From assembly GCA_964631135.1 (NCBI GenBank), contig CAZVVZ010000002.1, positions 3,333 through 35,332 of the forward strand: a stretch of 32,000 nucleotides of DNA. Reading direction: 5' to 3'. Positions within the stretch are counted from its first letter, which is position 1, and every line of letters begins with the position of its first letter. Position numbers and translations under genes: made by a program. This document shows, one piece after another, positions 1 through 32,000 of this stretch. The stretch is from an uncultured Eubacteriales bacterium (GTDB lineage Bacteria > Bacillota > Clostridia > TANB77 > RGIG9151). The notes under the pieces were generated by a model. That model did not search any database and was not told the origin of the DNA. It saw only the letters and a program-made list of their open reading frames with translations.

Positions 1-791
1 AACATATCCCTTAATTTCTTAATTCTCTCTGCATCATTATTTAGTGATACGGCTTTAGAGAAAGTTGCAATGCCAACGACATTCTCTGTACCGCTCCTTA
101 AACCGCCTTCTTGGCCTCCTCCAAGCATAAAAGGAGTCACTTTTACGCCTTTTTTTATAACTAAAGCCCCAACACCCTTTAATGCATGAATTTTATGGCC
201 GCTAATGCTAATCAAGTCAGCTGTATTATATAAATTATACGGAATTTTCGTATAAGCCTGAACAGCATCTGTATGCAAAATAAAATTATAATTTTTCTTA
301 AAACGAGTAATTTCTCGAATAGGTTCTATACTGCCTATTTCATTATTAACCGCCATAATACTTACAAAAATAGTTTTATCAGATAAAGAATTCCTAAACT
401 GATCCATATCTATAATACCGTTACTGTCCACATCAAGATATGTAACATCAAATCCTTCTTGCTCTAATCTCTTAAAACAGTTTAAAACCGCAGGATGCTC
501 AATTTTAGACGTAATAATGTGCTTTCCATGTCTGGAATTAGAATAAACTGTGCCAAAAATTGCAGTATTGTCCGACTCTGTTGCACCAGACGTAAATAAC
601 ACCTCACCTGCTTCAACTCCTAACGATTTAGCAATCATCTCACGAGCACTTCTCACAACCCTTTCTGCATCTAAACCGATAGAATGTAAAGATGACGGAT
701 TTCCGTAGACATTCTCCATTATATATTTTGCTTCATCAATTACCTCAGGAAATAGCTCAGTTGTCGCCGCATTATCCAAATAAACTTTCAT
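1..791 (-). CDS. cysteine desulfurase (NifS/IscS family), N-terminal ~263 codons; the 3' end runs off the window start
   Basis: Absent from the ORF track because it is truncated. My translation from the ATG at 791..789 reads MKVYLDNAATTELFPEVIDEAKYIMENVYGNPSSLHSIGLDAERVV. Further in, and in frame, it reads ADLISISGHKIHALKGVGALVIKKG...LGGGQEGGLRSGTENV, which contains the PLP-lysine SGHK and GGGQE.G.RSGTEN motifs. An AGGGAG RBS lies 7 nt upstream. Confidence 0.85.
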   Translation of the reverse strand, partial: MKVYLDNAATTELFPEVIDEAKYIMENVYGNPSSLHSIGLDAERVVRSAREMIAKSLGVEAGEVLFTSGATESDNTAIFGTVYSNSRHGKHIITSKIEHPAVLNCFKRLEQEGFDVTYLDVDSNGIIDMDQFRNSLSDKTIFVSIMAVNNEIGSIEPIREITRFKKNYNFILHTDAVQAYTKIPYNLYNTADLISISGHKIHALKGVGALVIKKGVKVTPFMLGGGQEGGLRSGTENVVGIATFSKAVSLNNDAERIKKLRDM

Positions 792-818
792 AATATTACT
801 CCCTACATTAAACTTATT

Positions 819-847
819 TTAATATACCGATTTTCCTATTCTTTCAA
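819..847 (-). promoter_or_regulatory. candidate sigma-A promoter for the cysteine desulfurase gene
   Basis: The minus strand reads TTGAAA (847..842), a 17-nt spacer, then TATTAA (824..819), about 27 nt upstream of the ATG. The -10 matches the consensus at only 4/6. Confidence 0.35.
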
Positions 848-879
848 GAAAATATGCCATAATTATAATGAAAATTCTA

Positions 880-2538
880 TTATTCTTCTTGGAAGCAACT
901 ACCACCAATAAATTCTCTGATTATCGAATTTTCCGGCACACTTTCAGATGAAATCGGTTCAAAATACTGTATAAAATCAAGCATCATCTTTGCTTTAGGA
1001 TAATAAGGCGAGTCCTTACTAACTTCCTTTAGTAAAGGTTCTGCAACAGTTTTAAGTACCCCAATTTCATAAAACATAGCCGAATTAAATATAACATCCG
1101 CATCTTCTTGATAAGGAAAAATATTTTTTTCTTCTCCACGTCTTACCGCATCCCAAAGTTCTAATGTCCTCTCAGGTGAATGGCCTCTATATTTATAATC
1201 TCTGACCATTCTCCTAAGCAATCTTGTGTCAGATGTACTTACTGAATTGTGATCATCAATATTTATAGAAGTAAGTGCACTTATATACATCTTAAACTTA
1301 TTCTCCCTAGGAATGTCTCGGGTAAGTTCTTCGTTTAGTGCATGTATCCCTTCAAAAATAAGGACCTGATTTTCTTCCAATTTAATCTTTCTGCCTCCGA
1401 CTTTTCTCATACCAGTCATAAAATCAAAAATAGGAAGTTCCACTTCTTCGCCTGCAAGTAGCATTTTTAAATGCTTATTAAATAACTCCAAATCAACCGC
1501 ATAAAGGCTTTCAAAATCCGGTTTTCCATCTTCACCTATAGGTGTTCTATCCCTGTTTACAAAATAATCATCAAGTGCAACAGGAATAGCTTTTATTCCA
1601 TTTACCATAAGCTGCACTGCAAGTCTGTGAGAAGATGTAGTTTTTCCGGAAGAAGACGGACCTGCGATTAAAACAATTTTCTTTTTAGGATCAGCTTTTA
1701 TCATATCCGCAATAGTTGCATATTTCTTCTCCTGAAGAGCCTCTGCAATTCGCATATATTCATTCATCTTACCCGACTTTACTATATCATTAAGCATAGA
1801 AACATTTTCAACACCGAGAATCTTGTTCCAACGCTTGAATTCTTTAAATATCTCAAACAATTTCTTCTGATCATTATACGGAGGCAAATGATAAAAACTG
1901 CCTTTTTCCGGATAACGTATAATAAATCCGTCCTCGTATAACCTTAATTCAAAAATACTTAAAAACCCGGAATTAGGAACTAAATATCCGTAAAAATAAT
2001 CATTCCAATCACCGCACGAATAAATAGTAAGCAAATCCATATCCAATGAATCGATAACCCCGATTTTATCAGGCTGTTCCAAACTCATATATATGTTTTT
2101 TGCTTCTTCTTTAGTAACTTTACGTTTAATAAACGGAATTTTATCGGCAATAAGTTCCCGCATCCTCTCTTCAATTTTTTTCCTTAGTTCTTCATTTATA
2201 GGCACCGGGCAATTCTTTAACTCGCAATAAACACCTTTATTTATAGAATGGCCAACAACAACATTAGATTCTGGATATAGTTCCTCGCAAACCTTTATAA
2301 ATAAAAACAATAAACTTCTTCTGTAAATGCTAACTCCCTCAGAAGAATTATAGTCTATGAAACTTACCTTAGAATCAACATCCAATTTATGCCTTAAACT
2401 TCTCGATTCATTATTTACAATAGCTCCTAAAACAGGTGTTGAATTTTGAATTCCGTAAGAATTCATAAAATCAATTATTCTCGTGTCTTTCTCTACTAAA
2501 AACTCTCTGCCATTTAGTGTAACTTTTACTTGTGCCAT
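880..2538 (-). CDS. TGS-like N-terminal domain fused to a uridine kinase/phosphoribulokinase-family P-loop nucleoside kinase
   Basis: 552-aa ORF. The N-terminus (VKVTLNGREFLVEKDTRIIDF...) resembles a TGS/ThrRS N-terminal domain. The Walker A motif is LIAGPSSSGKTTSSHRL and the C-terminal half is uridine-kinase-like. An AGGAGG-type RBS is present upstream. Confidence 0.7.
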   Translation of the reverse strand: MAQVKVTLNGREFLVEKDTRIIDFMNSYGIQNSTPVLGAIVNNESRSLRHKLDVDSKVSFIDYNSSEGVSIYRRSLLFLFIKVCEELYPESNVVVGHSINKGVYCELKNCPVPINEELRKKIEERMRELIADKIPFIKRKVTKEEAKNIYMSLEQPDKIGVIDSLDMDLLTIYSCGDWNDYFYGYLVPNSGFLSIFELRLYEDGFIIRYPEKGSFYHLPPYNDQKKLFEIFKEFKRWNKILGVENVSMLNDIVKSGKMNEYMRIAEALQEKKYATIADMIKADPKKKIVLIAGPSSSGKTTSSHRLAVQLMVNGIKAIPVALDDYFVNRDRTPIGEDGKPDFESLYAVDLELFNKHLKMLLAGEEVELPIFDFMTGMRKVGGRKIKLEENQVLIFEGIHALNEELTRDIPRENKFKMYISALTSINIDDHNSVSTSDTRLLRRMVRDYKYRGHSPERTLELWDAVRRGEEKNIFPYQEDADVIFNSAMFYEIGVLKTVAEPLLKEVSKDSPYYPKAKMMLDFIQYFEPISSESVPENSIIREFIGGSCFQEE

Positions 2539-2558
2539 AATTTTCCTCCTTTGTGCTA

Positions 2559-4277
2559 CTAATTCTTATACCTCTTTATTTTATGTGTAGTTGTTTTAGA
2601 TAATTCCTGTTTTTGAATTTCAAACTTCTTAACATATTTATATGTTGGCATTTGCCTGTTAGCTTTTTTTACTTCTTGTGTAATAATTTTTTTAACTTCG
2701 TCATCGTCTATGTTGCTTTTATTAGTTACCGTACGAATAGCATCGTAATCCGGTACAATTATTGCACAAACCAGTGGTTCTACTTCGTCTTCTACCTCTT
2801 TACCAAACACCATACTCTCACGGATAAATTCGCTCTTATTTAAATACGCTTCCACTTCTTCAGGGAAAATATTTTTTCCGTTTTTAGTTACTATTACGTT
2901 CTTCTTTCTACCAGTTACATAGTAATAATCCTCTGAATCTTTATAGCCTAAATCTCCCGTATTTAGCCAACCATCTTCTGTAATAGTTGCATTTGTTGCT
3001 TCTTCGTTTTCAAAATAGCCATTCATTACAATTGGGCCTCTTATCCATATTTCTCCGGTCCCATCTTTATCTGCATTCTCTATCTTTGCTTCTAGCCCAG
3101 GTAAAGGCTTCCCTATAGAATTGTTTTTATATTCGTCCACATGGTTAACAAATGCAATAGGCGAAGCTTCAGTCAAACCATATCCTTGTATTACAAAAAA
3201 GCCTAAGTCTTGGAGTCCCTTTAGTATCTCAGGTTTGCTGGCAGCCCCACCGGAAATTGCAAGTCGCATTCTCCCCCCAAAATTATCTAATATGCTTCCA
3301 AACAATTTTTTCCTTAAGTCAACATTGATTTTACGAGCCAGTTTGCTTACCTTTAACCCGCCTTGTAAAATTGGCATCTTCCCTGTTTTTCCTGCAGTAT
3401 CTAAAATATTTTTATATATCTTTTCATAAATTAAAGGAACCGCAATCATAACAGTAGGTTTTACTTCCTGCATATTAGTTATAATATATCTTAGCCCTTC
3501 GCAAAAAGATATTCTTGCTCCACTATATAGCATTAGCAAGAAATTGACAGTACATTCATATGTATGATGAAGTGGCAAAATAGATAAAGTCACATCTTCC
3601 TCAGTAACATCAACTACTTGAGTAGTAGCGACAATATCCGCACAAATATTTTTCTGGGAAAGCAAAACTCCTTTAGCCAGTCCTGTCGTGCCTGATGTAA
3701 ATAAAAGTATAGTGGACTCATCAGGATTAACCTTAGCATTTATAAACTTTTTATCTCCTATTTTTAATAAATTATTTCCTCTTCTTAAAATTTTTGAAAA
3801 CGATAAGCATCCCTGCACATCATCTTTTAAATCCATATTTATAAAATATTTTATATCAGTAATTCCCTGAACTGACTCAACAACCTTGTCAGCTAATTTA
3901 TCAGAAAAAACTATAGCTTTAACCTTAGCACATTCCAATAAATACTTAAGCTCATTAGCAGGTAATTCCTTATCAAGCGGTACAATAGTTCCCGTTCCAC
4001 ACGTCGTAGCTAAATAGGTTAAGCACCACTCGTACCTATTTTCACCAATTACTGCAATTTTCTCATGCTTTAATCCCATATTTATAAATTCTGTTCCAAG
4101 TGCATCTATATCTCGTTTTAATTCTTTATATGTAATTCCCTCATATTCTTTCATAGGGTTTTTTATCCAAAAAGCATCTTTATTTCCATATATACTTACA
4201 CTTTGATTTATCAAGTCCTTAAAGTCAGAAATCTCTCTCTTCTCATAAATAGGCTGTGTCAAATTTATCCCTCCCAA
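2559..4277 (-). CDS. AMP-dependent synthetase / long-chain-fatty-acid--CoA ligase
   Basis: 572-aa ORF with the AMP-binding motif FTSGTTGLAKGV, plus GYGLTE and TGDLGY motifs. The track start is a TTG at 4277. GGGAGGG followed 6 nt later by a TTG at 4262 is a plausible alternative start. Confidence 0.85.
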   Translation of the reverse strand: MGGINLTQPIYEKREISDFKDLINQSVSIYGNKDAFWIKNPMKEYEGITYKELKRDIDALGTEFINMGLKHEKIAVIGENRYEWCLTYLATTCGTGTIVPLDKELPANELKYLLECAKVKAIVFSDKLADKVVESVQGITDIKYFINMDLKDDVQGCLSFSKILRRGNNLLKIGDKKFINAKVNPDESTILLFTSGTTGLAKGVLLSQKNICADIVATTQVVDVTEEDVTLSILPLHHTYECTVNFLLMLYSGARISFCEGLRYIITNMQEVKPTVMIAVPLIYEKIYKNILDTAGKTGKMPILQGGLKVSKLARKINVDLRKKLFGSILDNFGGRMRLAISGGAASKPEILKGLQDLGFFVIQGYGLTEASPIAFVNHVDEYKNNSIGKPLPGLEAKIENADKDGTGEIWIRGPIVMNGYFENEEATNATITEDGWLNTGDLGYKDSEDYYYVTGRKKNVIVTKNGKNIFPEEVEAYLNKSEFIRESMVFGKEVEDEVEPLVCAIIVPDYDAIRTVTNKSNIDDDEVKKIITQEVKKANRQMPTYKYVKKFEIQKQELSKTTTHKIKRYKN

Positions 4278-4359
4278 TTCAAAGCTATTTTATCATATTA
4301 AAATAAAAGTGTAAACAATGAAATTTTCGGTATATTTGTTGCCACTATATAAAATTATT

Positions 4360-5256
4360 CTACATTGTTGCTCCCCTATCCACTACTTCTATTCCGTTTT
4401 TGCCTAATAGAATAATCTTTTCAAAAACGTCAAATTTAAGCAGTTCTCTCATCTTGTTACTTTTATATAAGTCCTCTACTTTATCTCCGTGAGCAGTAGC
4501 TAAAATTTTTACCCCGGAATTAAGTGCATATTCTATAGCCTCTGCATCATCATCTGTACCTATTTCGTCTGTTGCAATAAAATTAGGCTTCATAGAACGT
4601 ACCATCATCTTTATCCCGTCTGCCTTAACAACTCTGTCCATAATATCAGTCCTAAGTCCAACATCATTTTGAGGAATACCCAAAAAGCATCCTGCAACTT
4701 CCGACCTTTCATCTATTAAACTCACATTATATCCGCTATCGCTTATCTGTCTCACTAAATCTCTAAGTAATGTAGTTTTTCCAAGCCCCGGTGGTGAAAT
4801 TATCAATGTATTTACAAACTTTCCCTTTACTTTAATTTTTGTAATAATATTATCTGCAACACCCTTTATCTCTCTTGCGACTCTAAAATTTAATCCGGAA
4901 ATATCTTTTATAGAGTATATCTTTCCATCTTTATATAGTGGCTTACCGGATATTCCAACTCTGTGGCCTCCGCATATGGTAATAAATCCGTTTGAAATTT
5001 CTTCAGAAAAAGCATAAACGGAATTTTCACAAATGTTCTCAAAAATTCTTGCTATTTCTTCTTTCGTAACTATACATTTTTTACCATCTTTCTCAACAAC
5101 ATATTCTTTTTCCCTGCCTTCTAAAATAGCAGGTCTATTTACCCTAAGTCTTATTTCACAAATATCTTCTAATTCAATATTTTCATTTGAAAGTATACTA
5201 TTTCTAAGTTCCATAGGAAAATATTTTAATATTTCTTCTTTTATCCTATAAATCAT
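4360..5256 (-). CDS. SpoIIIAA-like / ycf45-like AAA ATPase, with no spoIIIAB-AH genes adjacent
   Basis: 298 aa. Walker A is ISPPGLGKTTLLRDLVRQIS and Walker B-like is FIATDEIGTDDDAEAI. Length and motif layout match stage III sporulation protein AA. Confidence 0.7.
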   Translation of the reverse strand: MIYRIKEEILKYFPMELRNSILSNENIELEDICEIRLRVNRPAILEGREKEYVVEKDGKKCIVTKEEIARIFENICENSVYAFSEEISNGFITICGGHRVGISGKPLYKDGKIYSIKDISGLNFRVAREIKGVADNIITKIKVKGKFVNTLIISPPGLGKTTLLRDLVRQISDSGYNVSLIDERSEVAGCFLGIPQNDVGLRTDIMDRVVKADGIKMMVRSMKPNFIATDEIGTDDDAEAIEYALNSGVKILATAHGDKVEDLYKSNKMRELLKFDVFEKIILLGKNGIEVVDRGATM

Positions 5257-5335
5257 ATTCCCCCCAAGTAATATTAAGCCCTTAAATCAATTTACGTTTT
5301 TCCCTTTTTCCGCTAAATCCAACAACTTTCCCTAT

Positions 5336-5374
5336 AAAATTAAAAAACTTGTAACATCTGTTACAAGTTTTTTA
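5336..5374 (-). terminator. intrinsic terminator downstream of rpmF
   Basis: The minus-strand RNA reads AAAAAACUUGUAAC-AGAU-GUUACAAGUUUUUU followed by AAUUUUAU. The hairpin begins a few nt after the rpmF stop codon. Confidence 0.8.
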
Positions 5375-5376
5375 AC

Positions 5377-5562
5377 TTATTTATTCTCTTCTACTTTAAT
5401 AACTTCTTTTCCATTATAGTATCCACAATTTTTGCAAACCTTGTGAGATTCAACAGCCTCATGACACTTAGGACATTCAGTTATATTTTTTGCTTCTAAT
5501 TTCCAAGTAGATCTTCTTAAATGTGTTCTTTCTTTAGACCATCTTCTTTTTGGTTGAGCCAT
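5377..5562 (-). CDS. rpmF: 50S ribosomal protein L32
   Basis: MAQPKRRWSKERTHLRRSTWKL... with the CPKC...CKNCG zinc ribbon. I take the ATG at 5562 as the start because AGGAGG lies 8 nt upstream. The track's GTG extension to 5571 overlaps that RBS. Confidence 0.95.
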   Translation of the reverse strand: MAQPKRRWSKERTHLRRSTWKLEAKNITECPKCHEAVESHKVCKNCGYYNGKEVIKVEENK

Positions 5563-5639
5563 CTTACACACCTCCTAAAAAGCCATTTTTACATCGCTCA
5601 TATGTAAATTTTGAATTTATCGTAATATCAACAACAGAG

Positions 5640-5669
5640 ATTATACTATAGTTTGTACACATTTGTCAA
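5640..5669 (-). promoter_or_regulatory. strong sigma-A promoter for rpmF
   Basis: The minus strand reads TTGACA (5669..5664), an 18-nt spacer, then TATAAT (5645..5640). Both hexamers match the consensus perfectly. The leader is about 70 nt. Confidence 0.7.
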
Positions 5670-5690
5670 TACTTTCAGTAAATATTCCAT

Positions 5691-5785
5691 GCTGCCGTTA
5701 CTAGTCAGAGTATATGTCGCTGGTCAGAGTGCATGAAATAAGATATATGTTTTATCGGAACTCAAGATTTGCGACGAAAGACTTT
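5691..5785 (+). repeat. intergenic palindromic-element family, copy A (half copy: left end plus arm X only)
   Basis: GCTGCCGTTACTAGTCAGAG-TATATGTCGCTGG-TCAGAGTGCATGAAATAAGATATAT, followed by arm X GTTTTATCGGAACTCAAGATTTGCGACGAAAGACTTT (5749..5785). The copy ends where the loop would start, 11 nt before the nrnA stop codon. Confidence 0.85.
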
Positions 5786-5796
5786 AAAAACTTAGT

Positions 5797-6768
5797 TTAA
5801 ATGATTTTTGAAAAAGCTTCTATTAGTTGCTGTTTCGCTTCCTCGCCGGATTCTGTATTAACTCTGCAACCGGCTGCGAATTTATGTCCGCCCCCATTGA
5901 ATTCGGAAGCAACCCCTGAAACATCTATTTTTCCGTTGGATCTTATACTTATTTTCTGAATGTCTTTAAACGGTTTAATAAAAATACCCACTTCGACACC
6001 TTTTATATATCTTGCATAATCAACTATTCCATCTAATTCACTAGGCTCCAAGTTAAATTTCTCAACATCTTCTTTTTTTGCCATAAGAATAGCCAATTTT
6101 CCGTCTAAAAATACTTCAACATTCTGTAATAGCCTTCCCATAAAAATAATCCTATTAAGACTACTCTCTGAGAACATATGATAAGATATATCAGAAACAT
6201 TTATACCATATTCCATTAGTTGACTTGCAATCTCAAAAGTCCTTTTTGAAGTATTACTGTGGCTAAAATTTCCTGTATCCGATGATATAGCACAATATAA
6301 AGCTGTTGCGATTTCAGTGTCGATCTCTATATTCATAGATTTTAATAAATCAAATATAATCTCACCTGTAGCCGCTGCATCCGGCCTTATATAATTCTCG
6401 TCCGCAAACTTGTTGTTTGTAAAATGATGATCAAGGCAAGCAGTAGTTTTTGCATTAACAAATAAATCTTTGGCTTCTCCCATTCTATCTAAATCACCAC
6501 AGTCTAAAGCAATACATAAATCATACTCTTTTTTTAAATCTGCAACATCAAAAGTTTTTATTTCTTTACCTATAGACTTCAACAAAAATTCGCAATTTGA
6601 AGGTACTTTTTCTATTATACCTTCTACACTTTTACCATATTTAATCAGTGCCTTAAATAGTCCTATAATGCTTCCTACCGCATCACCATCAGGATTTTCA
6701 TGCACTAATAAGACAATACTTTTAGCAATATTTATTTTCTCGATAATAGAAGTAAAATTATCTTGCAT
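5797..6768 (-). CDS. nrnA: DHH-family phosphoesterase, NrnA-type oligoribonuclease/pAp phosphatase
   Basis: 323 aa with the DHH motifs HENPDGDAVGS and LDHHF, and the DHHA1 motif GGGH near the C-terminus. It sits in the conserved position after rbfA. Confidence 0.85.
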   Translation of the reverse strand: MQDNFTSIIEKINIAKSIVLLVHENPDGDAVGSIIGLFKALIKYGKSVEGIIEKVPSNCEFLLKSIGKEIKTFDVADLKKEYDLCIALDCGDLDRMGEAKDLFVNAKTTACLDHHFTNNKFADENYIRPDAAATGEIIFDLLKSMNIEIDTEIATALYCAISSDTGNFSHSNTSKRTFEIASQLMEYGINVSDISYHMFSESSLNRIIFMGRLLQNVEVFLDGKLAILMAKKEDVEKFNLEPSELDGIVDYARYIKGVEVGIFIKPFKDIQKISIRSNGKIDVSGVASEFNGGGHKFAAGCRVNTESGEEAKQQLIEAFSKII

Positions 6769-6780
6769 AGTCTAGTCTCC

Positions 6781-7110
6781 TTACATAATTTCCTTTATAA
6801 CCTTATCAATATGGGCTCCATATTCCAAAGAATCATCAATTATAAACTGTAATTCAGGCAATATTCTAATCTGAATTCTGTTACCGAGCTCTTTTCTCAT
6901 ATAACCTGCTCCACTTTTTATACCCTCTAATACTTCGGCTTTGTCTGCTCCCATTATGCTTACATAAATCTTACAAAATTTTAAATCCTTTGTAAGCATT
7001 ATCTTAGTAATACTAATCAAACCTTTTACTCTCGGGTCTTTCAATTCATTTTGAATCATTTCACTAATAACTTTTTTTATTTCTTCTGCAATTCTATCTG
7101 TTCTATCCAT
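6781..7110 (-). CDS. rbfA: ribosome-binding factor A
   Basis: 109 aa beginning MDRTDRIAEEIKKVISEMIQNELKDPRV. It lies immediately downstream of infB. Confidence 0.9.
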   Translation of the reverse strand: MDRTDRIAEEIKKVISEMIQNELKDPRVKGLISITKIMLTKDLKFCKIYVSIMGADKAEVLEGIKSGAGYMRKELGNRIQIRILPELQFIIDDSLEYGAHIDKVIKEIM

Positions 7111-7136
7111 AACAATCCCTTTCTTAAAAGCAACTA

Positions 7137-7173
7137 TTTATTTTGCGGTAAACTAATATCACCGCAAAATAAA
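7137..7173. other. 13-bp hairpin between infB and rbfA
   Basis: TTTATTTTGCGGT, an 11-nt loop, then ACCGCAAAATAAA. The T-run (7174..7179) is on the plus-strand side only, so on the transcribed minus strand no U-tract follows the hairpin. Confidence 0.4.
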
Positions 7174-7190
7174 TTTTTTAGTATATCCGG

Positions 7191-10163
7191 TTATGCTTTA
7201 ATTTCTTCCATAGCATATCCTTCAATAACATCTCCCACCTTAATGTCGTTATACTTTTCCAGTCCAATACCACACTCATATCCTTCATTAACTTCTTTTG
7301 CATCATCTTTTTCTCTCTTAAGAGAAGAAATCTTACCTTCAAACACAACGATGCCCTCTCGTACTAATCTTACATCAGAATTTCTTAGAATCTTGCCATC
7401 AGTAACATAAGAACCTGCAATAGTTCCGACACTGGAAATTTTAAATATCTGTCTTACCTCAGCATGACCGGTTATAACTTCCTTAAACTTAGGTGCAAGC
7501 ATTCCTTTCATTGCAGCGGTAATATCCTCAATAGCATTGTATATTATACTATATAATCTAATGTCTACACCTTCTCGTTCTGCAACAGCTTTAGCTGTAA
7601 CTTCAGGTCTTACATTAAATCCGATTATAATTGCATTGGATACCTGAGATAACATTACATCAGATTCAGTAATAGCACCAACAGCACCATGAATAACCTT
7701 AACTTTCACTTCTTCGTTAGAAAGCTTTTCTAAACTCTGTTTTACGGCTTCAACTGACCCTTGAACATCTGCTTTTATAATAAGATTTAGCTCTTTTACT
7801 TCACCTGTTGAAATCTTGTCAAACAAATCGTCTAATGTTACTCTTGAGCTTGCTCTTAATGTATCCTCTCTCTTCTTCAGTTTTCTCTTTTCAACCAACT
7901 GTTTTGCAAGTTTTTCATCTTGAACCACATAGAAAATGTCACCGGATTCAGGCACTTCAGGTAAACCTGTAATCTCAACAGGAATTGAAGGACCTGCTTT
8001 CTTTATTCTTCTGCCTCTTGAATCTGTCATCGCACGAATATGTCCAACAACATTACCGGCAACAACAGTATCTCCCACGTTTACAGTACCACGTTGAACA
8101 AGCAAAGTCGCAATAGGACCTTTACCTTTATCAAGTTTAGCCTCAATAATAGTCCCCTTAGCTTGACGGTTAGGATCTGCCTTTAATTCAAGCACATCAG
8201 CAACTAAAGTAACAGTTTCCAGCAATTCAGTTATGCCTATTCTCTTTTTCGCGGAAACAGGAACACAAATTGCATCTCCGCCCCATTCTTCAGGCACAAC
8301 CCCATAATTCATAAGTTCTTGTTTTATTTTTTCCGGGTTTGCAGCTTCCTTATCTATCTTATTTATAGCAACAATTATTGAAACCCCTGCAGCCTTAGCA
8401 TGGTTTATAGCTTCAATAGTCTGCGGCATAATACCGTCATCTGCTGCAACAACTAATATTGCGATATCCGTAACCTGAGCACCTCTTGCACGCATTGAAG
8501 TAAATGCTTCATGTCCCGGTGTATCTAAGAATGTAATATCTTTTCCATTGATATTTACAGTAGATGCACCTATATGCTGTGTAATTCCGCCGGCCTCAGT
8601 ATCAATAACGTGGCTTTCACGAATAGCATCAAGTAAAGATGTTTTGCCGTGGTCAACATGCCCCATAACAACTACTATCGGCGGCCTTGGCTGTAAATTC
8701 TCTTGAATGTCCGGAGCATCATCAAACAATATATCTTCTGCTTTAACAACTACTTCTTTCTCAATCTTTATTCCATATTCATCCGCCATTATAGCCGCTG
8801 TATCATAATCAATTTCGTGATTAACTGTTGCCATAACTCCGTAAGTCAAAAGCTTTTTAATAACATCAGCTGATGTTTTCTTCAACTTCTCCGCTAATTC
8901 TTTTACTGTTATGCTCTCGCCAACAGTAATACTAAACGGCAACTGCTTTGGCTGTTCAAAATGCCTTGGTTCTTCTTTCTTCTTTTTACCGCCACTCTTG
9001 TTTCTTCTATCTAAATCATAATAATTCATCAATACTGAATCATCGTTATTTAATAGTTCATTTACAGAATGGCCTGCTCTTAGTTCTTTTAAATGCTCTT
9101 TATTAAAATCTCCAATATGTGCATTGCTCTTAGGCCCTTTTGTCGGTCTTCTTTCCTGATTGTCATTATTCTGAGGCTTTTGTCTAAATTGCCTACCTGG
9201 CTCTTTGGTAACGTTTTCAACAACCGGTGAATCTTTAAAAGCTTGTTTTAATTGGCTTTCCATACCGCCTTGTTGAGATCTGTTATTTTGTCTGTTAAAT
9301 TGAGGCTTATTTCCTTGAAATTTATTATTACCATTATTACTTTTTTTATTTTGCCAGTTCCCTTGAGGGCGATTGCTGTTTGCTCCCTGTCGATTATTAA
9401 ACTGACTATTATTTGGGCTTTTTGATTGATTATTTCTATTATTTTGTTGGTTATTATTTCTATTATTTTGTGAAAAAGAGGCTTTTTCGTTTTTAGCTTC
9501 CGTCACTAATTTTTTCACCTCGGTTTTAGGCTTCTCTTCTTTTATTTCTTCAGTTTTGCTTACTTCATCAGCCTTTGGTTTTTCTTCCGCAGTCTTCTCT
9601 TCTGCAGTTTTTTCTTCTACAATTTCTTCCTTTATAGGCTTTTCATCTACCTTAGCTGGTACTTCAACAGTCGTCTTTTTTTCAGGTTCCTCTAATTTTT
9701 CTACCTTTTCCGGCTCTTCCTTAGGAGCGGTCTTAGGCTTAAATAAGTCCATTATGCTTGGAATTGGGGTATTTTTCTTTTCGATTTGAGCTTCGCTTCT
9801 TCTAAACTGTTCAGGATTAGCAGTTTTTCTAGGTTTCAAATCATAATCAAAATTAGAATGGGTCTCTTTCTTCTCCTCAGTAATATCCTCTCTAACTTGA
9901 ATAATCTCTCTTCTAATTATTCTTGGCTCATCTTTTTTCTTCTCATTTTTTTTGGTTTGTTGATTTTTTGACATTTGTTTACTATCACTTCCGCCTTTGG
10001 TCTTAGCCTCGTTTAGTTTTTCTTTGATTTTCTTTAAATCCTCATCTTCTATTACATTAAGATGGCTCTTTACTTCAATTCCCCATTCTTGAAGTTTCAT
10101 TAAAAAATCCTTATTACTCATTCCTACTTTTCTTGCTATTTCATAAACCTTAACTTTACCCAA
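7191..10163 (-). CDS. infB: translation initiation factor IF-2 (990 aa, expanded low-complexity N-terminus)
   Basis: G-domain motifs [22 protein letters not shown] and NKID, with conserved C-terminal domains. The start is TTG at 10163 with GGAGG 8 nt upstream, and it overlaps the ylxQ stop by 8 nt. Confidence 0.95.
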
Positions 10164-10488
10164 TTACTGCACCTCCATTATTTTTTTCCAAGCCTTCTAT
10201 TAACTGTTCTAATTTATTAGAAAACCCTACCTCGCAAACAGAATATATAACTTTATTTTTTTCTCCCGTCGCTCGCTCAAAATCTTCTTCACGACCCAAA
10301 ATATAAAATTTGATACCATTTTCATCACACAATCGTTTGAATTTTTCTTTGACACTATTTCCTGCATCTTCATTAACTATAACAAGTTCTGCTTCTAATG
10401 ATAATATAGTCCTTAAAACCGCATTTGAACCGGCAACAAGCTTACCGGCTTTTTTAGCAAAGCCTAGTAACGACAATATTCTATCCAT
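10156..10488 (-). CDS. ylxQ: L7Ae-family RNA-binding protein (YlxQ)
   Basis: 110 aa beginning [21 protein letters not shown], in the conserved slot between ylxR and infB. Confidence 0.8.
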
Positions 10489-10500
10489 ACAAACTCCTTT

Positions 10501-10773
10501 TTACTCTTTACTGTCAGCCTCAATTTCTTCTCTTAATCGCTCATACACTTCATTTTCTATCGGCATTTCAAAAGCCCTTGATAATCGTTTTGTTTTAATT
10601 GCTTTTTCTAAACAAGAAATATTAGGACATATATATGCGCCTCTGCCATTTTTCTTGCCCGTAAAATCAATCGATACTTCACCTTCAGCAGTTTTTACAA
10701 CTCGTATCAATTCCTTCTTTGGCTTTCCTTCATTACACCCGATACACGTTCTTATTGGAATTTTTTTCACCAA
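10501..10773 (-). CDS. ylxR: YlxR/RnpM family (DUF448) RNA-binding protein
   Basis: 90 aa containing PIRTCIGCNEGKPKKELIRVV...GRGAYIC, directly downstream of nusA. Confidence 0.85.
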   Translation of the reverse strand: MVKKIPIRTCIGCNEGKPKKELIRVVKTAEGEVSIDFTGKKNGRGAYICPNISCLEKAIKTKRLSRAFEMPIENEVYERLREEIEADSKE

Positions 10774-10788
10774 AGCTCAAACCCCCAA

Positions 10789-11841
10789 TTATATTTCTAA
10801 AATTTCATTTTTTATCTGAGTTTCACTCTTAATATCTATCTTAAATCCAGTAAGTCTTGCAGCAAGTCGAACATTCTGGCCTTCTTTTCCTATTGCTAAA
10901 GATAACTGATTATCCGGCACAACAACCTTGGCCGTTTTTTCCTCTTCATTTACATCTACCGCTAAAACTTCTGCAGGATTTAATGCACTGGCAATATATT
11001 GTGCCGGAACAGGGCTCCATTCAATAATGTCAATTTTTTCGCCATGTAACTCATTTATAATATTTTGAACTCTTGTTCCTTTAGGCCCTACACAAGATCC
11101 AACCGGGTCAATGTTTTCCATCTTAGTCATAACAGCCATTTTAGTTCTAGAACCGGCTTCTCTTGAAACAGAAACAATTTCAATAATTCCTTCATATATT
11201 TCAGGCACTTCTAATTCAAACAATCTTTTTACTAAACCCGGGTGAGTTCTTGAAATGAATACCTGAGGCCCTTTCAAGCTTTTTTCAACTTTCGTTATAT
11301 ATGCCTTTACTCTGTCTCCGACTTTAAATGTTTCCCCTGGGATTAACTCCTGAGTCAAAATAAGTGCCTCGGTTTTGCCTATATTTACAACCAACCCTCT
11401 TTTGTCCTGAGTTGTTATTAGTCCATTTACTATATCCCCGTCTTTCCCTATATACTGATTAAAAGTAGCTTCACGTTCTGCCTCTCTAATTCTCTGAACA
11501 ACAACCTGCTTTGCGGTTTGTGCAGCAATTCTTCCAAAATTCTTAGGTGTAACCTCGTTTTCAACAATATCTCCTACATTATATTTCTTACTTATTTCTC
11601 TTGCATCTTCTAAAGAAATCTGTAAATCTGAGTTTTCTACTTCTTCCACTACCGTACGTTGTGCATAAACATGAATATCTCCACTCTCTCGGTCCATGGC
11701 CACTCTCACATTCTCATTTGAATCAAAATTCTTTTTAAATGCCGTAATCAATGCAACTTCAATCGCATCAAACAAAATTTCCGCACTTATCCCCTTTTCT
11801 TTTTCTAAATCATCAATTGCACTAATAAAATCTGAATTCAT
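10789..11841 (-). CDS. nusA: transcription termination/antitermination factor NusA
   Basis: 350 aa with an N-terminal domain, an S1 domain and two KH domains (GPKGTRVQNI, GKEGQNVRLA). It sits in the rimP-nusA context. Confidence 0.95.
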   Translation of the reverse strand: MNSDFISAIDDLEKEKGISAEILFDAIEVALITAFKKNFDSNENVRVAMDRESGDIHVYAQRTVVEEVENSDLQISLEDAREISKKYNVGDIVENEVTPKNFGRIAAQTAKQVVVQRIREAEREATFNQYIGKDGDIVNGLITTQDKRGLVVNIGKTEALILTQELIPGETFKVGDRVKAYITKVEKSLKGPQVFISRTHPGLVKRLFELEVPEIYEGIIEIVSVSREAGSRTKMAVMTKMENIDPVGSCVGPKGTRVQNIINELHGEKIDIIEWSPVPAQYIASALNPAEVLAVDVNEEEKTAKVVVPDNQLSLAIGKEGQNVRLAARLTGFKIDIKSETQIKNEILEI

Positions 11842-11856
11842 TTTCCTTTTTCCCCC

Positions 11857-12300
11857 TTAAAAATTATACACAGTTTTTACAACTGAAATGTCTTTTCTAT
11901 CTATACTAAAGTTATTTATCTGTAATTTCTCTTCATCAAAGTCCTGTAAAATGCCCTTTATTTTCTTTTCCCCATTTACCGGCTTAAATAAAGATACCTC
12001 AACTTCCGTATTTAAATATCTTTTAAAATGTTCTTCTCTTCTTAACGTTCTTTCTATCCCCGGCGAAGAAACTTCTAAAGAATATGCAGTTTTAATAGGA
12101 TTTAGTTCATCTATTAACTCATCTATAGCTCTACTTACTGTTTCACAATCTTCAATAGATATACCTTCTTCTTTGTCTATGTATATCCTAAGATACCAGT
12201 TTGCTCCTTCTTTTACATATTCAACGTCGTAAATATCATACCCCAATTCATTTACTTTAGGTTCAATATAATTCCATACTGCTTCTTCTACTTTCGCCAT
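11857..12300 (-). CDS. rimP: ribosome maturation factor RimP
   Basis: 147 aa containing YLRIYIDKEEGISIEDCETVSRAIDELID and LEVSSPGIERTL. It is the first gene of the nusA operon. Confidence 0.9.
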   Translation of the reverse strand: MAKVEEAVWNYIEPKVNELGYDIYDVEYVKEGANWYLRIYIDKEEGISIEDCETVSRAIDELIDELNPIKTAYSLEVSSPGIERTLRREEHFKRYLNTEVEVSLFKPVNGEKKIKGILQDFDEEKLQINNFSIDRKDISVVKTVYNF

Positions 12301-12321
12301 AATTACCTCCTCATTACAAAC

Positions 12322-12347
12322 GAAAGAGTGGGAAAACCCACTCTTTC
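12322..12347 (-). promoter_or_regulatory. leader hairpin / candidate attenuator upstream of rimP-nusA
   Basis: The minus-strand RNA reads GAAAGAGUGGG-UUUU-CCCACUCUUUC (an 11-bp GC-containing stem) followed by GUUUGUAAUG, an interrupted U-tract, and then the GGAGG RBS of rimP. It lies downstream of the predicted promoter at 12373..12401. Confidence 0.5.
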
Positions 12348-12372
12348 AGCAACGTCTATATCAAGCATTATC

Positions 12373-12401
12373 AATATACCACATCTTGCCACAAAATGCA
12401 A
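12373..12401 (-). promoter_or_regulatory. sigma-A promoter (extended -10) for the rimP-nusA-infB operon
   Basis: The minus strand reads TTGCAT (12401..12396), a 17-nt spacer ending in TGTGG, then TATATT (12378..12373). This gives a TGTGgTATATT extended -10. Confidence 0.6.
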
Positions 12402-12429
12402 GTATTTTTTCAGAAAACTGCATTACAGG

Positions 12430-12598
12430 GTTACTGTTCAGACTACCTGCTGCTGGTCAGAGTACATGAAATAAGATATATGTTTTAAAAGGAACGAATA
12501 TTTGCCGAAAGACTTCCCGTATTTTTTTAAAGTCTTTCGTCGCAAATCCTGAGTTCCAATAAAACATATATCTTATTTCATGTACTCTGAACAGTAAC
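12430..12598 (-). mobile_element. intergenic palindromic-element family, copy B (full length, inverted relative to C and E), MITE-like
   Basis: The terminal inverted repeats are GTTACTGTTCAGAC (12430..12443) and CTCTGAACAGTAAC (12585..12598). TTACAGG abuts both ends (12423..12429 and 12599..12605). A perfect 31-bp outer stem pairs 12457..12487 with 12560..12590. Arm Y is at 12482..12515 and arm X, reverse-complemented, is at 12529..12565. Confidence 0.8.
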
Positions 12599-12647
12599 TT
12601 ACAGGTCCCCAGCCAACGGCAGCAACTCATCAAGTCACTGTTGAAAC

Positions 12648-13967
12648 TTACTCGCTTACTTCTACATCAATATATACTATATCCCCTGTATTAAACTTAA
12701 CCTTTATCGATGTATAGCCTGCATTTTTTCCTGTTATCTTTACTTTGCCATTACTTGTTAATGTTGTCTTATCTAACTTTATGTATGAATTATTATATGT
12801 AAGTGTTGCACTTGTCGCATCAAACTCGTCTAAATCAATATATACATATTCATACTCATCTTCCTCAATTTCTACTTCATCATAATTATCTCTGTAATCA
12901 TCATCGTCATCAATTTCTATATCTATATATACCGTATCTCCGGAATCATATTTAATCTTTACTGTTGTATCTCCTTCTTTTTTAGCAGTTATTGTTAAAT
13001 ACCCGTCACTTGTAAATTTAGTTTTAGATACTTTCACATAATTACTGTCATATGTAATTTTCGCTTCATCTGCATCATAATCGTCTAAATCAATATATAC
13101 TTTATGAGTATCCCCTACGTCCATGCTTACTTCTTCTTCATCATCGTCATCATCATCATCAATCTCTATATCTATATATACCGTATCTCCGGAATCATAT
13201 TTAATCTTTACTGTTGTATCTCCTTCTTTTTTAGCAGTTATTGTTAAATACCCGTCACTTGTAAATTTAGTTTTAGATACTTTCACATAATTACTGTCAT
13301 ATGTAATTTTCGCTTCATCTGCATCATAATCGTCTAAATCAATATATACTTTATATGTATCTCCGGTTTCCATGCTTACTTCATCTTCATACTCATCATC
13401 GTCTGTAACTTCTACATATAGTTTTTCAACATCACCCGTATTATATGTAATCTTTATCGTTGCCTCTCCTTCTTTTGAGCCTGTTATTTTTAAGTCACCC
13501 GATGAGGTAAATTTTGTTTTACTTACTTTCACATATGAATTTGAACCTGTAACTGTTGCACTTCTTGCACTATATCTTGCTAAGCTTACATAGTAAGTTT
13601 CACTTTCACCTTTTTCTAGTTCAATATCTTCTTCTCTTGTTTCTGTATAATAATTATTGCTACTACTGTTATAACTGCTGTTGTAATTATTATTATAATT
13701 ATTATAATTGTTAATATAAATTGCATTATTATTAAATGTAACTGTAGAACCCAAAGCTGTTCCAAGCTCGTTCAACGGCAAATATGTTCTCCCGTTATAA
13801 TTTAGTACCGGAGAAGTTGAAGCATAATAGCTTCCGTTTAAGTAAATAGGATAAGAACTAAAATACACATCTCCCGTAACCACTGAGGAAGCAATACTAA
13901 CTCCGCATGTTACTATAATTCCGGCTACTACTCCCATAAAAATACTTTTTAAATCAAATTTTTTCAT
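12648..13967 (-). CDS. membrane-anchored surface protein: copper-amine-oxidase-N-like stalk domain plus four Ig-like (Big_2-like) repeats joined by poly-acidic linkers
   Basis: 439 aa with an N-terminal TM helix (IFMGVVAGIIVTCGVSIASSVV). The segment YLNGSYYASTSPVLNYNGRTYLPLNELGTALGSTVTF resembles Cu_amine_oxidN1. There are four ~80-aa repeats of the form ...YVKVSKTKFTSDGYLTITAKKEGDTTVKIKY..GD..YIDIEI separated by D/E runs. An AAGGAGG RBS is present. Confidence 0.7.
   Translation of the reverse strand: MKKFDLKSIFMGVVAGIIVTCGVSIASSVVTGDVYFSSYPIYLNGSYYASTSPVLNYNGRTYLPLNELGTALGSTVTFNNNAIYINNYNNYNNNYNSSYNSSSNNYYTETREEDIELEKGESETYYVSLARYSARSATVTGSNSYVKVSKTKFTSSGDLKITGSKEGEATIKITYNTGDVEKLYVEVTDDDEYEDEVSMETGDTYKVYIDLDDYDADEAKITYDSNYVKVSKTKFTSDGYLTITAKKEGDTTVKIKYDSGDTVYIDIEIDDDDDDDEEEVSMDVGDTHKVYIDLDDYDADEAKITYDSNYVKVSKTKFTSDGYLTITAKKEGDTTVKIKYDSGDTVYIDIEIDDDDDYRDNYDEVEIEEDEYEYVYIDLDEFDATSATLTYNNSYIKLDKTTLTSNGKVKITGKNAGYTSIKVKFNTGDIVYIDVEVSE
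12917..13354. repeat. in-frame tandem duplication, period 249 bp (83 aa), inside the surface-protein gene
   Basis: By eye, 12917..13105 is identical base for base to 13166..13354 (189 bp). The flanks of each unit have diverged. Confidence 0.9.
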
Positions 13968-14103
13968 CGTTTACCTCCTTAATATAAGACATTAAAACCT
14001 TACTGATTATTTTATAATTAAAATTTTAACATACCTGATACAAAATTTATTATCAGCACTATGCTTATAACTGTAATAAGTTTAATATATCAGTTCCATT
14101 AGA

Positions 14104-14132
14104 AGTATATACTATAACTGGCAAATATGCAA
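14104..14132 (-). promoter_or_regulatory. candidate sigma-A promoter for the surface-protein gene
   Basis: The minus strand reads TTGCAT (14132..14127), a 17-nt spacer, then TATACT (14109..14104). This implies a leader of about 130 nt. Confidence 0.4.
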
Positions 14133-14182
14133 CCGTTTATGCAATTTTTCACAAAAAACTCGTTTATTTTTCACAAACTCTG

Positions 14183-15067
14183 CTATAACTCTCCAAATTC
14201 GTATCCCATTTCACGTGCAGTATCTATTATATCGCCTAAAGCATCTGCATTATCTTTTGAAACAGCATGGAGCAGCATAACTTCTCCCGGATGCAGTGCA
14301 TTCACTACAGTATTATATGCATATTCTTTTCCTTTTTGCTTATCAGTTTCCCAATCTCTATATGCGAAACTCCAAAATACATTTGTATATCCCAAACTTT
14401 TCGTGATAGATAAAGTCCTTTCACTAAATTCTCCCATAGGAGGTCTTAAATATTTCATAGTCTTACCATATTCTTCATAAAATTTTCTGTCTAATTCTAA
14501 TACCTCTTCTTCTACCTTTTCATCACTAAGCGACGGCATGCTAGGATGATGCACTGTATGATTGCCCACTTCATGTCCTTCATCTACCATACGTTTTACA
14601 AGCTCTTTTTCTTTTTCTAAATATGGCCCTGTAATAAAAAATGTAGCTTTTACATTCTTCTCTTTTAAAATATCTAATATTTGACCGGTATAACCGTTTT
14701 CATACCCTTCATCAAAAGTAAGATACACTAGCTTTTCATCTGCCGATTTTAAATAAATCGCATCATATTTATCTGCCGGATCACTAAGATCTTTTCCGAA
14801 AGTTGGCTGTGCATGGTCTTTTCCTTTCATAAAATACCATCCTATAGTTTTATTACTGAGTGATGAAGTATCCTCATTCACCAATAATTCCTGTTCTTCT
14901 TCAGCTTTTTCAACCTCATTATTATCCGCTTTAGTATTTTCTAATTGACTTTGCACAAACTCTTCTTTTTGATTATTTTCCATAGGAAGTTGTTCAATAA
15001 CATCATTTTTATTCCCACACCCTACACATAAAAACAAAATAGTTAAAATTATCAAAACATTTTTCAT
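14183..15067 (-). CDS. pdaA: delta-lactam-biosynthetic de-N-acetylase (spore cortex polysaccharide deacetylase), lipoprotein
   Basis: 294 aa with the lipobox LFLCVGCGN. YLTFDEGYENGYT, FFITGPYL, GNHTVHHP, LRPPMGEFS, VFWSFAYRDWETDKQKG and LLHAVSKDNADAL are colinear with my recollection of B. subtilis PdaA. Confidence 0.85.
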   Translation of the reverse strand: MKNVLIILTILFLCVGCGNKNDVIEQLPMENNQKEEFVQSQLENTKADNNEVEKAEEEQELLVNEDTSSLSNKTIGWYFMKGKDHAQPTFGKDLSDPADKYDAIYLKSADEKLVYLTFDEGYENGYTGQILDILKEKNVKATFFITGPYLEKEKELVKRMVDEGHEVGNHTVHHPSMPSLSDEKVEEEVLELDRKFYEEYGKTMKYLRPPMGEFSERTLSITKSLGYTNVFWSFAYRDWETDKQKGKEYAYNTVVNALHPGEVMLLHAVSKDNADALGDIIDTAREMGYEFGEL

Positions 15068-15202
15068 ATTCTCACCCTACTTATAAATACTATATTTTTA
15101 GTTTGTTCCCTTTTGAAATCATATTCTTATAATTTCTTTTTATGATATACTAACTTTGTGTATTATTTCATTTTGGCTTTTACAAATTTTCGTTGAAGCC
15201 CT

Positions 15203-15355
15203 GTTTGAGCAGAGCTTAGCGGTCAGACTACTGTAAAAAAATAATATATATGTTTTATCAGGACTTAGGATTTGCAACGAAAGACTTTGAAGAATACGAG
15301 AAGCCTTTCTGCAAATATTCATTCCTTTTAGAACATATATATTATTTTTTTACAG
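15203..15355 (+). repeat. intergenic palindromic-element family, copy C (full hairpin)
   Basis: A degenerate left end (GTTTGAGCAGAG-CTTAGCGG-TCAGAC) is followed by a perfect 24-bp outer stem pairing 15231..15254 with 15332..15355. Arm X is at 15252..15288 and arm Y, reverse-complemented, is at 15301..15334. The copy ends 22 nt after the upstream gene's stop codon. Confidence 0.85.
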
Positions 15356-15377
15356 CCCTTTTATTTAGCCAATCTTT

Positions 15378-16388
15378 TTAATCTTGTGTATCAACATCAA
15401 CATCAATGTCATCATCAGGTTCCGTATCATCATTTGGAGCTAATAAATCACTTTCAGCTATTTCCATTATATATTTTCCTCTTTCTTCGCTATAATTAAA
15501 TGAAATAAGTGATTTTTCCAAGGTCTCATCTAGCTGACGTAAATCTGTAGTATATAAAGGAGTGCAATCTTTTAACACTATCCTGTTTTTAACAAGAAGT
15601 TTAAATATCTCAACCAAGTGAGTATCATCTTCTCCAAGTAGCACCAACTGTGGCGGATTATCAAATCCGGAATCACGCATATTATAATACTCATAAAATT
15701 CAGCATATAGCTGCATTTTAGTAACAAACTTTTCTTCCCAACCAGGTTCACGTCTTACAGCCTCAAAAACAAAGTCAACTGTTTTTCCTTCTTTGTTTAA
15801 ACTAACTACCCCGCCGGAAACCTTAAACCTTATGTTCTGTCTTTTCGCCATAAGTACAGGATCAACAACATAATTTTTAAAATACTTAGCCTTCATCATA
15901 TAAGCGATTATAACCTGATTCCCTGCCAGCCTTTTCTTTATTAAATGCACCGGCTTTGTATTATTTGTAGGTACCCATTCTGTTCTTATTTCTCTTGAAT
16001 TTAATAAATATTTTCCTGATTTATCTAAGCAATAAATTCTATAAATTCCATTACCCTCGTCACTCTTAAAATAATATTTTGCAATAGCTCTTGCTTTTAT
16101 CAAATTTTCAAGCCTTGCATTAACTTTATTTTGGTCTTTTATCTCAATTCCCTTCATCTGAAGTAACTGATAAATTTGCCTTGACGTAATGAACTCAAAC
16201 TTACTAATAAGCTCTAGCATTTCAAAATGCAATTCATTAACATACCCCATATCTACCATAAAAACAGCCTGATTTACGTTAGAATACCCGGTCTTGCCAT
16301 CGTAAACTTTCTCTTCATTCGGACGCATCGCAAAAGGTGATTTCGTCGCTTTTACTTCTTTATCATTAATCATAATCATAACCTCCAT
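15378..16388 (-). CDS. hypothetical protein with an N-terminal winged-helix-like segment, resembling the replication-relaxation family (PF13814-like), and an acidic C-terminal tail
   Basis: 336-aa ORF. The GGAGG inside the first codons suggests that the true start is the ATG at 16373 (MINDKEV...). The segment LELISKFEFITSRQIYQLLQ...ARLENLIKARAIAKYYF...IYRIYCLDKSGKYLL follows the wHTH pattern I associate with Replic_Relax proteins. The C-terminus is NDDTEPDDDIDVDVDTQD. The family assignment is from memory and unverified. Confidence 0.45.
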   Translation of the reverse strand: MEVMIMINDKEVKATKSPFAMRPNEEKVYDGKTGYSNVNQAVFMVDMGYVNELHFEMLELISKFEFITSRQIYQLLQMKGIEIKDQNKVNARLENLIKARAIAKYYFKSDEGNGIYRIYCLDKSGKYLLNSREIRTEWVPTNNTKPVHLIKKRLAGNQVIIAYMMKAKYFKNYVVDPVLMAKRQNIRFKVSGGVVSLNKEGKTVDFVFEAVRREPGWEEKFVTKMQLYAEFYEYYNMRDSGFDNPPQLVLLGEDDTHLVEIFKLLVKNRIVLKDCTPLYTTDLRQLDETLEKSLISFNYSEERGKYIMEIAESDLLAPNDDTEPDDDIDVDVDTQD

Positions 16389-16440
16389 TACGCTTCATAA
16401 ATATGAATCGTATATATTATAATAAACTTAAAAAATAATT

Positions 16441-17265
16441 TTAGCCAACAATAACTAATTTAATTTTTTTCTTCTCCGGTATAATTTTCTTTATAAACAC
16501 ACTTACTCTTTGACCATATTCAATTCCGGGCTTATGATCAGCAAGTCCCACCAAATTAGGCCTTAATTCTACAAATATACCATTTTTCTCACGAGCTCTT
16601 GCAATACCAATAACAGTAGTGCCTTCCTTAAAATCCTTTATATTATCTTCCCACGTTCCAAGTAATTCTTTATGGGTAAGCACAATTTTTCCGGTTGTTC
16701 TGTCAAAATTCTTTACCATAACTTTTATCTTATCACCAATTTTAAATCTCTCATTAGGGTGCATAATTCTTGCAACAGATATATCTTCTATATGAAGTAG
16801 CCCGGTAACACCTCCGCCAATATCTACGAAAGCACCGTACTGTTCCATATTTCTCACTATTCCGCTTAAAACCATACCTTCTTTTAAGTTTTTATACATC
16901 CATTCTTTAACTTCTATTTCAACAGCTTTTCTGGATAAAATAACTTCTACATTACCATTCTCATCACGTTTAATTTCTTTAATTTTAAACTGAACTCTTT
17001 TATTAACTTTAGTAATAGATGCAACAGGTCTTGGTAAACCGTCAGCTTCAACAGTTGCGCTAACTTCTGTTCTTGGCACAACTCCTTTTATTCCGTCTAA
17101 ATCAACATAAAGATTGAATTCCGGGTCAGCCATAGTAACTAAGCCTTCTAAAGTTTCATTTTTTTCTTTTGCTTCAGTTAAAAATGCTATCTTTTTTTCC
17201 TGTTCTTCATCATATCCGTTGCCGACTAAGTCCCAGCCCTCAGGCATAAATTTTTGTTCGTCCAT
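16441..17265 (-). CDS. S1 RNA-binding domain protein (multiple S1 repeats)
   Basis: 274 aa. GMVLSGIVRNMEQYGAFVDIGGGVTGLLHIEDIS is a canonical S1 motif. Further S1-like repeats lie on both sides of it. Confidence 0.8.
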   Translation of the reverse strand: MDEQKFMPEGWDLVGNGYDEEQEKKIAFLTEAKEKNETLEGLVTMADPEFNLYVDLDGIKGVVPRTEVSATVEADGLPRPVASITKVNKRVQFKIKEIKRDENGNVEVILSRKAVEIEVKEWMYKNLKEGMVLSGIVRNMEQYGAFVDIGGGVTGLLHIEDISVARIMHPNERFKIGDKIKVMVKNFDRTTGKIVLTHKELLGTWEDNIKDFKEGTTVIGIARAREKNGIFVELRPNLVGLADHKPGIEYGQRVSVFIKKIIPEKKKIKLVIVG

Positions 17266-17414
17266 TATATATTCCTCCTCATATTGAACATCCGTCTTTT
17301 AAGAAATCTTTTTTTGTTATCATAAGCACAAAGTGCAAATGACTAATGAAAACTTTATAATTAAAAAGTCTCCACCACATCACAAAATAATATCGGTAAA
17401 AAATCACAAAATAA

Positions 17415-18113
17415 TTACACTTTATTATTCATTCCCGCATTTATTTTTTCAATAGCTTTCTTTTCAATACGCGACACATAAGAACGTGAAATCCCCAGTT
17501 CTTCTGCAATTTCTTTTTGTGTTTTTTCTTTACTTCCATCTATTCCATAACGCATTTGTATTATTATATTCTCCCTGTCGGTCAAAGTATCCTTCATTAT
17601 TTTCTTTAATTCTTTAATTTTTATTTTTGTTTCTACTGTTTCCACTACTTCTTCCTCATTAGACTCCAATATATCTATAAGCGAAATTGAGTTTCCTTCT
17701 TTATCATGCCCTATAGGTTCGTCTATAGATATCTCACTTTGCACTCGCTTGTTACTCCTTAAGAACATAAGCACTTCATTTTGAACACATTTAGCAGCAT
17801 ACGTTGCAAACCTATGTCCCTTATCCGCATCATATGTAGTTACTGCCTTTATAAGGCCTATTGCACCAATCGATATTAAGTCATCACTATCTCTCCACTG
17901 CAAAGAATATTTTTTCACAACATGAACAACAAGTCGCATATTACGTTCAATCAGAATATTTTTGGCATCTTCATCGCCGGCTTTGTATAAATCGAAATAC
18001 ATTTTTTCTTCTTTCGCAGATAACGGCTTGGGAAAAGCATTTGCTCCTCCCAAATATCCCAAAAAGAAGAAAAAATTGTTCATTATATACCGTATAATGA
18101 CCATAAATATCAT
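17415..18113 (-). CDS. sigK: sporulation sigma factor SigK (pro-sigma-K), uninterrupted
   Basis: NAFPKPLSAKEEKMY, DLISIGAIGLIKAV, PIGHDKEGNSISLIDIL and GISRSYVSRIEKKA match the B. subtilis SigK signature segments better than those of SigE. A hydrophobic pro-sequence is present. I take the ATG at 18113 as the start, with GGAGG 10 nt upstream. The track's GTG at 18122 is less likely. Confidence 0.85.
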   Translation of the reverse strand: MIFMVIIRYIMNNFFFFLGYLGGANAFPKPLSAKEEKMYFDLYKAGDEDAKNILIERNMRLVVHVVKKYSLQWRDSDDLISIGAIGLIKAVTTYDADKGHRFATYAAKCVQNEVLMFLRSNKRVQSEISIDEPIGHDKEGNSISLIDILESNEEEVVETVETKIKIKELKKIMKDTLTDRENIIIQMRYGIDGSKEKTQKEIAEELGISRSYVSRIEKKAIEKINAGMNNKV

Positions 18114-18211
18114 ACAACACACACCTCCACAAAAATTGCATATACTAATATATTCATTTTTGTGTTATTTGTGCATGTACGACAGATGCCTAAAAATATT
18201 CATATTTTATA

Positions 18212-19861
18212 TTACTGCTCAAAATTCTGAAAAGGCATTTCCATAGTAAAAGGCCTAAACTCACCATTAAATTTACTTAAAATATCACTGTTCTTCTCCA
18301 CAACAATAACCTCTTTTGTACTTTTTTCATATAATACCGCACAAAGCATATATAAATAATCCGCCGGTGTTTTATTAACTTCCTTTCCCACACTTTCAAA
18401 AATCTTTTTTGCCATCTTATTAAGCAGCGGAGCCTCAGTAAGACGAGAAAGCCTTATAAAATTCATAGCCACAACAGAATTAACTGATGGGATAGCCCCA
18501 TCATAAGTTTCTTTAGGATTTATTATAAGTTTTTCACTACTCTTGCTGTAAAATAAAATTCCATCATTCGTATCATCCCAAAAGTTTTCTATAATTTTCT
18601 CATTTAACTTCACCGCATCGTCTAAATATTTATCTTCATAAGTCGCTTGATAAAGCTCGATAAGCCCCCAAACAAAAAAAGAATAATCTGTAGAATAAGC
18701 ATTTCCAAAAGAATTTCCTTTTATATAATATGAACTTAAAGTACCGTCACTTTTATATAAATGCTCTAATATAAAATCTGTTGCATCTTTCGCAATAACA
18801 ATATATTTAGGCTCCTCCAAAACTTTTCCTGCCATAGCAAAAGCAGCAATAGCCAAGCCGTTCCAGCCTACAGATATTTTTTCATCAATAAATGGTAGTT
18901 TACCATTTACTGATTCAGAATCCTCAGCAGAATAAAATCCTCCTTCTGCCGATAGTAACTTCTTTTTTATATAGCCCAATGTTTCTTCTACAACATTTTT
19001 GTAGATATCCTTCTGAATAACCTCATAAGCTTCTAAAAATGCCATCGCCATCAGTGCATTTGTATATAGCATCTTTTCATAATGCGGATTATTCCATGAT
19101 ACTGTCGTAGCATACCTAAAAAATCCTCCATTACTCTTATCACAAATTTCCCCGTTTTGTATATGATCTAATGTCTTTTCTACCATATATAATGCATATT
19201 CATCACGATATAAATACCAATATCTGAGCAGAAAGAAAATTTGCTGAGCTAAGGGAAACTTAGGAGCTCCTCCAAAGCCACCAAAACTATTATCAAAAAT
19301 TGACTTCATAATCCATAATGCATCTTGTGAAGCCTTATCACTGATTTCCTCTTTAATAAACTTTTTAGAATTAAGAGCTTCTGTAACTTCTCCAGCCACT
19401 GCTTCAATTTCACTTCTTTCATTTAACCACGAATTTCTAAGCTGCTGTAAAACAGATAAAAAATCTTGACTTCCGTGTTCTTTTTTTATCGGGAAATAAG
19501 TTCCCACAAAAAAAGGCTCTCTTTTCGGTGTAAGGAAAATATTAAGTGGCCATCCGGCACTTTCAGACATGCAAAGTGCCGCTTCCATATAAACAAGATC
19601 TATATCCGGTCTTTCCTCTCTGTCTACTTTAATACAAACAAAATACTCATTTAAATATTTTGCTATTTTCTCATCATTAAAAGCCTCTCTCGCCATTTTA
19701 TGGCACCAATAGCAGGTAGAATACCCTATACTAAGCAATATAGGTTTATCCTCCTTTTCAGCTTTAGAAAAAGCATCTTCTCCCCACGGGAACCAATCAA
19801 TAGGATTATCTGCATGTTGCAGCAAATACGGCGACTTTTCTTTATACAATAAATTAGGCAT
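18212..19861 (-). CDS. thioredoxin-domain protein of the DUF255/YyaL family (N-acylglucosamine-epimerase-like alpha/alpha barrel)
   Basis: 549 aa. The N-terminus reads [22 protein letters not shown]...[15 protein letters not shown]...[10 protein letters not shown]. It is shorter than the ~690 aa I recall for B. subtilis YyaL. Confidence 0.8.
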
Positions 19862-19903
19862 ACTTTTTCACCTCAAAAAAAGTATGCCCAAATTTTATTT
19901 TTT

Positions 19904-21232
19904 CTATAACCTTATCTTTGTTAAACAGCATATAAAAAAGCCATCACACCCATGCATATTAGGCAATAACGATAACATTCCGTCTTTAAGACCATTCTCC
20001 CACTCTTTAGGAATTAGAGTTGCATCAGTAATAACCTTAAAATTACTGTTTTTATTTAAAAACCATCTTATGGTGTCTTGATTCTCCTTAAAAATATTAG
20101 TACAAGTACTATAAACTAATATACCGCCCACCTTTAAATACCGAGCAGCATTTTCTAATATTTTCTTTTGAACTTCATTTATTTTTTCAATATCCTCTTC
20201 TGCAATATTAAACTTAATATCCGGCTTTTTCCTAATAACTCCTAGCCCCGAACAAGGAACATCTGCAATAATTCTATCAAACTTATTAACAAACTCTTCA
20301 CTGAATTCTGTAGCATCTTTTATTTTAGTCTTTATAGAATAAATTCCAAGCCTTTTTGCTGTTTCTTCTATAAGCTTTACCCTTTTAGGGTATAAATCCA
20401 TAGCGATTATATTAGCATTATCATTGACAAGCTGAGCAACGTGTGTAGTTTTTCCTCCCGGTGCTGCACATATATCTAATATTTCTTGACCTTCTTCAGG
20501 CTTTAATAAATGTGCCACAAGTGCCGGTGCCTCATCTTGTAACGTTATTAAGCCATTTTTAAACTCCGTAGAATTTATTATGCTTTTTACGTCAGTAGTA
20601 TAAAAAATGTCATTCAATTTACCATAATTACATTCTGTAAACTTCTTTAATATTTCTTCTCTTGAAATTTTTAATGTGTTAACCCTAACACAATCAAAAT
20701 CCACCTTCTCATTAGCCTTTAATAAAGTTTTAGTATTCTCTTTTCCAAACTGCTTTATCCATACATCAATAATCCATCTAGGATAAGAATAATACACAGA
20801 TAAGTACTCTTCTACATTATCTATTCCTTTAAAAAACTCATTTTTATCAGTTCTAGATGCATTTCTTAGCATAGCATTAACAAAATTAGCAGAAGAAACA
20901 TGTCCATACTTTTTCGCAAGTTTAACTGCTTCATTGCATGTCGCAGCCGCAGGAATCTTATCTAAATAATATATCTGAAATATTCCCAGCCTCAAAATAT
21001 TAAGAATAGGATTCGCTATTTTATTAAATCTTACCTTAGAAGATTTTTTTATAATATAGTCTATCGCTAATTTATTTGCAATAACACCATAGACGAGCTG
21101 AGTAACAAACGTTTTATCCACGTCGCTTAGCTCTGACTTATTAAGTTCACTATTCAATAATATATTAGAAAATGCCTTGTCATTCTGGGACTTCATAAGA
21201 ATGTGCAAAGCAAGCTCACGAGCATTTTGCAT
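19904..21232 (-). CDS. rsmB: 16S rRNA (cytosine967-C5)-methyltransferase
   Basis: 442 aa with an N-terminal NusB-like domain. The SAM motif is DICAAPGGKTTH, and the catalytic motifs are DVPCSGLGVIRKKPD and YSTCT. Confidence 0.9.
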   Translation of the reverse strand: MQNARELALHILMKSQNDKAFSNILLNSELNKSELSDVDKTFVTQLVYGVIANKLAIDYIIKKSSKVRFNKIANPILNILRLGIFQIYYLDKIPAAATCNEAVKLAKKYGHVSSANFVNAMLRNASRTDKNEFFKGIDNVEEYLSVYYSYPRWIIDVWIKQFGKENTKTLLKANEKVDFDCVRVNTLKISREEILKKFTECNYGKLNDIFYTTDVKSIINSTEFKNGLITLQDEAPALVAHLLKPEEGQEILDICAAPGGKTTHVAQLVNDNANIIAMDLYPKRVKLIEETAKRLGIYSIKTKIKDATEFSEEFVNKFDRIIADVPCSGLGVIRKKPDIKFNIAEEDIEKINEVQKKILENAARYLKVGGILVYSTCTNIFKENQDTIRWFLNKNSNFKVITDATLIPKEWENGLKDGMLSLLPNMHGCDGFFICCLTKIRL

Positions 21233-21246
21233 GTTATATTCCTCTC

Positions 21247-22413
21247 CTAATACGAATTGTCTATCTGTACAACAACATTATATCTTTTATCTTTACTTTT
21301 TATTTTTCCCTCTAAAATATCTAATACTGCTTTTCTTTCACTGGCCTTCATTTCAATCGGAACTACAAGGTCAAAAATCAAATTGATACTGTTTTCTCCG
21401 TCTACCATTCTAAAATCGTGTATAGAAAATTTAGGATTTATTTCAGTGACTATATTATTTACCATATCTCTTGCATTATTAGTTTTCTCACAATTAAGAG
21501 AAATCGGATCCATATGAATTACAAGTAAAACACCAAACTTCTCTAAAACACTCTTTTCTAAATCATCTATCACTTCATGGATTTTTACAATATTAACATT
21601 GTCCGGTACCTCTGCATGAAGAGAAGCAATTACCACACCCGGTCCATAATCATGAGCCATAAAATCATGAACTCCGACTACTCCATCTGCCGACATAACA
21701 AAATCTGTTATTTGTTTAATCAATTCTCTGGAAGGTGGCTCACCAATAAGTCTCCCTATTATTTCCTTTGCAACATTTATACCCGCATAAATAATTAAAA
21801 TAGACACTAATACCCCCATTATTCCATCAACGGGGAAAGCTATGAATCGCCCTATAAGCACAGAGAAAATGACAGCTCCTGTAGATATACAATCGTTCAA
21901 ACTATCTACAGCAGTTGTTTTCATAACACTAGAATTTATTTTCTCGCCAATAAATTTATTGTATGAATACATCCAAACTTTTACTAAAACCGATACACAT
22001 AAAATAATAAGAAGAATAGGGCTAAACTGTAAAGCTTCCGGATTAAATATTTTATCCACAGAAGTTTTTAGTAGCTCTATTCCAACTAATATTATGATAA
22101 AAGAAACTATCATGGTAGAAATGTACTCAATTCTACCGTGTCCATAAGGATGCTCTCTATCCGCCTGCCTGTTGCTCATCTTCGAACTAATAATAGTTAC
22201 AGCAGATGATGCCATATCAGATAAGTTATTAAAAGCATCCGATATTATCGCAATACTATTCATTATCATGCCTATCACTAGTTTTAATATGAATAAAAAT
22301 AAATTACAAAAAATTCCCAGTGAACCCGAAAGCACTCCGTATTGCTCACGTACGTTCCTATCTGAAACATTTTCATAATTCTTAATAAATTTTTTAATTA
22401 AAAAATCAATCAT
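21247..22413 (-). CDS. cation diffusion facilitator (CDF) family transporter
   Basis: 388 aa with six predicted TM segments. It contains SDAFNNLSD and HPYGHGRIE motifs and a C-terminal cytoplasmic domain. Confidence 0.85.
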   Translation of the reverse strand: MIDFLIKKFIKNYENVSDRNVREQYGVLSGSLGIFCNLFLFILKLVIGMIMNSIAIISDAFNNLSDMASSAVTIISSKMSNRQADREHPYGHGRIEYISTMIVSFIIILVGIELLKTSVDKIFNPEALQFSPILLIILCVSVLVKVWMYSYNKFIGEKINSSVMKTTAVDSLNDCISTGAVIFSVLIGRFIAFPVDGIMGVLVSILIIYAGINVAKEIIGRLIGEPPSRELIKQITDFVMSADGVVGVHDFMAHDYGPGVVIASLHAEVPDNVNIVKIHEVIDDLEKSVLEKFGVLLVIHMDPISLNCEKTNNARDMVNNIVTEINPKFSIHDFRMVDGENSINLIFDLVVPIEMKASERKAVLDILEGKIKSKDKRYNVVVQIDNSY

Positions 22414-22459
22414 AATATAATCTCCAATTATCCGTCAGGCTTATTTAAAATTCAGTCAA

Positions 22460-22540
22460 TATCAGACATAAATAAAATATATGTTTTATTTATGTCTGAG
22501 TAGCAGCCTAATCAGGCTCTTAAAAATAATATGTATGTTT
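22460..22540. repeat. intergenic palindromic-element family, copy D (minimal/degenerate: outer stem only, plus a second truncated stem fragment)
   Basis: TCAGACATAAATAAAA-TATATG-TTTTATTTATGTCTGA (22460..22497) is a 16-bp stem carrying the family's TCAGA and AATAAAATATATGTTTTA features, but both inner arms are missing. GTAGCAGCC follows, and then AAAATAATATGTATGTTTTA (22521..22540) runs into the upstream stop codon. Confidence 0.55.
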
Positions 22541-24105
22541 TAATATGTAATTGTAACAGTTCCGGTAGTCGCATTCCAAATAACACTTCCGCCCAAATTG
22601 TCCATTACAAATTTAATCGGAAGCATTGTTCTGCCATTTATTGATGTTGGTGCAACATCTAACCATTTTTGCTCTCCATTAACATATGCTAAAGCACTAT
22701 CTAAAGTTAAATAAATATTATTATTATCTAAAGTTATATTTACTCCCCTAGCTGCTTCATTCCAAATAACACTCCCGCCTAAAGACTCAATAACTGCTCT
22801 TATAGGTAACATTGTCCTATTGTTTAATATAACAGGAGCAGTAGCCCTATCTCCATCTATTGAAACTTTCTGGCCATTTACAAGCATATATGGGTTATTT
22901 ATTTCAAGAACTATATTAGTTTTACTATAAGTATTACCTGTTTCTACTAAAAAGCTGTAATCTTCATTTGAATAGTTTCTCGAACTAACCTTAAAATAAT
23001 ACTCACCCGTTGAAACTTCTTGAGTAGATCCACTTACAAAGTTTGTTAAAGTGCCGGAAGAAAATGTTTCACTTTTTAGTTGCTTCAATGTTCCATTTTC
23101 ATTTTTATAAGTAACAACCGTGTACTTTGCTCCCTCAGGCACGTTCATTTTTATAGTAAACTTATTGCTGTTCCAAATATCAGTTCTGTAATAATCCACA
23201 TCACTACTTGAATTCAAATTGCCAATATATTCAATATTTGTTGTAATTTCATTTGCATTTCTAGGCTCGTCATTATACTCTTTCTCATAGTATCCGTATG
23301 TGTTCCCCAAAAACTTCACGCAAAACGTATAATCCTCATTAGAAAATTTACTTCCGTTTCTGCTTATCTTAAAATAATAATTTCCTTCCGGTATTCTCAT
23401 TCTCCCTGAAGTTGCAAAATAAGTATCTGAATTTTGGTTAAGCTTAGCTTCATATTTTGTACTCTTTAAAGATTTCAGCGAACCATTATTCTCAGAATAT
23501 GTTTCAATATTATAAACAGCCTCATTATCAAACTCCAACGTAGTATAAAGCTCACCGTTAGAAGGAATTTCAACCATATAATAGTCAACATCGCTGGTAG
23601 ACTCCAAATTGCCAATTATATTTCTGTTATAATCGATAAGCATAGCTGTTTTTGCATCATTATTCGGCTCTTTTTCATATCGATCACCGGATTCTTCATC
23701 ATATATAACTTCTAGTTCGTATTCCTCATCACAAAAAGAGCTATAACCATCACAAGTAACCTGAATCTGATAATTTCCCTTAGCAATTCTAATCTTATTT
23801 CCGGTCTGCTCGTATCTTCCGGTAGACGTATTAACACTGGACTTAAATGTTGTGGTCTGAAGTGTCTTTTCTGTCTTTGTATTTACCAATTTTACGTTAT
23901 ATGAACCTTCCACATCAAATTCAAACTTTATTTGTAAGCTTCCCGGATCTGAAAGTGAAAAATTAAAATAATCCACTTCACCCTTTTCAGATATTTCATC
24001 TTCAATTAGTTTATTAACCTTAATTGTTTTACTCGTACCTTCTTTCGCTAAAGATACAGAAAATAGTAAACAAAACGTAAAAAAAGCAATTAAAATTTTC
24101 TTCAT
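22540..24105 (-). CDS. secreted protein: three pre-peptidase-C-terminal (PPC)-like domains plus two C-terminal copper-amine-oxidase-N-like repeats
   Basis: I take the ATG at 24105 as the start (MKKILIAFFTFCLLFSVSLA signal peptide, GAGGGAGAG RBS). The track's start at 24141 would overlap the predicted -10. There are three repeats containing E.EPN(D/N)....A and DVDYY motifs. The C-terminus contains NNRTMLPIRAVIESLGGSVIWN and INGRTMLPIKFVMDNLGGSVIWN. Confidence 0.75.
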   Translation of the reverse strand: MKKILIAFFTFCLLFSVSLAKEGTSKTIKVNKLIEDEISEKGEVDYFNFSLSDPGSLQIKFEFDVEGSYNVKLVNTKTEKTLQTTTFKSSVNTSTGRYEQTGNKIRIAKGNYQIQVTCDGYSSFCDEEYELEVIYDEESGDRYEKEPNNDAKTAMLIDYNRNIIGNLESTSDVDYYMVEIPSNGELYTTLEFDNEAVYNIETYSENNGSLKSLKSTKYEAKLNQNSDTYFATSGRMRIPEGNYYFKISRNGSKFSNEDYTFCVKFLGNTYGYYEKEYNDEPRNANEITTNIEYIGNLNSSSDVDYYRTDIWNSNKFTIKMNVPEGAKYTVVTYKNENGTLKQLKSETFSSGTLTNFVSGSTQEVSTGEYYFKVSSRNYSNEDYSFLVETGNTYSKTNIVLEINNPYMLVNGQKVSIDGDRATAPVILNNRTMLPIRAVIESLGGSVIWNEAARGVNITLDNNNIYLTLDSALAYVNGEQKWLDVAPTSINGRTMLPIKFVMDNLGGSVIWNATTGTVTITY

Positions 24106-24139
24106 AATTCTCTCCCTCGCATTAACATAATTCATATAC

Positions 24140-24168
24140 ATTGTACTACATTAAGATAAAAATTGCAA
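24140..24168 (-). promoter_or_regulatory. sigma-A promoter for the PPC-domain protein gene
   Basis: The minus strand reads TTGCAA (24168..24163), a 17-nt spacer, then TACAAT (24145..24140). Confidence 0.55.
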
Positions 24169-24193
24169 TGATTCAAGCAAGAATTTTGAATTC

Positions 24194-24358
24194 CACCTGC
24201 CAGCCAAAGTACTAGTATATGAAAATAATATATATGTTTTATCGGGACTCAGGATTTGCGACGAAAAACTTTAAAAAATGTGGGAAGTCTTTCGGCAAAT
24301 ATTCGTTCCTTTTAAAACATATATATTATTTTCATATACTAGTGCTCTGACTAATAAC
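24194..24358 (+). repeat. intergenic palindromic-element family, copy E (full hairpin)
   Basis: A perfect 31-bp outer stem pairs 24211..24241 with 24313..24343. Arm X is at 24236..24272 and arm Y, reverse-complemented, is at 24285..24318. The right terminal module is CTCTGACTAATAAC (ending at 24358) and the left flank is CACCTGCCAGCCAA. The copy ends 12 nt after the deoD stop codon. Confidence 0.85.
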
Positions 24359-24370
24359 ATTTCAGGAATT

Positions 24371-25078
24371 TTATATTTTCAATGTAGTTTCTAAAGCTAA
24401 AACAATCATGTCATTTAATGCTTTTTGTCTTTCCTCGGCACTAAGTTGCTCGCTATACAAAAATGAATCTGTTACACTAAGTAAGCAAGCTGCCTGCTTA
24501 TTTAGCACACGTGCATTATGAAATAGTGCAAAGGACTCCATTTCAACAGCTAAACATCCATATTCATCTCTTAATTTCCTAAAATCAGAAACATCAGAAT
24601 AAAATACTTCTGTATTATGAACTGTTCCTACAACCAGCTTTATATCTTTTTCGTTTGCGGTTTCTATTATTTTTTCATTTAATTCCATAGAAGCAGGTAT
24701 AAACTTATCATTATTCCCATTCTGAAGTTTTGCAAAAGCACCTTCGCTAAAAGATTTGTCAACCAGAATTACGTCTAGAAGTTTTAGCCCTTCCGCATAA
24801 GCACCGCAACTTCCGATTCTTATAATCTTATCTACGTCATAAAATTTATATAGCTCGTAAGAATATATGCCTATACTTCCATTTCCCATGCCATGTGCCA
24901 TTACTGTAATTCTCTTTCCTTTATAATTTCCGGTGTATGCATACATACCGCGAACCGAGTTGACAAGTTTTACGTCCTCCAAAAAGTTTTCTGCTATATA
25001 TTTAGCTCTAAGAGGGTCCCCAGGCATTAGGACAATATTTGCAATATCTTCTTTTTTTGCTTCGTTATGAGGTGTCAT
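24371..25078 (-). CDS. deoD: purine nucleoside phosphorylase, DeoD type
   Basis: I take the ATG at 25078 as the start (MTPHNEAKKEDIANIVLMPGDPLRAKYIAE...) with an AAAGGA RBS. GMGNGSIGIYSYEL, RIGSCG and VEMES motifs are present. The track's 20-codon N-terminal extension is not typical of DeoD. Confidence 0.9.
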   Translation of the reverse strand: MTPHNEAKKEDIANIVLMPGDPLRAKYIAENFLEDVKLVNSVRGMYAYTGNYKGKRITVMAHGMGNGSIGIYSYELYKFYDVDKIIRIGSCGAYAEGLKLLDVILVDKSFSEGAFAKLQNGNNDKFIPASMELNEKIIETANEKDIKLVVGTVHNTEVFYSDVSDFRKLRDEYGCLAVEMESFALFHNARVLNKQAACLLSVTDSFLYSEQLSAEERQKALNDMIVLALETTLKI

Positions 25079-25227
25079 AAATATCAATCCTTTCTTTTTT
25101 ATTTTCATATAATGTAAATTTTTTCTACAATAAATCAAAAATTATATCGTAATTTTCTGCTTTATTCTTTAATAGCATTAGTGTAGTTGAAATTATTTGT
25201 GCACATTAGAAAGTTATTTTCTGTCAC

Positions 25228-25301
25228 TATTTATAATAAAAATAATATATGCTTTATCAAAACTCAGGATTTGCGGTGAAAGACTTTAATTATTTTCATG
25301 T
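25228..25301 (+). repeat. intergenic palindromic-element family, copy F (internally deleted: arm X joined directly to the right outer-stem remnant)
   Basis: AAAAATAATATAT is followed by arm X GCTTTATCAAAACTCAGGATTTGCGGTGAAAGACTTT (25242..25278), and then directly by AATTATTTTCATGTAGTAGTGCC. That last stretch resembles the right end of copy E (ATTATTTTCATATACTAGTGC). Confidence 0.7.
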
Positions 25302-25316
25302 AGTAGTGCCTAAATG

Positions 25317-25359
25317 GGAAAAAATAAGAGCGGAAAATCATCTACAGATTTTCCACTCT
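25317..25359 (-). terminator. intrinsic terminator downstream of ftsZ
   Basis: The minus-strand RNA reads AGAGUGGAAAAUC-UGUAGAU-GAUUUUCCGCUCU (13 bp with one G-U pair) followed by UAUUUUUUCCC. Confidence 0.85.
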
Positions 25360-25388
25360 AATCTCTATCTGTTACTCAATAATGTACA

Positions 25389-26588
25389 TTACTTTTTACT
25401 GCTTTTTCTCAAAAATGCCGGTATATCTAAATCGTTATCTAATCCGTCTGACATAGGGTTCAGTACAGATTTTGAAGTACTTTGAGATGTCACTGAGCTG
25501 TTACTTGATGCTGAAGAATTATTTAACGACGAATTGTTGTTACTGTTATTTAATGATGACATTGTTGTATTTTTGGAGCCAAAAAATGATGAAAATTCAG
25601 GTTTTTTAGCTGTAGGAATATTTATATTTCCAAGTCCTCTGTCAAACCCTGTTGCTATAACTGTAATTAGAAGCTCGTCATTTAATGATTCATCAATTAC
25701 TGCACCGAAAATTATATTTGCTTCAGGATCAGCAGATTTTTGAACTAACTCAGCAGCTGCATTTACTTCTAATAGACCTAAATCTGTACCGCCTGTAATA
25801 TTTAATAATACTCCCCTTGCACCTTCAATTGAAGTTTCAAGCAACGGGCTATGAACAGCCTGCTTAGCAGCTTCTTCTGCTCTGTTTTCACCGGAAGCAC
25901 GGCCTGTTCCCATATGAGCAATGCCGGTATTTAACATAATTGTTTTTACATCAGCAAAGTCAAGGTTTACAAGTCCCGGAACTGCAATTAAGTCAGATAT
26001 ACCCTGAACACCCTGTTTCAATATATCATCAGCCATCTTAAAAGCTTCTACCATAGAAGTATTTTTCTGAATAACCTGTAATAATCTATCATTCGGAATA
26101 ATAATTAAAGTATCAACATGTTCTTTAAGCTGAGCAATACCCTTTTCAGCCTGAGCCATCCTTTTCCTTCCTTCAAAAGTAAACGGCTTAGTTACAACAC
26201 CAACGGTAAGTATTCCAAGTTCCTTAGCAACAGCTGCAACAACAGGCGCTGCACCTGTTCCTGTTCCACCGCCCATTCCTGCAGTAACAAATACCATATC
26301 AGATCCTTTTAAAGCCTGTGCAATCTCATCTCTGTTTTCTTCTGCAGCTTTCTGACCGATTTCAGGATCAGAACCTGCGCCTAACCCTTTAGTCAATTTA
26401 TCTCCAATTTGAATTTTCATATTTGCTTTAGATAAGAAAAGTGCCTGTTTATCAGTATTTACAGCTAAAAATTCGACTCCTCTCAATCCGCCTTCAATCA
26501 TACGGTTTACAGCATTATTACCGCCGCCACCTACACCGATAACCTTTATCTGTGCGAATTGTTCCATTTCTACATCAAAATCTAACAC
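25389..26588 (-). CDS. ftsZ: cell division protein FtsZ
   Basis: [13 protein letters not shown] and [11 protein letters not shown] tubulin signature motifs, an S/N-rich linker, and the C-terminal peptide [10 protein letters not shown]. The start is GTG with GGAGG 7 nt upstream. Confidence 0.97.
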
Positions 26589-26642
26589 ATTAATTCCTCC
26601 TCTTTATTGTGGAAAATAAGATTTACTTTTACACATCTGACC

Positions 26643-27893
26643 TTATTTTTTCCAAAAGTTAATGAACTTAGTTATAAGTCCTTCTTCTACATTATTTGTA
26701 ACTTCCTCGTTTGCTTTATCTCTGTTTAATATTTCTACGTCTCTCTCTCCCAAGCTCATTCCCGCAACATATTTTATTATTCCTAAAGATGTAACATAAG
26801 TTAATTTCAATCCTGCAGGTAACTTTGGATTTACGAGTCTTGTAGAAAGTCCTAATTTTTCATGAGCAACCTCCTGGGCACCGACAATATGATATATTCC
26901 CTGTCCAACCAGTACCACACCAGCTGAAATTTCTTCTTTAATCCCATTTTCTTCTAATTTTTCATTAAGTAAAGAAAAAATCTCATCTACTCTTGCTTCT
27001 ATAATTTCCACAACATCAGATATCTTAATTATCTTTTGATGTGATTCTCCAATAGAATATATTGTAATACTTTGGTCATTATTTATCAAGGATTTTTGTG
27101 CCAAAGGGAACTGTTTTTTTAACCTATCCGCTTCATTGTAGGAAACTTTAAGTCCGATTACCATATCGTTCGTTATATGTTCCCCACCAATCGGAATAGA
27201 GTCATAATACTTAATTCTTCCATTCTTGAAAAATGCGTAATCGGTTTTTCCTCCGCCAACATCTACTAATAGTACTCCAAGCTCTTTTTCCTCTTCAGAT
27301 AAAGTCACTTCTCCGGTAGCAATCGCTTCTATAACAATACCTGCGACCTGATACCCTGCTCTTTCCACACTCTTTAATAAACTTTGGGTAGCAATCGCGC
27401 TGCCAATCACAACATCAGCATCTACTTCAACTATTGCTCCCATCATGCCGGTAGGATCAACTATCTCATCATATCCGTCAATTATGTACTGATGCGGTAT
27501 TACATCAACTACCTGCTTATCATATGGAATTTCAAAATCTTTTGCATCTTTTAAGACCCTTCCAACATCTTCCGCCGTAATTTCTTTCATATTTCCTTCA
27601 AAGCTAACTTTCCCATGTGACGGGACAAGTAATGCATGAAATCCGGATAATCCAAGATAAACCGCACTTACCCTCACATTAGCAACTTTTTCTGCCATAG
27701 AAATTGAAGCCTTAACAGCCTTGGATACTGACTCCAAATCAACTATCAATCCTTTTTTTATGCCAGTACATGGTACTAATCCACTTCCCAAAAATTCCAT
27801 CTGGCCATTTCTATTAGCTTTAGCAATTACGGTACTTACTTTAGATGAGCCTATATCAACACCTACAATTACGTCATTGTACAAACAAAACAC
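26643..27893 (-). CDS. ftsA: cell division protein FtsA
   Basis: Actin-fold motifs VGVDIGSSKV and LVDVGGGKTD, directly upstream of ftsZ. The start is uncertain: either GTG at 27893 or TTG at 27884. Confidence 0.93.
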   Translation of the reverse strand: MFCLYNDVIVGVDIGSSKVSTVIAKANRNGQMEFLGSGLVPCTGIKKGLIVDLESVSKAVKASISMAEKVANVRVSAVYLGLSGFHALLVPSHGKVSFEGNMKEITAEDVGRVLKDAKDFEIPYDKQVVDVIPHQYIIDGYDEIVDPTGMMGAIVEVDADVVIGSAIATQSLLKSVERAGYQVAGIVIEAIATGEVTLSEEEKELGVLLVDVGGGKTDYAFFKNGRIKYYDSIPIGGEHITNDMVIGLKVSYNEADRLKKQFPLAQKSLINNDQSITIYSIGESHQKIIKISDVVEIIEARVDEIFSLLNEKLEENGIKEEISAGVVLVGQGIYHIVGAQEVAHEKLGLSTRLVNPKLPAGLKLTYVTSLGIIKYVAGMSLGERDVEILNRDKANEEVTNNVEEGLITKFINFWKK

Positions 27894-27979
27894 CCCGATC
27901 TATTACTATAGTTTCAGAGGCTCATATCTGAAGTTTTACCTTCAAAAAACCATTTTTTCTTAAGTATTATTATTACATT

Positions 27980-28339
27980 TTATATATTATCTTGTTTTTT
28001 AAATTTATTCAAGAGGTAACGCCGAATTATTGCAAAATTTAAAAATATTCTGTTACCAAAAATAAACACAGCTGCTAGGTATAAATCCAGCCCAAGTTTT
28101 TCACCTAAATAGGTTAAGCCTACCGCCAACAGTGCATTTCCGGCAAATCCACTCGTGAAAATTCTCATATCAAATCGTTCTTCCATTAGTGCCGATATAC
28201 CGCCAAACACAGAATCCAGACAAGCTAAAATAGCTATAGCTAAGTATTTAGAATAGCTATAATCAATTGCCGGGATATAATAAAGTGCCAAAATTATGCC
28301 AAGGCAAAATCCAATTGCCGGAATTAACAATATTGTCAT
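27980..28339 (-). CDS. sbp: small basic protein Sbp (DUF1290) membrane protein
   Basis: 119 aa, hydrophobic with a basic tail (RRYLLNKFKKQDNI). It occupies the same slot between the DUF881 gene and ftsA as B. subtilis sbp. Confidence 0.75.
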   Translation of the reverse strand: MTILLIPAIGFCLGIILALYYIPAIDYSYSKYLAIAILACLDSVFGGISALMEERFDMRIFTSGFAGNALLAVGLTYLGEKLGLDLYLAAVFIFGNRIFLNFAIIRRYLLNKFKKQDNI

Positions 28340-28366
28340 TTTCTCAACTCCTCAATTTTAAAATAC

Positions 28367-29107
28367 TTACTGTTTATTAGTTGTTTCTGAAGTATCCTCA
28401 ACGAACGTTGTCATAAATTTACTGGAAATAGTTTTTTTATACTTAGGTATTACAACGTCAGTCTCACGTGTAGTCGTAATACGTATTCCCCATACATTTA
28501 TCAAATCATCTACATATCCGCCCCTCATAAGCATAGCACTTTCAAGCACAGCAGGGTCCCCTATCGCCTTGATTACAAAAGGAGCGCCTATTCTCTCACC
28601 ATTAACAATTATCGTAGTTCCTGCACATCTTATTTCAGATGTACTAATTATTCTCTGGTCATTTACTGAAATAGCCTCAGCACCGGCACCTTTTAGCTCA
28701 TTTACAACCTTTAGTATATCTTCATCATGTACTAAGTAAGTATTTAAATCAGAAACTCCCTCTATGCTCTTTGTACTGTCTTCCATAGTAACTGTTACTC
28801 CTGATCCTCTCACATTGGTGAGACCGGCATTTTGAAGTGCTTTATTTAACTCGAGTTTTAATATTTCAACAGTTTCTTCATCATTTTCGGCTTTTCTGTA
28901 TTCATCAAGCATTTTGTCTTTTTCTTCCAACTCAAGTACCTTAGCATCATAATCCTTTTTTAACTCCGCATACTGATTCTGGACTTCACTTGTTCTGTTT
29001 GAACCGGAATCTGAATTTACCTGCACGGTTTTCAATTGCATCGCCATCATCAATCCTAAAATGAAGCATATTATTGTTATTGTAAATACAAATTCCCTAT
29101 TCTTCAT
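28367..29107 (-). CDS. DUF881 (YlxW/YlxX-like) division-cluster membrane protein
   Basis: It has an N-terminal TM helix, a coiled-coil and a C-terminal DUF881-like region (VHDEDILKVVNELKGAGAEAISVNDQRI). I take the ATG at 29107 as the start (MKNREF...). That start overlaps the ftsQ stop by 11 nt. Confidence 0.75.
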   Translation of the reverse strand: MKNREFVFTITIICFILGLMMAMQLKTVQVNSDSGSNRTSEVQNQYAELKKDYDAKVLELEEKDKMLDEYRKAENDEETVEILKLELNKALQNAGLTNVRGSGVTVTMEDSTKSIEGVSDLNTYLVHDEDILKVVNELKGAGAEAISVNDQRIISTSEIRCAGTTIIVNGERIGAPFVIKAIGDPAVLESAMLMRGGYVDDLINVWGIRITTTRETDVVIPKYKKTISSKFMTTFVEDTSETTNKQ

Positions 29108-29924
29108 CTGCAGCACCTCTTGTCTGTTCTTTATTATCATCTTCAACTATCTCACCGACTTCTTCATTTTTATTTTCTTCCAGTACTCCCCATACCGGTT
29201 TAGTAATAATCTTTTCAAGATTATGCAAATCTATATAAGCCGGATTTTCTTCCTTTTTCCAAATTTCTTTAATTAGCGAAATTTTATATTGTAAGTTGTC
29301 TATATCACCTAAAAATGCGACATGTCCTATATCAAAACTCACTAAAATTCCATCATTTTCTGTTAATTTAACAACATTATTTATAATACCATTTTCTTTT
29401 AATTTCTTCAACACTTCCAAATATTTTTCTAATTTTTCTTCTTCCTTACAGACAAGTTTCTCTCCAGCCGTCACATCCTTTACCGTTATCCCCTCCAATA
29501 CAGGCAAATTCGTCTCTTTATCGTCTGTAACTACACTCATCACATCACCATTTTCTGAAATAAGTAATTTTGAACCGTAAAACCCTACTTCAGCAATAGC
29601 TACTTTCTCATTAACCGTTATAATAACCTTATTCGGCCATTCTCGTTTTATTGTCGCATATTCAACGGTAGGAATTGAATTTATTTTTTCTATTGCATCA
29701 AACTTATTTATCCTTAATATATTTTCGCCATATAAAATGCCCGATGAACTGATGATATATTTTTCTGCAGATAAATTGTTCCCTATAACTTCAATATCCT
29801 CTATTGCAAAAATCGGAGAAAGCAAGAAAAAGCATACTATTGAAATAATCAAAAGTAAGCCTAAAAATCTGAAATGATTCTTAGACTTTTTCTTAGCCTT
29901 AGTTATTTTAACAATATTACTCAT
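29097..29924 (-). CDS. divIB: cell division protein FtsQ/DivIB (POTRA domain)
   Basis: A basic N-terminus, a single TM helix (FLGLLLIISIVCFFLLSPIFAI), then a POTRA-like segment IEDIEVIGN. I take the ATG at 29924 as the start, with GGAGG 8 nt upstream. The track's TTG at 29945 is less likely. Confidence 0.8.
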   Translation of the reverse strand: MSNIVKITKAKKKSKNHFRFLGLLLIISIVCFFLLSPIFAIEDIEVIGNNLSAEKYIISSSGILYGENILRINKFDAIEKINSIPTVEYATIKREWPNKVIITVNEKVAIAEVGFYGSKLLISENGDVMSVVTDDKETNLPVLEGITVKDVTAGEKLVCKEEEKLEKYLEVLKKLKENGIINNVVKLTENDGILVSFDIGHVAFLGDIDNLQYKISLIKEIWKKEENPAYIDLHNLEKIITKPVWGVLEENKNEEVGEIVEDDNKEQTRGAADEE

Positions 29925-29977
29925 CTTTTGTTCCTCCAATTTCAAATTTCCTCTTTATAAAATCGAAGCTTTATTGC

Positions 29978-31228
29978 TTAAATCCTCTTTATATTTGCAC
30001 CTATACTTCTCAAATTTTCTACAAAATTTTCATATCCTCGTTCGATATAATGTACACCGCTAACTCTTGTTGTACCTTCCGCAGCTAAACCTGCCAAAAC
30101 CAAGCTCGCCCCACCTCTAAGTTCTTTTGACTCAACGGCTGCACCAGTAATATTATCTACTCCTGTTACAATAGCAGTTTTTCCCTCTACTGTAATTTTG
30201 GCACCCATCTTCGTCAGCTCCGAAATGTATTTAAACCTATTCTCAAATATATTCTCCATTATTATTGAAGTTCCTTGTGCAATTGATAAAATTGTAACCA
30301 TCTGTGACTGCATATCAGTTGGGAAACCCGGAAAAGGCATAGTTTTTATATTTACGGCTTTTAATTTTTCAGGTGCTTTTATAGAAATTTCTTCTTTATT
30401 TAATATTTTTATTAAGCAACCGGTTTCTCTTAGTTTGTGTAATGTAGAACGTAAAAACTCCGGAATAATACCTTTTACAACAATATCTCCGCCGGTTATA
30501 GCAGCGGCACATAAGTACGTCCCAGCAACAATTCTGTCTCCACTCACTTCATAAGTAACATCATAAAGTCTTCTAACTCCTCGTATCTTTATTACATTAC
30601 TTCCTGCTCCTTCAATCTGAGCACCTGCTTTATTTAAAAAATTTTGCAATTCTATAATTTCAGGCTCTCGTGCCACATTGCGAATTACTGTAGTTCCCTT
30701 TGCAAGTGTAGCCGCCAACATAATATTTTCTGTAGCACCAACACTCGGAAAGTCAAGATCAATTTCCGCACCTATAAGCCTGCCGGCTTCGCCAATAATA
30801 TATCCATGACTTTCAGTAATATTAGCACCAAGTTGCCTAAGTCCGCTAAGATGTAAATCTATTGGTCTAGCACCTATTTCACACCCCCCGGGATGAGTCA
30901 GTTTCACCCTGCCATGTCTTGCCAACATAGGCCCCATAAGTATTATAGAAGAGCGAATCTCCTTCATCAATTCTTCAGGTATCTCATCTTTGTCACAAGT
31001 CCTCGAATCTATTTTTAGCATTCCTTTGTCTTGTGATACTCTGCAGCCCAAAGCTAACAGTAGCTCCTTCATCGCTATTGTGTCACTAATCATTGGGCAT
31101 CTGTCAACAACCGACATACCATCTATAAGTATACTCGCCGCAATCACCGGCAATGATGCATTTTTTGAACCTTGTAATAATATCTCCCCAAAAAGCCTGT
31201 TTCCACCATTTATTAAGTATGTATCCAT
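29978..31228 (-). CDS. murA: UDP-N-acetylglucosamine 1-carboxyvinyltransferase
   Basis: I take the ATG at 31228 as the start (MDTYLINGGNRLFGEILLQGSKNASLP...) with GGAGG 6 nt upstream. The active-site region is HPGGCEIGARPIDLH and the protein is MurA-like over its full length. Confidence 0.93.
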   Translation of the reverse strand: MDTYLINGGNRLFGEILLQGSKNASLPVIAASILIDGMSVVDRCPMISDTIAMKELLLALGCRVSQDKGMLKIDSRTCDKDEIPEELMKEIRSSIILMGPMLARHGRVKLTHPGGCEIGARPIDLHLSGLRQLGANITESHGYIIGEAGRLIGAEIDLDFPSVGATENIMLAATLAKGTTVIRNVAREPEIIELQNFLNKAGAQIEGAGSNVIKIRGVRRLYDVTYEVSGDRIVAGTYLCAAAITGGDIVVKGIIPEFLRSTLHKLRETGCLIKILNKEEISIKAPEKLKAVNIKTMPFPGFPTDMQSQMVTILSIAQGTSIIMENIFENRFKYISELTKMGAKITVEGKTAIVTGVDNITGAAVESKELRGGASLVLAGLAAEGTTRVSGVHYIERGYENFVENLRSIGANIKRI

Positions 31229-31307
31229 CTTATACCTCCGCATAATCATGTTTCTATACATATTATGATTACGAACATAATTATGTGAATTAGGAAGCGG
31301 AACATAT

Positions 31308-32000
31308 TCATTCCAAACTATTCTCTCTAATAATGTCTTTTATAACTTCTCCGGAAATAATCAATCCCGCAACTGACGGAACAAAAGATATACTTCCGGG
31401 TACTTGCTTTTTAGCTGTTTCTGATTGGCATGTATAATCTTCTGAGCACTCATATTCCGTTATTTCGCTAAATTTTATCGGCTCTTCTTTTGAATATACA
31501 ACCTTTAATTTTTTTATTCCCCTTGCCCTTAATTCCTTTCGCATCACTTTCGCTAAAGGGCATACACTCGTTTTATAAATATCCGTTATTTCGAATTTTG
31601 TAGGATCTAGCTTATTTCCTGTTCCCATACTTGAAATTATAGGTATATTTAGTCTATTCGCTCTCACTACCAGTTCAATTTTTGCCGTAACAGTATCTAC
31701 CGCATCTACAACATAATCTACTGTTCCGTCCAATATTTCTTTACTGCCCGGCATAAAAAACTCTTGATGTATTTCTACTTTAGCATTTGGATTTATATCT
31801 AAGATTCTTTCTTTTGCAACCTCCACTTTATACTTTCCAACCGTTTTATGAGTTGCAATTATTTGCCTATTTAAATTTGTTAAGCAAACTTTATCATTAT
31901 CTACCAATATAAAATTCCATACTCCGGCTCTCGCCAATCCTTCTACTACGAAAGACCCAACTCCTCCAATTCCAAATATCGCCACTTTGGCTTTATTTAA
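31308..32000 (-). CDS. tcdA: tRNA threonylcarbamoyladenosine dehydratase (ThiF/E1-like), C-terminal part; the 5' end lies beyond the window
   Basis: The frame stays open to the window edge (...LNKAKVAIFGIGGVGSFVVEGLARAGV). It has the Rossmann motif GIGGVGS plus DNDKVCLTNLNRQ. The track's GTG start at 31985 is an artefact of truncation. Confidence 0.8.
   Translation of the reverse strand, partial: LNKAKVAIFGIGGVGSFVVEGLARAGVWNFILVDNDKVCLTNLNRQIIATHKTVGKYKVEVAKERILDINPNAKVEIHQEFFMPGSKEILDGTVDYVVDAVDTVTAKIELVVRANRLNIPIISSMGTGNKLDPTKFEITDIYKTSVCPLAKVMRKELRARGIKKLKVVYSKEEPIKFSEITEYECSEDYTCQSETAKKQVPGSISFVPSVAGLIISGEVIKDIIRENSLE

Follow-up and report, generated by a model that had tools for sequence, protein, structure and literature searches.

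Between the genes of an uncultured spore-forming member of the Clostridia, many intergenic gaps carry hairpin-forming repeats of 125–170 bp, which raises the question of what these repeats are and how they came to lie there. In the window, i.e. the whole 32,000-nt stretch of DNA that was analysed, one imperfect palindrome was found at six loci (A–F), as full, half or internally deleted copies, and together with two copies beyond its start, 8 loci (A–H) were counted in 35.5 kb of one contig. Our reading, to which we give a probability of about 0.65, is that they constitute a new family, restricted to one species, of palindromic mobile elements that are non-autonomous and of the MITE/ERIC/REPIN kind, and that this family spread after the split from the sampled sister species. 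The element is uncatalogued and is an example of a familiar type of small non-coding mobile DNA.

Architecture, homology and density of the repeats

A full copy is a near-perfect palindrome ordered as outer stem (25–35 bp), arm X, loop, reverse-complemented arm Y and outer stem, in which the asymmetric apical core (X, loop and Y) is conserved; its ends bear one or two sub-repeats of 17–19 nt, GTTAYTRKTCAGAGTAY and CTGCTGCTGGTCAGAGTAC, with TCAGAGTAC as their core. A preliminary description of this DNA, made from the sequence alone, had given the same layout for copies B, C and E, and the layout holds, with loops that measure 12–13 nt in place of the 12–14 nt given there. Allowing up to 3 mismatches, arm X was located at 5749–5785 (+), 12529–12565 (−), 15252–15288 (+) and 24236–24272 (+), i.e. 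4 matches versus 0.00 expected in shuffles, and a fifth, more diverged X arm (copy F) is real and lies at 25251–25287; four of the five coordinates originally proposed were therefore right, while the fifth (25242–25278) had slipped by 9 nt. Arm Y was found at all three sites claimed for it, exactly at 12482–12515 (+) and 24285–24318 (−) and with 4 mismatches at 15301–15334 (−).

The copies are homologous: nhmmer gave 8 arm matches in the window (E 7e-12 to 5e-20), profile and covariance-model matches of the copies ranged from E 1e-12 to 1e-39, and the covariance model R1 assigned 120–149 bits to the five full copies, confirming that the same modules recur in unrelated intergenic regions. Pairwise identity over the 84-nt core is 83–99% among copies, which suggests a recent spread. 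Every locus of A–F is intergenic (6/6), and all copies lie 6–47 nt from a stop codon, within or between transcription units. The elements cover 711 of the 2,850 intergenic nt of the window (25%). Of the 6 gaps >200 nt, 5 contain an element, and with the limit lowered to 120 nt the count is 6 of 9, in line with the first impression that almost every sizeable gap was filled, at six loci. The likening of this density to that of ERIC or Correia elements is an extrapolation, since just 8 loci in ~35.5 kb underlie it.

Full copies and a decay series

Copy B (12430–12598, −; full, subfamily 1, 148.9 bits) has X first on the minus (gene) strand and is made up of Y (12482–12515), loop (12516–12528) and reverse-complemented X (12529–12565) between the termini GTTACTGTTCAGA...TCTGAACAGTAAC, with two terminal sub-repeats on the Y side and one on the X side. 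Copy C (15221–15355, +; 120.6 bits), also full, is the most diverged (83–86% core identity); its sub-repeat GGTCAGACTAC (15221–15231) is followed by X (15252–15288), loop (15289–15300) and reverse-complemented Y (15301–15334), and its outer stem CTGTAAAAAAA/TTTTTTTACAG matches the native terminator arms at the orthologous site of the sister locus L040. Full copy E (24196–24358, +; subfamily 2, 147.5 bits), whose end is separated by 12 nt from the stop codon of deoD, comprises a diverged sub-repeat CCTGCCAGCCAAAGTAC (24196–24212), X (24236–24272), loop (24273–24284), reverse-complemented Y (24285–24318) and the terminal sub-repeat GTGCTCTGACTAATAAC (24342–24358). Immediately outside the window, at its start, the contig carries copies G and H in tandem (L045 15662–16010) and ends inside copy H.

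The remaining copies form a decay series, A and F having been correctly recognised as partial and D as a minimal stem. Copy A (5697–5790, +) is a half element with the terminal sub-repeats GTTACTAGTCAGAGTAT then ATGTCGCTGGTCAGAGTGC, an outer arm, X (5749–5785) and a loop remnant; its Y half is missing, the stop codon of nrnA follows 6 nt after its end, and an alternative start may be at 5689 (ATGCTGCC). In copy F (25226–25308, +; E 7e-12), the left outer arm and the diverged X (25251–25287) pass directly into the right outer arm (ATTATTTTCATGTAGTAGTG) without Y; folding is lost (z +0.6), and the copy sits just downstream of the native ftsZ terminator (25359–25327). Copy D (22462–22499, no strand assigned; 20.5 bits) is a 38-nt mini-hairpin, TCAGACATAAATAAAATATATGTTTTATTTATGTCTGA, of outer-stem sequence only, with the core deleted, and a 21-nt arm fragment beside it, AAAAATAATATGTATGTTTTA (22522–22542, +), overlaps the stop codon (22540–22542) of a gene encoding 521 aa.

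Folding, substitution pattern and orientation

From either strand, B, C and E fold into a single long hairpin, of −49 to −73 kcal/mol as RNA (z −9 to −15) and −29 to −49 kcal/mol as DNA (z −9 to −15). X, Y and the terminal units alone do not fold (0 to −1.9 kcal/mol, z −0.01 to +1.2) and therefore are no REP-like short palindromes, and no GTAG tetranucleotide is present in the arms and termini that were read. At 10 of the 31 outer-stem pairs a change on one arm is mirrored on the other, and the observed covariation was reached by 0 of 500 shuffles. The asymmetric apical core is conserved without compensation: the inner helices show no compensatory change, internal and apical loops alike are conserved across 5/5 full copies, and one-sided substitutions yielded G-U four times and A-C four times. 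A conserved apex combined with a covarying outer stem is an unusual feature of the family, and mirrored changes at 10 of 31 pairs are not predicted by plain neutral decay of transposon ends.

With respect to transcription, X precedes Y on the gene strand in B, G and H and follows it in C and E, and the X arms of the partial copies A and F are oriented as in C and E, so that no orientation bias is seen (3 versus 4). The sole ORF through the core (36–43 aa, read from X to Y) does not keep one frame, which differs between the copies whose loop measures 12 nt and those with 13 nt; a coding role was therefore rejected, and the elements are non-coding.

Ends and target sites

The GTTAYTRKTCAGAGTAY and GGTCAGAGTAC units are inverted at both ends of B, E and G, i.e. 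they are terminal inverted repeats, and occur at a single end in A, C and H, the other end of C having no unit and that of H lying off the contig; GTCAGAGTAC was counted 6 times versus 0.64 expected. Copy B is abutted on its left (12423–12429) and right (12599–12605) by TTACAGG, a 7-bp direct repeat without assigned strand that is a candidate target-site duplication; since a CTG-N2-4 motif precedes GTTAY at most element ends, this repeat may instead belong to the terminus. No direct-repeat target duplication was found to flank C or E, a TA duplication was not found, and a 9-bp ‘duplication’ at G was rejected as the terminus common to G and H. The visibility of a target-site duplication at B only counts against the mobile-element reading. 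A likeness of the termini to the IS1 right end (best pair p = 0.013 among 18 comparisons) was not significant after correction and is a weak lead.

Empty sites in sister species

Syntenic sister loci were available in L036 (NrnA 81% identical) and L040 (71%) and, for site D, in L050-52 and L057 (521-aa protein 69% and 63% identical), the latter from a search with the Cu_amine_oxidN1 protein that returned orthologues only and no paralogues. Throughout these loci the genes stand in unchanged order, the promoters of rimP and rpmF are kept, and the element is absent. Sites A and B are empty in L036 and L040, the gap of site D in L050-52 and L057 is an operon junction of just 18–20 nt, and altogether the element is missing from 4/4 sites at which a comparison was possible (A–D). 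Empty orthologous sites beside conserved promoters identify the copies as lineage-specific insertions. The core of copy C sits between the two arms of the native L040 terminator, a placement that simple random insertion does not explain.

The profile and covariance model suggested in the preliminary description were built and run on the relatives; they recovered the copies as homologues and left the sister species without the element, in that the profile search of ~59 kb of sister-species DNA gave no match and the covariance model gave structure-driven matches to unrelated hairpins only. A palindrome at L040 1843–1966 and a hairpin at L057 1885–1953, scoring 25–41 bits via structure and not sequence, were rejected as homologues, as was the likeness of the L057 arm to the X-side arm of E (p = 0.018, uncorrected). 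Among the sampled same-species strains, no presence/absence polymorphism was found; this, and the location of all copies seen on one 35.5-kb contig, speak against the mobile-element reading.

Searches for known families and partner genes

Rfam, whose families include CRISPR direct repeats, tracrRNA and omega-RNA/HEARO, was scanned with the whole window and with single elements; it gave no gathering-threshold match, and at the E-value threshold returned generic plant miRNA-precursor hairpin models only, at 11–47 bits versus thresholds of 70–249. The exact X-core pattern had 4 matches in 185,579 GTDB species genomes and 17 in JGI metagenome contigs, all ascribed to chance because the remainder of the arm is missing in all of them, and IMG/VR held one chance match to X and none to Y. 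By blastn with whole elements, no match was obtained in PLSDB plasmids, phages or 5,426 E. coli genomes, and in the literature exact sequence strings and sample accessions retrieved nothing and keywords retrieved no Clostridia family of such type. Both the proposed Rfam test and the wider scan of public collections thus agree with the initial view that this is not a recognised named family.

The gene content also bears out that transposase, RT, integrase and Cas genes are all missing from the window: almost every large ORF belongs to a housekeeping or sporulation family, and in the three that NCBIfam leaves unmatched no mobile-element domain was seen. In the 35.5 kb as well, no Y1, RAYT or other transposase gene was seen, and such a lack of a partner gene weighs against the mobile-element reading. 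CRISPR arrays consist of regularly spaced direct repeats with unique spacers, usually beside cas genes, and were rejected here, where the arms are inverted pairs kilobases apart between housekeeping genes and cas genes are lacking. Integron attC sites have RYYYAAC...GTTRRRY ends and a fixed orientation at the 3′ end of mobile cassettes, with an integron integrase nearby. They were likewise rejected: both orientations occur, the GTTTTA...TAAAAC order is the reverse of attC, there is no integrase, and the flanking syntenic housekeeping genes are also present in relatives without the element.

Weighing the explanations

An assembly artefact or a purely local duplication could be suspected when all copies are seen on one 35-kb metagenomic contig and when assemblies disagree at the G/H junction, L046 ending in a G/H hybrid; but independent ENA and Logan assemblies, from several samples, show each element at its site, with 96.5–100% identity, and the copies differ by 1–17% and are spread over unrelated gaps separated by up to 28 kb, which leaves this explanation a negligible chance. 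It is also very improbable that the hairpins are ordinary (bidirectional) Rho-independent terminators with a chance likeness. They are placed just past stop codons, and in C the outer stem falls on the stem of the native terminator that the orthologous gene has in L040; yet a terminator scan called 0 elements, no U-tract follows the hairpins, ftsZ and rpmF own separate classical terminators, with F downstream of the ftsZ one, D lies within what is an 18–20-nt operon junction in the sister species, and an 84-nt core at 83–99% identity in unrelated gaps cannot be convergence. A host-selected structured RNA or cis-acting 3′ UTR or intercistronic module, e.g. an mRNA stabiliser, an RNase III site or a protein-binding hairpin, whose function would maintain the sequence with mobility being secondary, accords with the classic pattern of a covarying helix under sequence-conserved internal and apical loops, with the very stable hairpins, and with the position of all copies 6–47 nt past a stop codon, in or between transcription units. 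We consider it improbable nonetheless: the RNA loop sequences would differ between the two orientations that occur, the element is absent from the orthologous sites of four sister gene pairs that keep their promoters and leaders, truncated and non-folding copies (A, D and F) are tolerated, the inner helices lack compensation and G-U and A-C outcomes are equal, and Rfam yielded no match, the generic long-hairpin miRNA models falling far below thresholds.

An unlikely but more substantial alternative is a hairpin-dependent element of the REPIN/RAYT or IS200/IS605 type, in which a folded single strand would move, an HUH (Y1) enzyme would recognise the asymmetric core, and selection for mobility would keep the stem paired. 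The inverted doublet of two related, non-identical modules forming one long hairpin, the mirrored substitutions (10/31 outer pairs, 0/500 shuffles), the loops conserved in 5/5 full copies and the inconsistent target-site duplication would all suit it, and compensatory changes are reported to be common in REPIN hairpins (PMC3116915). Against it, X, Y and the terminal units are unfolded alone (z about 0 to +1.2) and the sequences read have no GTAG, conservation is reversed relative to REPINs, where the ends are conserved and the spacer covaries (PMC3116915), orientation is unbiased (3 versus 4), and the 35.5 kb hold no Y1 or RAYT gene. Somewhat more doubtful is the proposal that the element is not an ordinary transposon-end MITE and that its conserved asymmetric apex (X, loop, Y and fixed internal loops) may be the recognised substrate of an enzyme or protein that would act on single-stranded DNA or RNA. 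Its outer stem would need pairing only, which would account for substitutions being mirrored between the arms, and the position of the C core between the L040 terminator arms suggests that insertion may occur into pre-existing hairpins such as terminators; if this is true, the family would represent a new mode of mobilisation or targeting among bacterial palindromic repeats.

For the non-autonomous mobile family that we prefer, the analysis shows that the copies are homologous, are missing at orthologous sites, have inverted ends, form a decay series and lack strand bias, whereas movement in trans, the kind of enzyme responsible and the consequences at the RNA level are inferred as follows. 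An enzyme encoded elsewhere in the genome would recognise the inverted ends, and possibly the folded core too, and would move or copy the element into short spacers between stop codon and promoter, where insertions would be tolerated. The inserted palindrome would be unstable, and hairpin slippage could produce half copies (A), core-less stubs (D) and one-arm losses (F). Once transcribed, the element would place a double-stranded hairpin of 30 bp or more in a 3′ UTR or an intercistronic RNA, where it would probably affect how stable the 3′ ends are or generate an RNase III site; such effects would be incidental and not the purpose of the element.

Consequences and relation to known systems

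Metagenomic assemblies of this lineage are broken up by the repeat family: a number of contigs stop inside an element, and contig ends are enriched at elements, 7 of 35 true ends being no more than 60 nt away from an arm, which also counts against an artefact. The 3′ UTRs and operon junctions of the core genes nrnA/rpmF, rimP-nusA-infB, deoD and ftsZ receive long double-stranded hairpins, which could change transcript stability, and the family offers a species-specific marker; the practical consequences are modest. Given a complete genome, the conserved-apex pattern could help decide between recognition by the ends and recognition by the fold.

ERIC elements are ~127 bp imperfect palindromes, non-coding, intergenic but transcribed, found in either orientation and with internally deleted or expanded variants, and no transposase is known for them. 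The present elements resemble these ERIC/IRU repeats of Enterobacteriaceae and Vibrio as full-length imperfect palindromes that are non-coding, intergenic, present in both orientations and with deletion variants, and that have no identified transposase; they differ in sharing no sequence similarity (the blastn search of 5,426 E. coli genomes was empty), in having a Clostridia host, and in their tandem TCAGAGTAC sub-repeats at the ends, conserved apical core and covarying outer stem. REP units are 20–40-nt imperfect palindromes with a conserved 5′ GTAG-type tetranucleotide, and RAYT is a single-copy Y1 transposase gene flanked by such repeats. As in REPINs (RAYT/TnpA-REP), inverted modules form a long extragenic hairpin, decayed singlets or tandem clusters (here G and H) occur, and hairpin changes are compensatory in both (PMC3116915). 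Unlike in REPINs, X and Y are not palindromic themselves, the core is conserved and the stem variable, and the 35.5 kb carry no RAYT.

A further comparison is with classical bacterial MITEs such as Correia/NEMIS of Neisseria, RUP and BOX of Streptococcus pneumoniae and bcr1 of Bacillus cereus, which share with the present elements a non-coding length of 100–200 bp, terminal inverted repeats, a high intergenic density, empty sites in relatives and the formation of hairpins on co-transcription; Correia hairpins are RNase III substrates. At 125–170 bp and non-coding, our elements fall within the usual MITE definition (<~500 bp, non-coding), and they have both empty sites and terminal inverted repeats. 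They depart from MITEs in that a 7-bp flanking repeat is seen at B only, without TA duplication, and in that the whole element is palindromic. The family adds a Clostridia member to the high-density palindromic repeats, one in which conservation is inverted, the apex being conserved and the stem covarying.

Copies of a palindromic element in the intergenic regions

The window (G+C 33%) is a chromosome stretch of an uncultured spore-former of the Clostridia, and all of its large genes lie on the minus strand. Among them are spoIIIAA, rpmF, nrnA, rbfA, infB, ylxQ, ylxR, nusA, rimP, pdaA, sigK, rsmB, deoD, ftsZ, ftsA and murA, together with genes for a repeat-rich Cu_amine_oxidN1-like protein, an S1-domain protein, a CDF transporter, a 521-aa Cu_amine_oxidN1 protein and a POTRA-domain protein. 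This gene content bears out the reported absence of transposase, reverse transcriptase, integrase and cas genes from the window. The Cu_amine_oxidN1-like ORF (12648-13967, minus strand) carries four tandem repeats of 249 nt (83 aa) each, the number of which varies by strain (439 aa in the window versus 356-357 aa in the same-species loci L022 and L053). The mechanically called deoD ORF (24371-25138, minus strand) begins at a TTG 20 codons too early; since its homologues have 235 aa, the start lies near 25078 and the ftsZ-deoD gap is 310 nt.

The six element loci, A to F, comprise 711 of the 2,850 intergenic nucleotides and occupy five of the six gaps longer than 200 nt, so the preliminary description of nearly all sizeable gaps as filled was accurate. 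Arm X, which it placed at five sites, was recovered at four with at most 3 mismatches (0 expected); the fifth, in F, does exist on the plus strand in a more diverged form, but at 25251-25287, a shift of 9 nt. Arm Y was recovered at all three proposed sites, exactly at two and with 4 mismatches at the third. Copies B (12430-12598, minus strand), C (15221-15355, plus) and E (24196-24358, plus) are full as described, with an outer stem, X, a loop, reverse-complemented Y and the closing outer stem, and each forms one long hairpin on either strand (RNA folding −49 to −73 kcal/mol, z −9 to −15; DNA folding −29 to −49 kcal/mol). The partial copies are likewise as reported, A (5697-5790, plus) being a half copy and F (25226-25308, plus) lacking Y and having lost its folding, and the minimal D is a 38-nt outer-stem stub (22462-22499) with a short arm fragment (22522-22542, plus).

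Several ENA (ERZ272792xx) and Logan (SRR118808xx) assemblies hold the same species at 95.7-99.9% identity. The longest contig (∼35.3 kb) extends ∼3.3 kb beyond the window start, where two more full copies, G and H, stand in tandem downstream of an SBP_bac_5 gene, the contig end falling inside H. An assembly artefact was rejected, as the same copies occupy the same sites in independent assemblies; 7 of 35 genuine contig ends lie within 60 nt of an element arm, as expected of a repeat that confuses assemblers. The G/H tandem differs between two same-species assemblies: one (L045, 15662-16010) has both copies complete, while the other (L046, 15640-15818) has a terminal hybrid of the G left arm with the H core and right arm, which reflects either collapse by the assembler or true recombination.

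Layered architecture of the element

Alignment of the arms from the outside inwards resolved four layers. The outermost consists of one or two tandem terminal units built around a TCAGAGTAC core, namely GTTAYTRKTCAGAGTAY, usually preceded by CTG-N2-4, and CTGCTGCTGGTCAGAGTAC; GTTAYTRKTCAGAGTAY/GGTCAGAGTAC form the putative element termini, and the decamer GTCAGAGTAC occurs 6 times versus 0.64 expected. Beneath it lies an outer stem of 25-35 bp, whose sequence splits the copies into two subfamilies, one with ...ATGAAATAAGATATAT (A, B and H) and the other with ...GAAAATAATATATAT (C, E, G and F). The third layer comprises arms X (37 nt) and Y (34 nt), which are related yet consistently different, a difference that gives the folded element two fixed internal loops plus a bulge of 2 nt; the innermost is a conserved 12-13-nt loop, AAAAAAATRYGGG. 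No self-folding was found in X, Y or the terminal units folded singly.

Copy B, with the putative ends GTTACTGTTCAGA...TCTGAACAGTAAC, has a perfect direct repeat of 7 bp on its two sides, TTACAGG (12423-12429 and 12599-12605), a candidate target duplication; no such repeat was found at C or E, and a 9-bp repeat around G was rejected as a target duplication because it is a terminus common to G and H. A loose likeness to the IS1 right end was seen at the termini of A, H and B (24/32 positions with gaps, p = 0.013 uncorrected over 18 comparisons); it may serve as a lead only.

Other identities were considered for the hairpins. No U-tract follows any element, and a terminator scan called native terminators of ftsZ and of rpmF apart from the elements, F lying downstream of the former, so the elements were rejected as terminators. 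A coding core was dismissed because its sole ORF changes frame among copies with differing loop lengths, and CRISPR repeats or attC sites because the arms are inverted pairs, in both orientations, amid syntenic housekeeping genes.

Expansion after the split from sister lineages

Syntenic loci were compared from sister species, comprising a JGI metagenome locus (L036, NrnA 81% identical), two loci of NCBI MAG GCA_964316295.1 (L040 and L057; NrnA 71% and 521-aa protein 63% identical) and L050-52 (521-aa protein 69% identical). These loci keep the gene order, and their rimP and rpmF promoters can be aligned together with the leaders, yet they have no element at the positions of A, B, C and D; the 521-aa and CDF genes, for instance, are separated by 126 nt in the window versus 18-20 nt in the relatives. 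A profile search of ∼59 kb of sister-species DNA gave no match, and the sole covariance-model matches were structure-driven, to unrelated hairpins. Together with an identity of 83-99% among copies over the 84-nt core, these results indicate that the copies are insertions and that the family expanded after the lineages split.

At copy C, the core sits between GGGCTGTAAAAAAA and TTTTTTTACAG. In L040 the orthologous gene has a native terminator with these two sequences as its arms. Although the 3′ arm of C has a GTCAGACTAC unit on its outer side, the arrangement hints that C arose when an element inserted into a hairpin already present, or recombined with one.

The sister loci have structures of their own. 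At sites orthologous to C and E, the more distant relative carries unusually long terminator hairpins (L040, 1843-1966; L057, 1880-2040), one region being a palindrome of 110 nt that ends in GGGGCTGTAAAAAAA...TTTTTTACAGCCCC and six Ts, the other consisting of two hairpins, each 70-85 nt, one after the other; all of them match the covariance model through structure only. An unrelated MITE-like element of ∼210 bp with perfect 33-nt terminal inverted repeats, GTAAAAGAGAAGATAAAAAGTGTATTAGAAAGC, lies upstream of the orthologous 520-aa gene (L050, ∼1850-2058; also in L051 and L052). In another sister-species locus (L032, 3420-3865), a 102-aa ORF with a strongly folding leader in front lies between uvrB and ackA, its G+C being clearly above the surroundings.

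Searches for the family elsewhere were negative. A degenerate 21-mer fitting most X arms gave chance matches only in 185,579 GTDB species genomes and JGI metagenome contigs and nothing real in IMG/VR; blastn of whole elements against PLSDB, phages and 5,426 E. coli genomes found no match; and exact element strings were absent from the searchable literature. Rfam returned no gathering-level match, and at relaxed thresholds generic long-hairpin miRNA-precursor models alone scored, far under their cut-offs. The family is thus apparently species-restricted and previously uncatalogued among the collections scanned (Rfam, GTDB, JGI, IMG/VR, PLSDB, phage and E. coli).

Covariation of the outer stem

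X precedes Y on the transcribed strand in B, G and H and follows it in C and E, the partial A and F sharing the X-arm orientation of the latter two. One-sided helix substitutions on a given strand comprised four G-U and four A-C; with the orientations mixed and the two kinds equal, nothing points to selection on a particular RNA strand.

In the outer helix of the five full copies, 98% of the cells are paired, and both-sided changes occurred in 10 of 31 pairs versus one-sided change in one pair only; the two inner helices had no double changes and one-sided decay alone. All whole-structure measures exceeded 500 of 500 shuffles and every slid control. Each of E, G and C has an outer-stem sequence of its own that is mirrored in both arms, while the X/Y asymmetry and the loop stay conserved. 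Such mirroring could reflect subfamily ancestry, selection for pairing, or template-switch ‘mirroring’ in palindromes, and the five copies are consistent with all three.

Leaders and promoter-like sequences near the copies

The rimP leader contains, downstream of the promoter, a hairpin with a T-run (TGAAAGAGTGGG...CCCACTCTTTCGTTTG; 12321-12348, minus strand), which both L036 and L040 retain and which probably attenuates the rimP-nusA-infB operon. The promoter of rpmF (L32; 5564-5669, minus strand) is a perfect TTGACA-18-TATAAT followed by a long leader conserved across three species, within which L036 has an additional ∼45-nt hairpin. In F, the mutated X arm makes TTGATA-16-TATTAT directed at deoD (25233-25260, minus strand), and no other sigma-70-like match occurs on this strand between ftsZ and deoD; it may be an element-derived promoter, but promoter-like matches are no commoner than in shuffles.

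Nature of the family and comparison with known repeats

With the sister sites empty and no database match, the initial interpretation as an unnamed, probably dispersed family of palindromic repeats stands, and we consider it reasonably probable (about 0.65) that these are non-autonomous palindromic mobile elements. Among known kinds, ERIC, REPIN and MITE-type repeats are the nearest; no relationship at the sequence level was detected to any of them. Two notable features of the family are the terminator-embedded copy C and the pattern of conservation, which is the opposite of that in REPINs: the latter have conserved ends with a covarying spacer (PMC3116915), whereas here the apex is conserved and the stem covaries.

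Follow-up and report, generated by a model that had tools for sequence, protein, structure and literature searches.

Correia elements of Neisseria, ERIC, RUP and the bcr1-type MITEs are intergenic repeats of 100-200 bp, with terminal repeats and long hairpins, that reach hundreds of copies, often lie beside promoters and stop codons, and commonly occur as truncated or mosaic variants. The target duplication is TA for Correia elements and 5 bp long for bcr1, and the Y1 transposases of IS200/IS605 and the RAYTs make none. The small repeats of Streptococcus pneumoniae, namely BOX, RUP and SPRITE, cluster in intergenic DNA and insert into each other (PMC10969869). Target duplications of 8 bp are produced by the IS6 family (PMC7986276), whose terminal repeat of ~14 bp has the consensus GGTTCTGTTGCAAA, with a GG tip, G7, cTGTt and caaa as its features; most of the long IS6-like insertion sequences of Clostridia lack GG at their start (PMC6807381).

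The DNA considered here (the window) is a 32-kb stretch from an uncultured Clostridia lineage, with all its genes on the minus strand. Among the repeats that it contains, copy B follows the stop codon of a repeat-rich Cu_amine_oxidN1-like gene and precedes the promoter of the rimP-nusA-infB operon. A sequence-only reading had taken copy B for a MITE, and the present analysis agrees with it: the element is short and non-coding, it has terminal repeats and a duplication, its relatives are many, and the orthologous site is found both occupied and empty. Copy B (12430-12598) very probably belongs to an undescribed family of non-autonomous DNA transposons (MITEs) with 14-bp ends and an 8-bp duplication, which for B is TTACAGGT. 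The family is new, but the kind of element is already known.

Structure of copy B and its flanking duplication

Copy B is 169 bp long and forms a single long imperfect palindrome between direct repeats. Its left (outer) terminal inverted repeat, GTTACTGTTCAGAC, occupies positions 12430-12443 of the plus strand, to which all features described below are referred, and matches in 13 of 14 positions the reverse complement (GTTACTGTTCAGAG) of the right terminal repeat, CTCTGAACAGTAAC, at 12585-12598, exactly as first noted. The family consensus of this repeat, drawn from the window and from the related loci L076, L078 and L089, is GTTACnnnTCAGAC. At the left end, the end motif recurs as an inner (subterminal) repeat, GCTGCTGGTCAGAG, at 12449-12462, 19 nt inward of the outer one, and comparable two-repeat ends are present in copy A (5697-5729) and on both sides of copy G2 (in L097). 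From its sequence, this inner repeat may represent a second transposase-binding site. When the end motif GTTACTnnTCAGAG was searched for with up to 2 mismatches, 9 occurrences were found in the window versus 1.95 expected, and it appears twice, 19 nt apart, in both A and B.

Inward of these repeats lies an outer stem, whose left arm (12463-12487) pairs with a right arm at 12560-12584, located by an inverted-repeat search and by folding; the 35-nt arms are 97% complementary and are seen in the RNA as well as in the DNA folds. The stem encloses a core hairpin (12488-12559), made of the reverse complement of the Y arm (12488-12515), a loop (12516-12529) and the reverse complement of the X arm (12530-12559). 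This core is inverted with respect to copies C and E, as had been noticed from the letters alone: copy B aligns to copy E with 90.6% identity in reverse and 71.8% in forward orientation. The right terminal repeat is directly joined to the outer stem: the 19-nt spacer and the inner repeat, present at the left end of B and in copy G2, are missing here; judging from the sequence, this would be best explained by a 19-nt deletion between two TCAGAG repeats.

The whole element is predicted to fold into one long hairpin, both as RNA (-79 kcal/mol, z = -12.3) and as DNA (-51.7 kcal/mol, z = -14.1). No credible coding capacity was found in copy B, since its only open reading frames, of 20-58 residues, cross its borders and are unsupported. 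A search of copy B against Rfam 15 gave 0 matches at the gathering thresholds, and a sensitive search (E <= 1) retrieved only generic plant-miRNA hairpin models, which scored far under their thresholds.

The direct repeat TTACAGG abuts both termini of the element, at 12423-12429 and at 12599-12605. This heptamer is not rare in the window (8 occurrences versus 3.0 expected); the probability of a 7-nt identity at two positions fixed beforehand is ~1e-4. The existence of a duplication at both ends was therefore upheld, but not its proposed length of 7 nt. In the strain contig L031, read on the gene strand, the junctions are ACCTGTAA|GTTACTG...CAGTAAC|ACCTGTAA, an identity of 8/8 that corresponds to TTACAGGT on the window strand. 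In the window strain one T is absent, compared with L031, at the left junction: the right copy of the duplication (TTACAGGT, 12599-12606) is complete, whereas the left one (TTACAGG, 12423-12429) retains 7 of the original 8 nt and lacks the element-proximal T.

Duplications of differing sequence around other copies, the check that the sequence-only reading had proposed, do exist, although they too are of 8 bp rather than 7. In the related locus L078, a 153-bp element at 26-178 reads CATTAAGA|GTTACAATTCAGAC...GTCTGACCTGTAAC|CATTAAGA, and one of 2365 bp at 4904-7268 reads AAGAGGTA|GTTACAGGTCAGAC...GTCTGATCTATAAC|AAGAGGTA, in both cases with a perfect 8-bp duplication as read from the sequence; around a third one, located upstream of rimP in L078, the flanking repeat matches at 6/8. 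When non-redundant related loci, 175 kb in all, were scanned strictly, 3 of 9 candidate end pairs had perfect 8/8 flanks of differing sequence, for a chance expectation of about 1e-4 to 1e-5 per pair. These three cases make a duplication of 8 bp likelier than one of 7 bp plus a chance base. The duplications that support that of copy B come from the relative L078 and from the strain variant L031, not from a second copy in the same genome with both ends intact.

The rimP-upstream site in relatives

An exact look-up of RimP retrieved six metagenome contigs of the same species, all of which carry copy B at the same site with few base differences; two of the six break within it. Where the window has GTTACTGTTCAGAGTACATG, at the right terminal repeat of B and the bases next to it, one of the contigs (L029) has GTTACTAGTCAGAGTATATG, exactly as copy A begins; these three clustered sequence differences suggest a gene conversion between copies. 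More distant relatives were collected through a search for NusA homologues, which returned an uncultured series from 95% to 81% identical. The closest named match, of 87% identity, was a metagenome-assembled genome labelled "Clostridia bacterium", and some sample names suggest an origin in ruminant-gut metagenomes.

In three collinear sister lineages (L088, L084 and L083, with NusA identities of 95%, 92% and 91%), the gene order is conserved, with the Cu_amine_oxidN1-like gene followed by rimP, and the site of B is empty: 10-12 nt separate the stop codon from the A-rich stretch that precedes the -35 box, and no element is present. Similarly, the site of copy A, between the DHH gene and rpmF, is empty in L088 and L084, and holds in L089 a half element of the type found in L076. 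The restoration of a single TTACAGG, as the sequence-only reading had anticipated for an empty site, was not observed in L088, L084 or L083, because these lineages also lack the DNA that surrounds B. Indeed, the window exceeds the empty sites by ~235 nt, not by the 169 + 8 expected from the element and its duplication, as B is enclosed by ~66 nt of species-specific DNA (12607-12647 and about 12405-12422), of which no further copy was found in 175 kb of related fetched loci. The part of this DNA that separates B from the stop codon of the upstream gene (12607-12647), absent from the empty sites, holds AACGGCAGC (12615-12623) and, beside the stop codon, a degenerate end-like motif, GTCACTGTTGAAAC (12634-12647).

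This additional DNA could be taken to mean that the true unit is larger or nested, in which case the sequence GCTGCC...GTTGGCTGGGGAC...CTGTAA would be a decayed outer repeat and TTACAGG(T) would be internal to the element instead of a duplication. The segment AACGGCAGC is, as reported earlier, the reverse complement of GCTGCCGTT, which flanks copy A (5691-5699); it lies 19 nt beyond the right terminal repeat of B, that is, at the spacing of the outer and inner repeats of copy A, and intact copies do carry two repeats per end. Besides, the ~66 nt around B are extra with respect to the empty sites. However, GTTGGCTGGGGAC agrees with the end motif in only about 4 of 14 positions, the 66-nt stretch is not repeated anywhere in the 175 kb of related DNA, and a nested unit would turn both the 13/14 terminal repeat and the 8/8 repeat at the edges in L031 into coincidences, the direct repeat alone having a probability of ~1e-5. 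Such a larger unit is thus considered highly improbable. The caution that the boundary of B might be mosaic was justified, as intact copies have outer and inner repeats (G2), B has lost 19 nt, and copies A, C, E and F are truncated.

Other lineages carry different elements at the rimP-upstream site. L076 and L077 (95%) have a different, near-perfect palindrome of ~190 bp that starts with GTTACTGTTGTAACAAGTCAGAC and has 70-nt arms, 96% complementary; no clean direct repeat borders the L076 element, whose palindrome continues into the flanks. In L089, L091 and L092 (92%) there is another element, ending in ...GTCTGTACAGTAAC, within which the contigs break, and in L078 (87%) an element with a core of REP pairs that ends in ...GTTTGACCAGTAAC. 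The elements of L076, L089 and L078 stand roughly 22-33 nt from the -35 box, and their differing offsets and flanks identify them as independent insertions into a favoured region. The DNA immediately preceding the promoter of rimP-nusA-infB, an essential operon, has been a repeated target of the family.

That promoter, as read from the sequence, consists of TTGCAT, a 17-nt spacer and TATATT, with B lying upstream of it. The conserved hairpin of the rimP leader (12321-12348) is undisturbed by the insertion. This hairpin (minus strand), situated between the promoter and the start codon, has a GC-rich stem of 12 bp followed by a T-rich tail (TTTGT), reading UGAAAGAGUGGGUUUUCCCACUCUUUCG UUUGU, and it is conserved with few changes in all the relatives, even at 81% NusA identity; from these sequence features it is probably an attenuator of the operon. 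As for the upstream gene (12648-13967, minus strand), four tandem 249-nt repeats with 60-95% identity were observed at 12643-13641, and their number varies between strains, given that the product has 439 residues here and 356 in L026 and L029, a difference of one repeat unit.

With a stop codon on one side and the next promoter on the other, and with an extremely stable hairpin, copy B might instead be regarded as a regulatory element of the host, that is, a terminator, an insulator or an RNA-stability element of the upstream gene that is kept by selection, the more so because, in the relatives with an empty site, no terminator separates the upstream gene from the rimP promoter. Yet B is missing at the orthologous site in three sister lineages, and a terminator scan made no call at B, whose stem is followed by CCUGUAAUGCAG; the lack of a U tract means that it is not a canonical intrinsic terminator. 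Moreover, copies of the family are found in both core orientations relative to transcription, and terminators do not feature terminal repeats plus a duplication. A role in the host as the reason for the presence of B is consequently scarcely probable. For B as a MITE, the only plausible side effect would be the formation of a stable hairpin in read-through transcripts of the upstream gene, for which, from its sequence, it could possibly act as a roadblock or a processing site.

Copies, ends and cores of the family

The X-arm core GATTTGCRRYGAAARACTTT was found 5 times in the window versus 0.12 expected, always between genes, and two more copies of the X/Y core lie in the next 4.3 kb to the left (L097). 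Copy A (5697-5790) is a half element with the X arm only, which ends at the loop; its end reads GTTACTAGTCAGAG, TATAT and GTCGCTGGTCAGAG, followed by the outer stem and the X arm. In copy C (15201-15355), a full X/Y hairpin follows a left end with two degenerate repeats, and the right terminal repeat is missing; copy E (24195-24358) likewise contains a full X/Y hairpin, with a degenerate left inner repeat, and it retains the right terminal repeat CTCTGACTAATAAC. In copy F (25225-25308) the outer stems and the X arm are kept and the Y arm is deleted, and a mini derivative, D (22466-22499), is a CAGAC ... GTCTG hairpin of outer-stem-like sequence alone, without the X/Y core. Neither tRNAs nor Rfam families were found in the window. 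Directly upstream of copy C, a 336-residue open reading frame (15378-16388, minus strand) showed a weak match to Pfam Replic_Relax (27.9 bits versus a cutoff of 25.3), unexpected among housekeeping genes, and the look-up returned no record for the protein encoded at 31308-31985.

Past the left edge of the window, at 15650-16010 of L097, two tandem copies, G1 and G2, follow an SBP_bac_5 gene. On either side of copy G2, a 5-nt spacer separates an outer from an inner repeat, the contig stopping within the second outer repeat, and this architecture indicates that the intact element is symmetric at its ends. A flip of the core of B within ends of fixed polarity, contemplated as an explanation for its orientation, became unnecessary once G2 showed two repeats on both sides. 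The inner repeat of the ACCTGC type stands beside the X arm in copy E and beside the Y arm in B and G2, which implies some shuffling between copies. Canonical ends are absent from copy G1, in spite of its X/Y core and long outer stems, and from an X/Y-core element upstream of rimP in L094. It was also observed that G1 is flanked by a direct repeat, CTGTTGTT(A), with a 3-nt offset; the outer terminal repeat of G2 may have been its insertion site. In a second assembly (L098), the G1/G2 pair appears merged into one copy. With a density of ~1 copy per 5 kb of sampled sequence in this uncultured Clostridia lineage, the family breaks metagenome assemblies, and several metagenome contigs do break inside copies.

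Across species, the ends are shared (the 14-bp consensus is that of the window, L076, L078 and L089) and the cores differ: an X/Y hairpin in the species of the window, a second palindrome in L076, and GTAG-type REP pairs in L078. Conserved ends with divergent cores are what would be expected if a transposase recognises the ends alone. REP hairpin pairs were located in L078 at 59-143, 4930-5050, 7083-7237, 9250-9330 and 16456-16598, and in L082 at 441-602, an example being TGTAGGGACACAATTTATTGTGTCC ... GGACACAATGAATTGTGTCCCTACA; the elements that enclose the L078 pairs end in GTTAC...TCAGAC. In addition, just upstream of leuS, L078 has at 20400-20700 six tandem 47-nt units, each made of the REP hairpin GGACAGCATGAATGCTGTCCGTAC and a spacer.

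The presence of classic GTAG-headed REP pairs and of a tandem REP array in relatives raises the alternative that copy B is a palindrome of the REPIN/BIME type, spread by a RAYT (an IS200/IS605-like Y1 transposase) or by recombination, and that its flanking repeat is incidental. B is indeed a long imperfect palindrome, its family is very abundant between genes, and terminal repeats are missing from some of the copies with an X/Y core (L094, G1). Against this, three different perfect 8-bp duplications flank elements that have the same ends, and the GTAG head is absent from B. Furthermore, the L078 REP pairs (those at the 5' end, in 4904-7268, upstream of rimP and downstream of the DHH gene, as assessed by eye) are found inside units bounded by terminal repeats, so that, leaving the 20400-20700 array outside this comparison, the ends and not the REPs mark the mobile unit. 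This alternative appears very unlikely. A related candidate, insertion next to TTAC by an IS608-like element (with a Y1 transposase), was discarded in view of the three elements with 8-bp duplications of unrelated sequence.

For copy B as a MITE, the following course of events would account for its structure. Working in trans, a transposase of the DDE type would attach to the terminal repeats and, probably, to the inner repeats located 19 nt inward as well, and would cut the target with a stagger of 8 bp, the repair of the gaps giving rise to the duplication. Later losses would have removed 19 nt from one end of B and a single nucleotide from one copy of the duplication, and today B is most likely inert selfish DNA.

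The 2365-bp element of L078 (4904-7268) was seen to contain a tandem duplication of a module that comprises REP pairs and an open reading frame of ~220 residues. The two paralogous products (219 and 224 residues) had no match in Pfam, NCBIfam or PHROG; they were rejected as transposases, as they bear no resemblance to one, and they may be transposon cargo. A broader proposal, which we consider doubtful, is that the 14-bp ends (GTTACnnnTCAGAC) plus the inner repeats constitute a chassis for an undescribed transposase, with payloads that are swappable across sister species: the X/Y hairpin, the second palindrome, the GTAG-type REP pairs, or the 2.4-kb unit with two paralogues and its 8-bp duplication. 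If this were true, REP-like palindromes would spread inside MITEs mobilised by a DDE transposase, as well as via RAYTs.

Candidate transposase and comparison with known systems

Conserved ends with species-specific cores provide a defined target for finding the transposase. No transposase gene was found in any fetched locus. Scans of a genome and a metagenome collection with GATTTGCRRYGAAARACTTT gave 25 and 44 single hits, respectively, in unrelated phyla and flanks and in about the number expected by chance, which implies that the source lineage is absent from the collections scanned. Viral contigs scanned with the L078-type end yielded 2 chance matches, in GC-rich DNA, and blastn searches of plasmids with copy B, the L078 MITE and the L076 palindrome returned no matches; an autonomous element with the ends of the family was thus not found in the searched viral and plasmid DNA or in the fetched loci.

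Considering the sequence of the ends, an IS6/IS26-like transposase would be the closest fit, which we offer as a weak guess and a lead only, without assigning the family to IS6. The MITEs of this group (MITEBth2 and MITEHarch3 in ISfinder, with IS26, IS257 and IS1216 as parents) resemble copy B in their 8-bp duplication and in a terminal repeat of ~14 bp. The end of B, GTTACTGTTCAGAG, agrees with the IS6 consensus in 8 of 14 positions, including G1, G7 and CTGTT (positions 5-9), and does not have the GG tip. The L078-type end, in turn, coincides in 18 of 26 positions with that of IS257, whose sequence was verified in 1085 plasmids. Unlike in IS6, CTGTT is variable in the family of B, as the L078 ends are GTTACAGGTCAGAC and GTTACAATTCAGAC. 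To our knowledge, the IS6 family does not feature inner repeats at 19 nt from the tip. The fetched loci contained no IS6-type transposase beside family ends, and when plasmids were queried by tblastn with the IS257 transposase, the matches listed were ordinary short IS6 members, which saturated the listing, and not the long clostridial ones.

Several of the systems mentioned at the beginning share features with copy B. The REP, BIME and REPIN sequences mobilised by RAYTs are likewise abundant extragenic palindromes, and REP pairs of the GTAG type form the core of the L078 members; REPINs, however, do not display the signature of terminal repeats plus duplication, and B has an 8-bp duplication and no GTAG head. 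The clusters of BOX, RUP and SPRITE recall the tandem G1/G2 pair and the compound DNA around B, but BOX and SPRITE are not bounded by terminal repeats and duplications as the family of B is, and both the organism and the sequences differ. Finally, in comparison with Correia, ERIC, RUP and bcr1, the sequence of the family is unrelated, its duplication is of 8 bp, and sister species share its 14-bp ends but not its cores, which are wholly different.

Follow-up and report, generated by a model that had tools for sequence, protein, structure and literature searches.

A palindromic intergenic repeat family with self-identical arms and a conserved asymmetric centre in a Clostridia lineage

The hairpin at positions 24202..24358 of the window, the 32-kb stretch of DNA analysed here, belongs to a palindromic intergenic repeat family that is previously undescribed and adds to a Clostridia lineage known from metagenomes only. 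On balance, we regard this hairpin (copy E) as a member of a MITE- or REPIN-like family in which the arms are homogenised by copying at the DNA level and the centre is constrained, a reading that is probable rather than secure. The copies lie between genes in both orientations, and their presence varies between close relatives. From this distribution, the family appears to be mobile in the lineage now, or to have been so recently. Within a copy the two arms change in concert, and between copies the asymmetric centre is conserved.

Architecture and distribution of the repeat

The window contains three full copies (B, C, and E) and three truncated copies (A, D, and F), all intergenic and in both orientations. 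The census of the original prediction was incomplete, as it lacked the three truncated copies.

Copy E scores 149.6 bits with the covariance model. Its 31-nt left outer arm (24211..24241) is the perfect complement of its 31-nt right outer arm (24313..24343). Further out, the arms are decayed (24202–24210 with 24344–24352) and can pair solely by G-U on the minus strand, and the right terminus reads ...GTCAGAGC...AATAAC. The asymmetric centre (24242..24312, plus strand) is sequentially composed of a 5′ internal loop (24242–24253), the hexamer ATTTGC (24254–24259), a GA bulge (24260–24261), CGAAAAACTT (24262–24271), a terminal loop (24272–24284), AAGTCTTTCG (24285–24294), the hexamer GCAAAT (24295–24300), and a 3′ internal loop (24301–24312).

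Copy B occupies 12430..12598, and its centre is reversed relative to those of C and E. Its 31-bp inner arms (12457–12487 with 12560–12590) are perfect and are surrounded by an outer palindrome in which GTTACTGTTCAGA (12430–12442) pairs with TCTGAACAGTAAC (12586–12598). The left arm carries a 19-nt (14 + 5) insertion at 12443–12461. Copy C (15231..15355) is built around a centre at 15258–15328. Its arms are perfect over 24 bp (15231–15254 with 15332–15355) and reach 27 bp with one mismatch (15231–15257 with 15329–15355). The outer stems of B, C, and E are thus perfect yet unlike one another, exactly as the original prediction had described, and none of them could be extended by exact matching in either direction. 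The stems had been placed correctly, but the elements are larger than had been proposed, with B covering 12430–12598 and E at least 24202–24358.

Full elements of the family are 125–250 bp long and have arms of 24–88 nt. The centre, ~70–80 nt long, contains a 6-bp stem (ATTTGC/GCAAAT), a 2-nt bulge (GA; AA in C), a 10-bp stem (CGAAAGACTT/AAGTCTTTCG), and a variable terminal loop of 13–19 nt; its internal loop places ACTCAGG opposite ATATTCG. Its two halves, X and Y, pair only with each other, and neither folds alone. The mismatch geometry between them recurs in B, C, and E, as had been predicted, and also in three copies in a related genome. The terminus of the arms, GTTACTNNTCAGAS, is conserved across genomes. 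Core motifs occur 4–5 times in the window versus 0.00–0.04 expected from window shuffles, and predicted folding energies lie at z-scores near −12 for both strands, which excludes a chance origin. The Y side is the most conserved stretch of the family. Within it lies a nearly palindromic octamer, GAATATTC, which the window copies carry as AAATATTC (24295–24304 and equivalents, and L041 at ~4977–4986); it could be a dimeric protein-binding site.

The window lies on a 35,333-bp contig that carries core chromosomal genes, all on the minus strand, including murA, ftsQ, ftsA, ftsZ, a PNP-family gene, rsmB, a sigma factor gene, rimP, nusA, infB, rbfA, nrnA, rpmF, and spoIIIAA. The G+C content is ~33%, the GC skew is strongly negative, and no transposase is encoded on the contig of the window. 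Copy E directly follows the PNP-family gene, whose stop codon is at 24371, and precedes the promoter of the next gene (TTGCAA-17-TACAAT, 24168–24140). Copy B lies directly after the stop codon of the open reading frame (ORF) 12648–13967, and copy C after ORF 15378–16388. ORF 12648–13967 contains four tandem copies of a 249-nt unit (12643–13641, 60–95% identity). It encodes a repeat-containing protein, probably at the cell surface, with a weak match to a copper-amine-oxidase N-terminal domain.

The truncated copies retain different portions of the element. Copy A (5697..5790, plus strand) is a half element that comprises the outer flank, the left arm, the X half, and the start of the loop, with the right half missing. 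Copy F (25226..25305, plus strand) is an internal-deletion derivative, in which the left arm and X half are fused to the distal right arm; it lies directly downstream of the canonical ftsZ terminator (25359–25327, minus strand). Copy D (22462..22542) consists of remnants without a centre, a 19-bp palindrome of arm sequence (22462–22499) and a second arm fragment (22522–22542). In A, D, F, and a hairpin at 3009–3069 of the related contig L026, the left-arm/X side is kept and the Y side and proximal right arm are lost (4/4). This shared pattern hints at a directional deletion or formation process, in a set of four that is too few for statistics.

Contigs of relatives were retrieved via the conserved neighbouring proteins. 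FtsZ of the window is ~71% identical to that of the nearest named relatives (Pseudobacteroides and C. thermosuccinogenes) and up to 93% identical to that of metagenomic relatives, which places the organism among uncultured, Acetivibrionales-like Clostridia. One of the latter, the JGI contig L026 (FtsZ 93% identical), contains three more copies in 21 kb, with the same centre as in the window and arms of 62, 68–70, and 78–88 nt that are 98–100% self-complementary. The evidence for the family therefore comprises six independent full copies from two genomes. The retrieved contigs of the other relatives contain no family copy, except for a shortened variant in a third organism (L041 4918–5020; FtsZ 92% identical). 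The variant has 17-bp arms, scores 28 bits with the covariance model, and retains the AATATTCG-CCCTTTTAA motif without the inner X/Y stem.

Core patterns searched against reference-genome, metagenome, and viral contig collections gave only chance matches, in unrelated phyla or in coding sequence; the search pattern recovered the known local sequence as a control. BLAST against plasmids and phages found nothing. Rfam gave no match at the gathering score; relaxing the E-value brought up only plant miRNA models of the generic long-hairpin kind.

The repeat also leaves its mark on assemblies. Two independent short-read assemblies of the same strain (L056 and L058) start or break inside B, at 12480–12560, which indicates that assemblies are fragmented by the repeat and that metagenomic contigs probably under-represent it. 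The L041 and L043 contigs end at GTTACTAGTCAGAC, the outer-arm terminus of A, B, and E. An assembly artefact is ruled out, as the same elements are found in independent NCBI, ENA, and Logan assemblies.

Concerted change in the arms

The covariation alignment comprised the six independent copies and three strain variants, and was compared with 500 shuffles and with slid controls. Both sides have changed in 22 of the 34 outer pairs, and one side only in a single pair; two-sided change affects 2 of the 17 inner pairs. None of the 500 shuffles reached the observed covariation, and the slid controls were only ~43–56% paired. The covariation anticipated by the original prediction is thus significant.

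Within a copy, the arms are 98–100% Watson-Crick paired over 62–88 nt. Between copies, the distal 15–16 aligned columns of each arm are ~32% identical, which is the background for AT-rich DNA, and beyond ~20–35 nt from the centre the arms are unrelated. Perfect arms that differ between copies could not result if terminal inverted repeats decayed independently, and such decay is excluded, as had been argued at the outset. The predicted conservation of the asymmetric centre also holds. The X and Y halves are 83–94% identical between the two genomes, in contrast to ~32% for the distal arms and 41% for the terminal loop, whose identity spans 41–68%.

The form of the changes is informative. Copies differ by whole blocks of 30–50 nt and by mirrored indels, including those between B and E, and wobble intermediates are almost absent. 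The covariation is strand-symmetric and block-like. Stepwise compensatory substitution under selection on RNA cannot give block changes and mirrored indels, whereas templated copying does.

Copies A and B bear on the orientation of the centre. Both apparently share an asymmetric left flank, composed of GTTACTNNTCAGAS, 13–14 nt ending in GCTGG, and then TCAGAGTRCATGAAATAAGATATATGTTTTA. Beside this flank lies the X half in A and the Y half in B, which implies that the centre was inverted between the arms in one lineage.

Orthologous sites reveal presence and absence of copies. The A site is empty in L070, where 14 nt separate the nrnA stop codon from the rpmF promoter, versus 126 nt in the window. 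In L071 no copy occupies the D site, and the gap there measures 15 nt versus 126 nt. Both empty sites concern truncated copies.

The B site of L069 and L070 (NusA 95% identical) is occupied by another hairpin, with near-perfect arms of 67–70 bp and a different, 57-nt centre (L069 9215–9411, equivalent to L070 2079–2275). The outer palindrome around B in the window has a homologue in the outer arm of the L069 hairpin, GTTACTGTT[GTAACAAG]TCAGAC. The two differ by an 8-nt indel that is mirrored on both arms. Pieces of this second centre recur at L069 5153–5171 and at 15187–15213 of the window, immediately left of C, so these intergenic regions are mosaics of related palindromic modules. This suggests a wider superfamily of such mosaic modules. 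Homology between the second centre and that of B, C, and E was considered and rejected, as the likeness is patchy (ATTTNCGACGA) and is missed by both nhmmer and the covariance model.

Strain differences fall mostly in the terminal loop. Two close strains carry changes in one arm only. In L060, a 1-nt indel of A in one arm of C is unmirrored. In L057, three substitutions in the left arm of B are unmirrored and render its outer part identical to copy A, which indicates exchange between copies. Such one-sided changes in close strains imply that homogenisation is not fast but episodic. Copy B is also polymorphic in the 12461/12590 region (CTGACCAG versus CTGAACAG; L054, L056, L057, and L059), with a perfect stem of 31 or 37 bp. 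Either the mismatch is new or the stem was recently corrected.

Origin of the self-identical arms

DNA-level copying between arms would account for these features as follows. One arm would be repeatedly re-copied from its partner, so that the arms of a copy stay identical. The likely routes are template switching during replication in the hairpin, or recombination or gene conversion between the inverted arms. Template switching is known to perfect imperfect inverted repeats in bacteria and has been argued to conserve perfect ones over evolution (PMC5941160, PMC7202029). Either route produces mirrored substitutions and indels without selection on structure. In an exchange between arms, the crossover outcome would flip the centre and the non-crossover outcome would be gene conversion. 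The original prediction had set against itself homogenisation of the arms by gene conversion with no conserved bulge geometry. The first half of this agrees with the conversion-like behaviour seen here; the second does not, as the geometry of the bulge is conserved.

If the switch back to the original template came late, the palindrome would grow outward, and growth would presumably halt at sequence under selection, such as stop codons or the end of a tRNA. The positions at which arms end match this expectation. In L026, copy 2 starts on the final base of tRNA-Lys, with a T-run after its end. Copy 3 spans the stop codons of both convergent genes, which both end in AAATAGCTAA, and copy 1 extends 20 nt into the 3′ end of feoB. 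Some copies may in addition sit within older palindromes.

The centre is not symmetrised and diverges slowly, which argues for purifying selection on it. It would then be a recognition module, read either by the machinery that spreads the repeat or by a host protein.

The original prediction had instead taken the mirrored changes as a sign of selection on a folded RNA. The corresponding alternative is that the repeat is a cis-acting structured RNA (a 3′-end hairpin, an mRNA stabiliser, or an RNase III site), with pairing under selection and the bulge and loop as recognition features. Copies E, B, and C do follow the stop codons of three genes without another recognisable terminator, and L026 copy 2 follows a tRNA and has a T-run after it. 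In 5/5 one-directional contexts, G-U pairs give the mRNA-sense strand a slightly better fold, and plus-strand A-C mismatches in E and C correspond to G-U in the mRNA. This bias cannot serve as proof of an RNA role, as C-to-T mutation bias on the non-transcribed strand confounds it, and in the long L026 arms the mismatches fall on both strands. Of the copies in one-directional contexts, 6/7 face the same way relative to transcription, but this orientation bias is not significant (p ~0.13) and B has the opposite orientation.

The stems themselves are not what selection on RNA maintains, being 62–88 bp long, 98–100% Watson-Crick, and almost free of wobble pairs. Multi-nucleotide mirrored indels and unrelated arm blocks of 30–50 nt cannot come from stepwise compensation. 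Furthermore, truncated copies are retained, the hairpins of the window copies lack a following U-tract, and Rfam offers only generic long-hairpin miRNA models. The occurrence of copies in both orientations and the flipped centre of A versus B also weigh against selection on a folded RNA. We therefore find no support for the inference of RNA selection from the mirrored changes, and consider a cis-acting RNA unlikely as the main explanation.

A putative RNA role as a 3′-end hairpin is nevertheless possible beside DNA-level copying. Given the position of copies immediately downstream of stop codons, very long hairpins must be present in the transcripts. A probable secondary effect is that they would serve as 3′-end barriers or as substrates for RNase III.

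A second alternative places selection on the element as a mobile unit, as proposed for REPINs and for elements of the IS200/IS605 type. Here a transposase would recognise the hairpin of a repeat mobilised as single-stranded DNA, so that only copies with fully paired arms and the right bulges multiply, and the perfection of the arms would record which copies reproduce rather than copying between arms. HUH (Y1) transposases read imperfect palindromes, which the hairpin with its conserved extrahelical bulge and internal loop resembles, and a CGTC tetranucleotide on the complementary strand spans the bulge. The two orientations, the presence/absence polymorphism, and the conservation of the arm terminus GTTACTNNTCAGAS across genomes fit such a unit, and compensatory changes are common in REPINs (PMC3116915). 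However, no RAYT or IS200-like gene occurs in any retrieved contig, and X and Y are not individually palindromic and hence are not REP units. Arms that enter neighbouring genes and differ wholly between copies are hard to fit to a fixed mobile unit, and the inverted centre of A versus B requires DNA recombination in any case. We judge it improbable that element-level selection alone explains the arms.

In a third alternative, the element inserts at the exact loop of a pre-existing palindrome, for instance an intrinsic terminator, and the arms combine an old host hairpin with the inverted repeats of the element itself, ~35–45 nt long. The distal arms of L026 copy 2 (AAAAAGAGGCTGTAAAAG...CTTTTACAGCCTCTT, then a T-run) are terminator-like and closely match the hairpin at L026 3009–3069. 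L026 copy 1 has a GC-rich terminator-like layer (GAGAAGGGCTTTG/CAAAGCCCTTCTC), and B lies inside an outer palindrome that is common to the orthologous L069 hairpin. REP dimers within long palindromes are also known (PMC3733652). Mirror copying is still required, as both arms of L026 copy 2 contain GTATAAGCCTC, which forms the single-copy loop in the 3009–3069 hairpin. In addition, the outer layers, which would be older, match as perfectly as the inner ones, and perfect host palindromes of 50–78 bp are absent elsewhere in ~160 kb of related contigs. Insertion into a ready-made palindrome is accordingly quite unlikely to be the source of the arms.

The hairpin at L026 3009–3069 has a 26-bp stem; AAAAAGAGGCAGTAAAAAAGTATAAGCCTC, which makes up its 5′ stem and loop, agrees with the distal left arm of copy 2. 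This hairpin has either arisen from an element of the family by deletion or is a terminator of the type targeted by insertion. The recurrence of this distal arm implies that some arm sequence regarded as copy-specific may belong to a repeat subfamily rather than being copied local flank.

A fourth reading, for which we see little probability, treats the asymmetric centre as a module that nucleates palindromes, in which fold-back or template switching rewrites one flank as an inverted copy of the other. If this were true, a perfect palindrome would grow to the ends of tRNAs and to last codons, and convergent genes would come to share a 3′ end. Repeat spread would then be coupled to local genome remodelling by inverted duplication of the target flank, which is undescribed for bacterial mobile elements.

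Several other candidates were rejected. An intrinsic terminator does not fit, as the terminator scan calls none at E, B, or C, the interior is 71–72 nt, and no T-run follows the stem. Nor is the centre an invertible DNA switch: strain variants of a locus share one orientation, no recombinase gene lies nearby, and the inversion is seen only between the paralogous copies A and B. A small ORF is suggested in the mRNA sense by an SD-like AAAGGAG followed by TTG, but its frame and stop vary between copies with loop length. A Spo0A-box-like TGCCGAA is present in B and E and absent from C and the L026 copies. The centre has no conserved −35/−10 pair, and the downstream promoters lie outside the elements.

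These results underscore that highly significant covariation in a hairpin can mislead, as the form of the changes here points to DNA copying rather than to an RNA fold. Screens for non-coding RNA need to separate arm-to-arm DNA copying from selection on an RNA fold. If the favoured explanation, copying between arms at the DNA level, is true, the family provides a natural system for the concerted evolution of long inverted repeats, with a built-in control in the asymmetric centre that resists homogenisation. It could also reveal how the 3′ ends of genes are reshaped.

Comparison with known palindromic repeats

Integron attC sites are recognised as folded single-stranded DNA, and their extrahelical bases and unpaired centre outweigh the sequence of the stem. 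The present repeat is similarly an imperfect palindrome with conserved extrahelical bases and an unpaired central region. However, attC sites occur in one-orientation cassette arrays beside an integrase and have conserved R/L boxes at their outer ends. No integrase is found near the family copies, whose neighbours are housekeeping genes (ftsZ, nusA-infB, and rsmB).

The Correia elements of Neisseria and the ERIC/IRU and YPAL elements of enterobacteria are non-coding repeats of ~100–170 bp with terminal inverted repeats. They lie in transcribed intergenic regions near gene ends in either orientation, and their hairpin transcripts can be cut by RNase III or can alter mRNA stability. Those elements have constant arms and defined target duplications, whereas the arms described here are copy-specific beyond ~20–40 nt and yet self-identical. 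No transposase gene or parent insertion sequence was seen in any retrieved contig, and no clean target-site duplication or excision product is found. The single candidate is the direct repeat TTACAGG that brackets B (12423–12429 and 12599–12605), a doubtful 7 bp, and the three L026 copies have no target-site duplication. TTTCAGG follows the right end of E (24360–24366), and the heptamer at B may thus be part of the repeat rather than a target duplication.

MITE-like palindromic repeats have been reviewed (PMC3184786). The present elements are short (<300 bp) and non-coding, have terminal inverted repeats, and are multi-copy, with six copies or remnants in 32 kb of the window and three in 21 kb of L026, and with presence that varies between relatives.

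Quasipalindrome correction by template switching likewise leaves perfect arms with mirrored substitutions and indels (PMC5941160, PMC7202029). It is a process, studied mainly for short arms of a few to tens of nucleotides, and it leaves the asymmetric centre unexplained.

REPINs and REP dimers share many features with the family. Both are short, non-coding, multi-copy, and intergenic, form long hairpins in both orientations, and leave singlet or half remnants; their presence varies between close relatives. Compensatory changes have been described in the hairpins of mobile REPINs (PMC3116915), and REP dimers can be embedded in longer palindromes (PMC3733652), as some copies are here. The retrieved contigs contain neither a GTAG-tagged REP nor a RAYT gene, and CGTC spans the bulge but is not beside a REP-type stem. 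The X and Y halves are not REP stem-loops, and the arms are AT-rich and much longer than in REPINs, reaching 88 nt. The two families also differ in what is conserved: in REPINs the outer REP stem-loops are constant and the spacer varies, whereas here the inner asymmetric centre is conserved and the outer arms vary.
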